Below are positions 1 to 64,000 of a DNA stretch of 64,000 nt, piece by piece. The DNA is from Candidatus Poseidoniaceae archaeon. Lineage in GTDB: Archaea; Thermoplasmatota; Poseidoniia; Poseidoniales; Poseidoniaceae. Position 1 is the stretch's first letter; each line of letters starts with the position of its first letter. The notes beneath the pieces were generated by a model. That model searched no databases. It was not told where the DNA came from and saw nothing but the letters and a program-made list of their open reading frames with translations. Both the position numbers and the translations under genes were made by a program. Location of the stretch: positions 79,458 through 143,457 of the forward strand of contig CBFIJH010000005.1 in NCBI GenBank assembly GCA_965662895.1. The letters are read 5' to 3'.

Positions 1-443
1 ATGCCCTCTCCCCCGAAGTCATAGTACGGATGGATGGTCATGATGACAGGTACTTTGACCCCTTCTTCAACATCTGGCAACCAAAGTGCAACATGCATTT
101 TCGCTTCATCCGGATAACCGATATCTTGCTCGGAAGCGGGTAAGTCCACTGTGATGAAATGTTCTGAATAAGGAAGGATGTCATAGGTCCCGTTTTCCGG
201 GAGTTGTGCTCGCATCGTGTCCATTGGTAAATCCATCATGTGACGGTCGTGGAGTGGTGTTTCCCACCAATTCTCACTATTTTGAACATTCTTTTCATCC
301 GAAAGAGCCTCTCCAAAAGACATTGAGAGGAAAAGGAAAGCGATACAAAACGCAATTGTTGCAGAGAGGGAGATGTTGAGTTGCGTCTTGGCCAACGATG
401 ATGTTGACTCGATGACATCTGCATCGACAACGTCATCAGCCAT
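1..443 (-). CDS. CocE/NonD family hydrolase (X-Pro dipeptidyl-peptidase S15-like), N-terminal part, runs off the window edge
   Basis: Not in the ORF track. Manual translation from ATG 443 gives MADDVVDADV..TIAFCIAFLFLSMSF (TM/signal)..MHVALWLPDVEEGVKVPVIMTIHPYY, matching the S15 'lwlP..kvPvi...sPY' segment. Open to position 1. Confidence 0.65.
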   Translation of the reverse strand, partial: MADDVVDADVIESTSSLAKTQLNISLSATIAFCIAFLFLSMSFGEALSDEKNVQNSENWWETPLHDRHMMDLPMDTMRAQLPENGTYDILPYSEHFITVDLPASEQDIGYPDEAKMHVALWLPDVEEGVKVPVIMTIHPYYDFGGEG

Positions 444-616
444 ATTCGACCCAAGCCTTGGATGTTGAAGAGGGTGGCGATTCTGTGGAAGTCAAAAATT
501 CAAAGATTCATTCGAATACCAGTGCCATCGAAATCGTACTACAATTGATTCTCGGAATGGAAACAGCGTCGCATTGAGCCCACAACGCTCAAAGAGTTCG
601 GAGCAAAGGCAGAGAT

Positions 617-1852
617 ATGAGCACCCGTCGCCTCTTCGCTGCAGTACGGGACCTTGATCCACCCGGCGGCGGCGCAGAGCGTTCCTTGGCGGCTCTGCTG
701 AACGGAATTGCTCGGCCGGGTCCAACACTTGAAACAGCACCGACATACGTACCACTGTCCCCTGCGAAGGATGCACCAACCCATCCAGCATGGACGGTCA
801 GTGCCTTTGCGAGTCACGATCGAGGCGAACCAATCGGCTTGCTCGAGCCCGAAGTGAACCATGCAACCACAGATCTTCCAATTGAAGGGCTCTGGTCGAA
901 GGTTGCTTGGGGATTGAGGGAACGAAGAGGTGAGTTGCGACGTCGTAAGTGGGCCCTCGATCGACACATCGCTCGACGTAGTGCTCAATTCGCCGGTCGT
1001 GTCGGTTCGTGGTTGGACAAACAGGAACATACAGGTGGTATTGGATTAACCCAACTTGACTGGGCCCCTGGAGCTGCAAAAGCGTTTACTGCCCGTGGGA
1101 TGCCATACATCATGTTCGTTCGTGATGACACGGCATTCCGCCTTGAGGAACGCTTTCGCCCTGTACTGGAGGGCGCAGCTCTTGTTTGTGCCGCTGGAGA
1201 AGGCCTCCTCGCTGACATACGCTCTCGCTTTGCTATTCAAAAAGGTCACAGCGTTCCTCTGCCAATTGATTTTGAAGGGCGCTTTGGAAGCATGGACGAT
1301 GTGAATGCTTTGCGGCTGGCTGAGCAGGCAAAGCGACCCGATACAGCTCCGCCCACGATCGGTGTAATTGTCGTAACTCCAGAAAAGGGTTTGCGAATCT
1401 ATCAACGCCTCTTACCGAGGTTGCTTGAGCGATGGCCAGAAGCAGTAGTCCACATTGCTGGTGGAAGTGCTTATCCGCAACAACTCGTACGTCACTCGAA
1501 CGCACGCGTGCTGGGTCATGTCGATGCAGCGACATTCTTCGCAGGCATCGATGTTCACCTTATTCTGTTTGAAACGACCGGTTCATGGGGCCGAGTTATA
1601 GGAGAAGCAGGCTTGTTCGGTGTGCCAACTGTAACGTCCGATGTTGGCTCACAAAAGGAAGCCTTGGGTGAGGGAGGCATTCTGGTGGACGATGGTCATG
1701 ATACGGATGCAGTCATCGACGCCTTGAAGGCGGTTTATGACGATCGTGAGCGATACGGTGCATTGGCTCGAAAACACACCCAAATGGTAGATCATCGACG
1801 CTCTGTTGCGGCTTTCCGTAGCGGCCTCGAAGATTTGTTGAACGACCGATAA
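617..1852 (+). CDS. Glycosyltransferase family 4 (GT-B fold)
   Basis: N-terminal GGGAERS; C-terminal PEKG, GSWGRVIGEAGLFGVPTVTSDVG, EALGEGGILV. Confidence 0.85.
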   Translation: MSTRRLFAAVRDLDPPGGGAERSLAALLNGIARPGPTLETAPTYVPLSPAKDAPTHPAWTVSAFASHDRGEPIGLLEPEVNHATTDLPIEGLWSKVAWGLRERRGELRRRKWALDRHIARRSAQFAGRVGSWLDKQEHTGGIGLTQLDWAPGAAKAFTARGMPYIMFVRDDTAFRLEERFRPVLEGAALVCAAGEGLLADIRSRFAIQKGHSVPLPIDFEGRFGSMDDVNALRLAEQAKRPDTAPPTIGVIVVTPEKGLRIYQRLLPRLLERWPEAVVHIAGGSAYPQQLVRHSNARVLGHVDAATFFAGIDVHLILFETTGSWGRVIGEAGLFGVPTVTSDVGSQKEALGEGGILVDDGHDTDAVIDALKAVYDDRERYGALARKHTQMVDHRRSVAAFRSGLEDLLNDR

Positions 1853-1909
1853 CACGTCAGTTGGTGCTTGTTGTAATACCTGCGTCAGAGAACTCTACCT
1901 GACCAACCT

Positions 1910-2665
1910 TCATCTTGTGAGTTTGTCCTTCATTCCCCAATAGAGTCGTTTTGCTGACTGTTTGACTTTTCTTCTAACCGAAATGTGCTCTTTTTGGAAC
2001 AGGTAGGTCGGTGTTGCGGCGTAGTTAACACGATCCGTCGTGTACCCAAATTTGGACACAGCATCTCTGAACAATCTGAATTCATTTTTTGTAGCCAATT
2101 CAGCAAAAATCACGGGTGACTGATTCTCAAGTATGTGCTTCGCACCTTGAATAATGGGAAGCTCGAATCCCTCAACATCTATCTTGATCAAAGCAATGTT
2201 GTCGACACCCTGCATAATGTGGTCAAGGGTGTCCACCTCTCTTTGGGAGCCTTCTACATTCACGATTTTTGTCATACCTGCATTGAGATGGTTGGTATCG
2301 GAGAGGTCAACAAACCCTTTTCTGTCCAGAATGCCAATTTCCCCAAGGATGTAGCTGTCCTCTGAGCAGTTGAGTTCCATGTTTTCCTTCAAGATTGCAA
2401 AAATCGATTCATCGATTTCAAAACTGTACACTTTTGTTGAGTTGCAAAAGCGATTGAAAAAAATAGAATGGTTGCCAATATTGGCCCCAATATCAACGTA
2501 GACACCCTCCAAACCCAATGAGCGAGCTTTTTCAAGCAACTTCTCTTCGTAGAATGTTTCCTCAGTTACGATTCGGTCAAAGATTGAATCGTCAGCGTGG
2601 TAACCTTTCATGGTGATTTGCTGATTGGAATACACAAATTCCGTCACCACCCGGTCCTGACCCAT
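1910..2665 (-). CDS. FkbM family SAM-dependent methyltransferase
   Basis: VDIGANIGNHS, VYSFE, TLD..IALIKIDVEGFELPIIQGA motifs. Confidence 0.9.
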   Translation of the reverse strand: MGQDRVVTEFVYSNQQITMKGYHADDSIFDRIVTEETFYEEKLLEKARSLGLEGVYVDIGANIGNHSIFFNRFCNSTKVYSFEIDESIFAILKENMELNCSEDSYILGEIGILDRKGFVDLSDTNHLNAGMTKIVNVEGSQREVDTLDHIMQGVDNIALIKIDVEGFELPIIQGAKHILENQSPVIFAELATKNEFRLFRDAVSKFGYTTDRVNYAATPTYLFQKEHISVRRKVKQSAKRLYWGMKDKLTR

Positions 2666-2689
2666 GGAAGGGCTACCAACTCGGTGCCT

Positions 2690-3889
2690 TTAATTCTCTT
2701 TCAAGGGTGCGTTGGATGAGAGGACAGTCTCGTAAACCTCCAGCAATCGGTTCCGAATTGCATCTTTGCTGTACCTCGCTTCAACGCCATCTCGCATTAT
2801 TTGAGTGTCCCATTCCATGTCAATCATGCTGCCCATCGCCTCTGCCAAGCCATCCACATCGTCGACGTCGACGAGCAGACCATCCTCCTTCCGGACGATG
2901 TCGTTTGGGCCGCCACAGCGGGTGGCGACGACAGGTCGACCTGTGGAAAGTGCTTCGATTAACACGATGCCAAATGTTTCGTATCGGCTTGGGTGAACAA
3001 AGGCATCGATTTCTTGAAAGAATTCACACGCTTTTTCCCTTGGTACTGTGCCAACAAACTCGACTCTGTCGTCCATTCCATATGCAGAGGCTAACGCCTG
3101 CAGCTGTTTCCGAAGTGGGCCGTCACCAGCCAGCAGAAGTTTTGCGTTTGTGACTTGTTTGAAAGCTTGCAGCAAGGTTTTGTGGCCTTTGTCATTCACT
3201 AGGTTAGCCATGTATCCAAACGTGAATGTAGCGTTTTTTGGTTGAGGTGTGTAAGGGAATTTTTCTACATCGATCATGTTCGGTATTGTGGTGAATTTTG
3301 ATGCCTGGATGCCCAGAACTTGTTCCAAATCGTTGGCCAATGTACTACTGACTGACAAGAGCCGGTTGGCTGATTTCAATGCTGACTTTGCAGTAATTTG
3401 TTCCCGCGGCCCAACAATGTTTCTTCCGAAAATGCTTGAGTGGACGGTCACAATGTACGGGATTTTTTCTCTCTCAGCGATGGCTTTCGCTAGAATAGCT
3501 CCCCACATTGTTGCTTTGGCATGAATGATGTCCGGGGGGCCGTGCACTGCTCTGTAGGCGTCGTACATCTTCAGTGCCAACTTCTCATGAGAACGGACAA
3601 ATGAACGGTATACCGAGGGAATATTGTGAAGTGGACCCGGTTGGAACAACCGTTTGCTGGCTCGTACCACGGTCAAGTTGTTTTCCACAGTCGTTGTGAT
3701 TGACCGACTCGGCCCTTTGAGCCATGTTGCAGAGGGAAGGTGATGAAATATTGCATGAAGAACCCCGACTTTGTGGCCGACTTCTGCGAACATTTCGGCC
3801 TGTTCTCTGAAAAAGGTGCCTGAAAGAGGTGCATCTGGGCTTGGGTACCAAGAGGGAATAAAGAGGATATGGTGTTTCGTCAATTGCAT
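2690..3889 (-). CDS. Glycosyltransferase family 4
   Basis: ILFIPSWYP..GTFFREQA; KGHKTLLQAF; FVHPSRYETFGIVLIEALSTGRPVVATRCGGP. Start moved to ATG 3889 after SD-like AAGGAGTGGTG. Confidence 0.9.
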   Translation of the reverse strand: MQLTKHHILFIPSWYPSPDAPLSGTFFREQAEMFAEVGHKVGVLHAIFHHLPSATWLKGPSRSITTTVENNLTVVRASKRLFQPGPLHNIPSVYRSFVRSHEKLALKMYDAYRAVHGPPDIIHAKATMWGAILAKAIAEREKIPYIVTVHSSIFGRNIVGPREQITAKSALKSANRLLSVSSTLANDLEQVLGIQASKFTTIPNMIDVEKFPYTPQPKNATFTFGYMANLVNDKGHKTLLQAFKQVTNAKLLLAGDGPLRKQLQALASAYGMDDRVEFVGTVPREKACEFFQEIDAFVHPSRYETFGIVLIEALSTGRPVVATRCGGPNDIVRKEDGLLVDVDDVDGLAEAMGSMIDMEWDTQIMRDGVEARYSKDAIRNRLLEVYETVLSSNAPLKEN

Positions 3890-4112
3890 CACCACTCCTT
3901 CGCGAACCACTGGCGGTGAGCCGGTCTGAGGACACACATGCAAACCAACAATCTTGTTGGTTATGAGTCAATTCATGTGTGCTTAAACCTTTCCAAGTAC
4001 TGGATTTCGTGCCGAATTCAGCCTGCTGGACACGACGTTAAATCACTCGCTTTCAGTCCTATCAGCCGATTCATGGGATTGGTTATTTAATGATGGAGCC
4101 GGTGTTCTCACT

Positions 4113-4712
4113 ATGACAGAAAGTCCTGAAGGGGGTTCATTTTTCAAAAAGTGGGTCATGAGGCAATACTGGAGAATGCAACAATCTCAAGCTGTCGTCA
4201 GTTTGTTGTTGTGGGGGACAACCATCACCCTACTTGTTTGGCCTCTAATCAAATGGAGATTCACTGCAGAATGCGCTTCAGGTCTTTGTATTTCTGACGA
4301 GTTTTTTGGCATATCCAGTACGTATTTTGCACTTGCTGGCATCTTTTTCACAGTCATGTTCGGCGTTCTCACAATTGGATTTCTTTACGATCAAGTGTTC
4401 TCTCTTTGGACCGAGTATCGAAATGTCGATATGGAGCGCAACCCATTTGCAACCTATGCGCTTGCTCCAATTTGGGTCATGACGATTGCATTACAAGCCG
4501 AGGTTTTGAAGCGCACTTCACCCGATGATGAAGCAATGGTCAAACAAGCTAATTGGTGCCTCAAATGGTGCGAGGCGTACACAGAAGGTGAGATGTTTGC
4601 TCGTGCTGTTCAACGCTGGGACGAAGATTTAGGAGAAACGCCAACATTTTGGTTTACAAGCGATGAGGCGATGGAGCGAGCCCGGCAGACTTCCTTCGAA
4701 GATGAATCTTGA
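4113..4712 (+). CDS. Hypothetical membrane protein (2 TM)
   Basis: 199-aa ORF with two hydrophobic helices; TATA-like TTATTTAA shortly upstream of the ATG; no recognised family. Confidence 0.7.
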   Translation: MTESPEGGSFFKKWVMRQYWRMQQSQAVVSLLLWGTTITLLVWPLIKWRFTAECASGLCISDEFFGISSTYFALAGIFFTVMFGVLTIGFLYDQVFSLWTEYRNVDMERNPFATYALAPIWVMTIALQAEVLKRTSPDDEAMVKQANWCLKWCEAYTEGEMFARAVQRWDEDLGETPTFWFTSDEAMERARQTSFEDES

Positions 4713-4831
4713 TTGAGTTCGCACAAGAAACATCCAACATCGGACATGTTTGCTCCACAATTATCTTTGAATGAAAGTGGTTGTAGCTTACAATCAAATT
4801 GCTCTTTAACCGCTAGGTTGTGCCTCCAAAC

Positions 4832-5827
4832 ATGCCCAGCGTTCTTGTCACAGGCGGGTCGGGAATGCTTGGCCAACACCTCGTTCCGATGCTTATAGAG
4901 CATGGACATGATGTCCGTGCTCCAACCAGTCAAGAACTTGATCTTACGGATGCTGAAGCAACAATGGATTTTTTCAAAGACAAGCAAATCAGCATTGTAA
5001 TCCATTGCGCAGCCTATGTTGCAGGTATTGCATCAAGTCAAACCATCAAACATCATTCTCTGGATCAAAACATATCCATGGGTTTGAATCTCATACGTGC
5101 CTGTGTTCGAAATGGCATTTCAGATCTCATCAATGTCGGGAGTGCCACTGTCTACCCAAATGAAGCACCTCAACCTCTCTCCGAATCCTCAATTGGAAAC
5201 GGCCCGCTCGAAGGCCCGATTGAAGGTTATGCCTTATCGAAATACGTCGTTTATCGAGCGTGTGCAATGGCCAATGAACAGCATGATGTTTCCTTCAAGA
5301 CGATTCTACCTTGCAATCTGTTTGGTCCTTACGATAATTTTTCCTTGGAAACTGGGCACATGCTCCCAGCCATCTTGCATAGAATGCATCAGGCAAAACA
5401 GAGCAAGCAAGCATCTGTTACAATATGGGGTGATGGAACGGCCAAGCGAGAATTCCTTTACGCCCCAGATTTCGCGGATTTCCTTTGTTTTGCTCTTGAC
5501 AACTTCGATGCACTACCAGATGTGATGAACGTAGGCTCGGGTCTTGAGATAAGTGTCAATGAAATGCATAAACACATGGCTGATGTCATTGAGTTCACGG
5601 GCGATTTTCTCCACGATTTCGACAAACCGGTTGGCCGTCTTCGCAGATGTTTGGACTTGAAGCATCAACGGGCCTTGGGATGGGCTCCAAAGACGCCGTT
5701 TAAACAAGCCTTGGAATCAACCTACAATTATCTCCTTGATCGCTTTCATGAAAGTCCTATCTGGAGAAAAGATGCTACATCCTATTCGCAAAGTTGTTGG
5801 AGCCGAAGTAATTCGTCAAATGATTGA
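4832..5827 (+). CDS. fcl: GDP-L-fucose synthase (NAD-dependent epimerase/reductase)
   Basis: VLVTGGSGMLG, HCAAYVAGI, GYALSK (YxxxK), PCNLFGPYDNF..GHMLPA, IWGDGTAKREFLY. Confidence 0.88.
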   Translation: MPSVLVTGGSGMLGQHLVPMLIEHGHDVRAPTSQELDLTDAEATMDFFKDKQISIVIHCAAYVAGIASSQTIKHHSLDQNISMGLNLIRACVRNGISDLINVGSATVYPNEAPQPLSESSIGNGPLEGPIEGYALSKYVVYRACAMANEQHDVSFKTILPCNLFGPYDNFSLETGHMLPAILHRMHQAKQSKQASVTIWGDGTAKREFLYAPDFADFLCFALDNFDALPDVMNVGSGLEISVNEMHKHMADVIEFTGDFLHDFDKPVGRLRRCLDLKHQRALGWAPKTPFKQALESTYNYLLDRFHESPIWRKDATSYSQSCWSRSNSSND

Positions 5828-5852
5828 TGAATGGGCGCATCGTGGTTTGTCC

Positions 5853-6821
5853 ATGGGCAAGGCATCCAGGCAAAGGATTGTTTTGTCGCTCTTGCTCGTA
5901 TTTCTTCTCCTACCATTTTCTGTGACTGGGGAAGATGAATCCACTTGGCAAAGCAATGGTATTGATCCTTCAAATTGGAGCGACGGCCCTCTCGTTGAAG
6001 ACACGCCGATGCAATATTCCTATTTTGGAGACCCAGTGTTTGCCATCGATGTTACCTACATACCGGGCCACCTCCAAGACGAGGTATCCGGAACAATCAT
6101 CATCGAACTGTTTCCACAATGGGCGCCAATAACGGTCGAGAACATGATTCAACACATCGAAGATGACCTTTACGATGGAATCTTTTTTCATCGAGTCATC
6201 AATGATTTCGTAACACAATCCGGCGATCCTGAATGCAAAACAAATGGTGCCTACATTCCAGGCTTGCCTGCTCAATGCGGTAGTGGAGGAACTGGGGAAA
6301 CCATTCCGCTTGAGCACAACGAAAATCTCAGCCATGTCGATGGCGCAATTGGGATGGCTCGTGGAAATGAGGAGGATTCGGCAGATTCGCAATGGTACAT
6401 TGCTGAAACGGAAGCACACGGGCTTGATCCCGAAAACCGTGACGATGGAGGCTATGCTACCTTTGGAATTGTCCGTGATGGAATGAGTCATGTGCGAGCG
6501 ATAGCAGAAATTCCGACATCGGACGACCCATCTGGTACGGACTTGGACAATCCATTCTCTACAGCAGGAAGACCCCTCTACGAGACAAAAATCAATAGCA
6601 TAGAAATGATTGGTATTGCCGACCCTGAAGGTCAACTTTCGGGGGAAATCTCGAGTGGAGAAGCCGATTCTGGCAACGGAACAACCATTCTCTTCGTCGT
6701 GCTGTTCGTCGTCCTTGCTCTCGGTATTGCTTACATTGTTGTCCAGAACAACGTGAAACAAGATGCTCCGGTTTACGATGCTGAATTGATTGACGAAAAT
6801 GAAACGTCCAATACGACGTGA
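5853..6821 (+). CDS. Cyclophilin-type peptidyl-prolyl isomerase, secreted with a C-terminal membrane anchor
   Basis: IELFPQWAPITVEN, YDGIFFHRVINDFVTQSGDP, GAIGMAR, SQWYI, YATFG; N-terminal signal peptide and C-terminal TM. Confidence 0.9.
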   Translation: MGKASRQRIVLSLLLVFLLLPFSVTGEDESTWQSNGIDPSNWSDGPLVEDTPMQYSYFGDPVFAIDVTYIPGHLQDEVSGTIIIELFPQWAPITVENMIQHIEDDLYDGIFFHRVINDFVTQSGDPECKTNGAYIPGLPAQCGSGGTGETIPLEHNENLSHVDGAIGMARGNEEDSADSQWYIAETEAHGLDPENRDDGGYATFGIVRDGMSHVRAIAEIPTSDDPSGTDLDNPFSTAGRPLYETKINSIEMIGIADPEGQLSGEISSGEADSGNGTTILFVVLFVVLALGIAYIVVQNNVKQDAPVYDAELIDENETSNTT

Positions 6822-7879
6822 CGAATTCGAGGTGCGTACCACTTTACTTTCTCAATGTGGTAATCCATCACGTGCCAGTTTCTGCCAGCTTCTTTCGCAT
6901 ATTGCAGACATTGCTGCATCGTCGCTTCACACCATGCTTCGATTCGCTCCTCCTCAACGTTCATGTGAATGTGAAGCGTACCACCTTCTGCTTTGAGTGC
7001 ACAAACTGCAGGCTCCCAAGTTGCTTGCGAACTTGGCAAGTAACCAAGAAGAACACGATCGGCTGAACCCTCCAATTGCCTAAGGGTAATTTGGTTGTCT
7101 TGTGGATAGATGGTAAGTTTTGATTCTACGTCATTCGCTTTTGCTGCCCATTTGAGGGCCTTGATGCTATGAGGGTTGATCTCACAAGCATGAATGTGCT
7201 TAACATTGGCATGAACGAGAAGCTGCATGGTGTAATATCCAATTCCTGCATAGGCATCGATGATGACTTCTCCCTTTGCATCAATCGATGCCATGCGGTG
7301 ACGTTCCGTCACATTGCCTGAGGAATACATCACCTTTGTAGCATCGAAGCCATAGATTAGGCCGTTATCCTTGACTTCGACCCAAGCATCGTCGCCGTAC
7401 AATAATTCGACTTGAGATGAACGCATTTGATCATCTGCAATAGGTTGTTGGCGACCGATTCTCCGGGCCTTAAGTGCATCAGCAATACGTTCAAAGAAAT
7501 CCTTATTTCGGTGTATGATTCCATCCCAATTCTTTCCTTGAAAAGCATCTTTTGGGAACAAGATAAGGTCATCCAGCCGCTCCCATCTTCTGGGGATGGA
7601 TTGCATCAATTCCTCGTTTGAATTCAGCATTGGAAGGATTGCACTCAACAATCGGTTGTGTGGGTCGATTGGTGGTGGTGCTTCAACAACTTCAATTCGT
7701 TGAAATCGATGTTCAAAATCGAAGCGTGTCGATTCAACACCTTCTCGAATTGGCAACGCTAATTCTTTACCGACACGCTGAGGTGTATAGGTTCGGTCAA
7801 GAATTTCGAGGTCAATCAAGACCTGTCGAGCCACCTCTCCTTTGGCAAGCGGTACGAGAAGACACGGTTGCACTGGCAT
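6773..7879 (-). CDS. taw2: tRNA(Phe) wyosine aminocarboxypropyltransferase Taw2/TYW2 (Trm5/Met-10 family)
   Basis: FDATKVMYSSGNVTER, IDAYAGIGYYT, HACEINP, ADRVLLGYLPSS, GGTLHIH, VKWYAPRIRHVVLD. Confidence 0.8.
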   Translation of the reverse strand: MPVQPCLLVPLAKGEVARQVLIDLEILDRTYTPQRVGKELALPIREGVESTRFDFEHRFQRIEVVEAPPPIDPHNRLLSAILPMLNSNEELMQSIPRRWERLDDLILFPKDAFQGKNWDGIIHRNKDFFERIADALKARRIGRQQPIADDQMRSSQVELLYGDDAWVEVKDNGLIYGFDATKVMYSSGNVTERHRMASIDAKGEVIIDAYAGIGYYTMQLLVHANVKHIHACEINPHSIKALKWAAKANDVESKLTIYPQDNQITLRQLEGSADRVLLGYLPSSQATWEPAVCALKAEGGTLHIHMNVEEERIEAWCEATMQQCLQYAKEAGRNWHVMDYHIEKVKWYAPRIRHVVLDVSFSSINSAS

Positions 7880-7941
7880 GATGACGCCTACATGCCTCCC
7901 AAGGGGAAGTCCTTTGAAGGTCTTCGGTCTGTTGCAACATC

Positions 7942-10900
7942 ATGGAAGAACGGCCAGTATGGAAAGGGCGATTTTTGGCACTGTGTTTCACCGTGTTTTT
8001 TGCAACCCCCATACTTGCACCGTTTGCCTCTGCAGACGGTATGACAACCTGTGATGGCGTACCCGGTTTCAGTGATTGCGATGATTATGATTCAAACGAT
8101 GATGGAACACCCTTTCAACAAGATTGGATTCGTGGAACGTACGATTTCGATTTGCAAGATACTTCAACAATCCAAATGACATTGAGTTGGGCGGTGCGTG
8201 AATTCGATCGCAGCAAAGTCGGTCTCGATGATTCGACGACGAGTACTGCTCTCGCAAATGATGGATTGGATGAGGATGATGGGATTCCAGCTGATATGAT
8301 TCGAACCTACTTCGCCTACGAACCCAGCCCAGGAGCTGGTACCGTTGGTGACCAAATGTTGGACGACGTTCAAGATACAATCAGCGAACTCCTCTCGAGT
8401 GGATTCGGAACCGTTACAGCAATCAACACACAATACGATGGAATTTATTCCGAGGGAGGAAACACCGAGATTTGTACGACCGATGCAAACGAAGACTCGG
8501 TCTACGATTCTGGCTCGGGCGTTACGGAGAACAACGTCTTCGACCCGCCCATTTGCTTCTCGACCATTGCCGAGATTCAGTTATCAACAAGCACATTCAA
8601 TTTACTTGAAAATACGGACCTTGAACTTGAACGTGCGTATCAAGGCCTGCTTATTATGGGTTCAGAATTGACAACGCAATTCAACGTCTTTGCAGAACCC
8701 GGTCACGTCTCAACCTTCTCGATTCATCCTCCGAATTATGCCACGGTCGTCGGTGTCGATGGAAACGGTTCCATCGTTCCTAATCCTTGTACAGTGGCGA
8801 CCTGCGCAGGTCAGTGGACAGTGGAAAATCTGAACGCAGGTACAGATGCGTCTCGTGCCGAACAAACGGTCAGTTTGACCATGGGATATCGAAACACCTC
8901 GACAACGTCCATTGTCGAACTCGATCCGAACAAAGAGGCCGTATCGCTCCATCTCAAGGTGGATTTATTTGACGAACAAGAGGTTCAAATCGACTTCGTT
9001 GCAGGTATCAACTATCTTGATACGACAACAATGGACAATTGGGGCATTTCTCTCGTAGAATTATCCGAATTAGCAACCATTCCTCAAATTACCTCCGATG
9101 GAATTCGTTTAGCGTATGAAAACGGAATCGCTCCTCTCGACGATTTCACCGATCAATTCCCAGTTGCATCGATTGGCGATGCGTTTTCAGCATCTATCCC
9201 AGGATCGCCTGACATTCAGATGGGACAATTATCATGGGTAAGTGATTCAGTCGCTGAGGGAATTGATGGGCCGGCTGGAGGATTGAATTACAGTCATTCC
9301 GTTGGCTGTTCTGAAACTGTGACACCACCGAACACAATCTCCTACTGTATCGAAGGACCCAGTGCTATGGGTTACGACCATCCAATCTATCTCCGTTCAA
9401 CGAGCAACACGTTTGATCTTGGGTTGCTGGACCTCATTCAAGAGAATATACCGGATTCTGAATTCGAACTGGATGGTAAAACATACAACACGAAGGATTA
9501 TTTTGAACTTATTACGAACGAAGACCTTCGAAGGCTGATGGATGCTGGTTTGTCGATTGAAACGGTCCTTGATACAGATTTCCTCGAAACCATGATTCCG
9601 TCTGATCTTCCACCGTCAAAAATTACACTTGAACTGATTCTACCGAGTTGGATTGTAACCGCCGATGGTTCTGACCGCATCATCCTTGAACACTCAGCAT
9701 CAGGTGAAACCAGGAATGAAATCTCAATTGCAGGACCTTCTCCTTACACCTATAATCATCCAATCCTCAATGAAGACGGTGAAACCATTTGTTTGCAAAC
9801 GCAGAAGACCTGTGTTTCAACATCCCTATCCATTGATTTCGAGACCTTCGACATCAACGAATGGACGAAATCTGTTTCCATTGAGTTTGGCCTTGAAGCC
9901 ACTGCAGTTGTTCACCGAATCGCTGTTCCACAGGGGTATTACGACGTGAATGACACAACTGTCCGCATGGAGGTCATTCCAAGCGATTTAATCCGGTTGA
10001 TTGGGGATATTATGAGTCGTGATGAGGAAAAAGCAATCTCCATCGAACGATGCCTTGAGTCAAACATAAAAAATTCCAATGCCTGTCCTGAGGAAAGTAG
10101 GCTTCAATTCAATCTTACATCCGATGGTTTGATGCAATTTGGAACCGATGCTGGAGAACTTCTCACACACCAGATTCACACGCAGGTTGAAAAACTAGAA
10201 ACGAGTGACGAAGGGCCTGAATTCTCGGAGGTTGACATCAGTGATTTTGTCATTGAAACGAGCCTTGCAGGACTTGGAAGTCCAGGACAAACCGTTTCTG
10301 ATGAAGTGGGCCTAAGCGTGAGTCTCAAGATTCCAAAAGTTCGATTTACACTGGCTGTATCGAGCCCATGGGGCGATTTACTGAGTGGCGATCCTGACGC
10401 AATAACGCTCTCACTTCTTACCGAGGACATCAGTGGTGCTTTCCGTTCACCACTGCTTCAACCCATGGTCATGATGGTCGATGAAATGTCGTCGATGATG
10501 ACAGCAAGCCTTGTTTCATCAGAGGGAATTACATTCCCGCCGCTCGAGCAGGAAGCATTGATTGTTGAAACAGGTTCTTGGGATACGACAATTCACGAAG
10601 ATACGGAATTTGATTTGACTGGACCGGTCAGTTTCACGTTACCAAAAGGCATCATCGTCAAAGAGGGAACATCTACGCAAGGAAACATGATCATCACCGA
10701 AGATGATGAAGGGCGTCAAGTCATTACGTACACAATTCCGCCGGACGGTCTCGATGATGAAGTAACACTTCGGCTTCAAGTAACGTGGATGTATCTGCTT
10801 GGTCAATTTTGGGCTTATCCGGCTGTTGTTGTTATTCTGCTCATCCTTCTGATACGGCGTCGCCGCAAGAAGAAAAAGAAAAAGCGAGCTGCTAGAGAAG

Positions 10901-11049
10901 CAAAGAATTCACTGTACAAGGCCCAGAAGATGGGCTTATCGGAGTCCGACTTCGCTCAAATGGCTGGATCGGTTGACCGTCAAGTCGGAGGATACGATGA
11001 GGGAATCAATCCATTTGAAGCGATGCAACGTGAACCGCCTCAACCTTAG
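7942..11049 (+). CDS. Large acidic secreted protein with C-terminal TM and polybasic stop-transfer (hypothetical cell-surface protein)
   Basis: 1035 aa; signal peptide (..PFASA|DG); Cys pairs; TM YPAVVVILLILLI followed by RRRRKKKKKKR. Confidence 0.8.
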   Translation: MEERPVWKGRFLALCFTVFFATPILAPFASADGMTTCDGVPGFSDCDDYDSNDDGTPFQQDWIRGTYDFDLQDTSTIQMTLSWAVREFDRSKVGLDDSTTSTALANDGLDEDDGIPADMIRTYFAYEPSPGAGTVGDQMLDDVQDTISELLSSGFGTVTAINTQYDGIYSEGGNTEICTTDANEDSVYDSGSGVTENNVFDPPICFSTIAEIQLSTSTFNLLENTDLELERAYQGLLIMGSELTTQFNVFAEPGHVSTFSIHPPNYATVVGVDGNGSIVPNPCTVATCAGQWTVENLNAGTDASRAEQTVSLTMGYRNTSTTSIVELDPNKEAVSLHLKVDLFDEQEVQIDFVAGINYLDTTTMDNWGISLVELSELATIPQITSDGIRLAYENGIAPLDDFTDQFPVASIGDAFSASIPGSPDIQMGQLSWVSDSVAEGIDGPAGGLNYSHSVGCSETVTPPNTISYCIEGPSAMGYDHPIYLRSTSNTFDLGLLDLIQENIPDSEFELDGKTYNTKDYFELITNEDLRRLMDAGLSIETVLDTDFLETMIPSDLPPSKITLELILPSWIVTADGSDRIILEHSASGETRNEISIAGPSPYTYNHPILNEDGETICLQTQKTCVSTSLSIDFETFDINEWTKSVSIEFGLEATAVVHRIAVPQGYYDVNDTTVRMEVIPSDLIRLIGDIMSRDEEKAISIERCLESNIKNSNACPEESRLQFNLTSDGLMQFGTDAGELLTHQIHTQVEKLETSDEGPEFSEVDISDFVIETSLAGLGSPGQTVSDEVGLSVSLKIPKVRFTLAVSSPWGDLLSGDPDAITLSLLTEDISGAFRSPLLQPMVMMVDEMSSMMTASLVSSEGITFPPLEQEALIVETGSWDTTIHEDTEFDLTGPVSFTLPKGIIVKEGTSTQGNMIITEDDEGRQVITYTIPPDGLDDEVTLRLQVTWMYLLGQFWAYPAVVVILLILLIRRRRKKKKKKRAAREAKNSLYKAQKMGLSESDFAQMAGSVDRQVGGYDEGINPFEAMQREPPQP

Positions 11050-12773
11050 CGATGCAACGATTCGTGAATTCGCTCTGCGAGGGAAGGACCAATTCCAGGT
11101 ACCGTTTTCAAATCCTCAATGCTGGCATTGTTGATTCCTTGGCGACCACCGAAATGGCGCAGGAGCGACTGCAGCTTCTTCGCACCCAAACCGAGAACGT
11201 TTTCGAGAGGGTCACCTAGTCGACTCTTTTTTCGACGTTTTCGATGGAAGGTGTTGACAAACCTGTGTGCTTCATCGCGAGCATGAACAAAGACTCGTCC
11301 ACGACGGTCAAGGATAATCGGGTCTTTTTCTTCCTGATGCAGGGTTTCTTCTCGTTTTGCTAAAGCAGCCAACATAAATCGGTCTTGAACACCGTGCTCG
11401 TCCAACATCGAACGTATTGTACTCAAATGCGTTTCACCACCATCGAGCAAGAGTAAATCCGGCCATTCCTCTTGTCGTTTGAGCCACCGTTCTACGACTT
11501 CTCGCATCATTCGCAAATCATCCATCGCATCCCCCTTGACGATGTAGGTCCGATACTCCTTCTTTGCTGGACGGCCGTTGCGGAGAACAACGCTTGCTCC
11601 AACTCGCTCATCACCTTGCAATTGTGCCATATCGAAGCAAACGACGTGATTCATTTGCTCAACATTGAGCAACATTGCAGCATCATCAGCAGCACGTTGT
11701 TCGAGCGATCCGCTTGATTTGTTGGCGAGTCGAGTTACCTGAATCTTTGCGTTCTGGTCGGCAAGAGTTCGGAGCGTGACCATCTCTCCACGCATAGGTG
11801 TTCGAACTTCGACGGTTGAACCTCTTCGTTCATCCAACCACTGCTGTATTCCATCGAGAAGTGGTGTCGGTGTCAACAACAAACGTGGAGGCCTTCGGTG
11901 GATGTAGTGCTCGCTAATGAATCGGCTTACGGTTTCACCAATGTCACCACGGTGAACAAATGGCCACACTTCCTGACCTTTGACGACACCTTCATCTGCG
12001 TGCAAGACGACAAGTGCAGCCAGATCTCCCTGTTCTGCAAATCCGATGGCATCACAATCACGATACAACTTGCTTGAAACGACGTGCTGGCCTATTGTCG
12101 TTCGAATCGATCGTATGAGATCACGGAAATATGCTGCCCGTTCGAACTGCATGTTCTGGGCGCAAGCATCCATTTTTTCACCAAGTTCTTCCAAGAATTC
12201 CGTCGCCTCACCATCAAGTATTTTTTTGACGGCTCGGACTTGTTCAGCATAACCTTCACCATTGATGCATGGTCCTGTGCATAGGCCAATATGCATGGCC
12301 AAACAACCCTGTGGAAGCAGTTCCTTGCAATCCCGTATTCCGAAATGTCGACGCAACAATTGCATGACTTGTTTTGCAGCACCTGCGTTGGGGAATGGTC
12401 CCCATCGGTGTGCTTTTTTTGGCGGATGACGTGTGTACATAATCCGGGGAAATTCTTCGTTGGTTAGGACAAGGTAGGGATAGGATTTGTCGTCCTTGAG
12501 CATTGAGTTGAACCGCGGTTTGTGTTCTCGGATGAGTTGACGTTCGAGAATGAGTGCTTCTTGCGGTGTTGTTGTAACAATGCACTCAACATCATCGGCC
12601 CGAGCAACGAGTTCTGGTATCATTTGACGGTCGGGATTTGTTGCAAAATACGACCGGATTCGTTCATTGAGCCTCGTTGCTTTACCAATGTAGAGGACAC
12701 GCCCTTCCTCTGTTTTGAAAAGATACACGCCTGGAGAAGCAGGCAAATCGATGGATGAAGCATCAACCGCCAT
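11046..12773 (-). CDS. uvrC: Excinuclease ABC subunit C
   Basis: GIY-YIG (PGVYLF..LYIGKA..RIRSYF), FNSMLKDDKSYPY, UVR coil (FERAAYFRD), RNase H-like domain (CFDMAQ, LLLDGG, RDEAHRF), HhH (GLGAKK, VPGIGPSLAERI). Start set at ATG 12773. Confidence 0.95.
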   Translation of the reverse strand: MAVDASSIDLPASPGVYLFKTEEGRVLYIGKATRLNERIRSYFATNPDRQMIPELVARADDVECIVTTTPQEALILERQLIREHKPRFNSMLKDDKSYPYLVLTNEEFPRIMYTRHPPKKAHRWGPFPNAGAAKQVMQLLRRHFGIRDCKELLPQGCLAMHIGLCTGPCINGEGYAEQVRAVKKILDGEATEFLEELGEKMDACAQNMQFERAAYFRDLIRSIRTTIGQHVVSSKLYRDCDAIGFAEQGDLAALVVLHADEGVVKGQEVWPFVHRGDIGETVSRFISEHYIHRRPPRLLLTPTPLLDGIQQWLDERRGSTVEVRTPMRGEMVTLRTLADQNAKIQVTRLANKSSGSLEQRAADDAAMLLNVEQMNHVVCFDMAQLQGDERVGASVVLRNGRPAKKEYRTYIVKGDAMDDLRMMREVVERWLKRQEEWPDLLLLDGGETHLSTIRSMLDEHGVQDRFMLAALAKREETLHQEEKDPIILDRRGRVFVHARDEAHRFVNTFHRKRRKKSRLGDPLENVLGLGAKKLQSLLRHFGGRQGINNASIEDLKTVPGIGPSLAERIHESLHR

Positions 12774-12877
12774 ATCGAATCCTTGCATCCATAGGTCAAA
12801 AAAACCTGCATGAATTCTGTCAATCAACAGAAGGACAACATCAAATGCGATGTTGCCAAGGTAGGGTATGAGTTCCG

Positions 12878-15061
12878 ATGCTGACACCAGCCATGTTGCG
12901 GATTTTGCGTTGGTTGGATGACCACCCAACCACGCTCGAATCGGCTTGGGACGTCCCACGAACCATCTCATTGGAAGGCATCGCCGACGGAATTGGTGTT
13001 GTTCGTTCTGCCCTTTTTCAGCCAATGAGCGTACTGGAAGATAACGAATTCCTAAAAACCAGACAAGCCCATGTACTTGGATCAGGGCGCAGAAAACGGA
13101 AAGTTGTCCACATTACTGAAAAGGGACGCCAACAACTTCGAGAACAGGTGGAAAACCTCCCCGAGCGACGTTCAAGAGAATCGTTGAAGTTGAAAGGACA
13201 GATTCCTGAATGTACGAATTTGCACGGGCGTCAGTCTGAACTGGAATTGATGAAAAAATCCCTGGAGCAGAAAAGACCGATTCATCTACGAGGGATGCCG
13301 GGAATTGGCAAATCGACGCTCGCTCGTACCATGGTTCAGGAATTGGCTGAACGAGGAACAGAAATCCACTGGGCGGTTCTCGACGCCTACTGCGACGTGC
13401 ATGAGGCGATGCAACGAATGGAGGTCGATTCACCAAGAATTCTTGAGGTTGAACATTATGCTAACATATTCGAAACCGAGAACGTTGTTCTGGTGTTTGA
13501 TGATGTGCATACCATTTCTTCAAGACACAAATCATCCTTCCTCAGCTTCTTTCAAACACTCCTGAACAACAACATCGCCTTCATGTTGATTGGAAGAGAT
13601 CGAGAAACATTCTCAATCGAAGCAACCGTTGTTGATTTGGGACCGTTGGACCAATCCGATGCAATTGAATTACTGGACCCTGAACTCGGCGAGAACAGAG
13701 CGTCAATTGTTGAAACATTGGGTGGTCACCCGCTTGCGATTTTGCTCTACAATGTCTCGACTCCACTTCCAGAGACGGATCAAGACGTTCGAGCCTACGT
13801 TGAACAGGTTGTGCTTGAACATGCCTCAACAGAGGTCCATGATGCAATGCAACCCTTCCTTGTCTTGCCATTTCCAATCCCTGCAATGCGGATGCCCGAA
13901 CCTGACCACGTTCCATTGCTCGATGAACACACGCTGTTGCGTTGGGGCGCACAGAATTCGGCAATGGAGATGCAACATCTCATTCGCAACGTTTGTCGTT
14001 CTTCTCTTGAAGAATCTGATATTGATGCTCTCCATCAGTCTGCTATTTCACACTGGGAGAACGACGACGACGCACTTGCGAAGATTCTTGAATTGCATCA
14101 TCGGATTCAGAGAGGTGAAACGAATGTTTCAGTGCATTTGTCGCAACGCGCAAATGAATTGATGAATGCCCATTCGGGTGCTTTCGCAACTCTTTTGGAT
14201 GAAGCTTTGGTCAATGAAAATGTGAACCTCGAATTGATTGAACTTGCCGCACAACATGCATTAAATCGGGCTGAACTTAACACTGCTAAAGAATACATCA
14301 AGGAGTTTGATGACCCTCGACTCGCCAACATCCGATTTCAGATTGCCCAGTATGAGGGAAAGAACGACGTCGTTCAACACTTGGAATCTTTGACCGATGG
14401 AATCGATGATCCGAATCAAAAATTACGTGTTCAACTTTCTGTTCTCTCTCGCAGCATTGATGACCTTACACCACAGGCGACCGAGGATGACCATCGCCGC
14501 ATCCATGGACTGCTCGAACGCGTCGATCTTCCTGACAAAGAAGGCGAACGCCAACGCATTTTGACCACAATTGTCGTCATGCGACATGCGCTTGCCCTTG
14601 AACAGAGAGATTTCAATGCTGCAAATTTTCTTCTCGATCAATTGAAGAATATTGCGTTAACAGACGATCCTCTTCTTCACTATCTTTCAACAAAAACGGA
14701 ACTGAAAATGTTGGAAAAAGGCTCTGCAGATGCTGCATTTACCTTGAAGAATGCAGAGCGTATCGCAACACAGTTGAAACATCCGCTGTACAACGTTTCA
14801 CTTTTCTTACTGCTTTGCGAACATCTTGTTGAAACGCAACCCCAGCGTGCTCAACTTCTCCATGAACAAATCGATATCCAGGCCATTGAAACAATGACCG
14901 CACCATCAGCACGTCGAATCGTTGCGAAATGGTGGGAGGTGAAGTCGATGGTTGACGAGAAAGGTCGAATTCTTGCACTGCGGGAAGCCATTCTTCGTTA
15001 TCGTTCAGTAGGATGCCCAAACCGTGCTCGAAGGTTATCCAAGCGCTTGCACAGCCTGTGA
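12878..15061 (+). CDS. STAND-class (NB-ARC/AP-ATPase-like) NTPase with N-terminal winged HTH and C-terminal helical repeats
   Basis: wHTH (SLEGIADGIGVVRSAL..ITEKG); GRQSEL; Walker A GMPGIGKST; Walker B LVFDD; LGPL..AIELL; GGHPLA (GxP); MQHLIR. Confidence 0.8.
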   Translation: MLTPAMLRILRWLDDHPTTLESAWDVPRTISLEGIADGIGVVRSALFQPMSVLEDNEFLKTRQAHVLGSGRRKRKVVHITEKGRQQLREQVENLPERRSRESLKLKGQIPECTNLHGRQSELELMKKSLEQKRPIHLRGMPGIGKSTLARTMVQELAERGTEIHWAVLDAYCDVHEAMQRMEVDSPRILEVEHYANIFETENVVLVFDDVHTISSRHKSSFLSFFQTLLNNNIAFMLIGRDRETFSIEATVVDLGPLDQSDAIELLDPELGENRASIVETLGGHPLAILLYNVSTPLPETDQDVRAYVEQVVLEHASTEVHDAMQPFLVLPFPIPAMRMPEPDHVPLLDEHTLLRWGAQNSAMEMQHLIRNVCRSSLEESDIDALHQSAISHWENDDDALAKILELHHRIQRGETNVSVHLSQRANELMNAHSGAFATLLDEALVNENVNLELIELAAQHALNRAELNTAKEYIKEFDDPRLANIRFQIAQYEGKNDVVQHLESLTDGIDDPNQKLRVQLSVLSRSIDDLTPQATEDDHRRIHGLLERVDLPDKEGERQRILTTIVVMRHALALEQRDFNAANFLLDQLKNIALTDDPLLHYLSTKTELKMLEKGSADAAFTLKNAERIATQLKHPLYNVSLFLLLCEHLVETQPQRAQLLHEQIDIQAIETMTAPSARRIVAKWWEVKSMVDEKGRILALREAILRYRSVGCPNRARRLSKRLHSL

Positions 15062-15062
15062 A

Positions 15063-15296
15063 TTACAATTCAGCACCAATCATGGTTTTGGTTTCTTGAA
15101 TACCACTGATCGGACGAATTTCTTCGACAATGCAGCGTGTTAGCGTGAACTCGTCGTCGGCTTGTACTCGTGCGAGCAAATCGAATTCTCCAAACAGCAT
15201 CCATTTGTCTGTGACATGCTCGATTCCATCAAGGGCATCTCGCACGTCTTTTTCTTGTCCCGGGGAGGTGGTTATCAAAACGAATCCTATCGGCAT
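15063..15296 (-). CDS. Stand-alone Lrp/AsnC ligand-binding (RAM) domain protein
   Basis: GFVLITT.PG.E..V...L, LFGEFDLLARV, IRPISGIQETKTMI; SD GAGGTGA upstream. Confidence 0.88.
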   Translation of the reverse strand: MPIGFVLITTSPGQEKDVRDALDGIEHVTDKWMLFGEFDLLARVQADDEFTLTRCIVEEIRPISGIQETKTMIGAEL

Positions 15297-15305
15297 CTTT
15301 TCACC

Positions 15306-15539
15306 TCAGTATTCCACCGCAATTAGCGTTCGCGTGTCCCGAATTCCTTCAATGGTTCTGAACTCTTTCATGAGCAGTGCGGTGAGATTTTTTGCTGTGT
15401 TGCTGCTCACATGAGCGAGAAGATCGTACTCTCCATACAAGGCGTGGACTTCTTTGACATCAGCATGGGAGGTTATAGCGAGATAGACATCACGCTCATG
15501 GGACGGTTCGGTCTTGACAAGGATGAATGCTTCTGGCAC
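15306..15539 (-). CDS. Stand-alone Lrp/AsnC ligand-binding (RAM) domain protein
   Basis: AFILVKTEP, LYGEYDLLAHV, FRTIEGIRDTRTLI; GTG start. Confidence 0.88.
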   Translation of the reverse strand: MPEAFILVKTEPSHERDVYLAITSHADVKEVHALYGEYDLLAHVSSNTAKNLTALLMKEFRTIEGIRDTRTLIAVEY

Positions 15540-15564
15540 AATGTCCGCTTGAGCAGAAGGGTCT

Positions 15565-15627
15565 TATCGCTTTGGTTTCGTTTTTCGGTGAACATGCAAA
15601 GGGTGCTTTCAAATGGTATCGCTTTGG
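15565..15627. repeat. Exact 11-bp direct repeat TATCGCTTTGG (15565-15575 and 15617-15627) in a divergent intergenic region
   Basis: Read directly; extends to 13/14 identity as TATCGCTTTGG(T/A)TT. Confidence 0.75.
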
Positions 15628-15637
15628 ATTATACAAT

Positions 15638-18600
15638 ATGGAGAGGCAAAAGCGGTTCTTTGCCCTTGGTTTGTTGCTGCTTCTCCTGATGATGTCCATG
15701 GCGCCCATGGTTCAATCCTTTCACGATTCGCAGGGGAAGCCAACTGCGGTTTCAGGACGCGCTACGACCACATGGTCCGGTACGGTGACATTGACGAGCG
15801 ATTATTTTGTGAACGTTCAAGATGAACTGCTGATTACGTCGTGCACAAGTGTTGTTCTGTCTCCAGGGATCCGAATTTACATCGATGGACGTTTGACCGT
15901 TCAGGGAACTCCTACGTGTCCGATTGTTCTGTCAAGTTCTTCGTCCACAGGCGATCATGAAGGAATACAATTCAATTCCTCGTCGTTTGGTCGTGGTAGT
16001 ACAGTGAACCACCTTCACATTGAGGATGCGATTTATGGGATTACCATGTATGGCTCAAATCCGATTTTGAACAATGTGACCATCTTCAATCCGGACCGTG
16101 TTGGCATCGATATGTTTGGAAGCTCAAGCCCAGTCATTCGAGACTTGCATGTGGAACAGGCTGGTCGCTCCGTTGGGTTCCAGAATGATTGGCGTTACGG
16201 CATTGGATTGTCCGTTGGCGACGGATCAACACCGATTGTTCAAGGAGCATATTTCACCGACCACCAATTGCGAGGTCTCAACTTGTGGGGCGCATCTGGA
16301 GGTATTTATCGGGACATTGTCATGGACAACATATCGGGCTCCGTTCTTGGAGAGGTGGCGGGAGTATGGGTCGAAGACAGCGTTCCACTGTTCGAAAATT
16401 TAACCATCGATAAAAGCGACACGGGCATCATCGTTCGACACATTGACGATTCGGGGTATACGCGTGGTGTTTTTAGGGACGTCGACATATCGAACAGTAT
16501 GTTTCGTGGCGTTTATTTGGACAAAAACAACCACACGAATTACACCAATTACGAAACAGCAGATTTCACCAATCTTACGGTCAGAGGAACTGGTTCATCT
16601 GGGGCAACGTCCCCCGGAATTGCGCTTGCAGCTATCGACATTAACGCAACAGGCGCATGGCTTGAGAATGTCCTTGTAGATGACGCATCGTCTGTCGGCA
16701 TCCGAATGTTCTTTGTTGATTCAACGACCACACTCCGAAATGTGACCATACGTGACGCTGGTGAAGTTGGACAAGGTGCACATTCAGCGGGATTAAGCAT
16801 CCAAACCTCTTACTTTGCTGCACATGTTGAAGATCTTGAAATCAGTGGCTCCCCCGGGCCAGGTGTTCATTCGTCCAGTGGTGGCTCTCTTCAGGGGTCC
16901 GACTGGAATCTTCACAACAACTCAGAACATGGCTTGTTCATCGATTCTGCAACTGTTGTTGTTGACGGAATCTCGACGATGAAAAATGGATATTCGGGCG
17001 TTCATGTGTTTGACTCGCGTTATGTGAGCATTTCAAATCTAACCTCTGTCAACGATGGTGATCTTGGTTCGGACGCTATGGAACAAGCGGGTCTTTCGTA
17101 CCAAAAATCCAACGATTTAGAAACAAACTCAGGAGATGTTGTTTGTAGGAATTGTCACGTTGAATCCTCGCAAGGCCATGGTGTCTACGTTCGTGATTCC
17201 GTTGACCTTTGGCTGCACAACCTTTCGATATCGGACATCGACCCAACACTTCCAGCAATGTACGTCGATAACGGAGGCTTGACGCTTGGCACACAAGGTG
17301 GACGCATCAATCTCTTCAATTCACAGATCGAGCATGAATCAACAACGCAACATGCCTTGTACATTCAACAAGCAGCGGGTCATATCGATGGACTATCATT
17401 GATTGGAAATCACAGTGGAATCTATTGGGATGCAAACCATAACGGGAATTTCCCATCGACATTAAGCAATACTGAATTTGTAGGCAGTGAATGTCTCAAA
17501 CTTGTGAATCATCCCGACCTTGGAGGTTATGGAAATACGATCGGTTCGGATTGTGAAGGACGGATATGGGTCGAAAATTCCGATGTGAATTTCTCCAATT
17601 TGGTTGATGTAAGTGGTACACACATTTTGGACCTTGATGCAGCATCAACCATGCATTTGCATCAACCCAGTAACATTGATCTCACGATTGCAAACATTCC
17701 ATCAGGCGCATCCATCGACGTTGCTTGGGATGTTACCGTGTGGGTTGTAAACAATCTCTCCAACGGCATTCCAAATGCCTATGCCAACGTGAGTTTCACA
17801 CAATTTGAACCATCTGTGTCGGAGTTTACCAACGATATTGGTGTTGTACAATTGATCGATTTCATTGGACAACGTTGGACGAATTCTGGTGCATCGGCCA
17901 TGAATGATGTTGCTGTTGAATGCGGTTATGATAGCGAGAGCAACACTACGACGGTAAGTTTGGATGGTGACAAAGTGATGTATTGTGTTCTCGAATTGGA
18001 CAACCAACCCCCATTTTTGAACTGGACTTCACCGATGGACGGGGATGTGTTCCCTTCACAGGGACAGGTTTTGTTTGATGCTCAAGAGTCCTGGGATTTG
18101 GACGACGATCCTCTCACACTCACGTGGACTTCCTCCCTTGATGGCGTCATCTCATCAACACAAAGCACGGCCCCGTTTACGGTCAACGATGGCGTATCTG
18201 GGATTACGCTTAGTGATGGTATTCATGATATAACGCTGGACGTTTGTGACAATGCTGGACATTGTGTATCAGAAACACGTACAATCGAATTAACGAATCT
18301 CGCTCCGGAACTCAACGTGTCCTTTGAACCGGGCCTGACCCAGTGGAATGAACTCATTATGCCTCAAACGGGAACGGTCACCATCAATACGACAGGGACA
18401 TTTGACCCTGAAGGTGATGATTTTGCTTGTACAATTTCCTTTGGAGGGTACAACCGACAAGGTACTGGATGGGGCAATCAATATGTCTGTCCAGAGTTGT
18501 TGACGTACACCTTTGATCATTATTCGGACGACCCACCAGCATCGTTCTTCTTGAACGTCGTTGCATTTGATGAAGTAGGGAATTCAGATACCTACACCGT

Positions 18601-20347
18601 TGAAGTCAAGTTGTACAATGAGATGCCAACCGCTGCTTTCACGCTCGAACGTAATGGAACAGCGAGTGAGGATGTGATTTTCTTCAATGGAAGCAGTTCA
18701 GCAGACCCAGAAAACAATCCAATTTCGTTTGAATGGTGGTCCAATGTGGATGGAACGCTCATGGTTGGTCAAGGTATTGAGAACATTTCTTGGTACGGAC
18801 ATCTCTCTCGTGGTGTTCATCAAATTGAGTTGCGAATCACCGACGATCGTATGGATCATGGAGGTCAAATGTCGGTTGTCTCTCAATTGATTACCGTCGA
18901 CAATTCTGCACCACGAGCTGTCATTGAAGAATTGGCTCTGTTCGATGACCTTGACTCGTCCGTTTTGATTCCGTTCAGTGCAAATGGTAGTGGCGATTTC
19001 GATTCAGGATGTTTTACATTCCCAAGTGAGGGGACCTGGCACTGTGCAGAGAACGAGCCTGCAGCTGGCTCCGAATTCCTGCAAATCGATTGGTCGAGCG
19101 ACATCGATGGACGATTGACACCAGAAGATGAGGATTGGTTGACCTTTGAAACGCGTCTCTCCGCAGGCACGCACCAGATTACACTCACGCTCAGCGATGG
19201 CATCAATCCCAACGTTTCCGTTTCGACAACACTTGAGGTTGCTGAATCAGCCCCTGTCTTGGTGTTGGATTCTCCGGTAAATGGTAGCCAATTCGCCTCG
19301 AGTGATTTGATTGTTATCGATGCACGAAACAGCGTTGATTACGATGAGGATGACTTTACACTCACCTTGCGAAGTTACGAGGATTCATCTTCGACGTATC
19401 TCCCCATTCTGTCCGGTGTTTCAACATCGGTTGTTCATGAAATTCAACTCGATGCTGGATTAAGAGATTTGCAAATCGAATTACTGGATGCGACTGGAAA
19501 ATCTCGCGTTGAATCGCTCGAACTACTCATTCTCCCCAGCGACCCAGAGGCCGTGATTGTATCGCCTGCTAATCTTGAATCGTTCGATCCAGGAGTAACC
19601 ATCGTCTTCGAAGGTTCCTCCAGTGATGCTGATCAAGATCTCATTGTTCGAGAATGGCGATTGCACCAACCAGGAGTCCAAACAAGCATTCTGAGTACCC
19701 AGTCAACATTCTCCCAGGTCTTTGTTCCCGGTTCGCATCATGTTTCGTTGTACGTTCAAGATGCCCGTGGAGCTTCCTCGGAGCAGCACATCAACTTCAC
19801 AGTGCGATCAAGCCTTCCTGAATTGGTTCAGACCAGTTTGGAACTGTCACAGACCGAGTTCATCTCAGACGAGCAAGTTACACTCGATGTAGCGGTCCAG
19901 CTGATTGATGCGGATGGAACAACCAACGATGTGCGCGCCGATATCGTCCACAACATTCAGACGTGGACATTCAATCTCAGCGATGATGATGGCGATGGAA
20001 TTTGGACTGGCTCGATTGAATTCCAGCCTTCGGGTGCAGGACAACCAAGTTTCAAGGTCATTGCAACCGATGGAGAAGGCGATTCTGCCAGTGTTGATGT
20101 TCTTTACACGCCGCTGAAAGTTGTTGACGCCGAGGGTGAAGGATTTATGTCAACGGGTGTCCTTCTCGGTGCAGTTTCGATTGTTGTTCTCGTGGCCCTG
20201 CTTATCACGCTCCAGCGTCGAAGGCAAGCAGCAGAGGAAATGAAAATCATTGATTCATGGGGCGTCTTTGGTGATGGAGCAGTCGAGGATGATGCATCTG
20301 AACAAGAAGTGAATGAGGACGAAAAGTTGGATTGGGAGAACGTCTGA
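15638..20347 (+). CDS. Giant surface protein: right-handed parallel beta-helix followed by PKD/Ig-like repeats and a C-terminal TM
   Basis: Signal peptide; repeated GI.....S.P...N..I turns (PbH1-like); PKD-like units FDAQESWDLDDDPLTLTWTSSLDG, FNGSSSADPENNPISFEWWSNVDG, LSAGTHQITLTLSDG; TM VLLGAVSIVVLVALLI. Confidence 0.85.
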   Translation: MERQKRFFALGLLLLLLMMSMAPMVQSFHDSQGKPTAVSGRATTTWSGTVTLTSDYFVNVQDELLITSCTSVVLSPGIRIYIDGRLTVQGTPTCPIVLSSSSSTGDHEGIQFNSSSFGRGSTVNHLHIEDAIYGITMYGSNPILNNVTIFNPDRVGIDMFGSSSPVIRDLHVEQAGRSVGFQNDWRYGIGLSVGDGSTPIVQGAYFTDHQLRGLNLWGASGGIYRDIVMDNISGSVLGEVAGVWVEDSVPLFENLTIDKSDTGIIVRHIDDSGYTRGVFRDVDISNSMFRGVYLDKNNHTNYTNYETADFTNLTVRGTGSSGATSPGIALAAIDINATGAWLENVLVDDASSVGIRMFFVDSTTTLRNVTIRDAGEVGQGAHSAGLSIQTSYFAAHVEDLEISGSPGPGVHSSSGGSLQGSDWNLHNNSEHGLFIDSATVVVDGISTMKNGYSGVHVFDSRYVSISNLTSVNDGDLGSDAMEQAGLSYQKSNDLETNSGDVVCRNCHVESSQGHGVYVRDSVDLWLHNLSISDIDPTLPAMYVDNGGLTLGTQGGRINLFNSQIEHESTTQHALYIQQAAGHIDGLSLIGNHSGIYWDANHNGNFPSTLSNTEFVGSECLKLVNHPDLGGYGNTIGSDCEGRIWVENSDVNFSNLVDVSGTHILDLDAASTMHLHQPSNIDLTIANIPSGASIDVAWDVTVWVVNNLSNGIPNAYANVSFTQFEPSVSEFTNDIGVVQLIDFIGQRWTNSGASAMNDVAVECGYDSESNTTTVSLDGDKVMYCVLELDNQPPFLNWTSPMDGDVFPSQGQVLFDAQESWDLDDDPLTLTWTSSLDGVISSTQSTAPFTVNDGVSGITLSDGIHDITLDVCDNAGHCVSETRTIELTNLAPELNVSFEPGLTQWNELIMPQTGTVTINTTGTFDPEGDDFACTISFGGYNRQGTGWGNQYVCPELLTYTFDHYSDDPPASFFLNVVAFDEVGNSDTYTVEVKLYNEMPTAAFTLERNGTASEDVIFFNGSSSADPENNPISFEWWSNVDGTLMVGQGIENISWYGHLSRGVHQIELRITDDRMDHGGQMSVVSQLITVDNSAPRAVIEELALFDDLDSSVLIPFSANGSGDFDSGCFTFPSEGTWHCAENEPAAGSEFLQIDWSSDIDGRLTPEDEDWLTFETRLSAGTHQITLTLSDGINPNVSVSTTLEVAESAPVLVLDSPVNGSQFASSDLIVIDARNSVDYDEDDFTLTLRSYEDSSSTYLPILSGVSTSVVHEIQLDAGLRDLQIELLDATGKSRVESLELLILPSDPEAVIVSPANLESFDPGVTIVFEGSSSDADQDLIVREWRLHQPGVQTSILSTQSTFSQVFVPGSHHVSLYVQDARGASSEQHINFTVRSSLPELVQTSLELSQTEFISDEQVTLDVAVQLIDADGTTNDVRADIVHNIQTWTFNLSDDDGDGIWTGSIEFQPSGAGQPSFKVIATDGEGDSASVDVLYTPLKVVDAEGEGFMSTGVLLGAVSIVVLVALLITLQRRRQAAEEMKIIDSWGVFGDGAVEDDASEQEVNEDEKLDWENV

Positions 20348-20372
20348 GGCCACTTTATTTTGTAGGCCATAG

Positions 20373-20385
20373 TATAATATATAAC
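20373..20385 (+). promoter_or_regulatory. Putative TATA box (TATAATATATAAC) for a likely leaderless transcript
   Basis: AT-rich TATA consensus about 20-25 nt before ATG 20404. Confidence 0.55.
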
Positions 20386-20403
20386 AGAACTCCAGTGCGA
20401 CGC

Positions 20404-22665
20404 ATGAGAAAAGCACTCACGCTCATCCTCGTTGGACTAATGATAGGAACAACCTTGCCAGCAAGCGTTGCAGCCGAAGAGACAGAACCGATTGCATTTG
20501 GTATTGAATACAACTATTCGAATCTTAACACAGATATTGCTTCGATGATTGGTGTCGATCTTCAGGAAGTCTTCCAGGAAGTGATGGCTGCTGGTGATGA
20601 TGTGGGAATCGATTTGCTCATTGGTAGTGTAACATCCGGTTCGACAACCATCGTTTTTGAACAGTATGACGGCCCGATGAAGACGCTTACAGTCGATGGA
20701 ACGCAGACAGACTTTTCCACAAAAGTAACCGAACTTACCGTGCGTCACGGACTCCTTGATGACTTTGCAGTTCACTCGGAGTGGAGCGATTCCTACGGAG
20801 GAATCGACCTGACAATTGGTTATGATTCCGAGCAACTCTTCAATGCAGATGTCGTCTACACAGAGTACTTTGATTCTGAAATGGGTCTTCATGGAATGGA
20901 TATGGAGATGGACGTTGAAGCGGAAATTGAATACGCCTTTGGAATAAACGGAGAACTCTCTGGCGATGGCGAAACCATGCCGTTCGACATCGAACTCAAA
21001 CTTGGTACATCTTTTGAAATCAACAACGGTTTGCTCGAAGTCCGCATGGATGAAGCATCTCCTTTGTACACAGAGATGGTAAACCTGCAACCGGGTCAAA
21101 CATTGACGTGGAATTGTGGAACAGACGAAAGATATGTTGAATCCGAATTCGACGATGTTGATGTTGGGGATTTATGCTCTGAGCGCAACATCCACTACGA
21201 GACAGAGACATCAGTTCTCCTCGAATTGACCGGAATTCCAACGGAAGAATTTGGTCTTCCGGAAGGAGATTTTGATTTTACTGTTTCAGACACTGTTACC
21301 GACATGTATGATGGTGATGTTGAACTTTTCTTCATGGGTGGAGGAATGGAATTGCTTGATGAACCTACACAAATGATTACCATTGACGATGGAAGCATGA
21401 TCGAAGTTCACCAAGCCTATGCTTCACCTACTCCACTTGCGTTCCCTGCAATGTGGGCAATGATGTGGGCAAACTCTGTTGTTGGTAGCGGAGATTATCC
21501 TGGTATTGTCGATGCGTTGTTGGGCAATGAGGACATTGACGACGCATTTGGCGGATGGTTTGATGAGATGCTTGAATCTGCAGAAGAAGATGATGATGAC
21601 TACTTCGTCTGTGCGAACCTCAATGAAATTCCTCGTCAATATGTCGAAGATGGATTCGATGATTGCGGCGACAACTCAGATGAAGAATTCGTGTGCGATG
21701 ATGGAGGTGTTATCCCCGGAGGCTGGGTCAATGATGGATGGGAGGATTGTTCAAATGGTGAGGATGAAACCAATGTTCAACAAGAATTTGTATATGTTAA
21801 TGTTTTCATGAACGGAGCAAGCGAATCAGAAATGAACTTCGATTACGAAGTGCAGGGCATGGAATATGATGAGAATTACGAGATTTCTTGGACAGTCACG
21901 GATGATGAAGGAACCACATCCGATGCAGGTTCCGCTGCTATTACAGACGGTTCCTACAGTGCATACGAAAGTGCTAATGCAGAAATCAATGGGTTTGGTG
22001 AATACTGCGTTGATATTGTCGTTACTCAAATGAGCGATGATGAAATTGTTGGAACACAGCAGGAATGTGAATCGGTCTCGCAGGATATCGAGCCGAGCGA
22101 TCGTTTGATGACCATTGCTGAGGCACTCGCAGAATCGACCCTAGACAACACACTCGAGTCATTCGGTCAGAATCTTGAGAACCGTTTGTCGAACTTTGAG
22201 GACGATTTCGATGTCGCTTACGAAGATGGTATGGCTTATGCGCTGTATGATGCTAACGACGATCGCTTTGTTGGTTTCCAGCTGGTCGCATCACCTGGTG
22301 GGACACAGTGGTACACGCTCATTGGACCTGAGAGTTCTGCGTACGGTACGCCACAACGCGGCCTGAGCATCACATACTTCACTGGAGTCGATGCAACACA
22401 AGAAGCGGCCGAGATTGAGGACCAAACGGATTTGTCAGACCTTGTTGATGTGACACAGCACAACACCGATGAGGTTGAGGCAGTCAACACGGGTGTCGAC
22501 CCTGCTACACTCCCTGACAACACAAACGATGACGTTGATAATACGAGTGAAGCAACAGAAGATGATGTATCGGATCTCCTTCCGTTCCTCTCGCCGATTA
22601 CAACTCTTGCAATGATTGCGCTTGCAGGAATGTTTGTATCAATCCGTTACAAGGATGAAGAATGA
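20404..22665 (+). CDS. Acidic surface protein with two LDL-receptor class A-like repeats and a C-terminal sorting/TM segment
   Basis: Signal peptide MRKALTLILVG..; FVCANLNEIPRQYVEDGFDDCGDNSDE and FVCDDGGVIPGGWVNDGWEDCSNGEDE; C-terminus LLPFLSP + TM + RYK. Confidence 0.8.
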   Translation: MRKALTLILVGLMIGTTLPASVAAEETEPIAFGIEYNYSNLNTDIASMIGVDLQEVFQEVMAAGDDVGIDLLIGSVTSGSTTIVFEQYDGPMKTLTVDGTQTDFSTKVTELTVRHGLLDDFAVHSEWSDSYGGIDLTIGYDSEQLFNADVVYTEYFDSEMGLHGMDMEMDVEAEIEYAFGINGELSGDGETMPFDIELKLGTSFEINNGLLEVRMDEASPLYTEMVNLQPGQTLTWNCGTDERYVESEFDDVDVGDLCSERNIHYETETSVLLELTGIPTEEFGLPEGDFDFTVSDTVTDMYDGDVELFFMGGGMELLDEPTQMITIDDGSMIEVHQAYASPTPLAFPAMWAMMWANSVVGSGDYPGIVDALLGNEDIDDAFGGWFDEMLESAEEDDDDYFVCANLNEIPRQYVEDGFDDCGDNSDEEFVCDDGGVIPGGWVNDGWEDCSNGEDETNVQQEFVYVNVFMNGASESEMNFDYEVQGMEYDENYEISWTVTDDEGTTSDAGSAAITDGSYSAYESANAEINGFGEYCVDIVVTQMSDDEIVGTQQECESVSQDIEPSDRLMTIAEALAESTLDNTLESFGQNLENRLSNFEDDFDVAYEDGMAYALYDANDDRFVGFQLVASPGGTQWYTLIGPESSAYGTPQRGLSITYFTGVDATQEAAEIEDQTDLSDLVDVTQHNTDEVEAVNTGVDPATLPDNTNDDVDNTSEATEDDVSDLLPFLSPITTLAMIALAGMFVSIRYKDEE

Positions 22666-23600
22666 GCGAAGGCGAAGGGTTTCAACCCGTTGCTAGATGG
22701 CGAATTGTCGCCAGTCTTCTTCTGATCGCTCAACTTGTGGTTTTACTCGCTTTCAAATCGGCCCTCGAGGAAGAATCCTGGTTTGTTGGAAGCGTCCAAG
22801 CAACGGTCGAAGAAGGGCCACTGCAACTTGAGGGCGTATCCGTCAACTTGTCCATCGATATGCAGAATGAGCAAGACGACCTTAGCATCGAGTTTTTTGG
22901 TCCACTTCGATTGAGTCATTGGCAAAATGAACGCGATGACCGTGCAGCACTATCCGAACAAGAAGCTGAAGCGTATGATGAAAATCTGAACGAAACGTTT
23001 GACGCTCCATCACCAGATTCAATCAAATCAACAACGTTCGCACTCATCCATGTTGGAATCGGATTTTCGGTTTTTTTGATGATGGTTCTTTGCTTCGATT
23101 TAAGGAAACAAGCAAGTCAGTCATGGATTACATATTCTCGTCGCTTCGTTTCGTTTGTATCCTTTGTGAATACATTGGCGATTCTGCTGCTCATTCTTCT
23201 GGTTCTACCTGGCGGTTGGTTAGCATCGGTTGCAGGGAATCCTCAACAATTTAGCAACAGTGATGAAAATGATGCATTTCTTGCCCATGCTGATTTCTCG
23301 CAAGAATTCAGCATTGGGCTGGATGGTTTTTCCTTGGAATTTGAAGCGAGTGGATACGATATCGGTATGGTTCGTCCTGCAAATCGAAGTGCAGTTGAAG
23401 CCCAACCCCCACTTCCTGATACGCCTGATGCAGAATCCTTCATCTTGATTTCAGGTGAAATGCGTGCTGATACGCCTTCTTATGTTACTGAAATGATGTA
23501 TTACTGTTTCATTTTATGGGTAGTTTTACCGCTTGCTCTCCTCATTCAACAACGAACAGCAATCGATGCACGACTTGCACCGATCAATTTGAATGGTTGA
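22662..23600 (+). CDS. Hypothetical membrane protein (~4 TM), coupled to the upstream gene
   Basis: ATGA overlap with the previous stop; four hydrophobic segments with two large loops. Confidence 0.7.
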   Translation: MSEGEGFQPVARWRIVASLLLIAQLVVLLAFKSALEEESWFVGSVQATVEEGPLQLEGVSVNLSIDMQNEQDDLSIEFFGPLRLSHWQNERDDRAALSEQEAEAYDENLNETFDAPSPDSIKSTTFALIHVGIGFSVFLMMVLCFDLRKQASQSWITYSRRFVSFVSFVNTLAILLLILLVLPGGWLASVAGNPQQFSNSDENDAFLAHADFSQEFSIGLDGFSLEFEASGYDIGMVRPANRSAVEAQPPLPDTPDAESFILISGEMRADTPSYVTEMMYYCFILWVVLPLALLIQQRTAIDARLAPINLNG

Positions 23601-24371
23601 TCACTGTTCTGGTAACGTACCGTTCAAACTGTCAGGATTGTCCTCAAGTGGACCCCATTCTGTCTTGGTTCGATGGAGGCCAAATCGCTTTGCATAGAGG
23701 AATCTAAGGTTCTTCCAGCCATCACCCCACGTGTGGATTTCAGCATCTCCAACGCGTTCTCGGTATGGGACGGAAATTTCGATGGCTTTCTTACGACCAA
23801 GATGCTTGCGTGCAAGGATCTTGATCTCTTCTGAAAGTGGCATTCCATCGTTGGTTGGGCGCATCTTTGGATTCTCAAAAATCGACTTGCGGAACACCCA
23901 CATCCCCGATTGCGAATCCTTAATTCCATAACCGAAGAGGAGTCGAGCATTGAATGAGAGAGCCCAATTTCCAAATCCGTGGAGACCAGACATGGATCCG
24001 TCTTCTGCCATGCTCAGGCGATCACACGTGATGAAATCGAGGTCATCATCCAAAAGTCGCTTGACCAATTCAGGAATCAATTCTGCAGGATAGGTACAGT
24101 CTGCATCCATTGTGACAATGATGTCGTTCGATGCAACAACGAAACCCGTACGGTATGCCCGGCCGTAACCCTTCCGTGGTTCAAGGTGAACGCGAACATC
24201 TTTTTCAAGGGCGATTTCTCGAGTACGATCGGTCGATGAACCATCGACAATCATGATTTCGAGGGATTCGCACCATCCGCGCGGAATTGCATCAACGGTC
24301 GCACCAAGTGCTTCCTCTTCATTTCGAGTGGGAAGAAGAACCGTCACAGATACTGGTAGTACCTCGTCCAT
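23601..24371 (-). CDS. Glycosyltransferase family 2 (DPM1-like)
   Basis: VLLPTRNEE, VDGSSTDRT, KGYGRA, TMDADCTY (DxD), DSQSGM, ISVPYRERVG. Confidence 0.9.
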   Translation of the reverse strand: MDEVLPVSVTVLLPTRNEEEALGATVDAIPRGWCESLEIMIVDGSSTDRTREIALEKDVRVHLEPRKGYGRAYRTGFVVASNDIIVTMDADCTYPAELIPELVKRLLDDDLDFITCDRLSMAEDGSMSGLHGFGNWALSFNARLLFGYGIKDSQSGMWVFRKSIFENPKMRPTNDGMPLSEEIKILARKHLGRKKAIEISVPYRERVGDAEIHTWGDGWKNLRFLYAKRFGLHRTKTEWGPLEDNPDSLNGTLPEQ

Positions 24372-24424
24372 GTTGTGACGATAGGCAATGAGCGTTTCAA
24401 TGCATTGCCTCAACGGTCAAACGA

Positions 24425-25417
24425 TTACGACCATCGAGCACGTAGGCGACGGAGTGAAAGTTTCACAGCAAGACGAATCTTTCTCCATTTTGACAAGGAA
24501 GGACGCTTGCTAAACACGTCGCCTGAGCGGCGCACGATCTCGTGGAAAATAGCATCATAGGCTTCACACATCAGTTGTGGTTGCAATTGGGATTTTGAAT
24601 CAAGATATTCAAACAAATGCTGTGCTGATTCTTGGTGTCGTCGAACGATTTCGATGTATTCTTGAACAAAAGACTTCCACCGATGGTTGGTTCCAAATTC
24701 AGTATTCCCGAGCTCTGAAATATCGATATTGTATTCGCCTAATGCATTGATTGGAAGGTAAATTCGACCGCTTCGATAATCTTCAGAAACGTCACGAAGG
24801 ATGTTGATGAGTTGCAATTGGATGCCCATATCGATGGCGTGAATTCTCCCTCCGGCATCCTCACATCCATAAATTTCGATGAGAACCAAACCTACTGCAG
24901 AAGCCACCTTGTAACAGTATGCACGGACCTCGTCCCAAGTTTTGTGACGAACTTCGAACAGATCGTCTTCCATTCCTTCGATAATGGTTTCAAAATCAGA
25001 AAGTCGAACAGGGAAATGCTTGAACACTTCGTTGATGGCGATGAAAATGGCTTCATCTTGCGTTGCTGATTCATCACCTGCGAACAATCGTGTGAGTCGC
25101 TCCTTGGCATCAACAAGGGCCATCAATCGGTATCGGTGCTCCTCAGGAGGGTTGTTCATTGCCGTTTGGTGGATGCTCTGGAGAAGTCCGTCTCGCTCAT
25201 CCACGAGTTTGTTGAGGGCTTCGGATTCTCGAACAACTGGTCGAGAGTCTCCATCAGCAATATCATCGAGGTAACGGCACAGTGCGTAGACCGCATGAAC
25301 TGCACGACGTTTCTTGAAGGGCAGTGCTGAGAAACTAGCAAAAAATGTGGATGACGCACGACGACAAATTTCTTCACATTCAAGAAAAGCCTCTTCAATG
25401 GAAGTTGTTTTGTTCAT
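24425..25417 (-). CDS. crtB: Phytoene/squalene synthase family protein (phytoene synthase)
   Basis: SSTFF, AVYALCRYLDDIAD, YCYKVASAVG, MGIQLQLINILRDVSED..GRIYLP; SD GAGGTGA; in an operon with crtI. Confidence 0.9.
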   Translation of the reverse strand: MNKTTSIEEAFLECEEICRRASSTFFASFSALPFKKRRAVHAVYALCRYLDDIADGDSRPVVRESEALNKLVDERDGLLQSIHQTAMNNPPEEHRYRLMALVDAKERLTRLFAGDESATQDEAIFIAINEVFKHFPVRLSDFETIIEGMEDDLFEVRHKTWDEVRAYCYKVASAVGLVLIEIYGCEDAGGRIHAIDMGIQLQLINILRDVSEDYRSGRIYLPINALGEYNIDISELGNTEFGTNHRWKSFVQEYIEIVRRHQESAQHLFEYLDSKSQLQPQLMCEAYDAIFHEIVRRSGDVFSKRPSLSKWRKIRLAVKLSLRRLRARWS

Positions 25418-25439
25418 TTTTTCACCTCAATTCTATTGT

Positions 25440-25895
25440 TTATGAATGCGTGTTGTTTTCCTTGTTCATCTGCATTGTAATGAAATGGATGGCGAGTCCT
25501 ACTGGCATGAGCATAACGCCGAACAAAATTGCCACTTGCGCAGCAGTTTTGTTGATTTCTGTTTCAACACTTCGCTTCCAAATCCATCGCGTGACGATGA
25601 TGTCACCAATCACAAAGTGCGTCCATGCAAGAACAGCACCATCGTCTGTGCCAAGGACTTCAGCAAGGCCCGAAACGAAACCGCTCAGGGTACCGTCCCC
25701 GATCATATCGCTGAGAGCACCGAGATTCATTGCAAGAACGATCAGATAAGCAATCAACGGTCCAAGGACAAACCATGGTCCATCCATCCATTTTTTCGTT
25801 CGTTCAGCATATGGTTGAAGGAGCATAAGCATCCAGAACGGACCAACCCACATCGATGCTGCGAAGAAGGCGACCAGAAGCATTGTTTCAACCAT
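25440..25895 (-). CDS. ABA4-like (DUF4281) membrane protein
   Basis: PFWMLMLLQP...T, YL, LAWTHFVIGDIIVTRWI, LMPVGL match the ABA4/DUF4281 pattern (W.H....D....RW; M.gP.G). Confidence 0.8.
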   Translation of the reverse strand: MVETMLLVAFFAASMWVGPFWMLMLLQPYAERTKKWMDGPWFVLGPLIAYLIVLAMNLGALSDMIGDGTLSGFVSGLAEVLGTDDGAVLAWTHFVIGDIIVTRWIWKRSVETEINKTAAQVAILFGVMLMPVGLAIHFITMQMNKENNTHS

Positions 25896-26458
25896 TAAAT
25901 CACCTTCTCATATGCTTGTTCGATTTCGTCAATCGAGTTCTCGGTCGGATAATAGGTGTCACTTTCCCACTGGATGACGCCGTTTTGGTCGATGAGGAAC
26001 AACGCAGGTGTTCCAGGAAGACCATAGTATTCAAAAATGGATTGACTCAAATCGGCTTGATCTTCGATTCGTTGGATTGAATCATCGTCTGTTGGCAAAA
26101 CAATCGGCCATGGAGTGTAGTGGTCGCTTTCCGTGAAACCAAATTCTTCAGCGACGTCCTCTTTGGTTTCAAATCGGAGGTACCGTTCAACAGAAACGAT
26201 TTGCAAAGGTGGCTCCTGATTCATCCAATCGTTGTGATGTTCTCGCAAATCATCGGTCCAATCTTTGCAGCCAGTACATCCTACTCCGATGAAGAGCACG
26301 AGGACGGGCCCCTCGCTCAAGTTTTCTTTCATCGAATACATTGGTCCACCGTCTTCCTCCCGGTCGAGGGTTTCGACAGTAAAGACACGTCCGTCCTCAG
26401 GGGTCGGTTCAATGCAGCCTGCCAGGAGCAAAATGAGCACAAGGGCAACGAAACGCAC
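25895..26458 (-). CDS. Thioredoxin-fold (TlpA/redoxin-like) lipoprotein
   Basis: Lipobox LLAGC; CTGC (CxxC); YGLPGTPALFLIDQNGVI (cis-Pro loop). Confidence 0.8.
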   Translation of the reverse strand: MRFVALVLILLLAGCIEPTPEDGRVFTVETLDREEDGGPMYSMKENLSEGPVLVLFIGVGCTGCKDWTDDLREHHNDWMNQEPPLQIVSVERYLRFETKEDVAEEFGFTESDHYTPWPIVLPTDDDSIQRIEDQADLSQSIFEYYGLPGTPALFLIDQNGVIQWESDTYYPTENSIDEIEQAYEKVI

Positions 26459-26467
26459 GTTGCTCCC

Positions 26468-28075
26468 TCAAGCGTTGGTCGGCGTTCCTGCTTCTTTCGC
26501 AGTTGTCACCTTTCGTTGAGCTTTCCGTCCACGAGGCGAGCGGCGAATGCCTTCGAACCAAGTATCGACGCCGTTCCAATCCGGGTCAATTCCGAGGTCA
26601 TCCAACACGAGTTTGCTGCTGATTCGAGCGCTCTCAAAGATGGTCGGTAGTCCACTGCCGGGATGTGTACCTCCACCGACAATGTAGAGGTTGTTTGCTT
26701 CTTCAAACCGGTTGTGCGGGCGTCGCCAGAGCATTTGTTTGAGGTCGTGTGTGAGGTTAAACACTGCACCGCGATAGATGTCAGATGCACCCCAGTCATC
26801 GGGTGTGATTACGGTCTCTGAAACGATGTGATCGCCAATATCATCGTACCCAAGTTTTGCCAGTTGTTTGACAACAATTTCTCTGAAATCTGCTTTGATG
26901 TCATCCCAAACGATGCTCTCGTGCTGGTTTGGTACAGGTACGAGAACGTAAATCGTCGAGTGTCCCTCAGGAGCGAGCGAGTCATCGGTTATTGACGCAT
27001 TTTGAACGTAGACGGATGGGTCGTCCCATGTCAAACGATGATTGGTGATATCTTTGAGATTCTTTTCGTACTCTGAGGATGCATAGATTTGATGATGTGG
27101 TAAATCGTATTGCTTGTCAACACCCAAGTAGAGCATAAAGGTTGAACAAGAATATCCTTTCTTTTCCAGTTTCTTATCGGACCATTTCTTGCGCTTCTCA
27201 TTGGGGACGAGTGTTGTCATTGCATGAGCAAAATCTGCGTTGACAACCACTCTGTCGGCCATTATTTCAGCGCCGTCAATCCGGACGCCTTTGACGGTTT
27301 TACCTTCATAGATGAGGGACTCAACCGGAGTGCTGAGTCGAATATTGACGCCCATTTCTTCCGCAATTTCAGCCATTCGAGCAGTGATGCTTCCTAGGCC
27401 TCCTTTGGCGTGGAAAATGCCGTGCTCGTACTCAAGGAAGGCGAGAATCGTAAACAGCGAAGGGGCATGGAACGGGCTCATTCCCAGGTACTTGGTTTGG
27501 AACGACATTGCGAGTCGAATGCGTTCATCATCGAAATGCTTACTGAGATCTCCAGCAACGCTGGCCCAAGGCTTGAGGACAGAAGCCACCCGCATGGCTC
27601 GTCTCGAAAGAATGTCCAACGGACTTCGCCATGGAGTTTGCAAACACTTCTTGCTGAGGTCAAGCTTTCTTCGGTTTTGTTTGACGTACTTTTTGAATCC
27701 TTCAGCGTTTTTGTCACCGGCAAGCTCTCGAATACGTTCTGTCATTTCTTCGAGGTTGCTTGTCGCATCGATGTGGCCTCCAGCGCCAAAGACAAGCCTG
27801 TACATCGGGTCCAATGGCATCAAACCGAGTTCCTTGTGTGCGTCTCGACCAATTGCTTGGAAGATCTCTTCGATAACTTCTGGATAGTGGAAGAAGGTTG
27901 GTCCACGGTCGAACGTGTATCCGTCCTTTGTGTACAATCTGGTGCGTCCACCGACGGCATCGGCTTTCTCGAGTACGGTCACGTTGACACCTGAATGGGC
28001 GAGGAGAAGTGCAGAAGCAAGACCGCCCGGTCCTGACCCTACGATGATTGCGGTTGGTTTATTCTGAGTACTCAT
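26468..28075 (-). CDS. crtI: Phytoene desaturase (CrtI/CrtN family)
   Basis: FAD motif IVGSGPGGLASA..LEK..VGGR, FDRGPT, FQTKYLGMSP, SCSTFMLYLG, NLYIVGGGTHPGSGLPTIFESARI. Confidence 0.93.
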   Translation of the reverse strand: MSTQNKPTAIIVGSGPGGLASALLLAHSGVNVTVLEKADAVGGRTRLYTKDGYTFDRGPTFFHYPEVIEEIFQAIGRDAHKELGLMPLDPMYRLVFGAGGHIDATSNLEEMTERIRELAGDKNAEGFKKYVKQNRRKLDLSKKCLQTPWRSPLDILSRRAMRVASVLKPWASVAGDLSKHFDDERIRLAMSFQTKYLGMSPFHAPSLFTILAFLEYEHGIFHAKGGLGSITARMAEIAEEMGVNIRLSTPVESLIYEGKTVKGVRIDGAEIMADRVVVNADFAHAMTTLVPNEKRKKWSDKKLEKKGYSCSTFMLYLGVDKQYDLPHHQIYASSEYEKNLKDITNHRLTWDDPSVYVQNASITDDSLAPEGHSTIYVLVPVPNQHESIVWDDIKADFREIVVKQLAKLGYDDIGDHIVSETVITPDDWGASDIYRGAVFNLTHDLKQMLWRRPHNRFEEANNLYIVGGGTHPGSGLPTIFESARISSKLVLDDLGIDPDWNGVDTWFEGIRRSPRGRKAQRKVTTAKEAGTPTNA

Positions 28076-28096
28076 GAATCCACCAGTGAGAAACGG

Positions 28097-28104
28097 CTTA
28101 TAAA
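28097..28104 (-). promoter_or_regulatory. TATA box TTTATAAG of an internal crtI promoter (leaderless)
   Basis: Consensus archaeal TATA about 22 nt upstream of the crtI ATG, in the 45-bp gap after the ABC1 gene. Confidence 0.65.
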
Positions 28105-28120
28105 TCGACGTTTTGAACCA

Positions 28121-29410
28121 CTAGTCGGCTGGCTGTATCTCGCCTTCCCAGAACGTTTTCGTGATGGTTTTTTGCGTCCTGGAATCTTTTGAATACGGTA
28201 GTTCGACGATCGAAGCAAATTCATCGAGATAAGGCCCCATTGATGAGATAAGATCGATGTCTGGATGCCCACGAAGAACCATTCCATCCATGTACATCAA
28301 CGAACGGATGATTGGGAAGGCTTCCTCACCAAAGCGACAGCCAGCCAGGACAGCGATGCGCACCGTTTTCATCATCTGCTGTGTGAGACTAACCTCGCTG
28401 ACGGATTTGCCGACAAATCCATCATAGATTTCGTGCATTTCACGCATGTATCGCGCCTTCGCCTCACCAGTTGGAGGTGTGTCTGCCATGGTCAACATTG
28501 CTTCAAACGCACCCTCAAGTTCTCCCTTCGCAAGATAGTAGAAGAAGCCGAACAGCGCTGAACGTACACTTTCTGGAGCGTGAGAAATTGCACCAGTATC
28601 AATAAAGGTGAATTGCCCGTTTTCATCGACCATCGCATTTCCTGGGTGAAGGTCGCCGTGGAATGTCCCGATACCAAACATGAAAGCACCGTGGATGCGA
28701 AACAACTGCAACAAGTCGTCCCAGGATAGATTTCCTTTCGAAAGTCTAGATTCGAGAGTAGGGGCTTTGATGTGTTCCATGACCAAAACGTGTTGATTTG
28801 AGAGTTCTGGCCAAACTTTTGGAAAGTTCAACAAGGGCATGGGGAATTGGTGTTCGACCTCTTTGGCTTTCGATTGAAGCAACTCAGCACCTTGAATTTC
28901 GTTTCGCAAGTCAAGCTCTCGAAGTGTGTAATCCTCAACGTGCTGAAGCAAACCGACTGGATTGCCCACTTTTCGAAGTCGAGGATTCAAAAACAGTCCA
29001 ATTCTAAGCCATCGGCGCATTCGAGCGACATCTTTGCGGAACGATTTCTCAAAATCCGCCTTGATGATCTTCACCACCACTTGACTTCCGTCTTTGAGGA
29101 CACCACGGTGTACCTGTCCGATGCTTGCTGCTGCAAAGGGTTCTTCTTCGAAGGACTCAAAGGCATCAAGGAATCCGGCAGGAGCTCGACTTCGAATCAG
29201 CGACATCGAATCCTCCTTCGGAATCGAATTTGCTCTCTGATACAGCGATTGAAGTTGTCTGCACTTTTCTTCAGACAGTAGATCGGGACGGAGTGCGAAG
29301 ATTTGAGTGAGTTTAACAGCAAGCAACCCCATCTTCTGTATTTTATCGAGGTCGGCAGGGCCGTCCTTCGTAATCATGCGAATAAAACGAACGAATGTCA
29401 GGAGGCGCAT
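28121..29410 (-). CDS. AarF/UbiB/ABC1 atypical kinase
   Basis: VKLTQ (KxGQ-like), PFAAASIGQVHRG, VVVK, ELDLRNE, VLVME, FHGDLHPGN, FIDTG. Confidence 0.92.
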   Translation of the reverse strand: MRLLTFVRFIRMITKDGPADLDKIQKMGLLAVKLTQIFALRPDLLSEEKCRQLQSLYQRANSIPKEDSMSLIRSRAPAGFLDAFESFEEEPFAAASIGQVHRGVLKDGSQVVVKIIKADFEKSFRKDVARMRRWLRIGLFLNPRLRKVGNPVGLLQHVEDYTLRELDLRNEIQGAELLQSKAKEVEHQFPMPLLNFPKVWPELSNQHVLVMEHIKAPTLESRLSKGNLSWDDLLQLFRIHGAFMFGIGTFHGDLHPGNAMVDENGQFTFIDTGAISHAPESVRSALFGFFYYLAKGELEGAFEAMLTMADTPPTGEAKARYMREMHEIYDGFVGKSVSEVSLTQQMMKTVRIAVLAGCRFGEEAFPIIRSLMYMDGMVLRGHPDIDLISSMGPYLDEFASIVELPYSKDSRTQKTITKTFWEGEIQPAD

Positions 29411-29435
29411 AGTAAAAAAATCTCCTTTTCATTTA

Positions 29436-30257
29436 TCAATCGGCGTTTTTTTTCAGGAGTGCTTTGATAGGATTTGCAAAGAGAGCAGGTGTTGTTTTCA
29501 CCCATTCATCAAATCCTTCACGTTGTTGCAAATCAACTTCCGACATCTTGACACCGCTTACATAACGAAGGAGAAGTGTGAGGATAAGGGGACCAATGAG
29601 TACTGGAAGAGCGTCAAAACCCGAAACGATGACAGCAAAACCGCCAATCGACCACCACAAGATTGCTTCTCCCAAATGGTTCGGGTGACGAGTGACTGAG
29701 AACATTCCATCCGTTTTGAGGTGACCTGGGCCGTGCATAGCACGATATTTTTTCAACTCCATGTCTGCTTTGTGTTCCAAGGATAAGCCAAGCAGGAAAC
29801 CGAAAAGACAAGCCAAGGACAATGCAGTAGAAGTCACGGTCCACTCAATGGATTCCGATTGTTCTGGAATGAGGGCGAAAATTGGAAGCGCAACCACAAG
29901 GAGGAAAACCGCTTGAAGCATGAATACCTGAAGGAAACTGATCCACCACCAATTGTTCCCAGCAACCTCGCGCATGCGAACATAGCGTGGATCTTCCCCA
30001 CGATTCTTTGTTCGATAATGCAATACAACTGCAAGACGCAGTCCCCACAGGGTGACACATGCGAGGCAGAGTAGTGCAGCAAGATTCGTGGCATCGGTGA
30101 AGAGAAATCGAGTCCAAGCGATGAGGACAAAACCCATTCCCCATAAGACGTCCATAACCGTAACATTGCCGGTTGATAGCGTCTTAATCCATGCAATTGT
30201 GACGTATGCGAGGACAACAAGAACGGTCAGCAAATTCAATCCAATGTCCACCATCAT
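29436..30257 (-). CDS. DUF1295 / steroid 5-alpha-reductase-like membrane protein
   Basis: DVLWGMGF, WGLRL, GEDPRY, VFMLQA, E..AD..L, TRHPNHLGEAILWW, LLRYVSG, TTPALF. Confidence 0.9.
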   Translation of the reverse strand: MMVDIGLNLLTVLVVLAYVTIAWIKTLSTGNVTVMDVLWGMGFVLIAWTRFLFTDATNLAALLCLACVTLWGLRLAVVLHYRTKNRGEDPRYVRMREVAGNNWWWISFLQVFMLQAVFLLVVALPIFALIPEQSESIEWTVTSTALSLACLFGFLLGLSLEHKADMELKKYRAMHGPGHLKTDGMFSVTRHPNHLGEAILWWSIGGFAVIVSGFDALPVLIGPLILTLLLRYVSGVKMSEVDLQQREGFDEWVKTTPALFANPIKALLKKNAD

Positions 30258-31651
30258 GCAGACGGTTCCGCTGGTTGTTCTTCATTGTTCATGATGATAT
30301 GGTAGCGCCAGAGGTCTTCTGGCTCACCGGTTCCATCGTATCTTCGGACGTTGACGTTTCCATCTTTCGGGAATCGAGTCATCAAGGCTCCTTCGATGAT
30401 ACCATCATCAAGTTCCCACATGGGTAGTACGTCTGGATCTTCGCTTGGAGGATGGTCGAGTCCAACCTGCACATGGAAGACCGGATCGATACCGTATTCA
30501 AGCCGACCAAGTCCAGCAAATTCCCACCAATCCATCATTTCATCGAGGAATTCGACGTGATTTTCGATTGAACGGAGTGAGAAAGCCAACTCGTGTCCGA
30601 CACGATTTCCGACTTGACGCAACATTCGAGCCAAGTCAATACCGAGGATTTTCAAATTTGATAATCTGCCCTTCGTAAGCTCCTGCCGTGCTTGGTTGAC
30701 TTCCGTTCCAGCTGCGAGGAAGGCATCTGGGTCGAATGGTGTGTCGTGTTCGGGAAGGTCGTCAACGCCGAGGGCACCGACTAGGGAATCGAGGAAGGAA
30801 CCCTCGCCGATTGTCAGTCGAAGTGGGTCATGGATTCTCCCTTTCGAAAATCGGGCTTCTGCGACTTCAAACTGTACTGCGTCTTCCCAGATTGTATCGA
30901 TTAGATTCTCTTGTGCTTTAGCGAAAGGTTCGCTTTCGATGACGAGTGCAGCGTCTTCTTTTCCACGTCCAACTGGATTTTCTTCGATGTTGAGGAACTG
31001 AACAACGTGTGTACAATCCTGGAGGAATCCTTGGGAATCAAGGTCATCTGAATGTTTGATTTCAATTGAATCATGAAGTTTCTGGAAGAAACGTGTTGTT
31101 CGGCGATCAAGTTGGGCAATGACCTGGACCACAACACCCTTTTCAGCAACTGAATTGATGGTTTCTAGGGCTTCACTTCTGCAGAGGTGAAGAATACCGT
31201 ACCGTCCGAGGAGTAGGACGAGCCGTTCTTCAGCATCCTCTGCCATTCGCTCAAGCCTGCGGTAAATGTGGCTTCGTTCTTTGAGAACTGCGAATCGTGG
31301 TTCATCACGCTGGCGGCGGTTCGCCTCGTAGGAAGCATTTGCTTCCGTGATGCCTTTGGAGAGCTCATTGAATCCTTCTTCGAGGTTATCCAGTTGCCTG
31401 CGGCGCATCTCAATAATGTGCTGCAACGCTTCATCAACACGCAAGCTTGAAAACAACATCGGCCGGTCAGCAGTTGCTGTAACGATACCCATTTCTTGGA
31501 GCCTTGAGAGGCTGTTGTACGCATCCAGTCGCGTTGTTTGCAATTCCTTTGCGAGTTCGCTTGCACGCATGTTTGGATTGTTGCCAAGCACCATGATTGA
31601 GCGTACTTCTCGTTCAGTGAGACCAGCTTCGTTCAGAAGGCTGTCCCACAT
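30254..31651 (-). CDS. TrmB-family transcriptional regulator with a C-terminal V4R-like domain
   Basis: GLTEREVR..ASELAK..RLDAYNSLSRLQEMGIV..RPMLF (TrmB HTH); coiled coil; TrmB effector-like domain ending IDTIWEDA; C-terminal VGNRVG..WEFAGLGRLE..GIIEGAL. TAATG overlap with the upstream gene. Confidence 0.85.
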   Translation of the reverse strand: MWDSLLNEAGLTEREVRSIMVLGNNPNMRASELAKELQTTRLDAYNSLSRLQEMGIVTATADRPMLFSSLRVDEALQHIIEMRRRQLDNLEEGFNELSKGITEANASYEANRRQRDEPRFAVLKERSHIYRRLERMAEDAEERLVLLLGRYGILHLCRSEALETINSVAEKGVVVQVIAQLDRRTTRFFQKLHDSIEIKHSDDLDSQGFLQDCTHVVQFLNIEENPVGRGKEDAALVIESEPFAKAQENLIDTIWEDAVQFEVAEARFSKGRIHDPLRLTIGEGSFLDSLVGALGVDDLPEHDTPFDPDAFLAAGTEVNQARQELTKGRLSNLKILGIDLARMLRQVGNRVGHELAFSLRSIENHVEFLDEMMDWWEFAGLGRLEYGIDPVFHVQVGLDHPPSEDPDVLPMWELDDGIIEGALMTRFPKDGNVNVRRYDGTGEPEDLWRYHIIMNNEEQPAEPSA

Positions 31652-32175
31652 TAGTCGGATCCCCCAGTGACGGATGAGAGGCTCTTGAGGATTCGAGCAA
31701 CGTGTCGGCGTGGACGGAACAACCAATCGTATACATGGTGGATTCGATTGTCAGGCCCAATCAAGAAACTGGATTTGGCAGGAAACATTCCGAGATGGAC
31801 TGGAACCAGGAATTTGTCTGCGACTTCCCTTTCCGGATCGGCAAGAAGTGGAAACGGAAGTCCACCAATTTCTTTCTTGAACTTGGCATGCGATTCGCTT
31901 GTTCCTTCCCCAATTCCAACGACTTTGCATCCTGCTGAGACGAACAAATCGTGTTGTTCCTTGAAGGTGAGACAGCCTCGCTTGCACGTCGGTGACCCAT
32001 CCTTCGCATAGAAGAACAAAATTCGCCATGAATCATTCAGCGATTTGCTGTCAAAAACGTTGCCTACGTCATCAGTAAGCGTGAATTCAGGTGCGAGTTC
32101 TCCAATCAAATCTTTGCTCACTCGCTTCGCCTCATTGTGGGTGAGGCGCTCTGCTGTCAATATGACTTCCCCCAT
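31651..32175 (-). CDS. BCP/PrxQ-like peroxiredoxin with an atypical active site
   Basis: GELAPEFTL, LFFYAKDGSPTCKRGC, VVGI, SHAKF, LPFPLLADP, SSFLIGPD; SD GAGGGTGA before ATG 32175. Confidence 0.8.
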   Translation of the reverse strand: MGEVILTAERLTHNEAKRVSKDLIGELAPEFTLTDDVGNVFDSKSLNDSWRILFFYAKDGSPTCKRGCLTFKEQHDLFVSAGCKVVGIGEGTSESHAKFKKEIGGLPFPLLADPEREVADKFLVPVHLGMFPAKSSFLIGPDNRIHHVYDWLFRPRRHVARILKSLSSVTGGSD

Positions 32176-32186
32176 GTGCATCACCC

Positions 32187-32798
32187 TCAGATTGGCAGAA
32201 TGTGACGCATTCGCAACGCTTTTGTTCGCAGATAATTTTTGTTTTCTGAGCAAAATCCTGCTTTGTGAGATACACGGTCGACAACCGATATGCCGTGCTG
32301 TTCGAGTTGCTCGACCTTGTCCGGGTTGTTGGTCATGAGACGAACGCTGTCATATCCTATATCAGTGAGGATGTGGGCTGCGATTGTGTAGTCACGGCCA
32401 TCGGCGGGTAAATTGAGCGCAAGATTAGCATCGAGTGTGTCAAGCCCACGGTCTTGTAGGTTGTAGGCCTGCATCTTTGCAAATAGTCCAATGCCGCGAC
32501 CTTCCTGGCGGAGGTAAAGAACGATGCCACGTCCTTCTTTTTGGATGGTCTTTAATGCACGTTGCAACTGTGGTCCACAATCGCATCGAAGACTTCCAAG
32601 AGCGTCTCCAGTTAGGCATTCTGAGTGGATGCGGACAAGAGGGGGGGTTTGATCGTTCATGTCGCCGTGATAGATGGCTGCGTGTTCGGAGCCATCTTTC
32701 GGGTCGATGTATGATCGTATGCGGAACTCACCATACTTCGTGGGGAGTTTTGCGTCAGCAGGAACTGCCGTAAACTTCTGGTTAGGATTTACCTTCAT
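32187..32798 (-). CDS. ribA: GTP cyclohydrolase II
   Basis: LVRIHSECLTGDALGSLRCDCGPQL, YLRQEGRGIGL, AYNLQDRGLDT, RLMTNNPDK. Confidence 0.96.
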   Translation of the reverse strand: MKVNPNQKFTAVPADAKLPTKYGEFRIRSYIDPKDGSEHAAIYHGDMNDQTPPLVRIHSECLTGDALGSLRCDCGPQLQRALKTIQKEGRGIVLYLRQEGRGIGLFAKMQAYNLQDRGLDTLDANLALNLPADGRDYTIAAHILTDIGYDSVRLMTNNPDKVEQLEQHGISVVDRVSHKAGFCSENKNYLRTKALRMRHILPI

Positions 32799-32820
32799 GT
32801 TTTACTTCAACGACGTTGTA

Positions 32821-32828
32821 GGTATAAA
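32821..32828 (-). promoter_or_regulatory. TATA box TTTATACC for the ribA-led operon (leaderless)
   Basis: About 22 nt upstream of the ribA ATG; palindrome CAACG-A-CGTTG (32808-32818) lies between the TATA box and the ATG. Confidence 0.6.
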
Positions 32829-32905
32829 GGACTGTTTCTGAACAAGCCTGTTTGTGCTAATTTGTTAAACGGTCCTTCAAATACCTGTTGTGGATTATTC
32901 GGATT

Positions 32906-33403
32906 ATGACTGGCGACTTCGATGTAGGCGTGGCTGCTGCGGTCACCAACGATTCCGGCATCCTACTGGTCAAAGAATCCAAGGGCCCCTACGCCGGGTT
33001 CTGGGGCTTGCCAAAAGGATACGTCGAGCCGAACGAATCGATCGAATCAGCCGTACTACGGGAACTCAAAGAGGAAACGCACCTCGACGGGAAAATCTCA
33101 GGATTCCTTGGCTTAAGAACGACCAAGACAAACAAAGGCGTTGGTTTGTTTCTCTGCTACAAAATCGAACCAACGAGCACGGAAATCCGACCACAACAGG
33201 ATGAGATATCCGATGTGAAGTTTTTCAATCTTGAATCCTTTGACCAACTCGAATGGGTTTCTGCAGCAATGCGAGGGTTTGCTGAAGTAGCACTCAAAGA
33301 CACATCGCTCCCCCTTGTCGACCTGAGCCATGAATCAAAGCGCCCGTATCATCTCGTATTCAGCGATGGGCGTGCAACACTTTTGGATGAGGTGATTCAA
33401 TGA
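32906..33403 (+). CDS. NUDIX hydrolase
   Basis: WGLPKGYVEPNESIESAVLRELKEETHL Nudix box; ATGA overlap with the photolyase gene. Confidence 0.92.
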   Translation: MTGDFDVGVAAAVTNDSGILLVKESKGPYAGFWGLPKGYVEPNESIESAVLRELKEETHLDGKISGFLGLRTTKTNKGVGLFLCYKIEPTSTEIRPQQDEISDVKFFNLESFDQLEWVSAAMRGFAEVALKDTSLPLVDLSHESKRPYHLVFSDGRATLLDEVIQ

Positions 33404-34890
33404 TTGACGTTCGTCGGATTGATGCCAATGATAAGCCTCTCAATCCCGAAGGGACCCATATTGTCTATTGGATGACCAGTGCACGACGGGCACGATGGAA
33501 TCATGCCCTCGATCACGCCATCGAACTTGCCAATGAACACAATGTTCCACTCCTAGTCGTCGAATGTCTGGCGCTTGGGCACCGATGGGCAAACGATCGC
33601 ATACACACCTTCGTTTTGCAGGGAATGATTGACAACAGAAAGCTGTTCGAATCGAGTGCTGTAACGTATGTCCCTTACGTCGAGACCAAGAAAGCCCAAG
33701 CCGGAGGTCTACTGCAATCCTTCTCCGAAGATGCAGTCGCCGTCGTCATCGACTATTTCCCGACCTACATGCCCCGCGATGTTGCCCAGCGAGCCAAGGA
33801 TTTAGCCAAATGCTCGGTCCAATGCATCGACAGCAACGGAATCGTTCCTCTGGCGGCTCCTCAACGCTCTTTCTCAACGGCACATTCCTTCCGCCGATAC
33901 ATCCACAAGAATGTCCTCAACTACATCGCAAGTCCGCCACACTCCGAACCTCTCAAGCACCTGAAGGATGTACCTAACGGTACGAACATCGTTAAGGAAT
34001 GCTTTGAGCGCGTCGATGTTCCCTTAACACCGCTCGAGTTTATTTGGAGAGTTTCAGAAGCCTCACGAGAAGGACGAGAAGCCCTCGCTGTATTGGACAT
34101 CGATCACGAAGTTCCACCAGTCGACGAACGACGTGGAGGCTCGGTTACAGCTCGTACAGAACTCAAGAAATTCATCGAGCAGAAACTTGAATCGTATCAC
34201 GTTGATCGTAATCACCCGGAGCGTTCTGGAGGAAGTGGCTTGTCTCCATGGCTCCACTATGGTCACATTTCGACGTTCGAAATCATCCATGAAGTGCTCG
34301 ATTCACAGGGTTGGAATCCAATGAAAATCACACCACCGCACAACGGTCGTCGGGCCGGTTGGTGGGGTATGAGCGAAGGTGCTGAAGCCTTTTTGGACCA
34401 GGTCATCACATGGAGAGAACTTGGATTTGTTTACTGTCATGAACATCCGGATCACACCGCTTACGGCACGCTTCCAGAATGGGCCAAAGCCACGCTTGAG
34501 GAACACGAGAATGACGAACGGCCCTACATCTACACCTTCGAGCAGTTGGAACGTGGTGAAACGCATGACCCGTTGTGGAATGCAGCACAAATTCAACTTC
34601 GCAAAGATGGAATCATTCACAACTACCTCCGAATGCTATGGGGTAAGAAGGTGTTGGAATGGTGTCCCGATCCGGAAACTGCATGCAAGTGGTTGATTCG
34701 TCTCAATGATCGCTGGGCCCTCGACGGACGAGATCCGAACTCCTACACTGGCATCTTCTGGATTTTCGGTCGCTTCGACCGAGGATGGTTCGAACGCTCC
34801 GTCTTTGGAAAGGTACGGTACATGACATCCGCATCAACCCAACGTAAGTTCAAAACTGAGGATTATATACGAAAATACGCGGATTCTTAA
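33400..34890 (+). CDS. phr: Class II CPD deoxyribodipyrimidine photolyase
   Basis: VYWM..ARR..WNHAL, SGLSPWLHYGHIS, WREL, THDPLWNAAQ, HNYLRMLWGKKVLEW, DGRDPNSY, DRGWFERSVFGKVRYM (class II signature). Confidence 0.93.
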   Translation: MIDVRRIDANDKPLNPEGTHIVYWMTSARRARWNHALDHAIELANEHNVPLLVVECLALGHRWANDRIHTFVLQGMIDNRKLFESSAVTYVPYVETKKAQAGGLLQSFSEDAVAVVIDYFPTYMPRDVAQRAKDLAKCSVQCIDSNGIVPLAAPQRSFSTAHSFRRYIHKNVLNYIASPPHSEPLKHLKDVPNGTNIVKECFERVDVPLTPLEFIWRVSEASREGREALAVLDIDHEVPPVDERRGGSVTARTELKKFIEQKLESYHVDRNHPERSGGSGLSPWLHYGHISTFEIIHEVLDSQGWNPMKITPPHNGRRAGWWGMSEGAEAFLDQVITWRELGFVYCHEHPDHTAYGTLPEWAKATLEEHENDERPYIYTFEQLERGETHDPLWNAAQIQLRKDGIIHNYLRMLWGKKVLEWCPDPETACKWLIRLNDRWALDGRDPNSYTGIFWIFGRFDRGWFERSVFGKVRYMTSASTQRKFKTEDYIRKYADS

Positions 34891-34899
34891 CATTAGGAG

Positions 34900-36297
34900 A
34901 TGCGTATGCCGATTTTTGAACACACCGCAACCTTTCCATTTTCTCGTCAAACCGTCTGGGATTGGCATGCTCGACCCGGAGCTGTTCGCCGCATCATGCC
35001 GGATTGGGAAGGAATCCGTCCTGTTGAAGTCGGTGGAATTACCGATGGAGCCATCACCGAATTTCGAATGAAAATTGGTATTGTGCCACAACGATGGGTG
35101 GCAAAACATCACGGTTACATGGAAGGCGAACAATTCTGTGATGATATGGTGAAGGGTCCTTTCGGGCGCTGGAATCATGTCCACAAATTCGTTGAGAACA
35201 ACGAAAATGAAATGCAAATTCACGACCGTATCGATTGGAAATTACCGTTTCATTTCTTTACCCGAATTGGTGCTCCAATCATGGTCATGCCCCGTGTCAA
35301 TCAAATGTTCAAGCATCGTTCGCGACGCATTCTTGCGGATTTAAATCGCCAACAGATGTTCAAAGATGCACCACGAAAAAGAATTCTCATTACTGGCTCG
35401 ACAGGTCTCATTGGAACACAACTAGGGGCATTTCTTGAGACCGACGGTCATGATGTCCATCGACTCTTGCGGCCGAGTACACGACTCCACGCCGATCAGG
35501 ATTCAACAAAGGTTGTCAAATGGAACGATCGAACCGGAGAAGTTACGCAAGGTTCGCTTGAAGACTTCGACGTCGTGATTCACCTTGCCGGTGCTGGAAT
35601 TGGGGAGAAACGCTGGAGTAAGAAACGAAAGAAACTCATTTCTGAAAGTCGCGAAATCCCAACACGTCATCTTTCCAATGCTTTGGCGGAACTAAAATCA
35701 CCTCCATCGCTGTTCATTTGTGCTTCCGCAGTTGGGTTTTACGACAATCGAGGCGATGAAGACCTTGACGAAAACAGTAGCATCGGCGAAGGCTTCCTCG
35801 CTCGGATTTGTAAGAAGTGGGAAGATGCCACTGAACCTGCTGTGAATGCTGGCATCCGGACAATTTTGATGCGAACTGGGATCGTTACCACGGCGGCAGG
35901 TGGTATGCTTCAACAGATTCTCTTGCCTGCAAAATTCGGCGCTTTGGGTCCCATAGGTGGCGGTCGCCAATGGCAATCATGGATTTCTTTGGACGACCAA
36001 ATCTATGCAATTCATTTCCTTATGAACCATGAAACTGCAAGTGGAGTTATCAATCTCACTGCTCCAAACCCGGTCACACAGAAACAATTTGCAAAGACAC
36101 TTGGGAAGGTTTTACGACGTCCAGCATTTGCTCCAGCACCTGGATTTGTCATGAAAATTCTCTTTGGTGAGATGGGGAAATCGCTTATTCTGGATGGGCA
36201 AAAAGTCCATCCGAAGCGACTGTTGAATTTGGGATACAAATTTGAACATGAAACGCTCGAACCAGCGCTTCGTGATGCTTTAGGACGGTTCAATTAA
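34900..36297 (+). CDS. SRPBCC (START-like) domain fused to a TIGR01777-family NAD-dependent epimerase
   Basis: N-terminal VWDWH..RWVAKH..FCDDMVKGPFGRWNHVHKF; then ILITGSTGLIG, HLAGAGI..RWS, ASAVGFY, GGGRQWQSWI, NLTAPNPV, RRPA. Alternative start at 34906 after AGGAG. Confidence 0.9.
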   Translation: MRMPIFEHTATFPFSRQTVWDWHARPGAVRRIMPDWEGIRPVEVGGITDGAITEFRMKIGIVPQRWVAKHHGYMEGEQFCDDMVKGPFGRWNHVHKFVENNENEMQIHDRIDWKLPFHFFTRIGAPIMVMPRVNQMFKHRSRRILADLNRQQMFKDAPRKRILITGSTGLIGTQLGAFLETDGHDVHRLLRPSTRLHADQDSTKVVKWNDRTGEVTQGSLEDFDVVIHLAGAGIGEKRWSKKRKKLISESREIPTRHLSNALAELKSPPSLFICASAVGFYDNRGDEDLDENSSIGEGFLARICKKWEDATEPAVNAGIRTILMRTGIVTTAAGGMLQQILLPAKFGALGPIGGGRQWQSWISLDDQIYAIHFLMNHETASGVINLTAPNPVTQKQFAKTLGKVLRRPAFAPAPGFVMKILFGEMGKSLILDGQKVHPKRLLNLGYKFEHETLEPALRDALGRFN

Positions 36298-36337
36298 TCG
36301 TCGCTTTGTTCATAACCGGTACATGTCATGGGCGAAC

Positions 36338-38869
36338 ATGCTCGGGCGCAGCATTGCGATTGGCATTTTTGCCTTGCTCCTGCTCTCGATTGTACCATCC
36401 GTCCAAGCAGATGACAGTCAGGCATCATCAAATTTGCTCACTGACGGCGTGTCATCAAACGGTTACGTTTGCGATCCAGACGGTTGTTCCCCGAACGATG
36501 GGACCGACTGGTGGCGGATTGATGCGTACAAGGGCGATATTGTGAGCATCACATTTTCTGGCTCGATGAGCAATGCTGCATGGTGGTGTCCTGGCGACGG
36601 TTGGGAAGGTGATTTTTCGATGCACGATGAGAGTGGCAGTCAAATTGCTTCCATGGGTCGCAGCGATGACAATCCTTCCGGAACGCTTTCGAAAACCATG
36701 TCACAACCTGGCTCAGTTTACGTGAAAATCAAAGCGAAGAACTCATGGTGCAATGATGGATTTGATTACACGTTGCTCGCCTCCATCGATAAGACCGATC
36801 GAGACACAGATGAGGATGGCTTTGTTGACGCTGATGATGATTGCGATATCATCGTCGGGACATCCACCAACGATCGAAAAGGCTGCATTGATTCTGATTC
36901 TGATGGATGGTCCGACACAGATTCGGGATGGGATGTTCAAAACGGTGCGGATGCGTTTGAATCCGATCCGACACAATGGAGAGACCGTGATTTTGATGGG
37001 TATGGTGACAACATACTCGGAAATCAACCCGATCACTGTCCCGATAGCCGTGGTTACTCAACATCCGATCGGTACGGCTGCATTGATTCAGATGGTGACT
37101 CATACTCGGATGCGGACCCGGGAGGGTTGGACGGTTTGGAACCTTGGTTTGCCCATCCCGATGGCTTTGCTGATGCGTTCCCGTTCGAATCGACGCAATG
37201 GCACGATACAGACGGTGATGGCTACGGCGACAATTGGGAGGATCCCATGTGGAATGAATCCCACACGGATTGGGGGATAGGCCAGTGGCTTGAAATTGCC
37301 AATCAACCGGATGCCTGTCCATTCATTACGGGTACTTCCTTCGCAGATCGATACGGTTGTCCCGATGCGGATGGTGACGCTTGGTCAGATCCAGGTGAAA
37401 ATTGGACCTCCGTTGAAGGCGCAGATGCGTTCCCGCTCGAACCAACGCAATGGCGTGACAGAGATTTTGACGGGTATGGTGACAATCAGTCCGAAGGTGC
37501 ACGACTCATCGATGATTTCCCAGACAACCCAACCCAATTCAGAGATTCGGATTTTGACGGATGGGGTGACAATCAAACGTATGGAGCTACCCAAATCGAT
37601 GACTTCCCTATGGTTCCGAGTCAGTATCGTGATTCGGATGGTGATGGCTACGGTGACAACATCAGCGGTTTCGAGGGTGACGTCTGCGTGAACTCAAATG
37701 CTGAAGAAGTCGAGAGTGGATGGATTTCAAGGTTTGACCGTTTGGGCTGTCGTGACGTTGACAGCGATGGTTATTCTGATCCAAGCGATGATTGGATTTC
37801 TCACCCACAAGGATTTGCCGACGCTTTCCCAAATGACGCTTCTCAGTGGTTCGACACCGACAATGATGGGTTTGGTGATAATACGGAGTATTTCGATGGA
37901 CTTGCTTGGCGCCTCGCTTACAGAGGAGATGGCTGTCGAACAACCTACGGGCTCTCAACTTTCGACCGATGGGGTTGTCCTGATTCGGATGAGGATGGGT
38001 GGTCCGATCCAACTCCGTACTGGCTTGCGAGTCCGGGTGGTATGGGTGATGCGTGGCCTGAAGATTCTACGCAATGGCACGATCGAGATGGAGACGGTCG
38101 AGGAGACAATCCTTCCGGAACGAAAGCGGATGTGTGTCCTTCTGAGCCAGGAACCTCGGTCGGACCGAGTTCCGGTGGTGATAGATGGGGATGTCCGGAC
38201 ACCGATGGTGATGGATGGTCGAATCTTGGAGATGCTTTCATCCATGAGCCAACGCAATGGCGGGATACGGATGGAGACGGATACGGGGATGAAGTTGATG
38301 GCAATGAACCAGATGCTTGCCCCACGATACGCGGGACCTCGATTCTCGACCGGTTTGGTTGTCGTGACACCGACGGAGATGGTTGGTCTGACCCAACCGA
38401 TGATTGGGATGCACACCCCTACGGCCGAGCGGATGCTTTTCCAACCGAAGCGTTGCAATGGAAAGACACGGATGCAGATGGATTCGGTGATGTTCCACTT
38501 GGTGCTCTTCGGGATGACTGTCCAGAAGACTTCGGTACCTCTGTGCGCGATCTGCAAGGATGCGAAGACAACAACGGTGATGGTTGGTCGAACGAATACG
38601 GTGAGTGGAATGCTGCACTTGCCATCATGGGTGAAGATCCGGCTGCATCTTGGCTGACGTATCTCATCGTTGGAATTTCCTTCATTCTTGGCGCATCGGC
38701 GGCTCTTGTTGTTCGAACCATGCGTACAGAAGATGAGAAGATGCTGACGGAAGACTTGCTGGACATAGGGGGAATCGTGCAACAGTCATCTCCTGAACCA
38801 AATCCAACGCAACTTCCAGATTTGGCCATACCTCTACCACCGCCTCCGGGAGGTGACCATGATGCGTAA
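36338..38869 (+). CDS. Membrane-anchored thrombospondin-type-3-like Ca-binding repeat protein with an N-terminal PPC-like domain
   Basis: Signal peptide; DWWRI..GDIVSITF..VYVKI..YTL (PPC-like); many GC.D.DGDGWSD / DAFP.xPTQW.D.DGDGYGDN repeats; TM; tail PLPPPPGG. Confidence 0.85.
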   Translation: MLGRSIAIGIFALLLLSIVPSVQADDSQASSNLLTDGVSSNGYVCDPDGCSPNDGTDWWRIDAYKGDIVSITFSGSMSNAAWWCPGDGWEGDFSMHDESGSQIASMGRSDDNPSGTLSKTMSQPGSVYVKIKAKNSWCNDGFDYTLLASIDKTDRDTDEDGFVDADDDCDIIVGTSTNDRKGCIDSDSDGWSDTDSGWDVQNGADAFESDPTQWRDRDFDGYGDNILGNQPDHCPDSRGYSTSDRYGCIDSDGDSYSDADPGGLDGLEPWFAHPDGFADAFPFESTQWHDTDGDGYGDNWEDPMWNESHTDWGIGQWLEIANQPDACPFITGTSFADRYGCPDADGDAWSDPGENWTSVEGADAFPLEPTQWRDRDFDGYGDNQSEGARLIDDFPDNPTQFRDSDFDGWGDNQTYGATQIDDFPMVPSQYRDSDGDGYGDNISGFEGDVCVNSNAEEVESGWISRFDRLGCRDVDSDGYSDPSDDWISHPQGFADAFPNDASQWFDTDNDGFGDNTEYFDGLAWRLAYRGDGCRTTYGLSTFDRWGCPDSDEDGWSDPTPYWLASPGGMGDAWPEDSTQWHDRDGDGRGDNPSGTKADVCPSEPGTSVGPSSGGDRWGCPDTDGDGWSNLGDAFIHEPTQWRDTDGDGYGDEVDGNEPDACPTIRGTSILDRFGCRDTDGDGWSDPTDDWDAHPYGRADAFPTEALQWKDTDADGFGDVPLGALRDDCPEDFGTSVRDLQGCEDNNGDGWSNEYGEWNAALAIMGEDPAASWLTYLIVGISFILGASAALVVRTMRTEDEKMLTEDLLDIGGIVQQSSPEPNPTQLPDLAIPLPPPPGGDHDA

Positions 38870-40148
38870 GATTCCGTTCTTCCTCGTGTTGCTGTTCCTT
38901 TTCCCTGCCGCAAGTACAATGAATGTCAGCGCTGAGGCTGACGCTGGTCTCGAAGAGTTGGGCATTGCAATGGTTGCCCTCCGAAACGACACGCTCGACT
39001 TGAATCAAGATGGTGATGTTGATGCAGTTCGTGTGGTTGTTATCCTCAATTCCACAATGGAGTCGATTTACATCGATGTCCGATTGATTGCAACGCACAA
39101 CGATCGAGAAGTTATCGAGTCATCAACCATTGAAGTGATCGGTCAGACCAATGCAAGTCTGACGTACGATGCATGGTCGCGAGGTGAACATGAGCTCTTG
39201 TTGGGTTTCTATGATATGAACGGGGCAGAAATTTCGATGATTGAACTACCGACCTATGAAATGGTTCCAGCATTGCAGACGCCGATGCTCTCTCTCCAAT
39301 TGAATGGGAACATGAATTTGCAAACAGGTTCAAGTTGCGAGATTACTCGAATGTTTGCAGATGAAACCGGCCCACGATATGGTGCCATTGGAACATTGAC
39401 CTTCACTGGTGCCCCCTTCATCGTTCTCGATAATGCTACCAACATCGATTGCTCAAGTTGGCCCGCTGGCGAATATTTGCTCCGTGAAACTTATCGAAAC
39501 GAACTTGGTCAAACTGCTGAAACATCGCTCAATCTGACCATCGAAAATCGACCCGCACCCGCCTTCGATTTGGTCGTTACGGGCGATGGATTGACAACCG
39601 ACAGGTCGTGTTTGGTCGCACTGCAACCCGTCGATTCGAATGAAGATTTTGAACAGTACACCAAGGAATGGGATGTCTCAACCACGTCGATGACTGGTGA
39701 TGGAGCCGTCTACGACTGTTCGAGTCTACCTGCTGGTGTTCATCTCATTGTTCTCAAAGTCACCAACCTAGAAAACATCGCAAGTACGCAAGCTGTCAAC
39801 ATCGTCCGATTGCCCGCTGATGAACTGACTGCTGAAGAACAGGAAACACTCCCCAGTCAATCGTTTGGTGAGGATACGGCAACCGAACAAGTTGGTTGGT
39901 ACACCATTGGCGTACTCGGATTACTTGTTGCGATCGCCGTTTTTGTACTTCTGGTTCGAATTCGTGAGGATGATGACCTTCTCTCTTTGCCTGAGCTTGG
40001 ACCGGCTCCGCAGATTCTGAACGATGGATCACCCGACCCTGAAGGATTGCCTACGGTCGTTGATGATGATGGGCAATTATGGCGAAAGCATCCAGACGGT
40101 TCACTTGATTGGTGGGATACAACCTACAACATTTGGCAGAAGTGGTGA
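38862..40148 (+). CDS. Secreted Ig/PKD-like membrane-anchored protein with a Trp-rich C-terminal cytoplasmic motif
   Basis: SD GGAGGTGA; signal peptide; DLNQDGDVD; LPAGVHLIVLKVTN; TM; ends GQLWRKHPDGSLDWWDTTYNIWQKW. Confidence 0.75.
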   Translation: MRKIPFFLVLLFLFPAASTMNVSAEADAGLEELGIAMVALRNDTLDLNQDGDVDAVRVVVILNSTMESIYIDVRLIATHNDREVIESSTIEVIGQTNASLTYDAWSRGEHELLLGFYDMNGAEISMIELPTYEMVPALQTPMLSLQLNGNMNLQTGSSCEITRMFADETGPRYGAIGTLTFTGAPFIVLDNATNIDCSSWPAGEYLLRETYRNELGQTAETSLNLTIENRPAPAFDLVVTGDGLTTDRSCLVALQPVDSNEDFEQYTKEWDVSTTSMTGDGAVYDCSSLPAGVHLIVLKVTNLENIASTQAVNIVRLPADELTAEEQETLPSQSFGEDTATEQVGWYTIGVLGLLVAIAVFVLLVRIREDDDLLSLPELGPAPQILNDGSPDPEGLPTVVDDDGQLWRKHPDGSLDWWDTTYNIWQKW

Positions 40149-41026
40149 TTGAATTGGCAACGTGGTTGACGTATGTTCTTCTCTCCTTTGTTGTTCTTCT
40201 CGTTCTGCTTGTCTTGAATGGTGTTTGGATTTGGTGGACTCGAATCCGACCACGACAGCCAAAATTGAATGCAAACTGGGCTTCGGATTGTGAACTCACA
40301 ACAAGTGCAGTGTTCCATGAATCGCAAATCACGTTCCGCAATGTCCGAGATTTTCACTGGAGGACAACAAAAGATCGTGATGAGAAATGGGCCGATGAGG
40401 TCACAGTCGATTCAACAAAGGTGAAACACATCTGGTTTGTGGTCGACCAATTCCACTCGTTTCGTGGTTTATCGCACACATATCTAACGTTCGAATTTTT
40501 GGACGGGACGTGTCTTTCATTCTCCTTTGAAACTCGCCGTGAGCGCGGGAAGCGTTACCATCCTTGGACAGGGCTTTGGCGTTCCTATGAGTTGTACTTA
40601 CTCGTTGGTTTTGAGCGAGATGTGACCCAGTTGCGCACGCACGGGCGTGACAACATCGTATCGATGTATCGTGTGATTACGCCGCCTGACAAAGATCGAC
40701 AAATGATTGTTCAAATGGCTCATAGATTGAATCAACTTGCTGAACGCGCAGAATTTTATCATACGCTTTTCAAAACCTGCAATACTTCAATTGTGAGGGC
40801 AGTGAACACGGTCACGCCTGGTCGAATTCCGTTTTTATGGCGTAATTTCCTTCCGGGGTATACGCCAAAAGCTGCTCTCAAACTCAATTTGGTTGAAGAC
40901 TGGGGTGGGCTTGAAGCCACGATGGAACGTTCTCGAATCGATCAACATGCCAAAGATTGGGACGGTGTGAGCGATTACAGTGCGTTCATTCGCTCCGCAC
41001 TACCTCCATCACCTTTGGACGAGTAA
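40145..41026 (+). CDS. DUF4105 (Lnb N-terminal-like) domain membrane protein
   Basis: N-terminal TM; NVRDF.W, HTYLTFEF, SFETRRERG..Y, YEL..VG.ERD..LRT, FYHTLFKTCNT; GTGA overlap. Confidence 0.8.
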   Translation: MIELATWLTYVLLSFVVLLVLLVLNGVWIWWTRIRPRQPKLNANWASDCELTTSAVFHESQITFRNVRDFHWRTTKDRDEKWADEVTVDSTKVKHIWFVVDQFHSFRGLSHTYLTFEFLDGTCLSFSFETRRERGKRYHPWTGLWRSYELYLLVGFERDVTQLRTHGRDNIVSMYRVITPPDKDRQMIVQMAHRLNQLAERAEFYHTLFKTCNTSIVRAVNTVTPGRIPFLWRNFLPGYTPKAALKLNLVEDWGGLEATMERSRIDQHAKDWDGVSDYSAFIRSALPPSPLDE

Positions 41027-41632
41027 CAACAAGTCACCGTCTTTTGCTGATACGGTGATACTTGACTCAATTGCCGTATTCGAAACACCTCGAGTTCCAG
41101 TGACGAGGGTCGCATCCTCAAGCGAATATTGACAACCAATCAGACACACACCCGTTACTTTTCCAAATGGAATCAAACTCACAAGACAGCCTGGTTGAAC
41201 GGCTATTTGTTCTGGATGAGCGGAAACTCGTCGTGCCACCCATCCGTTGAGGAGGATGGTAGCAGAACTTTTGTGCTCAAACAATGAGGAATAAGCTGCA
41301 AGGTGGTGATCGTATCGTCCGATCTCAACACCCACAATGCTTACTTCCGCTGTCGAGTCATGCTGTTCAATCCAACGCAAGCCCTTTGAGATGTCGCTGC
41401 GTTCTTGATTGGAATCGTGAATGATTTGTGCACCTTTGTTCCGGCAATGCGCCAAGGTTTCTGGTGCAATGCTGTCCATGTCGCCAACAACGACATCCGG
41501 CACTATACCACGTTCGAGGAGGCGGTTTGAGGCTCCATCAAGTGCGATAAGAGTGGAATAATTGGGAAGCTCTCTCTCAAGATTGAATGATTCGGGCCAC
41601 GCACCGTTGGCGATGATGAGTACCCGTGCCAT
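41009..41632 (-). CDS. thiN: Thiamine pyrophosphokinase
   Basis: IIANG, IALDGA, PDVVVGDMDS, Q..SDISKGL, GRYDH, VSLIP, GVSN. Confidence 0.9.
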   Translation of the reverse strand: MARVLIIANGAWPESFNLERELPNYSTLIALDGASNRLLERGIVPDVVVGDMDSIAPETLAHCRNKGAQIIHDSNQERSDISKGLRWIEQHDSTAEVSIVGVEIGRYDHHLAAYSSLFEHKSSATILLNGWVARRVSAHPEQIAVQPGCLVSLIPFGKVTGVCLIGCQYSLEDATLVTGTRGVSNTAIESSITVSAKDGDLLLLVQR

Positions 41633-41740
41633 GTTCCGTCCATTGAAGACTGATTCTTGACATCATGGGTCATATTGAATCAACAAATTGCAACGCAAAG
41701 TCTGACAATGGTTTAGAACGTTGAGTGTTCTAAGGATTTC

Positions 41741-44700
41741 ATGCGCGAGGAGCGGACGCTTTTCAAATCGGTTTTGTCAACCGGACTTGTTCTGCTCATG
41801 CTGGTGCAATTGATGGGGCCAATTGCATCGCAATCGTTGTCAAGCGGACCTGTTTTGCTTGAAGAATTAGAAGCGAATTACACGCTCCCCAACGATCTTC
41901 AACATGGCCACGACTTTGCTGGTAGGACCATTGATGCCGAAGGAATATCCGACTTGCTCGTTCGCCAAGATTCCTCAATCGACATGTGGATGAGCGAAGT
42001 ACTCGTTACTGGCAATTCCGGCGAGCGAAGTACGCCAAGTGTCTACTTGGCAGAGAACGGATCAAAGTACATTTGTTGGATGAACGCACAAGGTGAGGTG
42101 CACATGGGCGTCTACACATCAAGTGGCGTATTTTCAGATTCAATCATCGATAACGTTCCTACCACACATGGAATTATCGGTTGTTCAGTGGTTGTCGATG
42201 AAGCGTATCGCCCACTCGCCATCTATGCAGATGGAGCCAATTTGTCCATGGCAAGACTTGCTTTTGAAGGACAAATTTACAGTTCAGACACGTGGCTCAA
42301 ACGCACCATTATTGAAAACCTCCACCCTCAATCAATGACGGTTCGAGTCACCGATCAAGGTACTGAATTTGCAGTCGTCAGAACGACATCCGGTGAGTTG
42401 TGGCAGGTGAACAACAGCGGCCTACGCTGGTATCATTCTCTCCTTGATGCAGGTCCAGTCGGTGAGGAATTCGAATTGAAGATGGATGCGAACGGCGTCG
42501 CAAACATCGCTTACACTCGTGCTGGAGAAGCAGTTCGTTTGCAAGTTGATGGTGATGTCGTGACTGAACAAATTCTTGTTCGAGACGATTCAACGCACAG
42601 CGCTATCGGCCTTGACTTGGACTTAAACGGACTTGCACAGATTGCGACCACTTCGATCGATGCTGGACAAACACAGCTTTCAATTTACAAGAGTTTGGAA
42701 GACAAAACTACGGGTCGACTTTCCAGCGCTGCAATGCATTCGCATGAACTCTTCCCGGATGTCGTCGAAGGTTCGGCTGCATATGGCGATTTGAATGGAG
42801 ACGGATTCGACGATGTGGTCTTCACTCAACCAGCTGCATCGGACAGTGGATTGAACAACAATGGCCGGGTTGTCATCCTCTTTGGAGGGAACGAAAGTTT
42901 CGACTCCTCAGCACCAACTGTCTTGCGAGGCACACAGACCTCACAAGGGTTTGGAAGTGGGATAGCGATTGGTGAGTTCCTAGCCAACGGAAATCTACAG
43001 ATGCTCATTTCCTCACCTGGCTGGGACAATACGAGCAGGAATGATGGGCTCAATCATGGATTGCTTTCAATGTACGAATGGAACCAATCGCAATTTGACT
43101 TGATTTGGAGTTTCTCAGGAAATACTGAACAGATGCTTGGGGAAGATGTATCGGTTGTTGACGATATGAACGGCGATGGCCATGACGATGTTGTTGCTTT
43201 GCAAGGCAATTGGACGGATGGAACCACGAATGGACGACTTTCTGTTTTCGAAGGTAGTCGTGATGGTTTTGTATGGTCGCACAACATTACTGCGAGCACC
43301 ACTGGGCCATTTTATGGACGTTCGATGTCAAACGGAGGAGATCTCAATGGTGATGGGTACGGTGACTTTGTCGTCTCAAATTCAGGTGATGAGAATTCTC
43401 CGACTGGTCGATCTGCGCTCGAGGTATTCTACGGTTCGTCGAATGGTTTGTCTCTTTCATCGGACAAGAGCATTCAACGTATTCAAGCAGGTACGTTGCT
43501 TGGGACTGTGGTCGAAATTGTGGATGACATTAATGGTGACGGAATGGATGAGCTCCTCGTTCAAGAATTTTCACCAACAGGTTCACCACTCTACAGTGGA
43601 ACAGTCCATCTTTTCATGGGAAATACTTCCGAGAATTTCACTGAAGCTCCGGATTGGACAAGTCAGGGTGCAAACAATCAACGCCTCGGTTGGACGATTG
43701 CATCGGCTGGAGACGTCAATGACGATGGCTACTCCGACACGTTCATTGGCTCAAGTATGACCTATTCCCCATCCGGTCAAATCGACCTCTATTTCGGTTC
43801 TGAAAACGGTCTGGTTGCAACGCCAGAAACGATACGTACTGGCAGCCCAAACGAGCATCTTGGGTTTGTAACGCTTGGCGGTTTTGACTCAAATGCTGAT
43901 GGAGCAATTGAATTTGTATATTCCACTCGCAATGCGACCAGAGGTACGACGTTTGGTGTTGATATGGTGACAGTCAGCAAACAAGATTTTGATACAAGTC
44001 AATTCACATTCGACGGAGATATTCGCGGATTGGAACTTGCCACATCGAATCGTGGCGAAACGGTAATGATGTTTTCATTGAACAATTCATCTGAGCATTC
44101 TCTTCTACATTTGGAACATGTTGATGACGGTTCTCCAGGTGGTTCCTGGGTGACGGAAACGCTCGGGAAGTCATCCTCGTCATACCAATTCCAATTTGAT
44201 GTCACACCTTCTGGTCAACCTGTTTTGGTCATGTTGGATGATACAGATGGACTGGTCCATTCTTCGACGATGTCTTGGACGGCCCTTCACAAAGACATCC
44301 GTACCTTCCAAGATTTTGGAACCTATCCTGCATCAACCATTGATGCAAATGGTGACTTGCACATTGTCTATTCGCACAACTCCATCGAGAAACTGTACTA
44401 TTCGACCGAAGATCCGTCCAGTTCAGATGGATGGGATACGAGTGAAATCTTATCAAATTCCAATCTCACAGCACAGCCAACAATTTGGTTTGAAGGTACT
44501 GATTTGCACGTGTTGTATCGGGACGCGAATCTTGACAAAATCGAGCACATGACCCACACAGGCGGCGCTTGGACGAGTGAAACTGAATTGGATTCTGGTT
44601 ATGCAGTCGGAATTGAACACAGTGCTGTTCAACTTTCAAATGGGACAACATTGGTGGCCACAACTGTCAATAATTCAGGTACTCATGAACTGCAAGTTCT

Positions 44701-47700
44701 CGACATCGACAACGATGCTTCCACAACGTTGAGAACGCTCAGTGATGAAACAGCTGAAATTTCCATGTGCATGGATACCAGCAATACAATTGTCCTTCTT
44801 TCCATGGATTCGAATGGAATCCTTGTCACGCATGAACGGGATGCTTCCACTGAATCATGGTCCAATGTTTCGATGCAACAACTCGGACATCTTAACGGCC
44901 AAACCGATGGATACGACCTCGCATGCACACAATATGGCTCTTCACTCATCTTCGCTGTTCAAGCATCTGTGGATGCTCTGCATGAGCGAACCAACACGGG
45001 CGTATGGTCTTCGTTCGGTGGGCATCCAATTTCCTCGGAGGGCGGTGCATGGGAGATTGTTTCGAATGGAGATGGTGTATCACTGTTGACCACAACTCCC
45101 GGAAGCGATTCGCTCCGTATCAACATGATGCATCTTAATGGACGCATCGAAGACCGTTCAATTTGGTCGTCCCATGAGATGAAGAATGTCTACACCAATG
45201 CCAATTTCTCTGCGAATGTCGATTCAAATGGTACAATTGTGTTCGGATATCTGGATTCACAAGATTTGGATGTTGAGATGCTTCGATTGTACACGGATTC
45301 CGATAGAGATCTCATTTTCGATCGAATCGATGGTATGCCAACCGTCGGCGAGCAGTGGTACGATCAAGACGACGATGGCTTTGGAGATAATCCAACTGGG
45401 CCACTCTCAGATGATTGCCCTTCTGATTCAGGAGCGTCCTATTATCTGATTCAAGGCTGTGAGGATTTTGAACTGGACGGATTTGCTGACGACATCGATG
45501 CTTGCGATACAAACAAAGGCCGTTCAATCTTTGACCGATATGGTTGCCCAGATTTCGATGAGGATGGATGGTCGAACAATGACGGTAACTGGATTTTCGG
45601 CGATCGCTTCCAGCAGAATTGGAAGCAGTCGAAAGACAGTGATGGTGATGGAATTGGTGACAATTACGGTGTTGATTGCTGCGATGCAATTTTTGGTTTG
45701 TCCGGAATTATCGAATACAGTCCGGGTGACAAATTCCCCTACAATCCTCGTCAATACAAAGACTATGACAATGACGGATTCGGCGATAACGACTCGGATA
45801 CATTGACTGGAGATTTCTGTCCATGGGATTATGGAACATCCTATCGCGACCGAAACGGTTGTTTGGATTCTGATGGAGATGGTGCGAGTGATGCATCGAA
45901 CATTGGAGGTTACAATTGGGGTATTGAACAGGGCGCAGACATGTGGCCAACTGACCCAACTCAATGGGCTGATTCGGATGGAGACGGATACGGTGACAAT
46001 GGATCAATCGATGCGACCAATCCTGATTCGTTCCCGAACAACTACGCTGCTGCCGTAGACAACGACTCCGATGGCCACCCGGACCGATGGACAGACCTAT
46101 GGGATGATGTAAACAGGACCGGAGATGATGATGGTGATGGCATCATCAACACAGAGGATTATTGTGGAGATAGCAATCTCTCGGACTCGATTGATATGTT
46201 TGGTTGCAATACGAATGTTTCGCTACGAAACCAGTCGAGTGATAACCCTGTAGCCTACAACGGGGGCTTGGTTTTGGATGGCTGTCCCTTTGTGTTTGGA
46301 ACCTCGACCAATCCTGTTCCGGGATGTCCGGACAGCGATGAGGACGGGTGGGCAAACACCGCTGACGATTTCCCACTCGATCCGACCCAACATCTCGATA
46401 CCGACGAAGACGGCTTTGGCGATAACCCGTCTGGAACGAATCCTGATGCCTGTCCTTTCCAGTATGGTATCGAGGGTGGAACTGGTGGTGACGGCTGTCC
46501 ATTGGTAAGCGAGGATGATGCAGACGGTGATGGCGTGTATGACGATCTTGATCTCTGTCCAGACACTCCTGTTCTTGAAACAGCGGATGCAAATGGATGT
46601 GCAGACAGCCAACTTGATGATGATGAAGATGGAGTTTCGAACTTGGATGACATTTGCCCTGCGACAGTTACGGATGCAGACGTGAATTCAGATGGTTGCA
46701 GCGATGAGCAACTTACGAAGGACAGCGATAATGACGGCATTGTTGATATCAACGACCAATGTCCTGATTCAGTTCCAAATCCCTCCGCTGTCGATTCAAA
46801 TGGTTGCGATGAAAATCAGCGTGATTCAGATGGTGACGGCGTTGTTGACGGTGCTCCCGACCAATGTCCAGATACCTTGCCTGGCTTACCAGTCGATGCA
46901 ACGGGATGTGTTGACGAGGATGCTCTCGATCAAGACCTTGATGGTGATGGCTACTCAGGAGAATACGCATTCGAAATTGATGAAGAAACAGGCCTGAGAA
47001 TCAACCAAGTTGGAGATGCTTTCCCTCTCGATGGTTCGCAATGGTGGGATCAAGATGGGGATGGATTTGGTGACAACGACCAGGGTGATGTTGCCGACTT
47101 CTGTCCAACAGAAGAAGGTACTTCCAACAAAGGCACAATCTATCTCGGTTGTCCCGATCTCGACGAAGATGGCTGGGCTGACAACATCATTGACGTCTTT
47201 CCCGATGATTCAACGCAATGGTTTGATTCTGATGGAGACAGTTACGGTGACAACTGGGGCAATCCTGAATGGAACCAAAGCCGTGAAGCGGATTGGCCAG
47301 GTGAATACATCGAAGGTGCGAATCGAGGTGACAAATGTCCAGACTCACCATCGACGAATGTCAACGAGGATGGTTGTTCCAAGAGTGAGCGAGACACCGA
47401 CCAAGACGGCGTGAATGATTTACTCGACAATTGTCCGGAGCAACCGAAAGGTGCTGATGGATACGATGACGGTTGCCCGCTACCAAAGTCGGAGAGTGAG
47501 AATGGAGAAACAACGATTCTGGGTATGACAACGCCGGTTTTTGGTGGTGTACTCGCAGCAACTGTAGTTGCGCTTCTTGTGTTCACAATCATCATCTCCA
47601 GACTTCGTAACAGAGGGTATGATTTTGATGATGATGACGATGATGAAGATTTCTTCGATGACGATGAAGAGGATGACGACGATGATTTCTTTTCCTCTAT

Positions 47701-48172
47701 GCAAACACGTGCCATGCCTGCACGATCCACTCCAAAACCATCAGCAGGGCCATCAGGCCGACCACCGAACCGTGCAGCACCAGTTCGAGATTCTTCACCT
47801 CGTAAGACTGGTCCGACTGGTGGACCAAGCTCAGGCCCACCAGGCCGGGTAACGCCTCGTCGCGAACCTCCAGGGGGGGCGAAACCAGCGCAAACTCCTC
47901 CTGTGGCAAAGAGAACACCGGTTCAACAATCGGATGAAAATGATGGGGCCTCGAAAACTCCACAAAAGAAAGTCCGTAAAGCAAGGATAGAGGTTGACAT
48001 GTCCTTGTTTGAAGACTGGCAAGTCGACGACCGGGATGCTGCTGTCGCTTGGGTCCTTGACGAACTTTCTGAGGGTGAACAAGAACGAACATTGCTCATG
48101 CAGCTGCAAGGAACAGGTTGGTCTGCTCAACAATCGCGAGCAATTTATGATTTGGCTCGTAACCAACAATAA
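41741..48172 (+). CDS. 2143-aa adhesin-like protein: FG-GAP (integrin-alpha-like) propeller, further propeller regions, TSP3-like repeats, TM, acidic/Pro-rich cytoplasmic tail
   Basis: Signal peptide; FG-GAP units (GDLNGDGFDD, DDMNGDGHDD, GDLNGDGYGD, DDINGDGMDE, GDVNDDGYSD etc.); many D.D.DG..D..D.CP repeats from about 45.3 to 47.5 kb; TM FGGVLAATVVALLVFTIII. Confidence 0.88.
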   Translation: MREERTLFKSVLSTGLVLLMLVQLMGPIASQSLSSGPVLLEELEANYTLPNDLQHGHDFAGRTIDAEGISDLLVRQDSSIDMWMSEVLVTGNSGERSTPSVYLAENGSKYICWMNAQGEVHMGVYTSSGVFSDSIIDNVPTTHGIIGCSVVVDEAYRPLAIYADGANLSMARLAFEGQIYSSDTWLKRTIIENLHPQSMTVRVTDQGTEFAVVRTTSGELWQVNNSGLRWYHSLLDAGPVGEEFELKMDANGVANIAYTRAGEAVRLQVDGDVVTEQILVRDDSTHSAIGLDLDLNGLAQIATTSIDAGQTQLSIYKSLEDKTTGRLSSAAMHSHELFPDVVEGSAAYGDLNGDGFDDVVFTQPAASDSGLNNNGRVVILFGGNESFDSSAPTVLRGTQTSQGFGSGIAIGEFLANGNLQMLISSPGWDNTSRNDGLNHGLLSMYEWNQSQFDLIWSFSGNTEQMLGEDVSVVDDMNGDGHDDVVALQGNWTDGTTNGRLSVFEGSRDGFVWSHNITASTTGPFYGRSMSNGGDLNGDGYGDFVVSNSGDENSPTGRSALEVFYGSSNGLSLSSDKSIQRIQAGTLLGTVVEIVDDINGDGMDELLVQEFSPTGSPLYSGTVHLFMGNTSENFTEAPDWTSQGANNQRLGWTIASAGDVNDDGYSDTFIGSSMTYSPSGQIDLYFGSENGLVATPETIRTGSPNEHLGFVTLGGFDSNADGAIEFVYSTRNATRGTTFGVDMVTVSKQDFDTSQFTFDGDIRGLELATSNRGETVMMFSLNNSSEHSLLHLEHVDDGSPGGSWVTETLGKSSSSYQFQFDVTPSGQPVLVMLDDTDGLVHSSTMSWTALHKDIRTFQDFGTYPASTIDANGDLHIVYSHNSIEKLYYSTEDPSSSDGWDTSEILSNSNLTAQPTIWFEGTDLHVLYRDANLDKIEHMTHTGGAWTSETELDSGYAVGIEHSAVQLSNGTTLVATTVNNSGTHELQVLDIDNDASTTLRTLSDETAEISMCMDTSNTIVLLSMDSNGILVTHERDASTESWSNVSMQQLGHLNGQTDGYDLACTQYGSSLIFAVQASVDALHERTNTGVWSSFGGHPISSEGGAWEIVSNGDGVSLLTTTPGSDSLRINMMHLNGRIEDRSIWSSHEMKNVYTNANFSANVDSNGTIVFGYLDSQDLDVEMLRLYTDSDRDLIFDRIDGMPTVGEQWYDQDDDGFGDNPTGPLSDDCPSDSGASYYLIQGCEDFELDGFADDIDACDTNKGRSIFDRYGCPDFDEDGWSNNDGNWIFGDRFQQNWKQSKDSDGDGIGDNYGVDCCDAIFGLSGIIEYSPGDKFPYNPRQYKDYDNDGFGDNDSDTLTGDFCPWDYGTSYRDRNGCLDSDGDGASDASNIGGYNWGIEQGADMWPTDPTQWADSDGDGYGDNGSIDATNPDSFPNNYAAAVDNDSDGHPDRWTDLWDDVNRTGDDDGDGIINTEDYCGDSNLSDSIDMFGCNTNVSLRNQSSDNPVAYNGGLVLDGCPFVFGTSTNPVPGCPDSDEDGWANTADDFPLDPTQHLDTDEDGFGDNPSGTNPDACPFQYGIEGGTGGDGCPLVSEDDADGDGVYDDLDLCPDTPVLETADANGCADSQLDDDEDGVSNLDDICPATVTDADVNSDGCSDEQLTKDSDNDGIVDINDQCPDSVPNPSAVDSNGCDENQRDSDGDGVVDGAPDQCPDTLPGLPVDATGCVDEDALDQDLDGDGYSGEYAFEIDEETGLRINQVGDAFPLDGSQWWDQDGDGFGDNDQGDVADFCPTEEGTSNKGTIYLGCPDLDEDGWADNIIDVFPDDSTQWFDSDGDSYGDNWGNPEWNQSREADWPGEYIEGANRGDKCPDSPSTNVNEDGCSKSERDTDQDGVNDLLDNCPEQPKGADGYDDGCPLPKSESENGETTILGMTTPVFGGVLAATVVALLVFTIIISRLRNRGYDFDDDDDDEDFFDDDEEDDDDDFFSSMQTRAMPARSTPKPSAGPSGRPPNRAAPVRDSSPRKTGPTGGPSSGPPGRVTPRREPPGGAKPAQTPPVAKRTPVQQSDENDGASKTPQKKVRKARIEVDMSLFEDWQVDDRDAAVAWVLDELSEGEQERTLLMQLQGTGWSAQQSRAIYDLARNQQ

Positions 48173-48231
48173 AGAACGTAAGCAGCAACCTCAAAAATAC
48201 GACACAATTGGCGAAGTTAGGAGGAGATAAT

Positions 48232-49761
48232 GTGGCAGATGATGTACTTGAAGGAGCAACGCTTCCTGAGGGTATAGAGGTCGACGATGCTGCTGCCTAT
48301 TTTGGTGTCACCGATTCGTCCGATGTTCTCCAACAAATGATGTCGATGGATTCCAAACAAGCCTTGTCGAAGGCCCTCGAACATCTCGCAGACATCATCC
48401 TACGCCCAGGTGAATTCGATTTTGAGGCTGCTAGCGAGCGTTTGCAATGTGAAGGTGGAGAAATTTACTTTCTCATTTTTGGGCATCTCAATCTCATGGC
48501 CCTTCCCGATCCTTTGCTGCAATTTGCTGGTCAACCAGATTCAAGCGGCGCATCAAATACGCCACATCCTTCCGCATCTCCTGAAATCATTGAGGCATTA
48601 ACGCCTCTGTTTGACCCCATGCAATTTCTGAAAATACTTGCAATCGCTTATGCCACCGGTGGTCAAAACGAGGTCGATCGGTACCATCAATCCATTGAGA
48701 AAATGATGGCGAATCCTTCTGAGAATGTCGAAGAGATGAAAACAATGGCAGAGGAACTCAAAAGTTCGTTGGATGTAGCCGGGCATGCTCTACCAATGTC
48801 GCTCTTCGCAAGCGAGCAAGCTCAACCGGCTGAAATCGAATTGGGAACAATGATGGTACCGAAGCAAGAGAAATCGACACCTCCACCTCAACAGGAACCA
48901 GAGAAAAAAGCCGAACCTGTTGTCGAATCCGAAGAAAAAGAACCCGTGGTCGAGTCTGTTCCATTACCAACGGAATCTGTGCCTTTACCGACTGCTTCCG
49001 TACCTCTACCCTCTGCAGATTCCGTTCCTCTCCCCCCAAAAGGTGAGCCAGAGGATGATACTGGATTCAAAAACGAAGTTGAAGTTCAGCATGCTGCTCA
49101 GGATGCATTTGCTGGCGCTTTTGGGTCTCAACTGGTTCCAGAATCAAAACCGACCGCTGAGCCGGACGAACAAGAAGTCTTGTCAAACGTAGAAATTGCC
49201 ACAGAATCCCAAGAAATGGTTCAGGAACTTCCCGAAATCGTTGAAGAATCAACAGAGCAGGAATGGGTCAGTGACGCAGAGCGATTTATCGCCGCAGATG
49301 TTGATGAATCAGGTAGCCTTTCGGTTGAAGAGTTGGCAGTTGCTGCGAATGTGACGATGCAAGAGGCCGAAGAATTGCACAATGCTGCAGATACCGACGG
49401 TGATGGAGAGGTTTCTCTCTCAGAATTTGTTTCCTCTGAGGCAGCACAAAAAATGTCTTCATTGCCCCGGCCTGTTGCACCAATCCGAAAGCCAATACAG
49501 GCGAAACAATCCCCTCAGCAGCAACAACCTGCACGTCAGCAACCACCCTCACCTGGTGTTGCTGCCCCTCAAATGGGTTGGCAGCAGCCTATCCAACAAC
49601 CACCCGTTCAACAACAACCTGTGGCGCCTCAACAACCATCAATGAACATCCAGCCAACAATCCGGTCAGGGATTCACTGTCGAGGTTGTGGCATTGGCCT
49701 CGATCCGAATTGGCGTTACTGTCCAGTTTGTGGAAACATGAACATGAGTGCGCATCGCTAA
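48232..49761 (+). CDS. Cytoplasmic protein with paired EF-hands, P/Q-rich disordered regions and a C-terminal zinc ribbon
   Basis: SD GGAGGAG + GTG; DVDESGSLSVEE and DTDGDGEVSLSE EF loops; CRGCG..WRYCPVCG. Confidence 0.82.
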   Translation: MADDVLEGATLPEGIEVDDAAAYFGVTDSSDVLQQMMSMDSKQALSKALEHLADIILRPGEFDFEAASERLQCEGGEIYFLIFGHLNLMALPDPLLQFAGQPDSSGASNTPHPSASPEIIEALTPLFDPMQFLKILAIAYATGGQNEVDRYHQSIEKMMANPSENVEEMKTMAEELKSSLDVAGHALPMSLFASEQAQPAEIELGTMMVPKQEKSTPPPQQEPEKKAEPVVESEEKEPVVESVPLPTESVPLPTASVPLPSADSVPLPPKGEPEDDTGFKNEVEVQHAAQDAFAGAFGSQLVPESKPTAEPDEQEVLSNVEIATESQEMVQELPEIVEESTEQEWVSDAERFIAADVDESGSLSVEELAVAANVTMQEAEELHNAADTDGDGEVSLSEFVSSEAAQKMSSLPRPVAPIRKPIQAKQSPQQQQPARQQPPSPGVAAPQMGWQQPIQQPPVQQQPVAPQQPSMNIQPTIRSGIHCRGCGIGLDPNWRYCPVCGNMNMSAHR

Positions 49762-50888
49762 TCTTCATTCGCCATGAACACACCCGAATCGGTCAAGCAA
49801 GAATCGTCCAACCAAACGGTAGGTTCTGCGAGTACGCCTGATACGTGAATTCCAGCGTGAGAACTTCCACCAAGTCTTGAATTGTCGCCAATTGAGAAAT
49901 AACAGCTTCCCATGTGTTTCTCGTCTTCGAGAACGTTTCCTACGAGGCGAGCAGCTGGATTCATACCAAATCCAAACTCGGCAACTGTCCAAACACTTTC
50001 TCGATCTTTTGCTTTCAGATTTTTAGCAACTTCTCCAAAAGATTGACGGATTGTTGCTGCAAGACTTCCTCCTTTAACGTCGATAACAGTCCCATCCTCA
50101 ACAATAAACTCAACCGGTTCCTCGATGAGTGTAGAGTCCCAAGAACCATCAATAACAATCGTCCCATTCATCGTTCCTTCTTTTGGCAAAATGAATACCT
50201 TTCCAGCAGGAAGATTGGTTAACATTCTTGGACGATTGCAGATTCCATTGTCGTCGAGTTTCCATTCGCGCCAGTTGACTTCAAAGGTAACATCCGTTCC
50301 AGAATCCGATTTCACATTGATAATCCGACGACGTCGCAAAAAGTTTGCAATGTTGGATATGCGACGTTTCACATCTTGGAAATTGGCGGTCATGCCTCCT
50401 TCTGTGTACAATTTAAAGGTCATACCTGGCATTGTTGCAACACGCGCACCATCCTTCAGAGCTTGGCGGACAGCCCTCGTGTGTGTGAGTGAATACTTTG
50501 TCGCAGCAATAACGACCTGTTGTTGTCGCATCAGTGCAGCAACGGGCGATGGGGGTTCCTCGCCATGATGGCGAGATTTTGGCATTACAATCAGCAAGAC
50601 TCGTTCGGAACGTTCTTGTGTGGCAATATGAAGTGATTGGCCAATCTCCGCAGTTGTTGGGTCACAAACGATGAGCACATTTTCTCCACGTCGTATGTCC
50701 ATACATGTTTGAACCACCATGTTGGAAATAGCGTGGAGACGCTCCTCACTTGTTGATGATTCGGAAACATTCGTCTCCACGATTTGATTCTCAAAAGAAT
50801 CCTCATCAAGGAGCGCGTTGATATCTTCGTCAACACCCTTTACGGTCTTCCCATCATCCTTGTCTTTTCGACGGAATGGAAGGACCAT
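49758..50888 (-). CDS. M29 (aminopeptidase T-like) family protein with degenerate metal ligands
   Basis: GENVLIVCD, HGEEPP..VA, SLTHT.A...A...GARVATMPG, GTDVTF, NLPAGK, GTIVIDGS, AEFGFGMNP, LEDEK, IGDN..LGG. Confidence 0.8.
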   Translation of the reverse strand: MVLPFRRKDKDDGKTVKGVDEDINALLDEDSFENQIVETNVSESSTSEERLHAISNMVVQTCMDIRRGENVLIVCDPTTAEIGQSLHIATQERSERVLLIVMPKSRHHGEEPPSPVAALMRQQQVVIAATKYSLTHTRAVRQALKDGARVATMPGMTFKLYTEGGMTANFQDVKRRISNIANFLRRRRIINVKSDSGTDVTFEVNWREWKLDDNGICNRPRMLTNLPAGKVFILPKEGTMNGTIVIDGSWDSTLIEEPVEFIVEDGTVIDVKGGSLAATIRQSFGEVAKNLKAKDRESVWTVAEFGFGMNPAARLVGNVLEDEKHMGSCYFSIGDNSRLGGSSHAGIHVSGVLAEPTVWLDDSCLTDSGVFMANED

Positions 50889-50984
50889 GCATTTCCATGT
50901 ACTCATCCATCTTCAATGTGTGGATTCTTTTGAGCAGATAAACCGATACGAGTCTTGATGAAGAACCAGCGTTGAGGGCGAACC

Positions 50985-52481
50985 ATGAGCGATATAGCGA
51001 CATTTGTCAGTCGATTGCAAGACATCCATCGAATCGGTAGCATCCAAGGGCATTTGGGCTGGGACCAAGAAACATTGATGCCAGAAAAGGGCGCTAAATC
51101 ACGGGGAGAAATCATGGCTTGGCTTGCCGCATTATCCCATGAAAAGGTCATTGATCCTGAAATGGGAGAATTGCTTCAACGCCTCGAAAAGAGAAACGAT
51201 CTTGATGAAGCCTCCCAAGCAAATGTTCGAGAATTTCGAAATCGATACGACAAAGCCACGAAACTTTCTGCTGAATTTGTTTCAGAATTTGCTCAAGCGC
51301 GAAGCGAAGCGCTCGTAGCGTGGCAGAAGGCAAGAAAAGAAGCAGATTTCTCAGCCTTTCTACCTCACTTGCAGACCCTCGTTGATTTAACTCGAGCGAA
51401 AATCGACGCTTACGGGTACGAGAATACACCTTATGACGCTCTTCTTGACGAGTATGAAGCGGGAATGACCGTTGATGATTATGACCCATTGTTCGAAGGA
51501 TTGCGTAAGCGATTGGTTCCTTTGTTGCAGAAGATTTTGAAAGCGAAAACAACCGACCCTGATCCGACACTACCAGATGGATTGACCTTTCCAGTCGAAA
51601 AACAAGAAGAATTTTGCACGAAGGTAAGCGAGCGAATGGGTTTTGATTTTGCTGCAGGCAGAATGGATGCGTCAACGCACCCCTTCTCAGCAGGTATTTG
51701 GCCAGGAGATACTCGATTTACAACTCGTTATGATGAATTCGATCCGTTCTCGTGTCTCTATGCAGTCATGCATGAAACGGGGCATGCTCTCTACGAGCAA
51801 GGTCTCGCAGAGGAGCATCGATACACTCCCAGAGGCGATGCAGTTTCTCTTGGTGTGCATGAGTCACAATCTCGTCTTTGGGAAAATCAAATCGGGCGAA
51901 CCCCCGAATTTTGGAATGTTGTTATGGATGAATTCAAGCTAGCATTTCCTGAAGCACCAGCTTGGGATTCCACCACGCTGAATCGTATTGCTAATTCTGT
52001 TGAGCCAGGGTTCATTCGCGTCGAAGCCGATGAGGTGACGTACAATCTCCACGTCATGCTTCGTTACGAGATCGAGAAGAAGATTTTCAACGAAAATTAT
52101 CCATTGGAGAAGTTACCAGAGTTATGGAACTCGATGATTTCTGAATGGTTCGGATTAACCGTTCCTTCGGACGATTTAGGGTGTCTGCAAGACATTCACT
52201 GGTCCATGGCAGCGTTTGGCTATTTCCCTACGTACACGCTTGGGAATTTGTATGCTGCACAGTTGCTTGAAGCAATGAGTGAAGATTTAGGATCAATTCA
52301 AGACTTGATTTCTTTGGGAGATTGGTCGCCTATGCTGAAGTGGCTACGTGAACGCATTCATGTCCGTGGGAGCGCACTTTTACCTGCAGACCTCATTGAA
52401 GAAGCGACGGGTTCTCCACCATCAAGCGAACCTTTCCTCCGATATGTTGAAGAAAAGTATGGGGCGATTTACTCACTCTGA
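50985..52481 (+). CDS. Carboxypeptidase M32 (Taq-type)
   Basis: WDQETLMP, HPF, HETGHALYEQ, HESQSRLWEN, IRVEADE, GCLQDIHW, GYFPTYTLG. Confidence 0.96.
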   Translation: MSDIATFVSRLQDIHRIGSIQGHLGWDQETLMPEKGAKSRGEIMAWLAALSHEKVIDPEMGELLQRLEKRNDLDEASQANVREFRNRYDKATKLSAEFVSEFAQARSEALVAWQKARKEADFSAFLPHLQTLVDLTRAKIDAYGYENTPYDALLDEYEAGMTVDDYDPLFEGLRKRLVPLLQKILKAKTTDPDPTLPDGLTFPVEKQEEFCTKVSERMGFDFAAGRMDASTHPFSAGIWPGDTRFTTRYDEFDPFSCLYAVMHETGHALYEQGLAEEHRYTPRGDAVSLGVHESQSRLWENQIGRTPEFWNVVMDEFKLAFPEAPAWDSTTLNRIANSVEPGFIRVEADEVTYNLHVMLRYEIEKKIFNENYPLEKLPELWNSMISEWFGLTVPSDDLGCLQDIHWSMAAFGYFPTYTLGNLYAAQLLEAMSEDLGSIQDLISLGDWSPMLKWLRERIHVRGSALLPADLIEEATGSPPSSEPFLRYVEEKYGAIYSL

Positions 52482-52781
52482 TTCATCGGACGGGTCATCT
52501 TTCGTCGTAGAACCAACAAGTCGGTTGATACGTTCGGTTAGTTCCATAATCGCATCGTTGAGGTCGTTACTGCGATCGTCTTCATGGTCGGTACCAAAGG
52601 TTGTTCCTAGGAGCGTAATCATCGCTCCTGAAAGCATCATAACTGCTGGCCAATAGATGTCTTCTGGAACCATTCCATCGGTTGCAACCATTCCTCCCCA
52701 GATAGCACCTGAGATGAAGATGATCAAACCAATCATCATTTGCTGATATCCTTGTCCAAGTTGTTGCTCAATACTGCTCAT
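52473..52781 (-). CDS. Small hypothetical 2-TM protein
   Basis: Two hydrophobic helices then a short coiled coil; fills the gap after pyrC on the same strand. Confidence 0.6.
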   Translation of the reverse strand: MSSIEQQLGQGYQQMMIGLIIFISGAIWGGMVATDGMVPEDIYWPAVMMLSGAMITLLGTTFGTDHEDDRSNDLNDAIMELTERINRLVGSTTKDDPSDESE

Positions 52782-52845
52782 GTTTCTCAGGAGAAAATTC
52801 TCCATCAACTACATAAGTGTGTATGGGAAAAACCAGGTTGATTGC

Positions 52846-54246
52846 TCAATTCCATGGTGCCATGAGGAGAGGCGAACCGGTTTGGCCCTCCTCGACCAAG
52901 ATCGAACCTTTGTCACCAGTTTTGTCGTTTCGCTCAAAGACTGGTATGCCTCCAACCACAGTAAGTGTTGGCCATCCGACGAGCTTTTGTCCGTGGAACG
53001 GACTCCAGCCAACCGTTGTCCATGTGTTGGCATCGTCAACCATGCGTTCGGTTGTCATATCCACGAGGGTAATGTCACCGTCGTATCCCTCCTCAAGTCG
53101 ACCTTTACCGATCATTTGGTAACATTCAGCAACATTGCTTGACATCCATTTGACAACCTGCTCAATGGTGCATGCTCCCCTTGAAGCATGTGTAAGCATG
53201 ACTGGAAGTGATGTCTCGACCCCTGGCATCCCACTCGGAGCCGATGGGAATCCCTTCGCTTTCGTTTCCAGCGTATGAGGAGCGTGATCCGTGGCAATGC
53301 ACGTAATCGTTCCATCATGAAGCCGATTCCATAACGTCTGCTTGTCTTTTTGATATCGAATGGGTGGATTCATTTTCAATCGTGTACCAAGTCTCTCAAC
53401 ATCTCGCTCATCGTAGGTCAAGTGTTGTGGCAAGGCTTCAGTCGTGATGTGGGCTTCGTCTTCTTTACCGTGCATTGAAGTAATTCCATTCAACCAGTCC
53501 GCCTCGATTCCCGATGTGAGATGAAGGATGTGAAGTCTGTGTCCTGTTGCTTGTGCATAACCAACGGCGCGTTTTGTTGCGATCAATGCGGTTTCATCAT
53601 CGCGCCACTCAGCGTGAGCAGCCATATCCGTTCGACCTTCAATCATCTTCTTTCGTTCAATCATCCGCGTTTCATCTTCAGCATGGACTGCAATCAAACC
53701 CGCAGTATTGCTGAAGATTTCTTCCAATGCATCGGAATCATTGACAAGGAGGTCGCCAGTTGAGGAGCCCATGAAAACTTTGATTCCGCAAATTCCGGGA
53801 ATTGCAATCGGTGCTTCTGGAGTTCCAACAGCCTTCTGTAATTCTTCAACATTGGATTCAGTAGCACCAATAAAGAAGCCAAAATTGGTGACACATCTCC
53901 GATTTCCAGTTGCAATTTTCTCATGCATTGATTGCAGTGTGGTTTGACTTGGAACGTTATTTGGCATGTCCAAGAATGAGGTCACGCCTCCACTTGCTGC
54001 AGCGCAGGAGCCCGTGTACAAATCCTCTTTTTCAGGCTGGCCAGGGTCACGAAAATGCACTTGTGGATCAATGATGCCAGGAAGAAGATGCAAACCAGTT
54101 GCATCAATGGTATGCACGTCTTCTCTTGATTCGATACCTCCTCCAGGAAGGATCTTTGTAATTTCACCATCTTCAATGAGCAAGTCACCAACAACTGTTG
54201 TATTCGGTAGAACCATGGTCGCATTTTGAATAAGCAAATCGGACAT
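52846..54246 (-). CDS. pyrC: Dihydroorotase (long amidohydrolase type)
   Basis: LLPGIIDPQVHFRDPG, GGVTSFLDMPN, IKVFMGSSTG, VHAED, HILH, KMNPPIR, IATDHAPH, SGMPGVET, GWSPF. Confidence 0.9.
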   Translation of the reverse strand: MSDLLIQNATMVLPNTTVVGDLLIEDGEITKILPGGGIESREDVHTIDATGLHLLPGIIDPQVHFRDPGQPEKEDLYTGSCAAASGGVTSFLDMPNNVPSQTTLQSMHEKIATGNRRCVTNFGFFIGATESNVEELQKAVGTPEAPIAIPGICGIKVFMGSSTGDLLVNDSDALEEIFSNTAGLIAVHAEDETRMIERKKMIEGRTDMAAHAEWRDDETALIATKRAVGYAQATGHRLHILHLTSGIEADWLNGITSMHGKEDEAHITTEALPQHLTYDERDVERLGTRLKMNPPIRYQKDKQTLWNRLHDGTITCIATDHAPHTLETKAKGFPSAPSGMPGVETSLPVMLTHASRGACTIEQVVKWMSSNVAECYQMIGKGRLEEGYDGDITLVDMTTERMVDDANTWTTVGWSPFHGQKLVGWPTLTVVGGIPVFERNDKTGDKGSILVEEGQTGSPLLMAPWN

Positions 54247-54289
54247 CTTCTATCATTCTCCGCTTATCGCACCAAGTCAATGAATGCTC

Positions 54290-54874
54290 TCATCTGCGCC
54301 GGGCGTTTTTTGGACGGAATGCATTGCAAACTTCTTCGTTGCAATCGATGTAAGGACCTCCAATCAGATCAACGCAATAGGGAACAGCTCTCCAAATTTC
54401 ATCTATTGTTTCCCGAATCGATTTTGGTCGTCCAGGAAGGTTGAAAATAAGACTCGAACCGCGAATCCCTGCTGTTTGTCTTGAAAGGATTGCAGTTGGT
54501 GTGTATTGAAGTGAAATCGCACGCATTTGCTCACCAAAACCCGGCATAACCCGATCAACAACTCGCTCGGTTGCTTCAGGGGTAACATCACGCTCTGCCG
54601 GACCGGTTCCCCCCGTGGTTACAATTACGTGACAACCCAATTCGTCAGAGAGCTCAATCAGTGTTGATTCGATTAGGGACTGTTTGTCAGGAATGCAACG
54701 ATAGTGCACTTCCAGTGGTGAAAGCGTTGCCTCGGTCAAAAACTGAAGGATTGCTGGCCCTCCTTCGTCTTCGTATTCTTTCGATGATGCTCGGTCGGAT
54801 GCCACAAGGATACCAATGGCTGCTTTCTCGCCGACTGAATCGGAATGGCCTTCAATGTAAGTGATGGCATCCAT
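54290..54874 (-). CDS. mog: Molybdopterin adenylyltransferase Mog
   Basis: SDRAS..YEDEGGP, TTGGTGPAERDVTPEAT, MPGFGEQMR, TAILSRQTAGIRG, NLPGRPKSI. Confidence 0.93.
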   Translation of the reverse strand: MDAITYIEGHSDSVGEKAAIGILVASDRASSKEYEDEGGPAILQFLTEATLSPLEVHYRCIPDKQSLIESTLIELSDELGCHVIVTTGGTGPAERDVTPEATERVVDRVMPGFGEQMRAISLQYTPTAILSRQTAGIRGSSLIFNLPGRPKSIRETIDEIWRAVPYCVDLIGGPYIDCNEEVCNAFRPKNARRR

Positions 54875-54883
54875 GGTGATGCC

Positions 54884-56965
54884 TCATGAACCATACTTCT
54901 CTTTGATATCGTTGTGGAAATTATCGAGGAGCGTGTCTTCAAACAATTCGGTCTGACGGCGTATCTTTGTTGAGCGTATGTGAAGAATCGCTCCGAGAAT
55001 GAAGACAATAATCATGATAGGTATAACGGCTTCAAGTTTGTATTGGTGCATGATTTTTACAATCCCTTCAGCGGTATAGGCCCATGTAATCGATGCGATA
55101 AATCCGCCAATCATCGTTGCAGCCAGAACACGCATAAATTTCATTCGAGAAAGGAGGCCAAGCATGGCTCCTACAAGAACACCCGATGCCATAAATGGGA
55201 TCCATACAAAGACGATAAGTCCCCAGAATCCCCATTTGTTGATCATTTCACGTTTTTCGTTTGCAGTATATTCAACCGTCGATAAAATGTCTCCAAGGAG
55301 TTTTGTCTGAAGCATTCTGCCTCCAAAACCGTCCTGCCGAGCAACTGCGGCGATGCGCTCATCCTTGTCCCCTTTGCGTTCAACACGTCCCGCTCCAGAC
55401 CGATCAGCAAGTGTGGAGACTTGGTTGCGTGCCTTTACGACCAATTCCTGTGAGGTGAGAATGTCTTGATTTCGCTCTGAGATGTAGCTGCGCAATTCGT
55501 CTTCAACCTCGGACGCTTGGCGTTTAAATCTGAAGAAGGCTAAACGCGTGGTAGGCTTGAAGATGACCGAAACAAATACAATACGGTCATCGCTGGTGAT
55601 GACGGCATTTTGAAGTTCGAGTGTTTTGTCCCGTACGAAGTAAAGGTCCAGAGAATCACGAACCTCATCTTCGATTCTGGAAAGAGAGTGGAGCTCTTCA
55701 AAGAACGATGCATAGTTTTCAGGTGGCGCATCATCACCAAGGTCTCCAACTCCAACACCAACACCAGAGTCAAAATCAATCGCTTGGCCAGATCCAATCG
55801 AACGAACCGTCAATTGAACAGGTTTGAAGACTCGGAACAGAGCGAACTCTTCAAGCACGTCCTTGAGAATCTCATCTCGAATGCTTTTGCTATCAGAGAG
55901 TGTGTTTTCTGTGTTTTTGTACGGAACCATGATGTCGATGGATAAATCCCGCGGTTCCACTTTTGCCAAGTCATGATCGACTTCGATTCCAAGTCGTCGT
56001 TCACAACGGGAGATGATGTCATCAACCAATCGAATGATATGGTTACGGGACAGAATATCGTCCGCTTCTTGGTGATAGACTTTGTACATAATTGGGTAAG
56101 CAATCAACAATGAAAAGATCGAAAGTGAGAGCGAATTAAATGCCATCCACCATGCTGGAATTCCTGCTGCACCACCGGCAAGCATAGCGGTTTCACGACC
56201 GCCACCTAGTTCTGCAACGAGAAGAATGTAGCCCCAATTGCCGAGCTCTTGTACCGACCAGCATGACCTCGCTCCAGAATCCGTAATTCGCACTTCTGGA
56301 TGTTCTTCGCCTCCAAGGAACGGAAGAATGCCGCCTTTCGTTCCGATGTCAAGTTCGAATTCAAGCGCCTTGGAGAGTTGTTCCACTACGTTGGTTTCAT
56401 TTGATGCATCTTCGGAATTATTGTACAGTGAGACGGATAATGTCACTTGATAGTCGCCCTCCTCCAACGTACTGTAATCCGCCTTTGCATGAACTCGATT
56501 TACTTCGTTGTCCAGTACGCGTTCAATACGGGTCGATGGTGAATTTTCATCCGAATCCTCGGATTCGATGTTGTATTCGAGAATAGCAATCCCTGCTGGT
56601 AAGTTGTAGGCGTTGAGAGAGAATTGTTCTTGATCCTCGTTGGGGAATATGAGGATCCAAGGCTCATCGTCAATTTCAACGCATTCATCGCCAATATCGA
56701 GGAAGGTTGTTGATGCGGAATGATCAAGCGATGTTGACTGGCCAAGAAGTCCCGATGACATCGAAAGAATAAGCATGCCGTAGAGAATACCGTATGCAAT
56801 ACCAATCAGCAAAACTGGATTTTCTTTTTTTGCGAACATACTTCGATTATCGCCATCTGTCCGTCTTCTGCGGATATCGTTGAGTTCTTTGAGCAAGGGG
56901 TCGCCCTTCGATTCAGATTCAATCTGCTCTTTGGGCATTTCATCCCCAACAGCAGCTTCGCCCAT
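54884..56965 (-). CDS. Membrane protein with an extracellular domain and a split COG2426 (small multidrug export-like) domain
   Basis: N-terminal TM, acidic exodomain; LGGGRETAMLAG..GIP.W segment; C-terminal WGFWGLIVFVWIPFMASGVLVGAMLG. Confidence 0.7.
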   Translation of the reverse strand: MGEAAVGDEMPKEQIESESKGDPLLKELNDIRRRRTDGDNRSMFAKKENPVLLIGIAYGILYGMLILSMSSGLLGQSTSLDHSASTTFLDIGDECVEIDDEPWILIFPNEDQEQFSLNAYNLPAGIAILEYNIESEDSDENSPSTRIERVLDNEVNRVHAKADYSTLEEGDYQVTLSVSLYNNSEDASNETNVVEQLSKALEFELDIGTKGGILPFLGGEEHPEVRITDSGARSCWSVQELGNWGYILLVAELGGGRETAMLAGGAAGIPAWWMAFNSLSLSIFSLLIAYPIMYKVYHQEADDILSRNHIIRLVDDIISRCERRLGIEVDHDLAKVEPRDLSIDIMVPYKNTENTLSDSKSIRDEILKDVLEEFALFRVFKPVQLTVRSIGSGQAIDFDSGVGVGVGDLGDDAPPENYASFFEELHSLSRIEDEVRDSLDLYFVRDKTLELQNAVITSDDRIVFVSVIFKPTTRLAFFRFKRQASEVEDELRSYISERNQDILTSQELVVKARNQVSTLADRSGAGRVERKGDKDERIAAVARQDGFGGRMLQTKLLGDILSTVEYTANEKREMINKWGFWGLIVFVWIPFMASGVLVGAMLGLLSRMKFMRVLAATMIGGFIASITWAYTAEGIVKIMHQYKLEAVIPIMIIVFILGAILHIRSTKIRRQTELFEDTLLDNFHNDIKEKYGS

Positions 56966-57009
56966 AACAGGTCTACGCATACGGTAGCAAATGAACCCAT
57001 TGATTTGCA

Positions 57010-57085
57010 TGGTGGGTTAGGCCGGACTTGAACCGGCGACCTCGGCATCTTCAGTGCCGCGCTCTCCCAACTAAGCTACCAACCC
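57010..57085 (-). tRNA. tRNA-Phe (GAA), intronless, CCA encoded
   Basis: GGGTTGGTAGCTTAGTTGGGAGAGCGCGGCACTGAAGATGCCGAGGTCGCCGGTTCAAGTCCGGCCTAACCCACCA: 76 nt, 7-bp acceptor stem, anticodon stem CGGCA/TGCCG, loop CTGAAGA, TTC loop. Confidence 0.97.
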
Positions 57086-57128
57086 GTGCGTCTTTGCGAC
57101 GACGCTCAAGATTTCAAGGCTTCGTTGG

Positions 57129-57953
57129 TTACTCTTGACCGTGAAGAATGGTTTTTTGCATCTCAAACAGCGAGGAAAACCCGATATCTGCCATATCAAG
57201 AAGTGCATCAAGTTCCTTACGTTGATAGGTCGATTCTTCTCCAGTACCTTGAACTTCGACGAATGCACCGTTGCTGATTTTAACCACATTCATGTCAACA
57301 TCGGCATTTGAGTCGAGGTTGTAGTCCAGATCGAGATACGACGTTCCGTCAATGAGCCCAACTGAAATTGCAGCCACATCGTGGGGAAGGACCCGCATCT
57401 CATGTGCCATTTGATCGTCTTTTGAAAGCGTGGGCGCAGTCCATCCTGAGCGACGTTGTTCTTCGGTTGGACGCATGTGCTGGGGTAGACAAACGCCTGA
57501 AGCAATCAACCGACGTATTCCAAGACGGAGAGCGAGGTTTGCTGCAGTAATCGAAGCACAGCGCGTTCCTCCATCAGCATTGAGTATGTCACAATCGACG
57601 TTCAATGCAATTGGACCGAGTTCTTCCAAATCCACTGCAGCACGAAGTGATCGTGCAATCAAGCGTTCAATCTCCTGTGTTCGTCCTTTTGCTCCTCTTC
57701 GTTCTCGACGGAATCGTGAATCCGTTGAGCCTGGCAAGAGAGAATACTCTGCATGAACCCATCCTTTGTTGGAATCCCTCGGAAACCATCCTGGTAGGCG
57801 GGCTTCCTTGGTGCAACAAGCAAGGACAACAGTTTCTCCTTGACGATAAAGAATTGATGCAAGAGCGTTGGTTGTGAAATCGATTTCAACTTCCACGCTT
57901 CGCATTTCATCTGCTTTTCTTGTAGTATTCAATTCGGTCTTGAATTTGGCCAT
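57129..57953 (-). CDS. rph: Ribonuclease PH (bacterial-type)
   Basis: GWVHAEYSLLPGST..R..RE..GRTQEIERLIARSLRAAVDL, DCDILNADGGTRCASIT, AAISVG, LDLDY..DS.ADVDMNVV, VEVQGTGE. Confidence 0.92.
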   Translation of the reverse strand: MAKFKTELNTTRKADEMRSVEVEIDFTTNALASILYRQGETVVLACCTKEARLPGWFPRDSNKGWVHAEYSLLPGSTDSRFRRERRGAKGRTQEIERLIARSLRAAVDLEELGPIALNVDCDILNADGGTRCASITAANLALRLGIRRLIASGVCLPQHMRPTEEQRRSGWTAPTLSKDDQMAHEMRVLPHDVAAISVGLIDGTSYLDLDYNLDSNADVDMNVVKISNGAFVEVQGTGEESTYQRKELDALLDMADIGFSSLFEMQKTILHGQE

Positions 57954-58045
57954 GATGTTCGCACACGGTTGAGTTCATCAACCCTTTTGTTTGCTTGAAA
58001 GTCTGGCATGCGTATGTTCAATAGGCGATTAGCAATGCCCTCGAT

Positions 58046-59236
58046 ATGACAAAGAGGAAGGCTGTTCTCTGTGGTGTTGCACGAACGCCAATCGGTCGAT
58101 TTATGGGCGCACTCTCCACGCTCTCATCCATCGAATTGGGCGTTGCTGCAGTGAAAGAGTTGTGCCAACGCGTTGGCTTCGAACCTTCATCCGGACTTGT
58201 TGATGAAGTTTTGATGGGTCAAGTACTGCAGGCAGGAGTTGGACAAGCGCCGGCGCGCCAAGTTGCCCTCGGTGCTGGTTTGCCGGTAACCACCTCCTGT
58301 GTGACAATCAACATGGTCTGTGGTTCATCACTTCGGGCGGTTATGCAAGCAGCCACAAGCGTTCGGATGGGTGAACACAATGTTGTCATTGCAGGAGGGA
58401 TGGAGAGCATGTCAAATGCACCTCAACTTTTGATGGGGCAGCGCAAGGGAAAGAAAATGGGCGATTCAAAACTCATCGATTCAATGATTCATGACGGCCT
58501 GTGGGACGTTTACAACAACATGCATATGGGCAACACTGGAGAAGTTGTGGCCAAGGAGTGCTCAATCGATCGAAAACAAGCCGATGAATTCGCAGCCCAG
58601 AGCCATCAAAAGGCTGCGAAAGCCTGGGACGAGGGATGGTTTGATTGGGAAACTTTCCCGATTTCGATTCCACAAAGGCGAGGCGATCCGATTGTCCTCA
58701 ATCGTGACGAAGGCGTTCGTTCCGACACAACGACCGAAAGTCTTTCGAAACTTCGTACCGTCTTTGACAAGGAAGGTATCGTTACCGCAGGGAATGCAAG
58801 CACCCTCAACGACGGTGGCAGCGCAGTTCTTGTCACAAGTGAAGCATTTGCGAAGGAGCAAGGTTGGGAAATCCTAGCAACCATTGAGGATTATTGCACC
58901 GCTGGTGTGGAGCCAGAACGAGTCATGAGCGCACCAATTCCGGCTGTCAAGAACCTGCTTGAGCGCAACAATCTCGACGTCTTGGATGTTGATGTTTATG
59001 AGCACAACGAAGCCTTTGCTTCCGCCTCATGTGCAGTTGCCCAAGAAGTTGGAATTCCACACGATCGCTTCAACCTTCACGGCGGTGCGGTCAGTATTGG
59101 TCATCCTCTCGGCTCAAGTGGAAGCCGATGCTTGATTACAATGCTCGGCGCCATGCGTCGAGTCGATGCAAAGTCTGGAATCGTTACGCTTTGTCTCGGT
59201 GGAGGAAACGCCGTTGCAATGTACATAACACGTTAG
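58046..59236 (+). CDS. Acetyl-CoA C-acyltransferase (thiolase)
   Basis: RTPIG, GQAPARQ, TINMVCGSS, GGMESMS, TAGNAS, NEAFA, GGAVSIGHPLGSSG, TLCLGGG. Confidence 0.96.
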   Translation: MTKRKAVLCGVARTPIGRFMGALSTLSSIELGVAAVKELCQRVGFEPSSGLVDEVLMGQVLQAGVGQAPARQVALGAGLPVTTSCVTINMVCGSSLRAVMQAATSVRMGEHNVVIAGGMESMSNAPQLLMGQRKGKKMGDSKLIDSMIHDGLWDVYNNMHMGNTGEVVAKECSIDRKQADEFAAQSHQKAAKAWDEGWFDWETFPISIPQRRGDPIVLNRDEGVRSDTTTESLSKLRTVFDKEGIVTAGNASTLNDGGSAVLVTSEAFAKEQGWEILATIEDYCTAGVEPERVMSAPIPAVKNLLERNNLDVLDVDVYEHNEAFASASCAVAQEVGIPHDRFNLHGGAVSIGHPLGSSGSRCLITMLGAMRRVDAKSGIVTLCLGGGNAVAMYITR

Positions 59237-59244
59237 AAGAACAA

Positions 59245-61410
59245 TCATTCTTCTTCGCTTGGTTTGAACACTGAAAAGATGCCAACGTCTTCGATGATGT
59301 CCGAAGCTCCTGGAAGGACCGAGAGGACATCATCTGTCCGCAACCCCGTTGATTTGTAAATCCGGTTGGCAAGTTGTTCTTTTTTGGTTATACCGGGTGA
59401 TAAAACGGCATACCGTTCGCAACGTTCTTTGATCGAAGAAACGGTTCCACCCATAAGCAACGGAACACCATTGATGGCAACAAGTCCGATGCCCATTTGA
59501 ACACTCAAATCTTTGAACCACTGCCGTTGACCCCGAACGATAAATGCTCCTTTGCCCACGTACTCTCCAGTTTGAGCAGATTTCGAGACTTGGGCAGGTT
59601 TGACAGCAAAAACGGTCCCATGTGCACCTCCACCGTTCCATGCACGACTCCAACAAAGCGCCAAAGTTGCCGCTTCTTCCAATTTCGAATCGGTGATTCT
59701 TTCGTCCCCGAGTTTGTCAACGAGTTTGAACGATGGAACTCCTGGGGGTAGTTGGCCATACGGTTCTTCAACGATCGCAAATCCTTGAGACGCTCGTAAA
59801 CTGCAACTTGGAGCACCGTGAATATCTGCATGAAGGTACATGTCGCTACCAGAAAGGTGCTTCTTAACAATGGAATCATTCCCTTTTGCATCTCGGCCAC
59901 CGACCAATAAGTGGCCTCCAGAAATCATGCTCCAACGGTGCTGTTCAAACCACAGACGTTTGGATCTTCTCACAGTCTGCATTCGTCCAGTCGCTTTTTG
60001 TTTTGCCTCTTTTTTCTGTGCACGCTTAAACGCAAGTTTTGTTTCCGCAAGGGCGGTCGTTGCTCCAGCAGTTTTGTCCTTCTGTTTGCGTGCAGCCTCG
60101 AAGTATCGTTGCGCGTTCTGATGGACAGAATCATCGAGATGAAGAGTAAACGCCTGCCCAGGTTGCGCATTTTCATCAGGAAGCCGGACTGTCATGGTGC
60201 GATCTGCAGCGTTCCCAGAATCCACCCACGGATTTTCTTTCAATCCTTTGAGGACGGTTTTCCATCCTTGCTTTTCGACCGCTTCGCGTGCTTGATTGAG
60301 AACGGTATCAACGTGCGTCCAATGTTCTTGAATCGCATGTCCAATGGCTTGCTGTTTCTCGATTTTCTTGGCAAAACCGTCAAGCGCTTTTTCTTGTTGT
60401 TTCATTCTCCGTTCCAATTTTTCAACTTCTGTTGAATGCCCACGGCCCGGTGCGGCAGCGTCCAATTTTTCTTGCTCTCGACGTGCAAGCGCATTGGCAT
60501 CATGATGGCCTTTCCAGGCATCGATCGCAGAGCATAAACTCGAACACTGGTACGAGATTTCGCCCGAATGTGAAGGGAGCAACAGTGGTGTTGCCTCTTT
60601 GGCAGTTTCACGAAGAGCTGTGCTTGATTTCGCATTAAGCGTTTTCATCGTTGTAATAGTACGCAGTGTTTCTGCATCGTAATCGCTTGTTGGTTTGAGA
60701 ATCAAATGTCCGGATTGGCTTGAATGAAGGCTCGTGAGGAAGAACGAGAGTGAATCGAGAACGAGTGAAACATCCGCATCTTTGGCTGAACTGTTTGGTT
60801 CAAGACCAGCATGCTCACACACCGCGTTTGCATAGATCCTTCCAAGATTGATTTTTCCTCCGAGCGTTGAAACGAGGTCTCGATCGGATTCATCAAAGAT
60901 GTGCTTGAGCGATTCAAGCGTCAATGTGTGCGGGTCAATTGCAGCGGGAGGAGGAATGTAGACTTCGCCCTTCTTGATGGTGCGTCCAGAATAACTCGCA
61001 TGGGTTAATGGTTGAAGAATGACGTCGTTTTCATCCATCAAGATGACGTTCCCATTTCGGAACAATTCAACACTAAGAGACCGCTGTCCATGTTTTGTAT
61101 CAAAACGAAACATAAGGACACGGTCGAATCCAAGTTGTTCGACCTTTGTCATTCGCGCATTCTTCAGATGCTTCCTCAACACCATGGCAAAGGATGGAGG
61201 CGTCATTGGCATCGGCCGGTCACGTTTCGAGGTGTAGACTCGTTGACCTCGAACAATCACCAAATCAAATTGTTCTGCTTCTTTTGGATTGATTCGAAGA
61301 ACAATTTGTTCGTAATGAGGCATGTAGGCTTTTTTAACGTAGGCTCCAGACCATGCATCCAATTCGAGTGAAACTGCTCGAACATCAAAACCGGTCATGG
61401 CGTCTTTCAT
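59245..61410 (-). CDS. rqcH: Archaeal Rqc2/RqcH (NFACT family) ribosome quality-control factor
   Basis: MTGFDV, PPSFAMVLRKHL, FDRV, ELFRNGNVIL, NAQRYFE..K, WFEQHRW, GGRDAKGND..VKK, HADIHGAPS, QVSKSA.TGEYVGKGAFIVRG. Confidence 0.92.
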   Translation of the reverse strand: MKDAMTGFDVRAVSLELDAWSGAYVKKAYMPHYEQIVLRINPKEAEQFDLVIVRGQRVYTSKRDRPMPMTPPSFAMVLRKHLKNARMTKVEQLGFDRVLMFRFDTKHGQRSLSVELFRNGNVILMDENDVILQPLTHASYSGRTIKKGEVYIPPPAAIDPHTLTLESLKHIFDESDRDLVSTLGGKINLGRIYANAVCEHAGLEPNSSAKDADVSLVLDSLSFFLTSLHSSQSGHLILKPTSDYDAETLRTITTMKTLNAKSSTALRETAKEATPLLLPSHSGEISYQCSSLCSAIDAWKGHHDANALARREQEKLDAAAPGRGHSTEVEKLERRMKQQEKALDGFAKKIEKQQAIGHAIQEHWTHVDTVLNQAREAVEKQGWKTVLKGLKENPWVDSGNAADRTMTVRLPDENAQPGQAFTLHLDDSVHQNAQRYFEAARKQKDKTAGATTALAETKLAFKRAQKKEAKQKATGRMQTVRRSKRLWFEQHRWSMISGGHLLVGGRDAKGNDSIVKKHLSGSDMYLHADIHGAPSCSLRASQGFAIVEEPYGQLPPGVPSFKLVDKLGDERITDSKLEEAATLALCWSRAWNGGGAHGTVFAVKPAQVSKSAQTGEYVGKGAFIVRGQRQWFKDLSVQMGIGLVAINGVPLLMGGTVSSIKERCERYAVLSPGITKKEQLANRIYKSTGLRTDDVLSVLPGASDIIEDVGIFSVFKPSEEE

Positions 61411-61421
61411 GTCAATCCCTC

Positions 61422-62444
61422 TTACGCATTAAATCTCAACAGTACTTTACCAATATTCTTTCCATCATGGATGTGCTGGTGGGCTTTTGCAACGTCTTTA
61501 GCATCAAAAATCGAATCGATGATGGGCGATAATGCACCCTCCTTGATTCCATTGAGAATGTTCTGCATTTGTACCTGCATGACCTCTTCATCGCTCCATG
61601 TTCCCATATGGATACCAAAGACGCCCTGATTTCTTGACATCATTAGCATGGGATCGAATCGAGGGCGGCTTCGTAATGCTTTGAGTGCCTTCCACAGCGA
61701 CCTCTTTGACGATGGAGCAGCGGAAGACATGCCGTACGTGTACAATTTCCCACCTTGAGCAAGAACAGCAAGGCTGCGTTTGAGATGACCACCTCCGATT
61801 GGATCGAGAATATGGTCGACGCCTTTTCCTTTTGTCTCAGATTTGATAATTTGAACGAAATCTTCGTTGTGTCGATCGATTGCCTTTGCTCCATACGATT
61901 GAATCGTCTCCGCTTTTCCAGCAGATGCAGTTGCCCACACCTTGGAAACATTTGCCCATTTGCAGAGTTGAAGTGCTGCTGTACCAACCCCTCCTCCTCC
62001 ACCATGAATCAAAACAGAGTCTGTCGACTTCAGATTTCCAAGATGATGCAGCATGTGATGCGCAGTGATGTAGGTCACAGGCATTGAAGCCGCAGCTTCC
62101 AGTGAGATTTCGTCAGGTATTGGCATCGTTCTTGATGCATCTGCAACGACGTGGCTCGCCTGACCACCTGACCGCATAAGACCGACAACTCTCTGGCCGA
62201 TTTCGAATCCTTCAACAGCGTTGCCAATGGCGTGAACAACGCCACTCACCTCGTATCCTGGTGTGAAGGGGAAAGGCGGTCTTGGCTGATAGAAACCAAG
62301 TCGCATCAATGTGTCTGCAAAATTGATTCCTGCAAAGTGTACCGCAATACAAACTTCATGTTCTTTAGGTTCAGGAATGGAAATCTCTTGAACCTCGAGA
62401 ACATTTGGTCCACCTGCTTTTGTAATCACAACTCGATATGCCAT
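61422..62444 (-). CDS. MDR-family NADPH:quinone oxidoreductase (VAT-1-like)
   Basis: GINFAD..RLG.Y, PFTPGYEVSG, PVTYITA, VLIHGGGGGVGTAA, GVDHILDPIGG, NIGKVLL. Confidence 0.9.
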   Translation of the reverse strand: MAYRVVITKAGGPNVLEVQEISIPEPKEHEVCIAVHFAGINFADTLMRLGFYQPRPPFPFTPGYEVSGVVHAIGNAVEGFEIGQRVVGLMRSGGQASHVVADASRTMPIPDEISLEAAASMPVTYITAHHMLHHLGNLKSTDSVLIHGGGGGVGTAALQLCKWANVSKVWATASAGKAETIQSYGAKAIDRHNEDFVQIIKSETKGKGVDHILDPIGGGHLKRSLAVLAQGGKLYTYGMSSAAPSSKRSLWKALKALRSRPRFDPMLMMSRNQGVFGIHMGTWSDEEVMQVQMQNILNGIKEGALSPIIDSIFDAKDVAKAHQHIHDGKNIGKVLLRFNA

Positions 62445-63950
62445 TCAATCATCTCCTGGAATCCATCCTTGGTTCGTTTGTTGTACCCGTCCAGCACGTT
62501 CGTGTGAAAGAAGGTGAGCGAGTGTCTGATCTTGAGCAAGGCCTGGATGCGCATCGGGGGTATTCGCATAGGCTTCTATCGAAATCTCTGAAACTGTTCG
62601 AAGTCCTGATCCGACAGCATCGAGAACGCGTTGGTGGCGCTCCATTCGGTGTTTGATGTAATACCTGAGTGTCTTGTCGGGAAGAGGAATGACTGGGCCA
62701 TGACTGGGAAACATCAAGTGAGGTTCCAGTTTTTGTAAGCGTCGAAGTTGTTCAACATAGACGTCCATATCACCCGTTCCAGGGGGAATAAGGATCGTTC
62801 CAATCCCTGCGACCATATCACCAGCAACAAGCCCAGCTTCGGAAAGAAGGCAGACATGTCCGGGATGGTGCCCGGGTGTGATGAGAACCGTCCAGTCCTG
62901 GTTCCCGAGTTGGAGCACTTCACCATCGACAAGAATTCGGTCACAATGAACCGTTCTCGAGGTGTATTCACTTCCCCAAACGGGAACATCGAACGCTTCA
63001 CGAAGCAAATCCATATCGCCAATGTGATCACCATGCGAGTGGGTGAACAGAATCGCAATGAGTTCGCCTCGATGACGATCAACGGCTTCAGCAAGTTGTT
63101 CCATTCCTTCTCGCATTCGACATGCAGGGTCGACCAGTACGAATTCACCTTCTGGATCACCAACCAGATAGGCATTGGTATGATCTGCTGGAGGTAGTGT
63201 GGCAGTTTTGACAGGAACAACTTCGACTCCGTGAGCAAACAGGATTGAACGGCGTCCAGGTTGCCGTTCCTGCAAATCTTGAGCGGTTTGAATCATGTCA
63301 CCATCAAAATGATTCAAGGTCCGATCAACTTCCATCAAGAGTGTGACAACAGGCGGCGCTACACGGATTTCATGACGTTTCCAGCGTTTGATCATTTCGG
63401 ATGGCCGCATCCATTCAAGCGCAGTAAACTCTGTTTGCAATTCCGTTGTAGGATTGAACTCCTGCTCTCCAATGTGCAGATGGAAGAACGTATTTTCAAA
63501 TTGCATCGGTCCAAATGGTGGCGTTGTTCGACTTGAAATATGTCGGAAATCCGAGGTATCCAGAGCAATGTTTCCTTCTTTCAATGCACGGATGAATGCC
63601 AACTTATCCCCAAGGATGTTCTTTCTCAATGCAACATCAATTTCAGATACTGAGGAACCGTTTGGAACGACGCCCAACTCTTCGCTCATCTCCCGAACAA
63701 CAGCTACAACGGATGAAGTGGAGCCACTTGTCGTATTTTGGACAAAAGCCTCACCTTCATGATCCGTTCGAGAAACACCACCCCCAGGAAATGCCCAGTA
63801 ACCGGGAAACGCTCGCATGGATTCAGCACGTCGTCCCAGAAGGACTTCAACACCATCTGATCCATCACGAGTGAGCGTTAATGTCACCGTTGGACGTGGA
63901 GGCTTCCTCGCAAATACGGGAAGGTTCACACCCTCGGGGACTTCGCTCAT
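62445..63950 (-). CDS. NUDIX (NUDT19-like) fused to a metallo-beta-lactamase (LACTB2-like) domain
   Basis: EVLLGRRA..M.AFPGYWAFPGG..VREMSEELG, TTPP, F.NTFF, APP; then TNAYLV, VDP, THSHGDH, PGHHPGH, GDMVAG.GT..I, PSHG. Confidence 0.88.
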   Translation of the reverse strand: MSEVPEGVNLPVFARKPPRPTVTLTLTRDGSDGVEVLLGRRAESMRAFPGYWAFPGGGVSRTDHEGEAFVQNTTSGSTSSVVAVVREMSEELGVVPNGSSVSEIDVALRKNILGDKLAFIRALKEGNIALDTSDFRHISSRTTPPFGPMQFENTFFHLHIGEQEFNPTTELQTEFTALEWMRPSEMIKRWKRHEIRVAPPVVTLLMEVDRTLNHFDGDMIQTAQDLQERQPGRRSILFAHGVEVVPVKTATLPPADHTNAYLVGDPEGEFVLVDPACRMREGMEQLAEAVDRHRGELIAILFTHSHGDHIGDMDLLREAFDVPVWGSEYTSRTVHCDRILVDGEVLQLGNQDWTVLITPGHHPGHVCLLSEAGLVAGDMVAGIGTILIPPGTGDMDVYVEQLRRLQKLEPHLMFPSHGPVIPLPDKTLRYYIKHRMERHQRVLDAVGSGLRTVSEISIEAYANTPDAHPGLAQDQTLAHLLSHERAGRVQQTNQGWIPGDD

Positions 63951-63952
63951 GT

Positions 63953-63969
63953 TCCACCCTAAGGGTGGA
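63953..63969. repeat. Perfect palindrome TCCACCCT-A-AGGGTGGA directly upstream of the NUDIX-MBL start
   Basis: Read directly; includes the SD-like GGGTGG on the minus strand. Confidence 0.7.
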
Positions 63970-64000
63970 CCGCTTCAAGCCTTTGTGGCTTCACTCGTTT

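What the first reader, a model, noticed from the sequence alone, without database searches (positions are those of the whole stretch)
23601..36297. Candidate archaeal light/photo-oxidative-stress island: carotenoid, flavin and photolyase genes around one divergent promoter with an internal regulator
Seen: left arm ribA > atypical Prx > TrmB-V4R > DUF1295 > ABC1 kinase > crtI > CxxC lipoprotein > ABA4-like > crtB > GT2, with overlaps or gaps of about 50 bp or less. Right arm NUDIX > class II photolyase > SRPBCC-TIGR01777. The arms diverge from a ~107-bp spacer. Known: in bacteria, crt, photolyase, DUF1295 and TIGR01777-type genes co-occur in light/singlet-oxygen regulons controlled by LitR/CarH or RpoE-ChrR; RibA starts synthesis of FAD and lumazine/deazaflavin photolyase chromophores; most archaea use GTP cyclohydrolase III instead. 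No CarH, ChrR, LOV or BLUF gene is in the window. Inference: a bacterial-style photoprotection module rewired under an archaeal TrmB regulator, which I do not recognise as a described system.
Basis: partly seen in the sequence, partly recalled or inferred. Interest (0 to 1): 0.8.

Follow-up and report, generated by a model that had tools for sequence, protein, structure and literature searches.

The report
Poseidoniales light-damage defence gene island
A gene island in a sunlit-ocean archaeon groups a DNA photolyase, antioxidant, flavin and carotenoid genes with their own likely regulator, and these genes share a promoter signal that points to one light-damage defence programme not found described in the papers searched.

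Summary
All 13 genes are at the stated coordinates, in the stated order, around a 107-bp divergent spacer.

New here:
- The core Reg<Prx<ribA<>(NUDIX)PhrII>T1777 is kept in 17 of 20 loci from 15 Poseidoniales genera.
- Among 121 genomes, the regulator ortholog is in 75 of 76 with rhodopsin and 8 of 45 without.
- The island ribA is a second copy. All 121 genomes have a ribA; 80 of 83 regulator-bearing genomes have two or more, and all 38 others have one.
- Five genes in the window (ribA, NUDIX, ABC1, crtI, crtB) carry the same element, AAC[AG]-N4-7-TATA, 37-38 nt before the start codon. The other 11 genes do not. Genome background is 18 of 774.
- The element also precedes unlinked nei and an FeS-BCP-type photolyase/cryptochrome gene, and it stays with crt/ABC1 genes that have moved away. 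It is found in only 1 of 8 regulator-less genomes.
- The regulator is TrmB-like with a Cys-less V4R-like end.

Verdict: a lineage-specific light/oxidative-damage regulon. Light induction and regulator binding are inferred, not shown.

The parts
32187..32798 (-). ribA2: an accessory second copy of GTP cyclohydrolase II, first gene of transcription unit 1
   Evidence: PF00925 at 5e-68. TIGR00505 and NF001591 are above their cut-offs. The housekeeping copy lies at G000:C13:13422-14006 (58% identity). Genomes without the island have only one copy.
31651..32181 (-). PrxQ/BCP-like peroxiredoxin with a C-x3-C motif
   Evidence: AhpC-TSA at 1.5e-26. Cysteines at positions 66 and 70. It follows ribA in 20 of 20 diverse loci.
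30254..31651 (-). Regulator: TrmB winged helix, coiled coil, PLD-like domain and a Cys-less V4R-like C-terminal domain. Its start overlaps the Prx stop codon by 1 nt.
   Evidence: PF01978 34 bits. AF2 model pLDDT 78.6. TrmBL2 5bpd Z 16.7; TrmB sugar-binding domain 2f5t Z 15.8, rmsd 2.5. C-terminal model pLDDT 80.6, matching Bet3, MJ1460 V4R, PoxR and H-NOX at E 0.007-0.07. No cysteine in the V4R part, unlike the paralogs.
29436..30257 (-). DUF1295 membrane protein, last gene of transcription unit 1. Peripheral: linked only in this genus.
   Evidence: PF06966 at 5e-50. It follows the regulator in 30 of 30 same-genus loci. In the diverse set it is adjacent in the same orientation only in the same-genus locus; one other locus has a 24%-identity match in the opposite orientation.
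28121..29410 (-). ABC1/UbiB-type atypical kinase, transcription unit 2 with its own promoter element
   Evidence: PF03109 at 1e-43. Element at -37. 13 of 18 orthologous promoters carry it.
29434..29449 (-). Promoter element plus TATA for ABC1, inside the 3' end of DUF1295
   Evidence: AACGCCGATTGATA at -37.
26468..28075 (-). CrtI-family carotenoid desaturase, first gene of transcription unit 3
   Evidence: TIGR02734 486 bits. Element at -37. Copies that have moved away keep the element: 7 of 9 by regex, 14 of 14 remote crtI/ABC1/crtB promoters by eye.
28098..28112 (-). Promoter element plus TATA for crtI, in the 45-nt gap between ABC1 and crtI
   Evidence: AACGTCGATTTATAA at -37.
25895..26458 (-). 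Thioredoxin-like CxxC protein with a signal peptide and lipobox-like motif
   Evidence: Weak AhpC-TSA and Thioredoxin_2 matches below the cut-offs. CTGC at 61-64 and LAGC at 12-15. It follows crtI in several genera.
25440..25895 (-). ABA4-like (PF14108) membrane protein
   Evidence: PF14108 at 5.8e-21, 75.7 bits, above the 27 cut-off. It travels with crtI in both families.
24425..25417 (-). Phytoene/squalene synthase family (crtB-like), first gene of transcription unit 4
   Evidence: PF00494 at 1.3e-56. No equivalog model is reached. Element at -37.
25441..25454 (-). Promoter element plus TATA for crtB, inside the 3' end of the ABA4-like gene
   Evidence: AACACGCATTCATA at -37.
23601..24413 (-). 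Family 2 glycosyltransferase (AglJ / dolichyl-phosphate hexose transferase-like). Peripheral.
   Evidence: PF00535 at 6e-25. NCBIfam matches are below their cut-offs. Linked only in family f1.
32823..32837 (-). ribA promoter. On the minus strand it reads AAACAGTCC-TTTATA, with AAAC at -39 and TATA at -30 to -25 from the ATG. This implies a leaderless mRNA.
   Evidence: 20 of 22 orthologous promoters from 15 genera carry it.
32867..32884 (+). NUDIX/right-arm promoter: AAACGGTCC-TTCAAATAC, with AAAC at -39 from the ATG
   Evidence: The first gene of the right arm carries it in 16 of 20 diverse loci: NUDIX 6 of 8, and PhrII 10 of 12 where it comes first.
32906..33403 (+). NUDIX hydrolase, first gene of transcription unit 5. 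Present in 8 of 20 diverse loci.
   Evidence: PF00293 at 3.9e-21.
33400..34890 (+). Class II-type CPD photolyase
   Evidence: TIGR00591 at 1.5e-110, full length but below the cut-off. The ortholog is in 79 of 121 genomes, 78 of which also have the regulator ortholog.
34900..36297 (+). N-terminal SRPBCC-like domain (a lead only) fused to a TIGR01777/DUF1731 NAD-dependent epimerase-like protein
   Evidence: TIGR01777 314 bits; DUF1731 at 5.6e-19. The N-terminal part has only an Atlas lead at 0.90 and no Pfam match.

Best explanation
The region is the core of a regulon specific to Poseidoniales that defends the cell against damage by sunlight: UV lesions in DNA and photo-oxidative damage to nucleotides, lipids and proteins.

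Shown:
1. A compact cassette is conserved across the order. It holds the photolyase (sometimes preceded by a NUDIX gene) facing ribA2-peroxiredoxin-regulator. It is present almost only in genomes that also carry rhodopsin. In regulator-less genomes the flanking genes T1777 and ABC1/crtI lie next to each other.
2. In the window, five transcription units carry the same element, AAC[AG]-N4-7-TATA, 37-38 nt before the start codon. They are ribA-prx-regulator-DUF1295, ABC1, crtI-Trx-like-ABA4-like, crtB-GT2 and NUDIX-photolyase-T1777. The spacing fits leaderless mRNAs.
3. The same element precedes two unlinked repair genes: nei/fpg and an FeS-BCP (DPRP)-type photolyase/cryptochrome gene. In other genera these two genes lie inside the island.
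4. The element stays with crt and ABC1 genes when they are relocated. It is largely gone where the regulator is gone.

Inferred:
- The operon-encoded regulator (TrmB winged helix, PLD-like domain, V4R-like domain) binds this element at the BRE position and controls all these units, including its own.
- Its Cys-less V4R-like domain, a fold that binds small hydrophobic ligands, receives the signal. It is therefore a ligand sensor and not a thiol switch.
- I lean slightly (about 55:45) towards repression by blocking BRE/TATA, relieved by the ligand, as for TrmB at its TM promoter. The alternative is activation at a promoter with a weak BRE.
- RibA2 would raise flavin and lumazine supply for the two flavoprotein photolyases, or clear oxidised guanine nucleotides. 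The carotenoid genes would give membrane protection.
For: Gene identities.

Synteny:
- 30 of 30 same-genus loci.
- Reg-Prx-ribA in 20 of 20 diverse loci, and a divergent PhrII in 17 of 20, from 15 genera.

Co-distribution in one draw of 121 genomes that are at least 85% complete:
- Regulator ortholog 83, PhrII ortholog 79, both 78.
- Rhodopsin 76, of which 75 have the regulator; 37 genomes have neither.
- Seven genera are mixed (g5, g7, g8, g10, g11, g13, g15).
- nei in 52 genomes, 51 with the regulator. DPRP in 54, 53 with the regulator.
- ribA in two or more copies in 80 of 83 regulator-bearing genomes, and one copy in 38 of 38 others.

Promoter element:
- Window: 5 of 16 genes.
- Background: 18 of 774 upstream regions in the genome.
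- Across diverse loci: ribA 20/22, right-arm first gene 16/20, ABC1 13/18, nei 22/30.
- Internal genes as controls: Prx 0/23, regulator 0/23, T1777 0/20, TrxL 0/5, ABA4 0/9.
- Relocated crtI/ABC1: 7 of 9.
- Regulator-less genomes: 1 of 8.
- The housekeeping ribA, rhodopsin, a third photolyase-family gene and both TFB genes lack it.
- The generic BRE of this genome differs.

Physical linkage: in genus g13, DPRP and nei lie 3-5 kb from the regulator (coordinates).

Regulator fold.

Not found outside the order in a phylum draw of 201 genomes.

Literature:
- A 24-h dark incubation lowered uvrA, uvrC, cofH and phytoene desaturase transcripts of an MGIIb MAG, while proteorhodopsin did not change (PMC9723583, section 14 and passages).
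- E. coli ribA is in the SoxRS regulon, and RibA hydrolyses 8-oxo-dGTP (PMC6092379, passages citing Koh 1996 and Kobayashi 1998).
- TrmB represses by covering BRE/TATA; TrmBL1 activates from upstream (PMC4706686, passages).
Against: - There is no expression data for this organism. No RNA run was listed.
- No binding data exist. The element is short and not palindromic. It occupies the BRE position, so a general factor or another regulator could read it.
- Counts for crtI (5/17), crtB (3/9) and DPRP (9/30) are modest. Part of this is because these genes are often internal to an operon, and part because the regex misses TTATAT-type TATA boxes.
- The regex was written after the first sites had been seen, so the enrichment is somewhat optimistic.
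- The 15 other regex matches in the genome include unrelated-looking genes: ThiN, GDP-mannose dehydratase, a thioesterase and SAM synthetase.
- Related genomes are not independent, so the co-distribution overstates the number of separate events.
- crtI also occurs in 17 of 45 genomes without rhodopsin.
- Eight regulator-bearing genomes show no rhodopsin.
- The V4R assignment rests on weak matches.
Confidence: 0.6

Rival explanations
1. A chromophore-supply island. Its main role would be to make the cofactors for light use: a carotenoid precursor of retinal for proteorhodopsin (crtB, crtI, with the Trx-like and ABA4-like proteins standing in for the missing cyclase or cleavage steps), and flavins. 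Damage defence would be secondary.
For: - Rhodopsin and crtI occur together in 75 of 76 rhodopsin-bearing genomes.
- No Blh (PF15461) or CrtYcd (PF18916) was found in the genome.
- The literature states that MGII carry rhodopsin but lack blh (PMC7734400, passages).
- Damashek et al. read the dark depletion of the desaturase transcript as light-regulated retinal synthesis (PMC9723583, passages).
- The ABA4-like and Trx-like genes travel with crtI in both families.
Against: - The conserved cassette holds no crt gene. crtI lies 71-82 kb away in part of genus g13 and is unlinked in several f3 genomes.
- crtI also occurs in 17 of 45 genomes without rhodopsin.
- The rhodopsin gene lacks the promoter element.
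- The other regulon members (two photolyase-family genes, nei, NUDIX, Prx) are repair or antioxidant genes.
- The PF15461 search rang in none of the control genomes, so the absence of Blh is weakly tested.
Confidence: 0.15
2. A general oxidative-stress regulon with no direct link to light. The signal would be peroxide, superoxide or an oxidised metabolite, as with OxsR, MsvR or SoxRS. The association with the photic zone would only reflect higher oxidant load there.
For: - Prx, NUDIX, nei and the ribA paralog fit known oxidant-induced genes. ribA is in the SoxRS regulon (PMC6092379, passages).
- A TrmB-family protein, OxsR, is a thiol-based oxidative-stress regulator (PMC9426492, abstract).
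- A V4R domain occurs in the redox regulator MsvR (NCBIfam name; its role is recalled).
- No dedicated photoreceptor domain was found.
Against: - The island regulator has no cysteine in its V4R part and only two in the whole protein, unlike its Cys-rich paralogs. A thiol switch is therefore unlikely.
- Two light-dependent photolyase-family enzymes sit at the centre.
- The distribution tracks rhodopsin closely.
Confidence: 0.2
3. The shared element is a special BRE/TATA variant read by a general factor (for example the second TFB) or by another regulator. The TrmB-V4R protein would then control something else, or only its own operon.
For: - The element lies exactly where a BRE would lie, and it is not palindromic.
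- The genome has two TFB paralogs.
Against: - TFB2 is present in 120 of 121 genomes, including those without the island, so it does not track the element.
- The element is found in 1 of 8 regulator-less genomes, against 13 of 18 and 7 of 9 in regulator-bearing ones.
- The regulator gene is translationally coupled inside the first unit.
Confidence: 0.12

Closest known systems
Bacterial light / singlet-oxygen regulons (LitR/CarH-controlled crt-photolyase clusters; RpoE-ChrR regulon of Rhodobacter and Vibrio)
   Same: They have the same kind of gene set: photolyase, carotenoid genes, DUF1295-type and TIGR01777-type genes and antioxidant genes under one dedicated regulator. The membership of those bacterial regulons is partly recalled. 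The titles and abstracts of PMC5241685 and PMC3546557 were seen only in a search listing.
   Different: No CarH/LitR-type B12-binding_2 domain was found in the genome, and ChrR was not tested. The candidate regulator here is an archaeal TrmB-PLD-V4R protein acting on archaeal BRE/TATA promoters of leaderless mRNAs. The set also holds an extra ribA, Prx, NUDIX, nei and ABC1.
TrmB / TrmBL1 / TrmBL2 family of archaeal regulators
   Same: It shares the winged helix, coiled coil and PLD-like effector domain: PF01978 above its cut-off, TrmBL2 Z 16.7 and the TrmB sugar-binding domain Z 15.8. A binding site at or next to BRE/TATA is a known TrmB mode of action (PMC4706686, passages).
   Different: It has an extra C-terminal V4R-like domain. 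No sugar genes lie nearby. The putative site bears no resemblance to TGM (TATCAC-N5-GTGATA). Orthologs were found only in Poseidoniales.
MsvR (V4R-domain redox regulator of methanogens) and OxsR (TrmB-family thiol regulator of Haloferax)
   Same: Both are archaeal stress regulators placed beside the antioxidant genes they control. MsvR shares the V4R-type C-terminal region (NCBIfam NF053755 partial match at 3.3e-6). OxsR shares the TrmB winged helix (PMC9426492, abstract).
   Different: The MsvR model score is 27 bits against a cut-off of 220. The cysteines of the V4R region kept in the paralogs are absent from the island regulator. OxsR is a single-domain protein.
SoxRS-type induction of ribA in E. 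coli
   Same: GTP cyclohydrolase II is placed under a stress regulon. It has a possible second role in clearing 8-oxo-dGTP (PMC6092379, passages).
   Different: Here a dedicated second gene copy carries the stress promoter, and the housekeeping copy lacks the element.

Membership tests
TrmB family transcription regulator | TrmB-type winged helix-turn-helix (PF01978) above Pfam's cut-off | tested here: met
   34.1 bits against a cut-off of 25.6, residues 7-68.
TrmB family transcription regulator | Overall TrmB/TrmBL2 architecture: winged helix, coiled coil and PLD-like effector domain | tested here: met
   Foldseek 5bpi at E 7.9e-12. VIA: 5bpd Z 16.7 (249 aligned, rmsd 21.6 because of domain placement); 2f5t Z 15.8, rmsd 2.5, 131 aligned.
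TrmB family transcription regulator | Sugar ligand and sugar-regulon context | tested here: not met
   No sugar-metabolism genes appear in any of the orthologous neighbourhoods. Ligand-binding residues were not examined.
V4R domain / MsvR | Sequence match to a V4R or MsvR model above its cut-off | tested here: not met
   Pfam lists no V4R match at E <= 0.01. NF053755 MsvR scores 27 bits against a cut-off of 220.
V4R domain / MsvR | V4R/Bet3/H-NOX-like fold of the C-terminal domain | tested here: inconclusive
   Domain model pLDDT 80.6. Best matches at E 0.007-0.07: Bet3/TRAPP subunits, MJ1460 V4R (2osd, 0.014), PoxR sensory domain, H-NOX and BcsD. The profile matches MJ1460 at E 0.7.
V4R domain / MsvR | Conserved cysteines in the V4R region (redox switch) | tested here: not met
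   They are absent in the island-type orthologs and present in the 32-38%-identity paralogs.
Class II CPD photolyase | Full-length match to the class II model (TIGR00591) | tested here: inconclusive
   E 1.5e-110, residues 5-493 against model positions 9-453 of 453, but 370.6 bits is below the 550 cut-off. Pfam DNA_photolyase and FAD_binding_7 are just below their cut-offs.
Class II CPD photolyase | FAD binding and CPD repair activity; antenna chromophore | not testable with these tools
   This needs biochemistry. No CofG or CofH match reaches its cut-off in the genome.
GTP cyclohydrolase II (RibA) | Match to the RibA models above their cut-offs | tested here: met
   PF00925 228 bits. NF001591 265.9 against a cut-off of 148. 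TIGR00505 257.3 against 205.85.
CrtI phytoene desaturase family | Family-level model above its cut-off | tested here: met
   TIGR02734 485.6 against 238.1.
CrtI phytoene desaturase family | Specific reaction (phytoene desaturation or 3,4-desaturation) | tested here: inconclusive
   The equivalog models are not reached: CrtID 335 against 640, CrtD 236 against 580.
Phytoene synthase CrtB | SQS_PSY domain, and an equivalog that separates phytoene synthase from squalene or presqualene synthase | tested here: inconclusive
   PF00494 192.6 bits is met. HpnD scores 191.9 against 278.6, and CrtB 151.6 against 550, so neither is reached.
LitR/CarH or RpoE-ChrR light regulon | Presence of the defining regulator (B12-binding MerR-type CarH/LitR, or the ChrR anti-sigma factor with RpoE) | tested here: not met
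   B12-binding_2 (PF02607) was not found in the 92%-complete genome, while it rang in 9 control genomes. ChrR and RpoE were not searched; archaea have no sigma factors (established knowledge).
SRPBCC fused to TIGR01777 | TIGR01777 / DUF1731 C-terminal part | tested here: met
   314.3 bits against 207.35; DUF1731 68 bits against 27.
SRPBCC fused to TIGR01777 | SRPBCC (START / polyketide cyclase-like) N-terminal domain | tested here: inconclusive
   No Pfam match at E <= 0.01. The ten best Atlas feature hits are all SRPBCC/Polyketide_cyc, at a score of 0.90. This is a lead only.

The most novel reading that the evidence does not exclude
The TrmB-PLD-V4R protein would be a new kind of archaeal light-response transcription factor. 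Its Cys-less V4R-like pocket would bind a small hydrophobic molecule that light produces or consumes. Candidates are a carotenoid or apocarotenoid (such as retinal) made by the regulon's own crt genes, a lumazine or flavin made through RibA2, or a lipid photo-oxidation product. Alternatively, it would pair with the regulon's FeS-BCP-type cryptochrome/photolyase as the photoreceptor. Either way it would switch on a dispersed regulon of about seven transcription units through a BRE-position element. This would be the first transcriptional light-response circuit defined in marine planktonic archaea. It could also expose the unknown retinal route of MGII, which lack blh.
Probability: 0.2. Interest if true: 0.85.

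Novelty: new variant of a known kind. Interest (0 to 1): 0.62.

Why it matters
Poseidoniales (Marine Group II) are the most abundant archaea in sunlit ocean water and have never been cultured. Beyond the presence of proteorhodopsin and photolyase genes, how they cope with sunlight is unknown.

This analysis turns a gene neighbourhood into a testable regulatory model. It names a candidate regulator, a candidate DNA element, and a defined set of target units, including genes far from the island.

It shows that a whole cassette (photolyase, extra ribA, peroxiredoxin, regulator) is gained or lost together with rhodopsin. That gives a genomic marker for photic adaptation that is richer than rhodopsin alone.

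It also points to the ABA4-like and thioredoxin-like genes beside crtI as candidates for unknown carotenoid chemistry in a lineage reported to lack the known retinal-forming enzyme.

Tried and rejected
- RNA evidence: the look-up of sequencing runs listed no RNA holder, only four runs of unrecorded kind, kept as contigs, from one study. Read laying was not run, because contigs cannot show expression.
- Strict pattern search: an 18-nt consensus matched only the right-hand site. I replaced it with looser composite patterns and measured their background.
- Palindrome idea: the two spacer sites are inverted, but their spacing varies from about 24 to 35 bp between genera. I dropped the idea of one rigid dyad bound by a single dimer.
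- Generic BRE idea: positional composition and TATA-anchored alignment show a different generic BRE (S-G-A-A just upstream of TATA). AAAC occurs nine bases upstream of TATA in only 3 of 37 TATA-anchored promoters.
- TFB-paralog idea: TFB2 is in 120 of 121 genomes whether or not they have the island.
- Deazaflavin antenna: the CofH and CofG models matched two genes below their cut-offs (290 and 261 bits against 374; 40 bits against 213). From recall, these are probably menaquinone MqnE/MqnC-type enzymes.
- Lycopene cyclase and Blh: PF18916 was not found. PF05834 gave only weak N-terminal FAD-type matches. PF15461 was not found, but it rang in no control genome, so that test is weak.
- PDB sequence search with the regulator profile gave only weak hits: peroxiredoxin stretches at E 0.007, judged spurious, and MJ1460 at E 0.7.
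- Other motif-bearing candidate genes were not followed by comparative footprinting. They are a small membrane protein, a cupredoxin, the MCM B12-binding subunit, ThiN, GDP-mannose dehydratase, a thioesterase, SAM synthetase and a Zn-ribbon protein. Some are probably chance matches.
- Gene trees for bacterial origin were not built.
- Supplementary tables of PMC9723583 (Table S6, the 36 dark-depleted genes) are closed. They may list orthologs of ribA2, Prx, the photolyase or the regulator, and so bear directly on the claim.

Full report
**What is there**

The window is G000:C5:79458-143457 of a 1.86-Mb genome that is 92% complete. Homologs of its proteins are labelled Poseidonia or Candidatus Poseidoniales by their sources.

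- Minus strand: ribA, a PrxQ/BCP-like peroxiredoxin, a TrmB-type regulator, DUF1295, an ABC1/UbiB kinase, a CrtI-family desaturase, a thioredoxin-like CxxC protein with a lipobox-like signal peptide, an ABA4-like membrane protein, an SQS_PSY (crtB-like) synthase and a family 2 glycosyltransferase.
- Plus strand: NUDIX, a class II-type photolyase and a TIGR01777 protein with an extra N-terminal domain.

Gaps are at most 45 bp, or the genes overlap by 1-4 nt. The spacer is 107 bp when NUDIX starts at the ATG at 32906. The regulator starts at the ATG at 31651 and overlaps the Prx stop codon by one base. Distant orthologs align from there.

**Conservation**

All 30 same-genus loci keep NUDIX<>ribA>Prx>Reg>DUF1295>ABC1 wherever the contig allows. 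Full 20-kb neighbourhoods in the genus keep all 13 genes and the flanks.

I examined 20 loci from 15 genera in two families, where the regulator is 50-98% identical:
- Reg-Prx-ribA is contiguous in 20 of 20.
- A divergently placed photolyase, directly or after NUDIX, is present in 17 of 20.
- ABC1 follows the regulator in 16 of 20.
- crtI lies within the locus in 14 of 20.
- NUDIX is present in 8 of 20.
- DUF1295 is adjacent in the same orientation only in the window's own genus. One other locus has a 24%-identity match in the opposite orientation.

A second class of TrmB-V4R proteins, 32-38% identical, sits in unrelated neighbourhoods.

**Distribution**

One draw of 121 Poseidoniales genomes, each at least 85% complete, was searched with each gene.

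| Gene | Genomes with it (of 121) | Overlap with the regulator ortholog |
|---|---|---|
| Regulator ortholog | 83 | – |
| Regulator paralog only | 11 | – |
| Photolyase ortholog | 79 | 78 have the regulator |
| Rhodopsin (PF01036) | 76 | 75 have the regulator |
| crtI | 92 | not tallied against the regulator |
| nei | 52 | 51 have the regulator |
| DPRP-type gene | 54 | 53 have the regulator |

- The single exception for rhodopsin, photolyase, nei and DPRP is G075. There the photolyase lies at a contig edge.
- Eight regulator-bearing genomes show no rhodopsin. Thirty-seven genomes have neither.
- Seven genera contain both states, so the pattern reflects repeated concerted change. Related genomes are still not independent.
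- Rinke et al. and a later study already noted that photolyase follows proteorhodopsin in MGII (PMC6461757 and PMC10480650, passages). The rest is not in the passages I saw.
- crtI is wider than the regulator: 75 of 76 rhodopsin-bearing genomes, and 17 of 45 others.
- Outside the order, no ortholog of the regulator was found. In a draw of 201 Thermoplasmatota genomes (41 of them in f1 and f3 beside G000), the only matches outside families f1 and f3 were in 8 genomes, at 23-27% identity, mostly to the N-terminal part.

**The ribA is an extra copy**

Every one of the 121 genomes has a ribA. Of the 83 regulator-bearing genomes, 80 have two or more matches. All 38 others have exactly one.

In the window's genome the second copy is at C13:13422-14006 (58% identity), and it lacks the promoter element. 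The island ribA is an accessory, stress-type paralog.

In E. coli, ribA belongs to the SoxRS regulon, and the enzyme can hydrolyse 8-oxo-dGTP (PMC6092379, passages).

**A shared promoter element**

Aligning the spacers showed two conserved blocks in inverted orientation. Each has a TATA box about 25-30 nt from its start codon, preceded by AAAC[AG]GTYC. Both AAAC motifs lie exactly 39 nt before the ATG.

The same design holds in all genera examined. It differs from the generic promoter signal of this genome.

I used a fixed loose pattern: [AT]AC[AG], then 4-7 bases, then a TATA-like hexamer, starting 35-42 nt before a start codon. Genome background is 18 of 774 upstream regions.

In the window the pattern occurs before ribA, NUDIX, ABC1, crtI and crtB, and before none of the other 11 genes. 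The island is therefore five transcription units with alike promoters, not one divergent pair.

Counts across the diverse loci:

| Gene | Promoters with the pattern |
|---|---|
| ribA | 20 of 22 |
| First gene of the right arm | 16 of 20 |
| ABC1 | 13 of 18 |
| crtI | 5 of 17 |
| crtB | 3 of 9 |
| Prx (internal control) | 0 of 23 |
| Regulator (internal control) | 0 of 23 |
| T1777 (internal control) | 0 of 20 |
| Trx-like (internal control) | 0 of 5 |
| ABA4-like (internal control) | 0 of 9 |

**Members outside the island**

The genome-wide matches include two unlinked repair genes:
- An Fpg/Nei DNA glycosylase at C3:16304-17122 (Pfam).
- A DPRP/FeS-BCP-type photolyase-cryptochrome at C2:22997-24628 (PF04244 at 1e-44).

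The element precedes nei in 22 of 30 orthologous loci from several genera. It precedes DPRP in 9 of 30, of which 6 of 8 are in the window's genus. In genus g13 DPRP has no promoter of its own, because it sits inside the island.

In g13 the order is Reg>ABC1>...>DPRP><nei, within about 5 kb (coordinates). In g14, DPRP and nei are neighbours elsewhere in the genome. Linkage, co-distribution and the shared element therefore agree.

A divergent Rieske<>MMPL pair at C4:149887-153138 also carries the element on both sides. I did not follow it up.

**The element travels with the genes and disappears with the regulator**

Where crtI, crtB or ABC1 lie far from the cassette, their promoters still have the element at -37 or -38. 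This holds for 7 of 9 by the first pattern. By eye it holds for 14 of 14, because two crtI promoters have a TTATAT box that the pattern misses.

Eight genomes lack the regulator but keep crtI. In five of them T1777 and ABC1/crtI lie directly next to each other, as if the cassette had been cut out or never inserted. Only 1 of the 8 first-gene promoters has the element. The exception is G054, a fragmented close relative of the island-bearing G051.

This is the best available evidence that the regulator and the element belong together.

**The regulator**

The AF2 model (pLDDT 78.6) matches TrmBL2 and TrmB over residues 1-263. It has a winged helix, a coiled coil and a PLD-like domain equivalent to the first half of TrmB's sugar-binding part.

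The last 178 residues, modelled alone (pLDDT 80.6), give weak but coherent matches: Bet3/TRAPP subunits, the MJ1460 V4R protein, the phenol-sensing domain of PoxR, H-NOX and BcsD. This is the V4R-like group of domains that bind small hydrophobic ligands; that grouping is recalled.

JGI names homologs 'TrmB/predicted hydrocarbon binding protein'. The paralogs keep a set of cysteines in this domain. The island-type proteins have none there, which argues against a thiol switch of the MsvR or OxsR kind.

No BLUF or CarH-type B12 domain exists in the genome.

**How it most likely works**

*Shown:* a cassette tied to the photic lifestyle, a dispersed set of units with one promoter design, and co-loss of the element and the regulator.

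*Inferred:* the regulator binds the element at the BRE position of each unit, including its own operon, and responds to a small molecule through the V4R-like domain.

TrmB represses by covering BRE/TATA, and TrmBL1 activates from upstream (PMC4706686, passages). The position here fits either mode, and I lean slightly towards repression relieved by a ligand.

The products then act as follows:
- Repair of UV lesions: the class II photolyase and the DPRP-type enzyme.
- Removal of oxidised bases and nucleotides: Nei, NUDIX and perhaps RibA2.
- Supply of flavin or lumazine cofactors: RibA2. That FeS-BCP enzymes use a lumazine antenna is recalled.
- Removal of peroxides: Prx.
- Protection of membranes: carotenoids, with ABC1 and DUF1295 of unknown role.

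The only expression data I could find are from another genus. A 24-h dark incubation lowered uvrA, uvrC, 'cofH' and a phytoene desaturase transcript in an MGIIb MAG, while proteorhodopsin did not change (PMC9723583, section 14 and passages). The rhodopsin gene here also lacks the element.

**Rivals**

- *A chromophore-supply role for the crt genes.* This is plausible as a side function, given that MGII are reported to lack blh (PMC7734400, passages). It does not explain the cassette.
- *A pure oxidative-stress regulon.* This is possible, but it fits the photolyases and the rhodopsin link less well.
- *A general-factor reading of the element.* The TFB2 distribution and the co-loss result weaken this.

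**Novelty**

Five searches of the held library turned up no description of this cluster, element or regulator. Only the photolyase-rhodopsin association and isolated crt transcripts are in print in what I saw.

It works like bacterial light and singlet-oxygen regulons, but with an archaeal regulator and archaeal promoter logic. I rate it a new variant of a known kind.

Noticed in passing
window 26468-28075 (crtI); compare G067, G071, G061 and G006, G009, G024: The window's crtI is 85-93% identical to copies in another genus (g13). It is only 67-68% identical to the copies in three genomes of its own genus, although the neighbouring genes are about 90% identical there (L050). This suggests allele replacement or recombination of the crtI segment within the family.
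   Followed up: partly
L035-L041 (G040, G056, G038, G058, G045 C2, G039); also second matches in many f1 genomes: A paralogous TrmB-V4R family, 32-38% identical, keeps several cysteines in its V4R part (GSCGG..PFC..C..HCH). It lies in neighbourhoods with none of the island genes. It is also present in genomes without rhodopsin. It could be a redox- or metal-sensing relative.
   Followed up: partly
G047:C13:779-1857: In this genome the island-type regulator is split into two pieces by an in-frame TAG, and no photolyase ortholog was found, yet rhodopsin and nei are present. This may be a cassette in decay.
   Followed up: no
G000:C4:149887-153138 (outside the window): A divergent pair, a 125-aa Rieske protein and a 922-aa MMPL/RND-type transporter, carries the same promoter element on both sides at -37. 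It may be a further regulon member, perhaps a lipid or carotenoid exporter.
   Followed up: partly
G134:C10, G147:C13, G114:C305, G077:C29: In genus g16 the DPRP-type gene lies in open frames of 1300-1420 aa, next to a paralog of the class II photolyase. In G000 a third photolyase-family gene sits in a 799-aa open frame (C1:211099-212412). These may be fused or tandem photolyase-family genes.
   Followed up: no
L171, L173, L175, L176, L177 (G041, G050, G096, G132, G039): In regulator-less genomes, T1777 and ABC1/crtI face each other directly. The photolyase-ribA2-Prx-regulator block therefore behaves as one insertable or deletable cassette.
   Followed up: partly
window 36323-40148: Two large proteins with signal peptides and no Pfam or NCBIfam match (848 and 431 aa) follow T1777 with a 25-nt gap and a 17-nt overlap. 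They are conserved in that position in family f1. They may extend the right-hand unit, and they have no promoter element of their own.
   Followed up: partly
window 20332-22665: A 777-aa ORF carries LDL-receptor class A repeats (PF00057 at 2.5e-8). This is an unusual domain for an archaeon.
   Followed up: no
G051:C1:160146-161681, G054:C29:2462-3997, G146:C30:8245-9768: The crtI matches in these three genomes each contain one in-frame TAG. I did not examine whether this reflects a broken gene, a sequencing error or recoding.
   Followed up: no
G000:C1:132396-133397 and C1:52789-53826: Two radical-SAM genes match CofH and CofG below the cut-offs. From recall they are probably menaquinone (futalosine-pathway) enzymes. 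This may also explain the 'cofH' label used for MGII transcripts in PMC9723583.
   Followed up: no
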